Assembly (NCBI GenBank): GCA_039588295.1
Contig: JBDHAB010000044.1
Coordinates: 1 to 21,597, forward strand
Source of the DNA: Gemmatimonadota bacterium
GTDB lineage: Bacteria; Gemmatimonadota; Gemmatimonadetes; Gemmatimonadales; GWC2-71-9
Reading direction: 5' to 3'
DNA length: 21,597 nt
The notes beneath the pieces were generated by a model that made no database searches, was not told the DNA's origin, and saw nothing but the letters and a program-made list of their open reading frames with translations. Of this stretch, positions 1 to 21,597 are shown one piece after another. The position numbers were made by a program, and so were the translations under genes. Numbering within the stretch: the first letter of the stretch is position 1; each line of letters begins with the position of its first letter.

Positions 1-168
1 GCCCACCGCGGCCGCCAACTCGGGGCGCAGCACCTTCACCGCCACCTTGCGCTTGTGCTTGAGATCCTCGGCGAGATAGACGGTGGCCATGCCACCGGCG
101 CCGAGTTCGCGCTCAATGGCGTAGCGGTCGGAAAGGGCGGTCTGGAGACGGTTGAACTGATCGGGCAT
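1..168 (-). CDS. Ser/Thr protein kinase, N-terminal 56 aa (runs off window edge)
   Basis: Manual translation [56 protein letters not shown] has the Gly-rich loop and VAVK lysine; paralogous to 14954..17590. Confidence 0.92.
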
Positions 169-242
169 GCGGGAGGATCCCGAAGTTGACGGACTAAAAG
201 GATAGAGGCTTTCTCAGGATTGGGCCAGGCTGATAGCTACAA

Positions 243-347
243 CGGAGGGCGGGGGACTCGACGCGAAGCGTATGCGAGCGGACCGAGCATCGGCCGCCGC
301 CGATGCGGAGGTCAACCCCCAAGGGCTTGCGCCCGGCGGTTTTCAAG
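243..347 (-). pseudogene. tRNA-Ser(UGA) 3' half (att-site fragment) with 53-bp T-loop insertion
   Basis: Minus strand CTTGAAA-ACCGC-C GGGC GCAA GCCC TT-GGGGG T[insert 262-314]TCGAGT CCCCC-GCCCTCC-G gives anticodon TGA, long variable arm, T-arm, acceptor strand and G discriminator; no 5' half and no CCA. Confidence 0.85.
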
Positions 348-485
348 TTCTTGGCGAGTTTTCGCTTTTCGTTGCTTTCCTTTGCAAATCGTTGCAGTAG
401 CGGGCGGTTAGACGCCGTCCCATTTTCATTCTTTAGCATCTCTTTGCATCTATTTGCAGCGAAACCTTCCCAAAAACCTTCCCAA
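348..485 (+). repeat. Arm type A copy 1 (putative integrase att arm) ending in (AAACCTTCCCAA)x2
   Basis: Near-identical to 3948-4085 and 14802-14938; perfect 12-bp tandem repeat at 462-485. Confidence 0.85.
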
Positions 486-506
486 CGGATCGCCCGTTAT
501 CGCAAC

Positions 507-3500
507 TCAATTCTGATCCGGTCGCAGCTCCTCGGGATCGAACACCAATCCACCCTTGATGACGCGCCAGATCGACTGGGTGTTCTTGATGTCCTCCAAC
601 GGATTCGCGTCGAGCAGAACGATGTCGGCAAGCTTGCCCCCCTCGAGCGTGCCGAGGTCGTTCCCGGCGCCAACGGCTTCTGCTGCGTCGCGGGTGGCGA
701 TGCGAAGCACCTCGAGCGGCGGAATCCCCGCCTCAACGAAATGCTCCATCTCCCAGTGGAGTGCCGAACCAACGAACGCCTGATCGCCGTCACCGGCCAC
801 ATAGACATCCGTGCCGATCAGCAGCTGAATCCCTCGTCGATGCGCCTCGCGGACGTTGGGCAGCTTTACCATCCATAGGCGCTCCAGCCAGGACGTCGCT
901 GCCCACGGATGTAAGCGTGGTGCCATCGCGATTGCCTCTGGAGCCGTGAAGGCAATCAGCTTCGGATCCGACAGTCGCTCTGGTTGGAGACGGAGCATCA
1001 GAGTTGTGCCCACCGGCAGTCCGAGTGTGGGATCCCAGCGCGTTCCTGCGGCGGCTATGAACTGAAGCACGTCATCGTGGACCGGGATCGGGGTAGTCGT
1101 ATGCTCGATCACCGCAAACCCGAGCGTGACCGCATTGACCACTTCCTCTAGGGTCACGCCGTGACCTGTCACCGGTATTCCCACGCGATGCGCCTCATCC
1201 GTCACAGCCCGGTGGAGCCATCGCGGCCTGCCACCGTCAAGACTGTACGATAGGCCGTAGAGCTTGAGGAAGTGAGCGCCCCGCTGCTGCCAGCGTCGGA
1301 CGTAGACTCGCGCCTCCTCGTCGTCATGTAGCAGCGGATCAACGTCTGTGCTGGCGGGTCGCGCCCCAAGAAACTGGCCACCTGCGTAGAAGTGGCGAGG
1401 CACGGGCTCACCTGTGGCAAAGCCTCTGTCTGACATGGCCTCTTGCCAGCTGATCCACCACCCGCAGTCCCGCACAGATGTGATGCCATAGGCCAGGAAC
1501 CCCTCTTCCGTGGTTTGCCGACTCACGTGGACATGCATGTCAAACAATCCCGGGATGGCGTATCGACCGGCCGCGTCGAGGATCTCGGTACCCGCAGGCA
1601 GATCACGCTCGGCTTCTGGTCCGATCGCGCGGATCCGGCCCGATTCGATGAGCAGCGACGTCGCTCCACCGAAGATCCCGGTCTCGAAGTCCAGGAGCCG
1701 TACGCCACGGAGTAAGCGGGGTCGGGGTACTGCCCGCGGGAGCTCCAACTGAAGGGGGATTTCGTCTGGCTGCTGCGCGATAGCTGCGTCCACGGTAGCG
1801 CCACCGACGGGATGGACGAGAACGCGGCTGCTGGACGAGTAGACAAGCGCTGAGCCATCAGCCGTGAATGCGAAGCCGTCACCGCCTTCCGCGCTTAATC
1901 GCCGGACGTCCGTTTCTCGCACGGGCCCCGACGCGCGGAGGGCAAGCCAGATCTCCGTGTTACGGCGAAACGCGAGCCAACGGCCGTCCGGTGAGATGAG
2001 GCCGGTACTGAGATGACGATTCAGCTCGGTGATCGGTCTGGGTCGCGCCCCTGGCAAACGCTCGCGGTTCGGAGTGAGCGCCAGTTCGTACAGCGCTCCC
2101 GCTCCACGTCGGTTTGCGGAAAAGAACAGCGATTGTCCGTCTCTCGAGAAGTGCGGCCGTGGAAGCCAGCTTGAGGCTGACGTCAGAGTCTTCTTCGCGC
2201 CGCTTTCGAGGTGCAGCGCAACGATTCGCTGTCCCTCCGAGAGAACGACGTGACGGCCGTCAGGGCTCCACTCAGGCGGACCGTAGCGAACTCCGGAGTC
2301 GATCACTCGTGTGTCGTTCGACCTAAAGTCGTGTACAGCCAAATCGTCACGACCGAACGCGCTTCCAACGAAGGCGAGGAGCTGCCCATCCGGAGAGAAA
2401 GCGGGATCACGCTCCACCCAGCTGCCGTCCGTTACACGGCTGGCTGGCCCGCCTGAAAGCGGCTGTTCCCACAGGTACCCGGCCGCGCCAAATACCAGAC
2501 GCTGACCGTCCGGTGACAATCTTGGAGTCGCGATTGAGGCCCGTCGCTGCGCCGCTCCACCGAGCGCACGAAGCGGCGGGCGGGTCGGCTCGCGCACCTG
2601 CGCCTTGACCGTGGTGTGAAAGGGAATCGTGTCGCGAACTCCGCTGCTTGCATCGACGCGCCACAGCCTGCCCTGGTCTCCCAAGTACAGCGCGCTTCCA
2701 TCCGTAGCGACACCGGCGCGAGGATGCCGGACCGTATGTTCCATCGTGGTGAAGGGCCGGTCTTCGCGTCCCCGCATCGAATGGTAGACCCACTCCTCGG
2801 ACCTCGCTTCATTAGGCCTCGGCGGGTCGCGATGGTAGAAGAAGCCTTGACCGAGGAAATCGGGAATGACCTCCCACACGAGGCCTGGGAGTACGGTCAC
2901 GCTGTCGATGGCGGTGTAGCCTCTGTCCAGTGAAAGCGCCTCGATCCCTGCCCTCGTCGCCCCCAGTTGGCGGACATACCCCACGCGGCCGTCTGGTAGG
3001 AAGAAGACGGTCTGTAGGACGGCGGCGTCTTGCGTGAGGGAGCTCGGTTCTCCACCGCTCGCTGCAATTACGCGAATGACGCTCACCGGAGTGGAGGCCG
3101 GGAATTGTTGCTCGGCCTCCATGTCGTAGGAAAGGTAGACCAGTTGTTGTCCATCAGGGCTCCACCGCGGCTTCGCGGCCCATGCCTCGTGAGTCACCTG
3201 CCTGATTTGCTGGCTAGGCAGGTCCAGCACGAAGATGTTCCCCTCACTTCCGCCGCGATCGGACACGAACGCCACGTGCTCGCCGTCGGGTGAGACCGCC
3301 GGTTCCGAATCGTAGCACGGGCCGAAGGTCAGCTGCTGAGCCTCACCACCCTCGACGGGGACTCGGTAGAGGTGGCCAAGCATTGTGAAAACCAGCCAAT
3401 GGCCGTCGGGCGTCACCGCGACGTCTGGGGCAGTGACCTCGGTCGTCTCGAATTCGATCGTCCGCCAGCCGGCGTCTGTTCCCGTTGCCTCCTGGGCAGA

Positions 3501-3560
3501 GCTCGGTGCGGAGGCTAGGCTGAGGCTGACGAGCAGGAACGGCACTATGCGCTGCGACAT
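507..3560 (-). CDS. Exported amidohydrolase with N-terminal TolB/PD40 beta-propeller repeats
   Basis: Signal peptide MSQRIVPFLLVSLSLASAPSSA; many (W/F)SPDG repeats; C-terminal PGLFDMHVH, GTD and GKLADIVLLDANPL amidohydrolase motifs. Confidence 0.9.
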   Translation of the reverse strand: MSQRIVPFLLVSLSLASAPSSAQEATGTDAGWRTIEFETTEVTAPDVAVTPDGHWLVFTMLGHLYRVPVEGGEAQQLTFGPCYDSEPAVSPDGEHVAFVSDRGGSEGNIFVLDLPSQQIRQVTHEAWAAKPRWSPDGQQLVYLSYDMEAEQQFPASTPVSVIRVIAASGGEPSSLTQDAAVLQTVFFLPDGRVGYVRQLGATRAGIEALSLDRGYTAIDSVTVLPGLVWEVIPDFLGQGFFYHRDPPRPNEARSEEWVYHSMRGREDRPFTTMEHTVRHPRAGVATDGSALYLGDQGRLWRVDASSGVRDTIPFHTTVKAQVREPTRPPLRALGGAAQRRASIATPRLSPDGQRLVFGAAGYLWEQPLSGGPASRVTDGSWVERDPAFSPDGQLLAFVGSAFGRDDLAVHDFRSNDTRVIDSGVRYGPPEWSPDGRHVVLSEGQRIVALHLESGAKKTLTSASSWLPRPHFSRDGQSLFFSANRRGAGALYELALTPNRERLPGARPRPITELNRHLSTGLISPDGRWLAFRRNTEIWLALRASGPVRETDVRRLSAEGGDGFAFTADGSALVYSSSSRVLVHPVGGATVDAAIAQQPDEIPLQLELPRAVPRPRLLRGVRLLDFETGIFGGATSLLIESGRIRAIGPEAERDLPAGTEILDAAGRYAIPGLFDMHVHVSRQTTEEGFLAYGITSVRDCGWWISWQEAMSDRGFATGEPVPRHFYAGGQFLGARPASTDVDPLLHDDEEARVYVRRWQQRGAHFLKLYGLSYSLDGGRPRWLHRAVTDEAHRVGIPVTGHGVTLEEVVNAVTLGFAVIEHTTTPIPVHDDVLQFIAAAGTRWDPTLGLPVGTTLMLRLQPERLSDPKLIAFTAPEAIAMAPRLHPWAATSWLERLWMVKLPNVREAHRRGIQLLIGTDVYVAGDGDQAFVGSALHWEMEHFVEAGIPPLEVLRIATRDAAEAVGAGNDLGTLEGGKLADIVLLDANPLEDIKNTQSIWRVIKGGLVFDPEELRPDQN

Positions 3561-3626
3561 GAAGCCACCCCCGGTGTGGACCGGACCTGACATGCACGAG
3601 CGAATTCGTCAGCGGTGTTCCGGTCT

Positions 3627-3772
3627 TCGTCGTCGGGCGGGCGTCGTACTGCGGCGTCTGTCGGGCGGCGGAGGCCGGGAGGCCACCGACGGAGAGACTC
3701 TTCTCGCCAATGTGTCACGTGAGCGTGAGCGTGCAACCTCTTAATGCGAGTGTCGCGCTTCGGATTTGGCGT
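3627..3772 (-). promoter_or_regulatory. Conserved 146-bp leader/promoter module, copy 1
   Basis: Ungapped match (11 mismatches by hand count) to 8598-8743; both copies lie upstream of beta-propeller genes. Confidence 0.7.
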
Positions 3773-3792
3773 CCTGCGCGATGGCCAAGGGG

Positions 3793-3840
3793 AGTTGTCG
3801 GTTGTCAGTTGTCAGTTGTTAGCTGACGGCTGATAGCTGC
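3793..3840. repeat. Heptamer tandem/inverted repeats (CAGTTGT / GCTGACG-like) flanking the tRNA fragment
   Basis: agttgtcggttgtcagttgtcagttgttagctgacggctgatagctg; related runs at 229-240 and 10790-10887. Confidence 0.7.
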
Positions 3841-3842
3841 CA

Positions 3843-3947
3843 CGGAGGGCGGGGGACTCGACGCGAAGCGCACGCGAGCGGACCGAGCATCGGCCGCCGC
3901 CGATGCGGAGGTCAACCCCCAAGGGATTGCTCCCGGCGGTTTTCAAG
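3843..3947 (-). pseudogene. tRNA-Ser(UGA) 3' half with 53-bp T-loop insertion, copy 2
   Basis: Same layout as 243-347 at an offset of exactly 3600 bp; variable arm GGGA-GCAA-TCCC; insert at 3862-3914. Confidence 0.85.
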
Positions 3948-4085
3948 TTCTTGGCGAGTTTCTGCTTTTTGTTGCTTTCTTTTGCAAATCGTTGCAGTAG
4001 CGGGCGGTTAGACGCCGTCCCATTTTCATTCTTTAGCATCTCTTTGCATCTATTTGCAGCGAAACCTTCCCAAAAACCTTCCCAA
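3948..4085 (+). repeat. Arm type A copy 2
   Basis: Near-identical to 348-485, including (AAACCTTCCCAA)x2. Confidence 0.85.
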
Positions 4086-4142
4086 GAAACCGTGACGTGC
4101 GCTAGCTTGCGCTCACTTCCACGCGCGGGAGAGGTTCGCAAA

Positions 4143-5432
4143 ATGACCGTCGTATGCCTGCCTAATTGCGCCTTCCTGTCAGAAACCTCTCGCATGATAG
4201 CCATCTACCGGAGCCTGGAGGAGACGGGTGTGCCGGTGCTGATGGCTACTCACGGCGGTACTTTTGAGTTCGTGCTCGAGCGGGAGGGCATACCTTACGA
4301 AACACTCGAGCCGCGGATGAGCAAAGAAGAATGCCATCACTTCGTCGAGCGAGTCATAGACCCTCGTATTCCGGCTTACAACAGAGATACGCTCGAGGCG
4401 CTTGTCCAGTCGGAGATGCAGTTCTTCAAGCAGCGTGACGCGAGCGCTGTTCTCATCGGCTTCACCCTGTCCGCCGTGCTGTCGGCACGGGGCGCCGGCC
4501 TTCCGCTCGTGGTCACCCACCTGGGTTCTTTCGTGCCGCCCGTACTAGAACGAGGAATGTTCGCTTTCGCCGAGTTCTTCGACGGTCCTATCAGCGGCCT
4601 GCTGCCGCGCGCCTGGGTGGACGGGGCTGCCGGCTGGGTGTTTCAGAGAGTCCGGTGGCAGACGCCGCTTTTCAATGCGGTGGCGGACAAACTGCGGATC
4701 GAGCGTGTGCGAAGCACCCTTGACGTCCTCATGGGTGACCTCACGCTGGTGACAGATGTGCCGGAGATCCTGGGGATTCCCGAGGACGAATTGGAAGACT
4801 GGCGGCCGAGCGACACTCGCTTCCTGCGGCCCACCGCGAGATTGAAATATGCCGGCGCGATCTTCGCCCGACTGTTTGGCGATGTGCCCGAGGACGTGTC
4901 GGACTTCTTGCAGACTGAGAAACCGAAGGTGTTCGTCACGCTCTCATCGAGTCGCCGGGAATACGTGGAACGGGTCGTGGCTACCCTGGCGCGGCTTGAC
5001 GTGCGTGCCGTTGTGACGGCCACTGTGCACCAAGGAAGCCTGGGCAAGTCTGATAACATTCTGATCAAGGACTTTCTGCCATCCCATCGAGTCATGCCGA
5101 TGTGCGATCTGGCCATCATCCACGGTGGGCAGGGCAGTGTGCAGACCGCGATCTCCGCTGGTGTTCCGTTAATCGGCTTTCCTTTGCAGCCGGAACAGAA
5201 CTTCAACCTCAGACAAGTCGAGCGGCACGGCGGGGGCTACTGCCTATCGCTGAGGAGCCTGAAACGAGGAAAGCTCCGAGGCGCCGTTGACTGCGTCGCG
5301 CGCGACGCGAGCTACCGCACCGCGATGGCACGGCTGCAAGCTTGGCAGGCGGCGCGTGACGGACCGCTCGAGGTTGCGTGCGCCATCCGATCCTTGTTGC
5401 AGAACGGAGTCCACCTGACATCCACAAGCTGA
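4143..5432 (+). CDS. Glycosyltransferase, GT-B fold (GT1/MGT-like)
   Basis: RBS GGAGAGG before ATG 4143; C-terminal DFLPSHRVMPMCDLAIIHGGQGSVQTAISAGVPLIGFPLQPEQ nucleotide-sugar binding signature; the ORF-track 5' extension is repeat DNA. Confidence 0.88.
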   Translation: MTVVCLPNCAFLSETSRMIAIYRSLEETGVPVLMATHGGTFEFVLEREGIPYETLEPRMSKEECHHFVERVIDPRIPAYNRDTLEALVQSEMQFFKQRDASAVLIGFTLSAVLSARGAGLPLVVTHLGSFVPPVLERGMFAFAEFFDGPISGLLPRAWVDGAAGWVFQRVRWQTPLFNAVADKLRIERVRSTLDVLMGDLTLVTDVPEILGIPEDELEDWRPSDTRFLRPTARLKYAGAIFARLFGDVPEDVSDFLQTEKPKVFVTLSSSRREYVERVVATLARLDVRAVVTATVHQGSLGKSDNILIKDFLPSHRVMPMCDLAIIHGGQGSVQTAISAGVPLIGFPLQPEQNFNLRQVERHGGGYCLSLRSLKRGKLRGAVDCVARDASYRTAMARLQAWQAARDGPLEVACAIRSLLQNGVHLTSTS

Positions 5433-5529
5433 AGACGCGGAGATTCCCTGTTGAAGCGACCCTCATGACGGCTCCCCTGCGGAGGCCGGCGACGAGCTAG
5501 TTGTGGCCTCCCGAGTAGCACCAGCGTCG

Positions 5530-5624
5530 CGTTGCCGTAGCGGGCAGTTCAACGCCCTCCCTTTTGCTCTTCTTGCATCCGTTTGCATCTGTTGGCAGTG
5601 AAACCTTACCAAAAACCTTCCCAA
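5530..5624 (+). repeat. Arm type A copy 3 (partial, diverged, no tRNA fragment)
   Basis: cgttgccgtagcgggcagtt...tttgcatctgttggcagtgaaaccttaccaaaaaccttcccaa aligns with the distal part of arm A. Confidence 0.75.
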
Positions 5625-5631
5625 AAAACCG

Positions 5632-5694
5632 AAAGCCCCGAACGCCGCGTGACGCTCGGGGCTGGGACGACACCGCCTGACGCTAGGCCGGGCG
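5632..5694 (-). terminator. Double-hairpin terminator-like repeat (family C)
   Basis: Minus strand cgcccggcctagcgtcaggcggt...cagccccgagcgtcacgcggcgttcggggcttt, directly after the stop at 5700. Confidence 0.75.
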
Positions 5695-5699
5695 ATACG

Positions 5700-6380
5700 C
5701 TAAAACGCTACGCTCACGTTGAGTGCACCGACGACGAACTCGTCGAAGTCATCAGCGATACCCAATTGGAACACGCCCTTGGGAGTGAACGTAAAGCGCC
5801 CCACCGGTAGCGCGGCTGTGAGCTGCAGATCCGCGTGGCTGAAGTTTGAGCCTACACGATAGTAGTCCACGTTGTAATTGACCCCGCCGGTCGCGGATAC
5901 CGTAGTTGTACCTATCGAACGGCTGTCTGACAGCGTGAAGCGGAAATAGTGTCCTTCCGTGAGCTTGAAGTCCCGAGCGAAGTGCAGCGACGGATTCAGC
6001 GGAAACGCCGTGACGATCCCCACGTAGATCTCTTGCGTCGGTTCCCAGTCACCCACGATCTTGAAGTTGTACAATGCGCCTCCGACATAGCCGCCAATCA
6101 TGTCGGTGAACTGGAGATAGTAGTCCGCCCAGACGTCGCCCTCGTTGATCTCTGCGATATCGAAGTCGTAGCTGGTGAAGCCGTTCAGCGTGAAGCCGGA
6201 GTAGCTGACCGTAACCTTGGCCTGCCCTACCGGGCCGGTTGAAAAAGGAACGCCGGCAAAGAGATAGCGTGTTCTGAACTCCGCATCTGCACTCACCGCG
6301 ACTTGTGCTCGTACGGGTCGCAAACCGACTAGACCCGTGAGAACCAGCACGAATCCCGTGACGGCAAGCAGGTTTTTCAT
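5700..6380 (-). CDS. Putative outer-membrane beta-barrel protein (TorF/Gcw_chp-like)
   Basis: Signal peptide MKNLLAVTGFVLVLTGLVGLRPVRA; RTRYLFAG near the N-terminus; aromatic alternating strands; C-terminal Phe beta-signal. Confidence 0.72.
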   Translation of the reverse strand: MKNLLAVTGFVLVLTGLVGLRPVRAQVAVSADAEFRTRYLFAGVPFSTGPVGQAKVTVSYSGFTLNGFTSYDFDIAEINEGDVWADYYLQFTDMIGGYVGGALYNFKIVGDWEPTQEIYVGIVTAFPLNPSLHFARDFKLTEGHYFRFTLSDSRSIGTTTVSATGGVNYNVDYYRVGSNFSHADLQLTAALPVGRFTFTPKGVFQLGIADDFDEFVVGALNVSVAF

Positions 6381-6411
6381 GTGCACGCTCATGGCTTCTT
6401 GCGCTGTTGCA

Positions 6412-6543
6412 TCAGTGTCGCTGCGCACTCACAATCTTACGCTTTCCGACTGTACCATCGTGCCGCACGAGCACATCGTGCTCGTAGCGCTGGCCGTCGA
6501 TCTCGATCCAGCCGAATTCGGTGCCATCCAAATGCGGGCGCAC
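6412..6543 (-). pseudogene. Truncated Mth938-like (DUF498/598) protein N-terminus, copy 1
   Basis: Manual translation VRPHLDGTEFGWIEIDGQRYEHDVLVRHDGTVGKRK then IVSAQRH*; the FG.I.IDG..YEHDV motif is recognised from memory of the family. Confidence 0.6.
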
Positions 6544-6667
6544 GGCTGGCAGCCTTAGTGAGGGCTGTCTACGAAGCTACGGCGACGCGCTTACAGCGGC
6601 AGCAAGAATGCTGAGCGATTGTGTCGGTGTTCGAGAAGAGCGGGAGAGCAACGCGAGCGACAAAGAA

Positions 6668-6716
6668 GAAGCCCGGAACCCCGCGTGGCGCTCGGGGCTG
6701 GGAGAGCAACCGCCCG
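6668..6716 (-). terminator. Family C terminator-like repeat (degenerate)
   Basis: Minus strand cgggcggttgctctcccagccccgagcgccacgcggggttccgggcttc, downstream of the stop at 6756. Confidence 0.65.
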
Positions 6717-6755
6717 ACTCATGCTGGTTCCCCGGGGCTTGCCCCTGCAAGCAGA

Positions 6756-8546
6756 TCAACGACCTAAATCCTCAATCACCCACAGTTCTAAACGGACCGG
6801 CTCCTCAGCGATGAGAGCGAGTCGTGTTCCCATTGGATTGAGAGCTGCGGCCATGACTTCCATTCCGGTTGGCACATTGATTGTTCCCAGACGGCGTGAC
6901 TGTTCCCCGTTCACCGACGCCCACCAAAGCTCATTTGTTGCGAGGTACAAGAACTGGCGTGAGTCGGGAAACCACAGCGGCGGAGCCGAGGCACCGGGCA
7001 GCTTGTATGACTCGCCCGATACTGAGACGAGTTCCAGAGTCGAGTGCGGTTCCTGTTGGCTCCAGAGTCCGAGCGCTATTCGGCGCCCGTCCGGTGACAT
7101 CTTGTATCCGTACACGTACGGCGGCACAGTGCGAGTGAGCAGTTCTGACTCCTCTCCGGACTCCGGATCGAACCGCAACACTCGCGCAGTGCCGGAGAAT
7201 CCCAGCTGCGGAACGACATAGGTGATTGCCTCACCGTCTCCTGCCCACCCAATCCAATCGATCTGGCGTTCCAAGAACGATGGGGTGCTCGTGATGGTCG
7301 TCCGCGCTCCCGTCTCGACATCGATGCGGTACACGAGCCCAGCGGGCGGTGCCATCGGATCCCAGCCGTTCGCCAGAAGGGAGCGGCCATCGGACGACCA
7401 CTGCGGGTACAATCGATGCAGAATGTCGACATCTTGCGGCAGGTTGCGCACCTCACCGCTCTCAAGAGCCCGGATAGCTATCGTCCACGCTCTCGGTGAT
7501 ACGCCGCCAGCCGGAGCGACATACGCGAGACGGTCGCCGTCTGGTGACCAGTCCACTCCCCCCGTGTGGAAGGCCGGACCTATGAGCTGAGGGGCGTACT
7601 GAAGGTCCGTGGAATCTGTGTCCAGCTCGATCAGGTAGAGAGCACACCGCCCACGGCGGACATGAAAGTAGTACGAGCCATCTGGCGTGGAGGTCGATGG
7701 ATCGAGTGGGCCCACATCAGTGATGAGCACCTCGGGTTCACTCTGACTACCACCATCTGCTACGGGGAGCTCCCAAAGGTCAACCGAGCCAGTGCGGTCG
7801 CTTGCGAATACGATGCCGTGGCCATCGGGAGTCCAGCCGAGTAGCCGGTCATCTGCGGCGTGCTGCACCAGGATACTCTGGTGGTTCCCATCGGCGGTGA
7901 GGAGGTGGATGTCATGATTCGGAGCGTTGCCCCGGATGGACACGTCATAGGCAATGAATCGGCCGTCGGGAGAGAACGCCATCGTCCTGGGAGACTCACC
8001 CCAGACTGGGCTCGTTATGCTCTGCAGCCGGGGCAGTACCGCCATGGAGATCAGCTCTCTGTATGAGCCGTCCGACGCTGAGACCAATCCGACGTGGCCA
8101 GTCGAGTCCGTCCGGAGCGCAACAACCAGAAGGTGCTCTCCATCTGGGGACCAGGCCTTGGGTACCACGTACCGCAGTTCAGGATCTCTGTGCAGAATAC
8201 GAGGCTCGGATCCGCTGACTTCGACCGTGCGAATGTCGAAATAGCCCTCTTCATTCTGCCATGCGTAGCCGATCTGTTGGCCGTCTGGAGAGAACACGGC
8301 CGCAACTACTACCTGGGGCCACTGAGCCCTGGTCAGATTTCGGACCTCCTCAGTCGCCAGATCCCTGATCGCGAGGTTCCCGTACGCCATCCCCGTGGCC
8401 ATCTCGGCGAAAAACTTGCCGTCTGGAGACACCGATAACGGCATCGCACGGTCAGCCACCTTGGATGCCTGTGCGGGTAGATTGGGACTCACGAGCGCCA
8501 GCAGTGGAAGCCACACCAAGAAGCATAGCCTGCGTGTGTAAGACAT
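6756..8546 (-). CDS. Exported TolB-like beta-propeller (PD40 repeat) protein
   Basis: RBS GGGAG; signal peptide MSYTRRLCFLVWLPLLALVSPNLPA; repeated SPDG/WSPDG/WTPDG motifs. Confidence 0.85.
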   Translation of the reverse strand: MSYTRRLCFLVWLPLLALVSPNLPAQASKVADRAMPLSVSPDGKFFAEMATGMAYGNLAIRDLATEEVRNLTRAQWPQVVVAAVFSPDGQQIGYAWQNEEGYFDIRTVEVSGSEPRILHRDPELRYVVPKAWSPDGEHLLVVALRTDSTGHVGLVSASDGSYRELISMAVLPRLQSITSPVWGESPRTMAFSPDGRFIAYDVSIRGNAPNHDIHLLTADGNHQSILVQHAADDRLLGWTPDGHGIVFASDRTGSVDLWELPVADGGSQSEPEVLITDVGPLDPSTSTPDGSYYFHVRRGRCALYLIELDTDSTDLQYAPQLIGPAFHTGGVDWSPDGDRLAYVAPAGGVSPRAWTIAIRALESGEVRNLPQDVDILHRLYPQWSSDGRSLLANGWDPMAPPAGLVYRIDVETGARTTITSTPSFLERQIDWIGWAGDGEAITYVVPQLGFSGTARVLRFDPESGEESELLTRTVPPYVYGYKMSPDGRRIALGLWSQQEPHSTLELVSVSGESYKLPGASAPPLWFPDSRQFLYLATNELWWASVNGEQSRRLGTINVPTGMEVMAAALNPMGTRLALIAEEPVRLELWVIEDLGR

Positions 8547-8597
8547 CGTACGCTCCCGGACTGTGCAGTGCAGTTCGCGTGGGCTGACCCAGTGGCC

Positions 8598-8743
8598 TCG
8601 TCGTCGGGCGGGCGTCACACTGCGGCGTCTGTCGGGCGGCGGAGGCCGGGAGGCCACCGACGGAGAGACTCTTCTCGCCAATGTGTCACGGCAGCGTGAG
8701 CGTGCAAGCCGGTAATGCGAGTGTCGCGCTTCAGATTCAGCGT
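8598..8743 (-). promoter_or_regulatory. Conserved 146-bp leader/promoter module, copy 2
   Basis: Matches 3627-3772; candidate TTGCAC...CACATT promoter followed by a GC-rich leader. Confidence 0.7.
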
Positions 8744-8924
8744 GTTCGGGTGGTGGTCACCGTCGTCGTCACGCTGAAGTGCATCATCAGTGTCACAGTG
8801 CTGCGGATACGCGATGGCCAGCGCACGCCGCGGCATAGATGCGTGGTGGAACTCCTCTCGCCCTCAATCCAGAGCACCGGTTTCGCCTTGCGGAGTCCGG
8901 GAACGGCGTACCATAGTCCGCGTT

Positions 8925-9092
8925 ATGGAGTTCCTCAACTTCCTCATCATTCTCTGGATCGCCTGGCTGCTGTGGCGGCGGCCCGAGCTGGAGCGGCTTG
9001 CCTTCGCCCTCCTCGTGGTCAGCTGCCTCCTCATGGCGCTCTTGTTTTTCGTCGGGACCCACACGTCCCTCGTGCCGGGAGTGAATCTGTGA
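8925..9092 (+). CDS. dba: Small membrane protein, DsbI accessory protein (Dba-like), 55 aa
   Basis: MEFLNFLIILWIAWLLWRRPELERLAFALLVVSCLLMALLFFVGTHTSLVPGVNL; two TM segments; stop overlaps the GTG start of the next gene (GTGA), the gene order of the Campylobacter dba-dsbI operon. Confidence 0.75.
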   Translation: MEFLNFLIILWIAWLLWRRPELERLAFALLVVSCLLMALLFFVGTHTSLVPGVNL

Positions 9093-10582
9093 CGGTGCTG
9101 TCCGAAGACCGCCTGCGCACCGTGCTCGCGTGGATCGTGATCATCCTGATCGGCGGCCCGGTGGGCGCAGCCGTCTGGCTCGGCGTGGTGTACGGGGAGG
9201 CGCCCTGCATCCTCTGCTGGGCACAGCGCACCTCGATGGTGCTGCTCGGGCTGCTCGGGCTGTTCGTGCTCCGCTACGGTCCGCGCCCCCGCTACATCGG
9301 CATGGTGGTGCTACTCGGCGCGTTCGGGGTGTTCATGTCGCTCCGCCATGCGGCACTCCACCTGGCGCGCGACGTGGGCCAGGGCTTCGCCGCCCCCTAC
9401 TTCGGCGCCCACACGTACGTATGGGCCTGGTTCGTCCACTGGGTCGTGCTGGCCGTCGTCGGCGTGCTGCTGCTCCTTTTGCGCGAGCAGCCGGTTCGAC
9501 AGGGCGTGCGCGACCCTGGCCGAGTCGGCCGCATTGCCATGACGCTCTTCCTCGTCGTGGTCGGCGCGAACGCGCTCCAGGCGCTCATCACCACCGGCCC
9601 TCCCCCGTTCATCGGCCAGGCCGACCCGGTCCGCTTCTCGTTCAATCCCCGGCATTGGGTGTGGATGAACCAAGAGGAACTGGCGGGACGGATCTCGCTC
9701 CGCGGGGCGTGGACCATTCCGCGGCCCGATCCTGCGTCGATCGTCATGGACCCCGATCCCGCGGGAGGACCGCTCGCGGACATCCAGGTGCTGCCCGTCG
9801 AGGTGTGGGAGAGCATCGGTACCACGCTCGACGGGCGACTCAACGGCTTGGCCCGCGATCCGGCGACCGGCCGGTTCATCGCCGTCACCGAGCGATACAG
9901 CGTCTACGTGCTCGACTCGGCACTCACGCGGATCGAGCACCACGTGGAGCTCGACCATCAGTACAGCATTGAGCTCACGCCGCTCGCCGGGGCGGCGCTC
10001 GTGGGCGACACACTCGCCGTGCTGGCCACCAACAAGAGCTACCTCCTGCTCCGGCCCGATCCCGCGGCGGACGCCGACCGCGAGTGGCGGCACTTCCGCA
10101 AGACCAGTGGCGGCATCACCGAGCTCCGACGCTCGCGCTTCGCGACCGTGCGCGCTCGCCAGATGTACGTGCTGTCGCTGGCATACGACCCTGAGGCGCA
10201 CGAGCTGATCACCGTCAGTGTGCCGTCCCCGAGGCACCGGCGGATGGTCGTATCGCGGTTCGCCCGCGACGACATGACGCTCGCCTCCGAGTTCCTGCCG
10301 CGGCTGGGACCGGGACTGGCGCTCAGCGGTGACGATCGCTCACTCGCGGAATACGTGGTGACCGGCGCCGTGGTCGCGGATGGGCTGCTCTACGCGATCA
10401 GCGCCGAGTATTCGACGTTGCTCGTCATCGATCTCGACGGGATGCGTGTGGTCGCGGCATACGCGGTACCGGGGCTCGAGCAGCCCGTGGGGCTCGCGGC
10501 GCGGGGGGCGCAGCTGCTCGCGGCGCAGGCGGACGGCCGGATTGCCGTGATCGAGCGACCGGACCTTCCAGGAGAACCGTGA
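9089..10582 (+). CDS. dsbI: DsbB-family disulfide bond formation protein with large C-terminal periplasmic domain (DsbI-like)
   Basis: PCILCWAQR CxxC motif, about five TM helices, GPPPFIGQADPVRFSFNP motif, C-terminal beta-rich domain. Confidence 0.82.
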   Translation: MTVLSEDRLRTVLAWIVIILIGGPVGAAVWLGVVYGEAPCILCWAQRTSMVLLGLLGLFVLRYGPRPRYIGMVVLLGAFGVFMSLRHAALHLARDVGQGFAAPYFGAHTYVWAWFVHWVVLAVVGVLLLLLREQPVRQGVRDPGRVGRIAMTLFLVVVGANALQALITTGPPPFIGQADPVRFSFNPRHWVWMNQEELAGRISLRGAWTIPRPDPASIVMDPDPAGGPLADIQVLPVEVWESIGTTLDGRLNGLARDPATGRFIAVTERYSVYVLDSALTRIEHHVELDHQYSIELTPLAGAALVGDTLAVLATNKSYLLLRPDPAADADREWRHFRKTSGGITELRRSRFATVRARQMYVLSLAYDPEAHELITVSVPSPRHRRMVVSRFARDDMTLASEFLPRLGPGLALSGDDRSLAEYVVTGAVVADGLLYAISAEYSTLLVIDLDGMRVVAAYAVPGLEQPVGLAARGAQLLAAQADGRIAVIERPDLPGEP

Positions 10583-10644
10583 GTCGTCGGGCAGTTCCGA
10601 TCGTTGCGCTTCGCGCCCATCCGCCGAAATTACATGCACCGCGT

Positions 10645-10764
10645 GAGTCTCTGCTTTTCGTTGCTTTCTTTAGCAAATCGTTGCAGTACATCGTGGTTGG
10701 GCGCCCTCCCTTTTTCATTCCTTTGCATATGCTTGCAGCGAAACCTTCCCAAAAAACTTCCCAA
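10645..10764 (+). repeat. Arm type A copy 4 (no tRNA fragment)
   Basis: gagtctctgcttttcgttgctttctttagcaaatcgttgcagta...gcagcgaaaccttcccaaaaaacttcccaa. Confidence 0.8.
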
Positions 10765-10789
10765 GAAATCGAAAGCCGGCAGGGGAGTC

Positions 10790-10887
10790 GCAGTTGTCGG
10801 TGCTCAGTTGTCAGCCGGCACGACCGCTGATGGCTGTAGCCTGACGGCTGATGGCAATGTCACTGATGACTGAGAACTGACAACTGC
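10790..10887. repeat. Heptamer-built long inverted repeat
   Basis: gcagttgtcggtgctcagttgtcag pairs with ctgatgactgagaactgacaactgc (21/25 by hand count). Confidence 0.7.
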
Positions 10888-10899
10888 TTACTGTGTGAA

Positions 10900-10963
10900 C
10901 GGAGGGCGGGGGTTTCACGCGAAGCGCACACGAGGTGCGGAACCTTCCCAAGAAGCTTCCCAA
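10900..10963. repeat. Collapsed att unit: tRNA-Ser 3' end plus start of the insertion, fused to the arm A terminal repeat
   Basis: cggagggcgggggtttcacgcgaagcgcacacgag joined to aaccttcccaagaagcttcccaa. Confidence 0.7.
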
Positions 10964-11058
10964 ACGGCGCATGGCATGAGACGCAAGACACCGCAAGCTT
11001 TGCGGTGGGTGGGGGACTCGGCGGCCGGCTGCCTCAATCCGGGCGGCGGTTGATTGTG

Positions 11059-11511
11059 CTAATGTTCAATGCGATGGGTGTCCCGCACACTGCTAAATGT
11101 CAACGCTAACAATTTCCAACCATCATTTTGTTCTTCATAGACTTCGGTAACCGTAAACTCATTCGACACCTCATTGCCGCGAACCACGGCCAACAGAGTA
11201 ATGCGGTTCCAAAGGACGGCAGTGTCGTCAAAGACTTCTACCACGACTTCGTGGACATCAGCTTGCTTGTAGTGAATGCTCCCGCTTCTGATGATGTCGA
11301 GCTCCTGGTTCTTCCCCCAGGTTCCGCTCATATGGACGAATCTCGCCTGGTCGTGGAAGAGTGTAGCAAGCGTGTCCGCGTCTTGCTCTGACATCCAGCG
11401 CCACTTTTCTCTGGAGAGATCAATGATCTCTTGTTCCACACTCGTTTGTTGTGCGCTGGCCCATTGCACACTCACCATCAATACAAACAGTCCGAGAGTC
11501 GACGCTCTCAT
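11059..11511 (-). CDS. Exported NTF2-like (DUF4440) protein
   Basis: Signal peptide ending WASA; alpha-then-beta NTF2 pattern with terminal TEVY...DGWKLL; RBS AAGGG; visibly lower GC than its neighbours. Confidence 0.85.
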   Translation of the reverse strand: MRASTLGLFVLMVSVQWASAQQTSVEQEIIDLSREKWRWMSEQDADTLATLFHDQARFVHMSGTWGKNQELDIIRSGSIHYKQADVHEVVVEVFDDTAVLWNRITLLAVVRGNEVSNEFTVTEVYEEQNDGWKLLALTFSSVRDTHRIEH

Positions 11512-11764
11512 GTCAACTCAACCCTTTCTCCTCGAGAAATGCAGATAGAAGATCCGCGATTCTGAGGTTGTTCAGGTCTGAAAACACGAAGTGTGTGTTG
11601 CCTCGGATTCCTATTTCCGGCAGATGCACCAAGGTTACGTCACCACCATGCCGATTTACGGCGTTCCGAGAACATTAGGGGTTGGAGCCAGGGAGCGCTA
11701 GCGAGGAGCAGGGTGAGGCAGTAGGAGCTGCCGCACTTTGTGGAAGGCAATCGTGTAAGTGCAA

Positions 11765-11869
11765 CGGAGGGCCGGGGATTCGACGCGAAGCGCAGGCGAG
11801 CGGATCGAGCATCGGCCGCCCCCGATGCGAAGATCAACCCCGATGCGGTTGCCCGCGCCGGTTTTCAAG
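11765..11869 (-). pseudogene. tRNA-Ser(UGA) 3' half, second allele, with 53-bp T-loop insertion
   Basis: Minus strand CTTGAAA-ACCGG-C GCGG GCAA CCGC AT-CGGGG T[insert 11784-11836]TCGAAT CCCCG-GCCCTCC-G. Confidence 0.85.
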
Positions 11870-12008
11870 TTCGACCGATGGGTTTGCGTCCCCGTGTCAT
11901 AGGGCGCTATGTGGCTCGCACGCCGCGCGTTAGACGATGCCGGTCTTCCGTCCCATTGCGCTCCGTTGCATCTGTTTCGCTCCCTTTGTGTCCAGAGTTG
12001 TGTCCAGA
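11870..12008 (+). repeat. Arm type B (putative att arm) ending in TTGTGTCCAGA x2 with 12-bp period
   Basis: Same length as arm A (139 vs 138 bp); shares gttagacg, cgtcccatt and ttgcatct; abuts the integrase stop codon. Confidence 0.7.
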
Positions 12009-12018
12009 CTCCTGCCCT

Positions 12019-12330
12019 TCAGGCTGTCTCCCGTTCCTCCTTGGCGGCCTGGACCGGCTCGGTTAACGCCGTCAGGTGCTCGCGTGCCAAGTGCGTGTAG
12101 GCCATGGTCACCCGGAGGTCGCTGTGGCCCATCGCCTCCTTAACGAGCACGACGTCGCGTCCCTCGGCGAGCCAAGTGGTCACGCGGCGATGCCGGAGAT
12201 CGTGCGGACGGAACCCCGTAGGTGTCTTCGCAATCTTCGCGGCTTTCGCGAGGCTGTCGTAGAACGAACCGACCCGCTCCCCGGCCCGATGCTGGCGTCG
12301 GGTCTCGATGTGGTGAAAGACCCAAGGCGA
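12019..12330 (-). pseudogene. Tyrosine recombinase/integrase C-terminal remnant
   Basis: FRPHDLRH...LAEGRDVVLVKEAMGHSDLRVTMAYTHL contains H-x-x-R, H and catalytic Y; N-terminal domains and the first catalytic Arg are missing, replaced by a repeated leader at ~12340. Confidence 0.9.
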
Positions 12331-12420
12331 GCGCGCACCTCTGCTGGCGCTGTGAGCGCGTCGACGTAGCTTCGTAACCAGCAAGCTGCAAATCCAGGGC
12401 AATCACCGAGGCTGCCAGCC

Positions 12421-12570
12421 GTGCGCCCACACTTGGACCGCACCGAATTCGGCTGGATCGAGATTGACGGCCTGCGCTACGAGCATGACGTGCTCGTGAG
12501 GCGCGACGGTACAGTTGAGAAGCGCAAGAAGAAGTGTTCACCTCCATGCGGTGCCCGCTCTCGGACGTGA
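12421..12570 (+). pseudogene. Truncated Mth938-like protein N-terminus, copy 2
   Basis: VRPHLDRTEFGWIEIDGLRYEHDVLVRRDGTVEKRKKK then an unrelated tail; inverted paralogue of 6412-6543, including the upstream region. Confidence 0.6.
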
Positions 12571-12872
12571 CCCGGTTCGAGGCGTACCAGGGGCGGAAGT
12601 CCCTCACCAGGCAAGTAATGGGTATCGGGTTTGTCCTCGGTGCTATGACAGGGTTTGCGGTGGCTCACAGGTCGGACTGCGGAGACCTTGACCGAGCAAT
12701 CTGCATCGTGGGAGGCGTGACGCTTGGCGGGGGCGCAGTACTCCTCATCGGCGCTGCTGCCGGGGCTGTAATCAGGACCGACCGCTGGGAGGCGGTTTCG
12801 CTCGACCGCTTGCGCGTGAGTGTCCTGCCGCACCGTGACGGCTTCGGCATCGGGGCAAGGATCGCGTTCTAG
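12546..12872 (+). CDS. Hypothetical Gly-rich membrane protein, probably 5'-truncated
   Basis: Two glycine-zipper-like hydrophobic segments and C-terminal FGIGARIAF; no RBS or signal peptide, and it begins at the junction with the Mth938-like fragment. Confidence 0.55.
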   Translation: MRCPLSDVTRFEAYQGRKSLTRQVMGIGFVLGAMTGFAVAHRSDCGDLDRAICIVGGVTLGGGAVLLIGAAAGAVIRTDRWEAVSLDRLRVSVLPHRDGFGIGARIAF

Positions 12873-12960
12873 CGACGCGCCGGGTCGGTTGCGTTTTCAT
12901 GCTTGACGCCGCCTTGACGGCTCGTGCCTACGTTCGATGCGTCTCTCTCGGGAGGCGACC

Positions 12961-13338
12961 ATGCGTCACACGTTGGTCGCTACGCTCCTGCTCCTAGCTC
13001 CCCTCGGCTGCGGCGAGGGCCCTCAGCCGGTCGAGCCCTCTGTCGCGTACAGCAATCTCCAAGTCGGGCCCGGGGTCACGCCGACGTTTTCATGGGATGG
13101 TATGGACGCATGGCACATTTGGGTATCACGTGTCGACGATGGTGAAGTCGTCTGGCGCATTAGGAATGAGACGTGCTTTATCACCATCAAGTCACCGGTT
13201 GTCTACGGCAGCATACCGGGGCACCCAGCAGAGTCGCTCGTAGTCGAGCCGGTTCTCACTGAGGGCGTGACCTACCAGGTCACGGTGGAGTTCACCTGCG
13301 GTGGTGACGCGCGGCTGAGAAAGACTTTCACACCATGA
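12961..13338 (+). CDS. Hypothetical lipoprotein
   Basis: RBS GGAGG; MRHTLVATLLLLAPLGC lipobox-like signal. Confidence 0.75.
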   Translation: MRHTLVATLLLLAPLGCGEGPQPVEPSVAYSNLQVGPGVTPTFSWDGMDAWHIWVSRVDDGEVVWRIRNETCFITIKSPVVYGSIPGHPAESLVVEPVLTEGVTYQVTVEFTCGGDARLRKTFTP

Positions 13339-13378
13339 CGCAGACGCAGCGCCACGGCGTTTGTCGGGAGAGGTCGCC

Positions 13379-13738
13379 ATGCGCCGACTGTCCGCATCAT
13401 TAACGATCCTTGTTGCCGCCTGTGCGGCTCACTCCCAGCCCGCAAGGGGGCCGGCAACGGTTGGGGAACAGCTCGACTGTGGGTTGAATGTCGCCTTCGG
13501 AGGCGGGTACTCAGCCACGACCACACTGAAGGATGAAGGTAGGAGGGGACTGAACTGCGTGGAGATGCGGAATGCGGAGGGCTCTTACTTCGACGTATGT
13601 GTCCGAGTGCGGAACGAGAGCGTGATCGTGAGTGGAGGCCGCCCCAAATTTGGATTTGGGGAAAACGAGAGCCCAGCGGATCAGGCCCTGAGCCGCCGAA
13701 TCCCTCGTGTCTGCCCGGCGAGGCCGCTTCGCAAGTAG
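13379..13738 (+). CDS. Hypothetical lipoprotein
   Basis: RBS GGAGAGG; MRRLSASLTILVAAC lipobox; four further Cys. Confidence 0.65.
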   Translation: MRRLSASLTILVAACAAHSQPARGPATVGEQLDCGLNVAFGGGYSATTTLKDEGRRGLNCVEMRNAEGSYFDVCVRVRNESVIVSGGRPKFGFGENESPADQALSRRIPRVCPARPLRK

Positions 13739-13751
13739 GAACTCCGCTGCA

Positions 13752-13810
13752 CCCGGCCCCGCGCCGGGCGGTGTCGGCTTAGCCCCGAGCGTCTCGGCTT
13801 CGGGGCTTTT
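13752..13810 (+). terminator. Family C terminator-like repeat between convergent genes
   Basis: cccggccccgcgccgggcggt...agccccgagcgtctcggcttcggggctttt. Confidence 0.75.
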
Positions 13811-13822
13811 GCTGCAGCGAGC

Positions 13823-14296
13823 CTAGCCACCAGCCTGTAGCGCCTCCGTAAGTGCCTCGACCGCCTCCTGCACGCTCGTCATGGCCGCCTCCAAACGCAT
13901 CAACCGCTCGGCAAGCTCTTCGCGGGTGAACCCGCCCGTGGCATACTCGACGATGTGCAGCCCCTCCCCCGCACGCAGCGGCCCGCCGATGAGTGTCTGT
14001 TGCTCCGCCGTGATCGTGACACCGCGTTTGACCAACGTCACCACACCCTCACCCTCTAACCGCACGTCGTAGACGCCTGGATCGGGCCAGAAACTTCCGT
14101 TGTTGCCTACCCACACTTCGGTCTGCGTTACGATGACGCCGTCCTGGATCACGCTGATCATGACCGGCGTCCCTTCAAGTGCCTCTCCCGATGCGGCCCT
14201 GACCTGTACGGTGAGGCTCTGGCCGGACACGGGTCGGGGGTGCCACAGGGCAAAGCCTGCGGCAAGCAGCAAGACACTCCGTGACGCGTTCATCAT
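13823..14296 (-). CDS. Exported protein with carboxypeptidase-regulatory-like beta-sandwich and C-terminal coiled coil
   Basis: RBS GGAGGG; signal peptide; GEALEG...PGVYDVRLEGEG pattern; heptad-rich helix at the C-terminus. Confidence 0.7.
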   Translation of the reverse strand: MMNASRSVLLLAAGFALWHPRPVSGQSLTVQVRAASGEALEGTPVMISVIQDGVIVTQTEVWVGNNGSFWPDPGVYDVRLEGEGVVTLVKRGVTITAEQQTLIGGPLRAGEGLHIVEYATGGFTREELAERLMRLEAAMTSVQEAVEALTEALQAGG

Positions 14297-14383
14297 GGTG
14301 CCCTCCGGAAGGGGATACACAATGGTCCCGGTCGGGAGTTGTGAGCGCAAGTAGCACCGGACTATCTGACGACGACGGCCTTC

Positions 14384-14417
14384 CAGTCCCGAGCGTCACC
14401 CGGCGTTCGGGGCTTTT
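14384..14417 (+). terminator. Family C hairpin, orphan copy
   Basis: cagtcccgagcgtcacccggcgttcggggctttt with no plus-strand gene immediately upstream. Confidence 0.6.
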
Positions 14418-14634
14418 CTTTGCACCTGAGCGAGTTGCGTGACGGTAGGGAAGGCAGGCGAACACCTTATCGAGTTTGCGAAGATCTTTGCGAAAACTTC
14501 GCGGACATCCTGGGAATGGCGCTTCTAGGCAGGTCGGGGTGAATGGCGAGACGGGCGGCGCAAGTTGCGCGGCCCGTGGTGTCTAGCAGGGTCAGGCTGC
14601 TCCTTCCGAGGCGCAGGCTGCGCCCCTTCGGCGT

Positions 14635-14667
14635 GCTTTGCAAGCCGGGGGTCGTGGGTTCGAATCC
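14635..14667 (+). pseudogene. tRNA-Ala(UGC)-like fragment (anticodon loop to T-loop)
   Basis: GC TTTGCAA GCCGG GGGTC GTGGG TTCGAAT CC; no D-arm or acceptor pairing. Confidence 0.6.
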
Positions 14668-14749
14668 GGGAGGCACTCCTCGGTCCGTTAGTCTCCCGTT
14701 GTGTCCTGGGATGTGTCCAGCCGCTCAGGCCCAAATCGCGTAAGTCCAA

Positions 14750-14801
14750 CGGAGGGCCAGGGATTCGAACCCCGATGCGGTTGCCCGCGGCGGTTTTCAA
14801 G
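14750..14801 (-). pseudogene. tRNA-Ser(UGA) 3' half, second allele, uninterrupted T-loop
   Basis: Minus strand CTTGAAA-ACCGC-C GCGG GCAA CCGC AT-CGGGG TTCGAAT CCCTG-GCCCTCC-G, 52 bp. Confidence 0.88.
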
Positions 14802-14938
14802 TTCTTGGCGAGTTTTTGCTTTTCGTTACTTTCCTTTGCAAATCGTTGCAGTAGCGGGCGGTTGGACACCCGAGCTTTTTCATTCCTTTGCATATCTTTG
14901 CATCTGTTTGCAGCGAAACCTTCCCAAAAACCTTCCCA
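14802..14938 (+). repeat. Arm type A, full-length copy
   Basis: Aligns along its full length with 348-485; ends aaaccttcccaaaaaccttccca. Confidence 0.85.
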
Positions 14939-14953
14939 CGCGGCAGACCCCTG

Positions 14954-17590
14954 CTAGAACCTCCTGGGAGCTTGGTCAAGCAGTGCTCGTAACCGTGGAT
15001 CGGCCTGCAGCGGCTCCCACAGCGGGTCGAGCGCAATTACCTGGGGCGAGACGACTGACGGGTGTGAGAGAAACCGCTCCAAGGTCTCGAGGGCTGAGTC
15101 GTCGTCGCCCACCAGTAGGTAAACCTCTGCGAGTGCAAGGATGACCTGAGGACCCAAGTACGCGTTTCGTGAAGGGGGCATCAGCTCCGCTGCCCGTTCT
15201 GCAGCTGTAATCGCTTTCAGGCTGTCGCCGAGCTGGGCGTACGATGTGCCGAGGATCATGGGCGCCTGCCATTCCTGAGGGCCGAGCTGATCGCTGACCA
15301 GCACAGCATCCCACGCAGTTACGATGCTGTCGTGATAGGCCCTCGGTGCGCCAGTATCGCCACGTCGTGCGGCCGCCTCGGCCTGGAGGAGCCACAGGCA
15401 CGATTCGCACTGGTCGCGAAGGCTTGCCGCCGCCGTGCTGTCGCGGAGCGCAGGCTCCAGAGCCGCAAGCAGGATTCTCCGGTAAGGATAGTGCTGTGGA
15501 AGGGAGATCTTGCCGAACTCGTACAGGACCTCCGACGCCGGGAGCTGCAGCAACATGTCTTGTATGCCCTCGCGCGCGGCCTCGATGTCCCCGTCCCGCA
15601 TCAGCGGAACGTAGATCCGCCCCAGGAGAGGATACGCCCTCCCCGGTCCGAGTAGGATGGCGCGTTCGACGTAGCCCTCTGCCGCCGCGTACTCCCGCAA
15701 AGACAGGTGAAGGAATCCGAGGCCGAAGTCTACGCCTGCACCGGGATCGAGTTCGAGGACCGTCTCGCGGAGTGCCTGCGACTCCCTCCATTGGCCCTGA
15801 TCTCTGCGAACCGCTGCCAGCATGAGAATTGCCTCGGTGTTGAACGGCTGCTCGCGCCGCACACGCTCGATCATGCGCGCAGCGCTATCCAGGTCCCCGT
15901 GTGTCAGACCCTCGTACCATGCCAGCGCAAACTGCGTCACCGGCAGCTCGGGCCCGAGCGCAACGGCCCGGTCCAGCGCCTCCTTCGCCAGCGAGATCCG
16001 CTCCTCCACGGTACCGTGCCAGAGCATCCCAAGCCGGACCCTTCCGAGCTCGGCCCAGGCTTCCGCGAACTCGGGGTCGGCCACGACGGCCCGCTCGAAG
16101 AGGTCCACTGCCTTCCGCAAATCGTTCAGTGTCCCGGTGTCCAGCGCTTTGCCACCCAGGTAGTACAGGTATGCCTCGACGCTGGAGGTGGGTCGCTCGG
16201 CGAGCCGACGGTCCGCTGCCGGAGTGAGCGCCACAAAGAGCGCCGCGGCCACACCACGCGCGATCGTTTCTTGAACCGCGAGTAGGTTGTGCGCGCTGAG
16301 CGCCCGGGGGTAGTCCTCCATCCATACAGGCTCGTCACGACGCGCATCCACAAGCACCGCTGTGACGATAACTGTGTCGACGCCCCAGCGAACGGTCGTC
16401 TCAAGCACGTGGGAAACGTTGTGTCGGTCCGCGATCTCACGGGCCTGTGGCCGCACTTCCCGGTACTGCAGCATCGAGCCGCGCGGCGGGCCTCGCAGGC
16501 CGGCATCCCAGAGCCGGGATATTACTTCACTGTGGAGCCCGTCGGCAAACGCCGTGTTGCTCGGATCCGCGCTCAGATTGTCCAGTGGCAATACCGCCAC
16601 GCCCAAAGGCCATTCCGCGGACCCGGACGCCGAGCCCCGAAACACGGCAACACCAGCCGCCAGCACGGCTATCGCAACCACACCGCCAAGCGCCAGCCTC
16701 TTGTTTCTCCCGCGTTGCCACCACCCGACTCCCGCCCGCTCGCCTGACTCACGCGAAGCGGGCGAGTCCAACTGCTCGGCGAACTCGGTTGCAGTGTTGT
16801 GCCGGTCCGCTGGAGTCTTGGACAGGGCTTTGTCCAGCGCAGCTTCCACGCTGGCCGAGATCCGCTCCCTGACCACCGATATGCGTGGCGTTGGCTCACT
16901 CAGCTTCTTCGCGATTAACGCCTGGTGCGAGGGCGCAGTGAACGGTGGCTCCCCGCTCAACATCTCATACAGCACCGAGGCCAGACTGTAGATGTCCGTG
17001 CGGGCGTCGATCTCCTTGGTGCCCGTCGCCTGCTCGGGACTCATGTACACTGGGGTGCCCACCGCGAGCCCAGTCTCAGTCAATGTCTCCCCACCTGCTT
17101 CGGAGACCGCCCGCGCGATCCCGAAGTCCGCTACCACCGCGTGTCCGCCCTGAAACAGAATGTTTTCGGGCTTGATGTCGCGATGCACGATCCCTAGCGA
17201 GTGGGCGTGGCCCAACGCATCGGCGACTTCCGTGGTGATCGCGAGCGCGTCCTCAATAGGAAGTTGCTTCTCGCGGGTCAGGCGATCGCGGAGCGATTCC
17301 CCCTCGATGAACGGCATCGTGTAGTACAGCTGGCGGTCGGCTTCCCCGCAGTCGTAGAGGGCGAGAATGTTCGGGTGGGTCAGCTTGGCCGCGATCTCGA
17401 TCTCGCGGAGGAAACGCTCGGCACCGAGCGACGCCGCGAGTTCTGGACGGAGAACTTTGAGCGCGACCTCGCGACTGAGCTTCTCATCGCGAGCGAGGTA
17501 GACCACGGCCATGCCACCGCGACCCAGTTCCCGCTCGATGGTGTAGCGGTCGGCGAGGGCAGTCGTGAGTCGGGAGGGAATCTCAGACAT
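14954..17590 (-). CDS. Ser/Thr protein kinase with TM segment, TolB-N-like domain and TPR repeats
   Basis: LGRGGMAVV, VALK, HRDIKPEN, DFG and GTPVYMSPEQ motifs; TM helix; VAVLPLDNLS..FADGL domain; TPR-like helices; terminal DPLWEPLQADPR. Confidence 0.95.
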   Translation of the reverse strand: MSEIPSRLTTALADRYTIERELGRGGMAVVYLARDEKLSREVALKVLRPELAASLGAERFLREIEIAAKLTHPNILALYDCGEADRQLYYTMPFIEGESLRDRLTREKQLPIEDALAITTEVADALGHAHSLGIVHRDIKPENILFQGGHAVVADFGIARAVSEAGGETLTETGLAVGTPVYMSPEQATGTKEIDARTDIYSLASVLYEMLSGEPPFTAPSHQALIAKKLSEPTPRISVVRERISASVEAALDKALSKTPADRHNTATEFAEQLDSPASRESGERAGVGWWQRGRNKRLALGGVVAIAVLAAGVAVFRGSASGSAEWPLGVAVLPLDNLSADPSNTAFADGLHSEVISRLWDAGLRGPPRGSMLQYREVRPQAREIADRHNVSHVLETTVRWGVDTVIVTAVLVDARRDEPVWMEDYPRALSAHNLLAVQETIARGVAAALFVALTPAADRRLAERPTSSVEAYLYYLGGKALDTGTLNDLRKAVDLFERAVVADPEFAEAWAELGRVRLGMLWHGTVEERISLAKEALDRAVALGPELPVTQFALAWYEGLTHGDLDSAARMIERVRREQPFNTEAILMLAAVRRDQGQWRESQALRETVLELDPGAGVDFGLGFLHLSLREYAAAEGYVERAILLGPGRAYPLLGRIYVPLMRDGDIEAAREGIQDMLLQLPASEVLYEFGKISLPQHYPYRRILLAALEPALRDSTAAASLRDQCESCLWLLQAEAAARRGDTGAPRAYHDSIVTAWDAVLVSDQLGPQEWQAPMILGTSYAQLGDSLKAITAAERAAELMPPSRNAYLGPQVILALAEVYLLVGDDDSALETLERFLSHPSVVSPQVIALDPLWEPLQADPRLRALLDQAPRRF

Positions 17591-18120
17591 TGTCGCAAAG
17601 ATAGGCGTCGCGTTGCCAAACGGCGAGAACGCCGCCCGGATTTGGCACACTATTGGCACACAAGCGCAAGAAATGAGCGGCCAAGAAACACCGCCACGAA
17701 CCCGCACGTCGGACACCGCCACACCTCCCACCGCTCATCCGGCGCTCCCGCACCGCAACACAGTTGTAAGTCGTGGCGGCCTCGCGCCTAGCAAGTCATC
17801 TCGTCGCCACAGAAACAGCAGATACGGTCCATCGCGTCCTCCGGTGAGGGATGCGCGACGGTAGCGCGGGAGTGTCAACGTACTCGCACGACTCGCCGGA
17901 GAATGGCGTTAGCCACGATAGCTGACAATTTCGCTCCAATTGTGGCATTGCTACGACTCTTGTTAACAATGGTCCCGTTTCGTATTAAGGCGAAACAGAT
18001 GTAATTACCGTCGGTGGCTCCGCTCGGCCCCGCCGCTATGGAACGCACATCGCTGGGGCGATGCTCCACGCCAGCATTGCGGAGATTCCAGCGGGATCAA
18101 CCCGACCTGGGAGGTGCACC

Positions 18121-18942
18121 ATGAACAGCCACAAGACACTGATGCGGCTCGGCAGCCTGTTGCTTGTCGCGTGTGTCGCAGGCTGCGATGCCCAGACGTC
18201 AACTGCACCCGACGCCATTGGCGACGACATTCATTTTCAACTGACTGGTGCACCCGGCGAGGGGGCTGCCGCGTTGCCCCGTCAGGCGCTCGTGAGCTGG
18301 TGGCCCGCCGACAGACACTTCTTGGACATCCGCGGTAAGAATCACCTGACGGTGCTTGGTGACGTGCCCTTCGTCTCGGGTATTCGGGGACGGGCATTCA
18401 GTTTCGCTGGAACCGGTGATCCCCCTCCCCATGTCAACAAGGTGGACGGCGCCCAGGGCATCGATGGGTTGCAGACACTAACGCTCCAGGCGTGGGTGAA
18501 GCTCGACGCGACCGCACCGGCCAACCAGATCCAGCGTTTTGTGACACTTCTTGGCGAGAAGGCAGTGATCCGTCAGGATGGCGAGAACTCGCCCAGGCAG
18601 TTGCACTTCTACATGAACTTCGGCACGCTCGACATTCTCAACCTCCGGCACGTTCGTGTCAACAACATTCTGCAGACGGAATGCTTCCACCACGTCGTCG
18701 GAACGTACGACGGTAGTGTTTTGCGGGCGTATCTCGACGGTGTGGAACGGGGCACACGCGTTTTTGATGGTACTGTTGCTGACGGGGTCGGGATCGAGTT
18801 TAGTTTCGGGGCAACGCCGGAAGCCCTGCATGGGGCAGTCGACGACGTGATGGTCTTCGATCGGGCGCTCGAACCGTCGGAGATCCAGCACATCTACAAT
18901 GCTGGGCCGGACCGGGACAAGTGCAGCCCACCGGGTGGATGA
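18121..18942 (+). CDS. LamG/concanavalin-A-like domain lipoprotein
   Basis: RBS GGAGG; VAGC lipobox; TLQAWVK, HHVVGTYDG, AYLDG and GAVDDVMVFDRAL LamG motifs. Confidence 0.88.
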   Translation: MNSHKTLMRLGSLLLVACVAGCDAQTSTAPDAIGDDIHFQLTGAPGEGAAALPRQALVSWWPADRHFLDIRGKNHLTVLGDVPFVSGIRGRAFSFAGTGDPPPHVNKVDGAQGIDGLQTLTLQAWVKLDATAPANQIQRFVTLLGEKAVIRQDGENSPRQLHFYMNFGTLDILNLRHVRVNNILQTECFHHVVGTYDGSVLRAYLDGVERGTRVFDGTVADGVGIEFSFGATPEALHGAVDDVMVFDRALEPSEIQHIYNAGPDRDKCSPPGG

Positions 18943-18987
18943 TTGAGTCGGGCGAATAACCCGCGGTTCCTCAGAAACGCACTGTCA

Positions 18988-19020
18988 CAGCCCCGAGCGT
19001 CACGCGGCGTTCGGAGCTTT
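18988..19020 (+). terminator. Family C hairpin
   Basis: cagccccgagcgtcacgcggcgttcggagcttt downstream of the LamG gene. Confidence 0.7.
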
Positions 19021-19030
19021 CGGGAGAGAG

Positions 19031-19080
19031 CATTTCCGATAACGCCTTCCCTATCTCTCACGGGCCACGGCCCGTAGGTT
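19031..19080 (+). promoter_or_regulatory. 50-bp upstream module, copy 1
   Basis: 39/50 ungapped identity to 20532-20581; ends in TAGGTT (-10-like). Confidence 0.55.
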
Positions 19081-19107
19081 CTGGCATTCCCCTCCAAGGA
19101 GTGTGCA

Positions 19108-19575
19108 ATGCGACGCATGGTTCTTCCGTTATTGCTACTCGTTGGCGTGGCCTGCCAGCCTGCTATGACGGACATGACGGATGAGCAGCGGGCGGCAATC
19201 AGAGACACGGTGGAGCAAATCATGGATGGGTTGGTGGACGCCGCGCGAGCACTGGATGCCGTTCCTGTACGTGCAGCGTATGCGGAGAATCCCGTCGTAG
19301 TCCTCAACGGCGTCATCATTGAGGATTTCGATGCCCAGTTCGAGTTGACGAAGCAGTTCCTCGGCTCACTCCAAGTGTTAGACGGCTCATACGACAACCT
19401 GCACTTGGAAGTGCTTGCTCCCGATGCCGTCGTCGTAACGAGAAACGACCACCTGAGATGGACCGACACGACCGGAACGATGGGTGAGTGGCACAGCGCG
19501 TGGACAGGCGTGTTCCGCCTTATCGACGGCGAGTGGAAGATTGTCTACGCCCACGAGTCTATCCCGCCCATGTAG
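19108..19575 (+). CDS. NTF2/SnoaL-like (DUF4440) lipoprotein
   Basis: RBS AAGGAG; GVAC lipobox; terminal WTGVFRLIDGEWKIVYAHES. Confidence 0.88.
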   Translation: MRRMVLPLLLLVGVACQPAMTDMTDEQRAAIRDTVEQIMDGLVDAARALDAVPVRAAYAENPVVVLNGVIIEDFDAQFELTKQFLGSLQVLDGSYDNLHLEVLAPDAVVVTRNDHLRWTDTTGTMGEWHSAWTGVFRLIDGEWKIVYAHESIPPM

Positions 19576-19585
19576 GTGCTCAGTC

Positions 19586-19649
19586 ACCGCCCGGCCCCGC
19601 GCCGGGCGGTTGCGTTTCAGCCCCGCGCGTCACGCGGCGTTCGGGGCTT
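19586..19649 (+). terminator. Family C double hairpin, complete copy
   Basis: accgcccggc-cccgc-gccgggcggt followed by cagccccgcgcgtcacgcggcgttcggggctt. Confidence 0.75.
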
Positions 19650-19672
19650 CGCTATCGTCTGAGGTGGGTGCT

Positions 19673-20101
19673 TCAGTGTGCCACTGTGAACATTCCGTCA
19701 GGGCCATTGTAGACCATAACGAAGCGCGTGAGGATGTCCCGGCCAGTCAACGCAATCAGCGATCCTCCGGCGGCAACGGTCAGCGTCGCGCCCTGCAGGT
19801 TGACGCCGGCGAGCCTGTGATGATCGAAGGCAGGAAAGTTTATGCCTGGAAACTCGAAGCGGGCCGTATATACCGAGTGCTGTTGAACTCCTGCTGCCCC
19901 GCCGACGTTTACCACGCCAATCGGGTGGATTGCCAGATGTTGGACAACCGTTGCATCTACCGCGCTGAAGGTGGCGCCCGTGTCGATCAAGGCGAAACCC
20001 GCGACCGGCGACGGGATCGGCTGGTTAGTCTGCTGGAGTTTCGCGGCCAGGGGTTGAGGCAACTCCACCTGGACCGCGAGGATGGGGCCGTTCTGTAGGA
20101 G
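19673..20101 (-). CDS. Retropepsin-like aspartyl protease, start unclear or 5'-truncated
   Basis: FALIDTGATFSAV catalytic motif and ALTGRDIL C-terminal motif; no convincing start codon or RBS. Confidence 0.75.
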   Translation of the reverse strand, partial: LLQNGPILAVQVELPQPLAAKLQQTNQPIPSPVAGFALIDTGATFSAVDATVVQHLAIHPIGVVNVGGAAGVQQHSVYTARFEFPGINFPAFDHHRLAGVNLQGATLTVAAGGSLIALTGRDILTRFVMVYNGPDGMFTVAH

Positions 20102-20531
20102 GCCGGCCGCTCCGCACCGTGGCCCTATTCTGGAGCGTGTTACGCTCCCGCTCGGGTAGCCGCAGCCAGACGTCGGGCTCAATGGTCTGCCCAGGGACGT
20201 AGATCAACCCCGTCGAGCGTCAACACCTTCAGCACAATGACTGTGGGCATGTGAATACCGTCCTGTGTGGACCGCTGAGACACGTTCGGAGATTGGGTCT
20301 GTCCCGCATAGGCCAGACAACGCCAATTGTATCCGTTTCACGCCTTTCAGGCAGCGACCTCACACGGCTAGTTGACACACTCTGACACGATGCCCAATCA
20401 TTGCATGTGGTTACGGCTCTGACTACGGTGATGGACAGTCAGGTGTCCTGCGTTGCCCCCACGCACCTGAAGCTGCCGCGCGCCTGAACACCGCCACAAA
20501 CCGACACGTTGGGCAGCGCCACACCCACCGT

Positions 20532-20581
20532 CATCTCTGACAACTCCTTCTCTGTTTCTTACGGGACGCGGCCGGTAGGTT
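20532..20581 (+). promoter_or_regulatory. 50-bp upstream module, copy 2
   Basis: Matches 19031-19080; lies upstream of the M55 peptidase. Confidence 0.55.
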
Positions 20582-20635
20582 AGCGGTAGCCGTGAAAGGA
20601 ATATGATTGCGATGCCGAAACCGCAGGAGGTCGGG

Positions 20636-21508
20636 ATGAAAAAGAGCGTGACTGTCATGGTGCTCGCAGCACTGACCGTGGCGATGATGTCGGCGCAGGC
20701 CCAGGGTCTGAAGGTCTTCATATCGGTCGACATGGAGGGCATCACCGGTGTCGTCAACTGGGAAGACGTGAGTCGAACCGGGAAGGATTACGGCTACTTC
20801 AGGCGCATCATGACCCTCGAGGCGAACGCGGCGGTCGAGGGTGCCCTCGCCGCCGGGGCGACGGAGATCGTCGTACGCGACTCCCACGGCTCGGGGCGGA
20901 ACCTTCTGCCTGAACTGCTGAGCCCGCAAGTGAGACTCCTGCGCGATTGGTCCGGCGGACCGCTGTCGATGATGGAGGGTATCGACGACACCTTCGACGC
21001 CGTCGTCTTCGTCGGTTACCATGCCAAGGCGGGTACCCCGGACGCGCTGCTCGACCACACGTCGTCCGGAAACGTGACGGACGTGTCCATCAACGGTGTG
21101 TCGCTACCTGAAGCCGGATACAACGCCCTGATCGCCGGTCACTACGGCGTGCCCGTGGTGTTCGTGGCGGGTGACGGAGCCATCTGCAATCAGGTGGAGG
21201 CCCTGTTTGGCACAGTGGAGACGGTGGCGGTGAAGGAAGGGATAGGGTCCGCAGCCCTCACTCTGCATCCCGAGGTCACGCGCGAGCGAATCCGGACGGG
21301 AGTGGCGAGAGCGCTCTCCGATCTCAGCCGATTCGAGGCCTATGATCTGGGCTCACCGTACACCCTGGTGCTGACCATGAAGGACGAGGTGGTCGTGTAC
21401 AACGGCTCGTTCTATCCGGGTGCGGAACGGACGGGCGAGTGGGAGCTGACGTTCACCGCCGACAACATCATCGACGTCATGACCGCGTACAGCTTCATGC
21501 GTCGTTGA
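20636..21508 (+). CDS. dppA: D-aminopeptidase, peptidase family M55 (DppA-like), with signal peptide
   Basis: RBS GGAGG; KVFISVDMEG, RDSHG, GYHA and DHT zinc-ligand motifs. Confidence 0.92.
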   Translation: MKKSVTVMVLAALTVAMMSAQAQGLKVFISVDMEGITGVVNWEDVSRTGKDYGYFRRIMTLEANAAVEGALAAGATEIVVRDSHGSGRNLLPELLSPQVRLLRDWSGGPLSMMEGIDDTFDAVVFVGYHAKAGTPDALLDHTSSGNVTDVSINGVSLPEAGYNALIAGHYGVPVVFVAGDGAICNQVEALFGTVETVAVKEGIGSAALTLHPEVTRERIRTGVARALSDLSRFEAYDLGSPYTLVLTMKDEVVVYNGSFYPGAERTGEWELTFTADNIIDVMTAYSFMRR

Positions 21509-21597
21509 GCGGCAGCTGCAGCGGCCGCGCTCCGCTACGCAACAAGCCCTGCCGTCCCGGCGCGTCGAGCCTACGAAGAGGTCATCCCGATGCTCGC

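Follow-up and report, generated by a model that had tools for sequence, protein, structure and literature searches.

Described systems resembling the locus

Integrons comprise the integrase IntI, an attI site and attC cassettes. The window analysed here (21,597 nt; the whole contig JBDHAB010000044.1 of assembly GCA_039588295.1, designated G000:C44) comes from an uncultured Gemmatimonadota bacterium and, like integrons, has small gene blocks in a polarised series, with a recombination site closing each of them. The sites differ in being tRNA-derived, with arms and, as judged from the layout of the units, without the attC fold. The array is also not an integron because no full cognate integrase was found in nine of nine genus genomes, and the strict integron analogy of the original prediction is not borne out. 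All of these genomes are fragmented (80–650 contigs), so helper islands may be missing from this search. A separate IntI-like gene lies on contig C3 of G000, which also has one Y1 transposase gene.

Streptococcal CIMEs are described as lacking integration and transfer genes, keeping both attL and attR and stacking at one target (PMC5704250). The array likewise consists of elements without integration or transfer genes, with repeated site-specific integration at one target. Both attL and attR are kept in block 6 of the window and in 12 blocks in relatives, and this arrangement is absent from the TGGGAAG-type blocks of the window. The array differs from CIMEs as described there in its very small blocks (median ~2.3 kb), the many junctions per locus and the visible arm repeats and T-loop insertions; an ICE or IME partner was not found here. 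In the ssrA arrays of Dehalococcoides, 15 of 31 islands lack the integration module and were proposed to be CIMEs, some now fixed (PMC3146451). These arrays also place many tandem islands behind one RNA gene, theirs with metabolic cargo, but the islands are larger, use a serine recombinase and a 20-bp repeat, and retain the module in 16 of 31 cases (PMC3146451), whereas the array here has tyrosine-integrase sites with an anticodon-loop core and no member with a full integrase.

The anticodon-loop class of Islander comprises a tRNA and a displaced fragment, an attP of ~250 bp, and 3′ and rarer 5′ fragment types (PMC4383910). Both block 6 and the island of a relative, G142, match this class. Islander accepts only elements that have an integrase and measure 2 kb or more, and in 2168 genomes it lists just four tandems of at least three members (PMC4383910). 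Its filters would drop the present blocks, in which the only trace of an integrase is a scrap in block 6, with none in the 12 two-armed blocks. Prochlorococcus tycheposons push older elements inward and leave partial tRNAs and integrase fragments (10.1101/2020.12.28.424599). Stacking by displacement, partial tRNAs and integrase fragments are shared with the array, but tycheposons carry integrase and replication modules (10.1101/2020.12.28.424599) and none were seen in these blocks; the integrase with replication or packaging genes that marks tycheposons and phage satellites was found in none of 107 proteins. A literature search, mainly of freely accessible papers, returned no such arrays in Gemmatimonadota and no account of T-loop hairpin insertions.

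Attachment units and cargo of the window

The original prediction placed seven units of the same orientation, whole or partial, in a polarised array. The positions, the polarity and the common orientation (minus strand throughout) were confirmed, but only four of the seven units (243–485, 3843–4085, 11765–12008 and 14750–14938) keep the crossover core with the 3′ half of tRNA-Ser(UGA). Arm doublets of the TGGGAAG type number six in the window and CTTGAAAACCG cores four, without exception on the minus strand; in 200 shuffled windows the means were 0.0 arm doublets and 0.005 cores.

243–485, minus: unit 1, attR-like; arm doublet 466–484, 115-nt spacer, core CTTGAAA 341–347; tRNA-Ser(UGA) 3′ half with T-loop hairpin insertion 261–314
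3843–4085, minus: unit 2, attR-like; arms 4066–4084, core 3941–3947, insertion 3861–3914
5530–5624, minus: unit 3, truncated; arms 5605–5623 and partial spacer, no core or tRNA sequence
5629–5694, minus: terminator-like hairpin repeat abutting the unit 3 arm
10645–10764, minus: unit 4, truncated; arms 10745–10763 with a largely preserved spacer; deletion of core and tRNA half
10898–11023, minus: unit 5, deleted form; tRNA 3′-end scrap 11003–11023, 40-nt spacer, arms 10944–10962
11765–12008, minus: unit 6, attR with the second arm type; TGGACAC doublet 11988–12006, 115-nt spacer, core 11863–11869, insertion 11783–11836
12019–12351, minus: tyrosine-integrase scrap from the C-terminal part (profile positions 274–381 of 384)
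14475–14667, plus: opposite-strand remnant of another att site
14701–14719, minus: second TGGACAC doublet, 30 nt behind the unit 7 tRNA 3′ end
14750–14938, minus: unit 7, hybrid junction; TGGGAAG arms 14920–14938, 115-nt spacer, core 14795–14801

In units 1 and 2 the match to tRNA-Ser(UGA) begins at position 33 (CTTGAAA), and att-unit fragments are co-oriented with the tRNA in L023 and L098. Of 40 full units, 31 have 115 nt between arm and core and 37 have 113–117 nt, although these units range from 51 to 97% identity to unit 1. Second arms lie 30–31 nt behind the tRNA end in 13 of 24 cases and 39–41 nt behind it in 10. Core position, orientation and arm spacing thus conform, at the level of sequence, to att sites of tRNA-targeting tyrosine integrases. 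The autonomous island of G142, with a full integrase at tRNA-Cys, has the same arm motif and the same 115-nt spacing. Because arm doublet and anticodon loop are 115 nt apart, just like those of this complete integrase-bearing island, the units are assigned from their sequence as attachment sites of a Gemmatimonadota tyrosine-integrase family, in agreement with the proposed tRNA-Ser-derived att sites with anticodon-loop core and arm repeats. The same arms occur on tRNA-Cys halves in other genera.

The units differ in state. A hairpin insertion of ~54 nt occupies the T-loop in three of the four tRNA halves, that of unit 7 being intact, and the same insertion is present in units with different arms; the tRNA fragments carry at least three variable-arm alleles. 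Units 1 and 2 are 96% identical, insertion included, and differ in the variable-arm allele. In unit 5 the arms join directly onto an insertion end and another tRNA 3′ end (this fused part is 10898–10963), a deleted form that recurs in L023, L045 and L098. The doublet at 14701–14719 is the partner of the unit 6 doublet and forms the left (attL-side) arm of block 6. The opposite-strand remnant contains a short direct repeat at ~14475–14495 and, at 14635–14667, a 33-nt exact match to tRNA-Ala(UGC). The possibility that the hairpin beside the unit 3 arms is an attC-like site was rejected: with 55 BLAST hits on 25 contigs it is a dispersed repeat and not att-specific.

The units separate the following genes and leader.

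1–168, minus: start of another Ser/Thr kinase gene, truncated at the contig end, behind unit 1
507–3560, minus: block 1, PD40 beta-propeller and amidohydrolase protein, 1017 aa
3627–3772, minus: conserved non-coding leader before cargo genes
4143–5432, plus: block 2, glycosyltransferase (EryCIII-like/UDPGT)
5700–10582, both strands: block 3, all four genes
5700–6380, minus: block 3, protein outside any Pfam family
6756–8546, minus: block 3, PD40 protein
8925–10582, plus: block 3, small membrane protein and DsbB-domain protein
11059–11511, minus: block 5, DUF4440/SnoaL-like protein
12534–14296, mixed strands: block 6, small ORFs, three without a Pfam family and one carboxypeptidase-regulatory-like
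14954–17590, minus: Ser/Thr kinase-TPR gene, ending at unit 7

The expectation that a block often carries one gene holds for blocks 1, 2 and 5, but block 3 has four genes and block 6 several small ORFs. A homolog of the block 1 cargo (42% identical) also directly precedes a unit in G004:C180, and the PD40 gene of block 3 has 79% nucleotide identity to the first gene behind tRNA-Ser in L098. The leader at 3627–3772 has a second copy at 8598–8743 (92% identical) and no Rfam match. Block 6 has TGGACAC arms at both ends, while no TGGGAAG-type block of the window has both arms around its cargo. The 3600-bp circle (243–3842) that had been proposed would therefore carry half an attP only, and the window blocks look mostly immobilised. 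The 3842-to-243 joint of such a circle was absent among the 15 + 12 joints listed (92 further joints lie beyond these), and no circles or excision joints were found among the joints listed, which come from run contigs only.

Misassembly of a repeated sequence was considered as well, and two features of the contig fit it: both ends of C44 lie in kinase paralogs, and no contig-end overlap of at least 20 nt links it to C47, C69, C77, C21 or C160. The sole tRNA-Ser(UGA) call of G000 is on contig C47, 110 bp from the contig end; ARAGORN called no tRNA in the window and an Rfam search gave no match at E ≤ 0.5. However, every copy of the unit differs in sequence, comparable arrays occur in independent genomes and metagenome contigs, and pieces of C44 are matched with zero differences by contigs of sequencing runs X1 and X2, one X1 contig bridging unit 4 (the best share in this contig-only comparison was 0.28). 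Misassembly is accordingly very improbable. Read depth was low over cargo and high over units, and was not counted as evidence.

Relatives and the missing integrase

Block content and order vary between relatives, as anticipated. G003 has no array between the conserved flanks (an empty site), and G001, G004 and G008 have other inserts at the same tRNA-Ser locus. The arm regions of G000 are 92–94% identical to those of G004 and G008, compared with 71–73% for xerC/xerD, and G000 and G004 share an M3-peptidase block (92% identity) that starts, without an arm, at a displaced tRNA 3′ end; both are an indirect sign of transfer. Different copper gene orders in G001 and G004 and the presence of at least three variable-arm alleles also speak for movement. 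Against it, the reordered modules of G001 meet at a junction that lacks an att unit, and the G008 array does not end distally in a clean att junction when compared with G003. No near-identical two-armed block was found in two distant genomes.

Homologous recombination or gene conversion of a few old att scars, with DNA uptake from relatives and no integrase, would account for the near-identity of units 1 and 2, for the insertion shared by units of different arm types and for the armless start of the M3-peptidase block. It leaves unexplained the exact 115-nt spacing at 60–70% identity, the hybrid of two arm types in unit 7 and the tRNA-Cys halves of other genera that bear the same arms, and is considered highly unlikely.

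No block of the window has an intact integrase, as had been stated, but the scrap at 12019–12351 had been overlooked. It is 60% identical to the full G142 integrase and unit 6 lies directly behind it; because of this scrap, block 6 is read as an eroded island with different arms. Integrase scraps occur at four places (the window, G005:C455, L043 and G063:C70), and some blocks therefore arrived with an integrase. In G063:C70 the order is tRNA-Cys, a deletion that removed the near arm and half of the integrase, cargo and far arm. Erosion is thus directly visible in the scraps and in the truncated units. In relatives, integrase-less mini-islands complete with both arms do exist: none of the 12 blocks flanked by arms on both sides (602–8882 bp) gave an integrase-profile hit, and two of the 12 start with the deleted arm form. 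One of the two-armed blocks is a 2.1-kb element in G442. None of 107 array and flank proteins belongs to a mobility Pfam family, and a PHROG search with 32 proteins gave integrase matches only from the two integrase queries, whereas the two further hits matched proteins whose function is unknown or different.

In both G142 and G167 the tRNA is directly preceded, on its upstream side, by an integrase that has the same arms and ends at the tRNA-nearer arm, so none is expected at the far arm. A missing integrase beside the far arm was accordingly rejected as proof of non-autonomy. The upstream position would also suit a resident, host-maintained integrase that shuffles single-gene cassettes at the tRNA, as would the polarity, the small blocks and the reordered cargo. 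We regard such a truly integron-like system as unlikely: the integrase of G142 is part of a 9.3-kb island that has a 5′ tRNA fragment of its own as boundary, junctions are broken in many cases, the att sites consist of arms and core and are not attC hairpins, and no full cognate integrase was found in the nine genus genomes. No phage helper was found; among viral contigs, 21 hits to the arm pattern included none near a core or family integrase, and the integrase query gave three weak hits (26–27%).

Origin and meaning of the array

The repeats are real docking scars of gene packets inserted serially into a tRNA-Ser gene, nearly all of them without their own insertion enzyme. On balance, the array probably represents CIME-like, integrase-less mini-islands moved by visiting helper islands and later decayed. 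The tRNA-Ser(UGA) gene would serve as attB for a Gemmatimonadota tyrosine-integrase family. An incoming circle would cross over in the anticodon loop and restore the tRNA with its own 3′ half, and each arrival would displace the old 3′ half and the earlier residents outwards, a mechanism that is established and whose geometry is seen here. Many arrivals were probably already small and integrase-less, with two arm regions and a few cargo genes. Their excision and insertion may have been the work of an integrase supplied by a visiting helper island of matching arm specificity, either in trans or through accretion in cis. Junctions would then decay as an arm or the core is lost, or as a hairpin inserts into the displaced T-loop. 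Decayed blocks would become fixed, and the window, judged by its degraded junctions, appears to be mostly at this late stage.

The serious rival is plain erosion, in which every block arrived as an ordinary autonomous island, lost its own integrase where it stood and, once reduced, did not move again. The four scraps, the G063:C70 deletion and the truncated and fused units fit it, as do the far-arm layout of G142 and G167 and the stacked fragments at other tRNAs of G000; the conserved spacing and cross-species identity equally fit recently deposited autonomous islands. Erosion would, however, require many independent deletions that removed all mobility genes and spared both arm regions, with no integrase trace in the 12 two-armed blocks and no mobility family among the 107 proteins. 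The 14 of 401 family genomes that gave an integrase hit yielded no complete autonomous TGGGAAG island of the downstream type. We consider erosion alone a possible but less probable account. Mini-islands and an eroded stack had been offered as alternatives; both are partly supported, and they look like stages of one process.

A further suggestion is tentative: that a dedicated family of miniature integrase-less integrative elements exists across this Gemmatimonadota family. Its members would have kept nothing but arm regions in phase, would pick up ordinary genes of the chromosome and would pass from species to species as well as from tRNA-Ser to tRNA-Cys or back. Their integrase would come from helper islands that insert at the 5′ side of the same tRNA, with the minis stacked 3′. 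A hairpin insertion in a displaced T-loop may lock a block, because its excision would rebuild a broken tRNA.

The array is a dense version of a known mode of gene collection and not a true integron. Island finders that require an integrase and 2 kb miss these elements, and a route of accessory-gene uptake (kinases, hydrolases, copper resistance and regulators) goes uncounted in a little-cultured phylum. With arm motif, spacing rule and a complete candidate integrase, that of G142, now defined, trans-mobilisation of integrase-less islands is directly testable by a plasmid assay. If the minis prove to be fossil, the finding would be a well-mapped case of known accretion.

Architecture of the att units

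All seven tRNA-Ser-derived units of the original prediction were found in the window, in one orientation on the minus strand. The window, which takes up the complete contig C44 of the source genome, holds arm doublets at six positions and 11-nt cores at four; its shuffled versions have on average 0.0 doublets and 0.005 cores. In the sense of the tRNA, a full unit opens with an arm doublet and a 115-nt spacer; the core CTTGAAA comes next, and the tRNA-Ser(UGA) 3' half closes the unit. Decay is evident: four units are full, two have lost their core and tRNA parts, and in one an arm is joined to a tRNA end. Unit 6 (11765–12008) has arms of another type and lies behind an integrase C-terminal scrap (12019–12351). 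Its arms match a doublet at 14701–14719, 30 nt behind unit 7 (14750–14938); this makes block 6 an eroded 2.7 kb island with a second specificity and unit 7 a hybrid junction.

A T-loop hairpin of about 54 nt is present in three of the four tRNA halves. The insertions are as follows.

Window 261–314: T-loop hairpin insertion
Window 3861–3914: T-loop hairpin insertion
Window 11783–11836: T-loop hairpin insertion
Loci L025, L027, L035 and L177: further T-loop hairpin insertions

At least three kinds of hairpin (40–54 nt), in places doubled in tandem, occur in displaced tRNA-Ser and tRNA-Cys halves, and all six BLAST matches of the hairpin in the source genome (G000) lie inside tRNA fragments. An array of the congeneric genome G001 (L036, contig C44, 5860–5960) has a second full-length tRNA-Ser(UGA) with a T-loop insertion in its 3' half, as expected from the joining of a 5' half to a damaged displaced half. 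Elsewhere in the window, a short direct-repeat doublet and a repeated GTGGCGGTGT-rich stretch, the latter resembling one upstream of an integrase fragment on contig C93, occur at 17641–17760 and 20487–20525 and are possibly the ends of other islands. Positions 6435–6604 and 12342–12567 are inverted copies (87%) that take in the start of a DUF498 gene as well as some sequence that overlaps the integrase scrap; C21 carries a full copy of the gene.

A fuzzy search of 45 loci, which a few degenerate arms escaped, gave 76 doublets, 40 of them with a downstream core. The arm-to-core spacing is 115 nt in 31 of these 40 and 113–117 nt in 37, the remainder being 89, 91 and 105 nt. The 24 arms that follow a tRNA end lie 30–31 nt (13), 39–41 nt (ten) or 25 nt (one) behind it, and the two main classes differ by approximately one helical turn; arm-binding integrases of lambda-type systems require such phasing. 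The same arm motif and 115-nt spacer occur in a 9.3 kb island on the 5' side of tRNA-Cys in a family genome (G142:C3), which encodes a full 409-residue integrase, and a layout of this type, cut by the contig end, is found at tRNA-Ser(UGA) in G167:C208. This shared arrangement ties the units by sequence to the G142-type integrase family, the putative binding partner of the arms.

The locus in the source genome and its relatives

The units are not scattered genome-wide, the pattern named as speaking against the original prediction; those of the source genome are grouped on a few contigs. Beyond the window, C69 and C77 carry two each and C21 carries a degraded one; on C1, tRNA-Cys is followed after 3 kb by a unit that contains a tRNA-Cys half. 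On C47, 110 bp separate tRNA-Ser(UGA) from the contig end, and the acceptor stem of this tRNA shows two mismatches by eye; the flank genes known from relatives are at the end of C160 and on C21; no joins were found between the contigs bearing units, tRNA-Ser(UGA) and flank genes. Separately, C14 carries 19 clustered tRNA genes (47647–63751) in which isoacceptors recur and one gene has the unusual call His(ATG), and stacked fragments of tRNA-Arg(CCG) and tRNA-Ala(UGC) on C46, C54, C65 and C5 suggest like accretion at other tRNAs.

The exact arm doublet is present in the source genome and in six of the eight other genomes of the genus. The locus in relatives runs from an FHA-SLT gene through tRNA-Ser(UGA), the array, and DUF6962 and SufE genes to tRNA-Ser(GCU); the stacks differ between genomes, and in G003 the site is empty. 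Behind the intact tRNA of G004:C73 and of L098 lie arms, then cargo, then a full unit, and an integrase is absent. L098 is assigned to another genus, has a tRNA context as in genus g1 and may be mis-binned. Across 401 sampled family genomes, the doublet occurs in 43 genomes at 83 places (table count), against approximately 14 control matches, and has an att context in at least 27 of the 43 (with all but five of the 43 inspected). Beyond the genus these contexts are mostly at tRNA-Cys, as in the complete 2.1 kb element of G442:C14. A structured element of 300–500 nt, with a tRNA-like part called as Ala, Val or Trp by ARAGORN, is shared by G004–G006, where it lies between units.

L027 14955–15282: structured element with tRNA-like part
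L027 12370–12979: structured element with tRNA-like part
L031, L043, L050 and L058: further copies of this element

Integrase content, cargo and probable movement

An integrase family profile built from 87 full-length homologs was run on 47 array and flank sequences and the whole source genome, where scraps were found in three places only; a fourth is in G063:C70. The source genome has 13 PF00589 matches, and the cognate family is represented by the window scrap only. At E ≤ 1e-40 the profile matched 14 of 401 family genomes and none within the genus (four candidates scored per genome). None of the 12 two-armed blocks in 43 loci (602–8882 bp, median of about 2.3 kb) gave a match. In a protein scan of 107 of 227 clusters, which omitted most backbone and distant-flank genes and treated window genes separately, none of the 107 matched integrase, transposase, relaxase, replication or phage families at E ≤ 1e-5. 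The cargo comprises kinases, β-propellers, hydrolases, copper and phosphate genes, and regulators. Ser/Thr kinase genes very frequently start directly behind a unit (window 1–168 and 14954–17590; L021, L027, L034, L042 and L045), with 28 members in the examined loci and 75 tblastn matches in the source genome. Near the start of contig C3 (L116, 777–1790) is an integron-integrase-like gene that we take to be IntI-like, the family name coming from sequence motifs.

That these reduced elements moved as such is the reading we favour, if by a modest degree. The ends are shared horizontally: the arm region of the source genome is 92% identical to that of G004 and 94% to that of G008 (spacer alone, 90 and 92%), compared with 71–73% for xerC and xerD between the same genomes. 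Over 1162 bp, an M3-peptidase stretch with its start at a displaced tRNA end matches G004 at 92% identity, one of the window's PD40 genes is 79% identical to the gene that comes first behind the tRNA in L098, and the copper modules are in reversed order in G001 and G004. Erosion in place only, by which the blocks would have lost their integrases where they stand, is a less likely but serious alternative; two of the 12 two-armed blocks start with a deleted arm form and no TGGGAAG block in the window has both arms around cargo, while the integrase-less two-armed blocks stand on the other side.

The comparison with an integron array holds for a somewhat similar working only; the arrays do not qualify as integrons. 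Counting against clean cassette behaviour are a G001 copper-module junction without a unit, an extra gene past the last unit at the G008 distal end, a window amidohydrolase that shares no more than 42% identity with its counterpart in G004, and no circle joint among the joints listed for sequencing-run contigs. An integron-like system, recombination between scars and misassembly are improbable even when taken jointly. For reduced elements that moved as such, integration would have occurred again and again at the anticodon loop, with transient helper islands supplying the integrase, and the TGGGAAG blocks of the window are probably now immobile.

Relation to known accretion

The process agrees with CIME accretion (PMC5704250) and with the Dehalococcoides ssrA arrays, where the integration module is missing from 15 of the 31 islands (PMC3146451); scars of a similar kind are left by tycheposon islands (10.1101/2020.12.28.424599). 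The Islander survey of 2168 genomes gives only four integrase-bearing tandems with three or more members (PMC4383910). None of the papers listed by a literature search dealt with such arrays in this lineage or with T-loop hairpins. The arrays are a real feature and a variant of a known accretion process, notable for their density, their small size, their family-wide occurrence over two tRNAs and a candidate helper integrase that can be tested.
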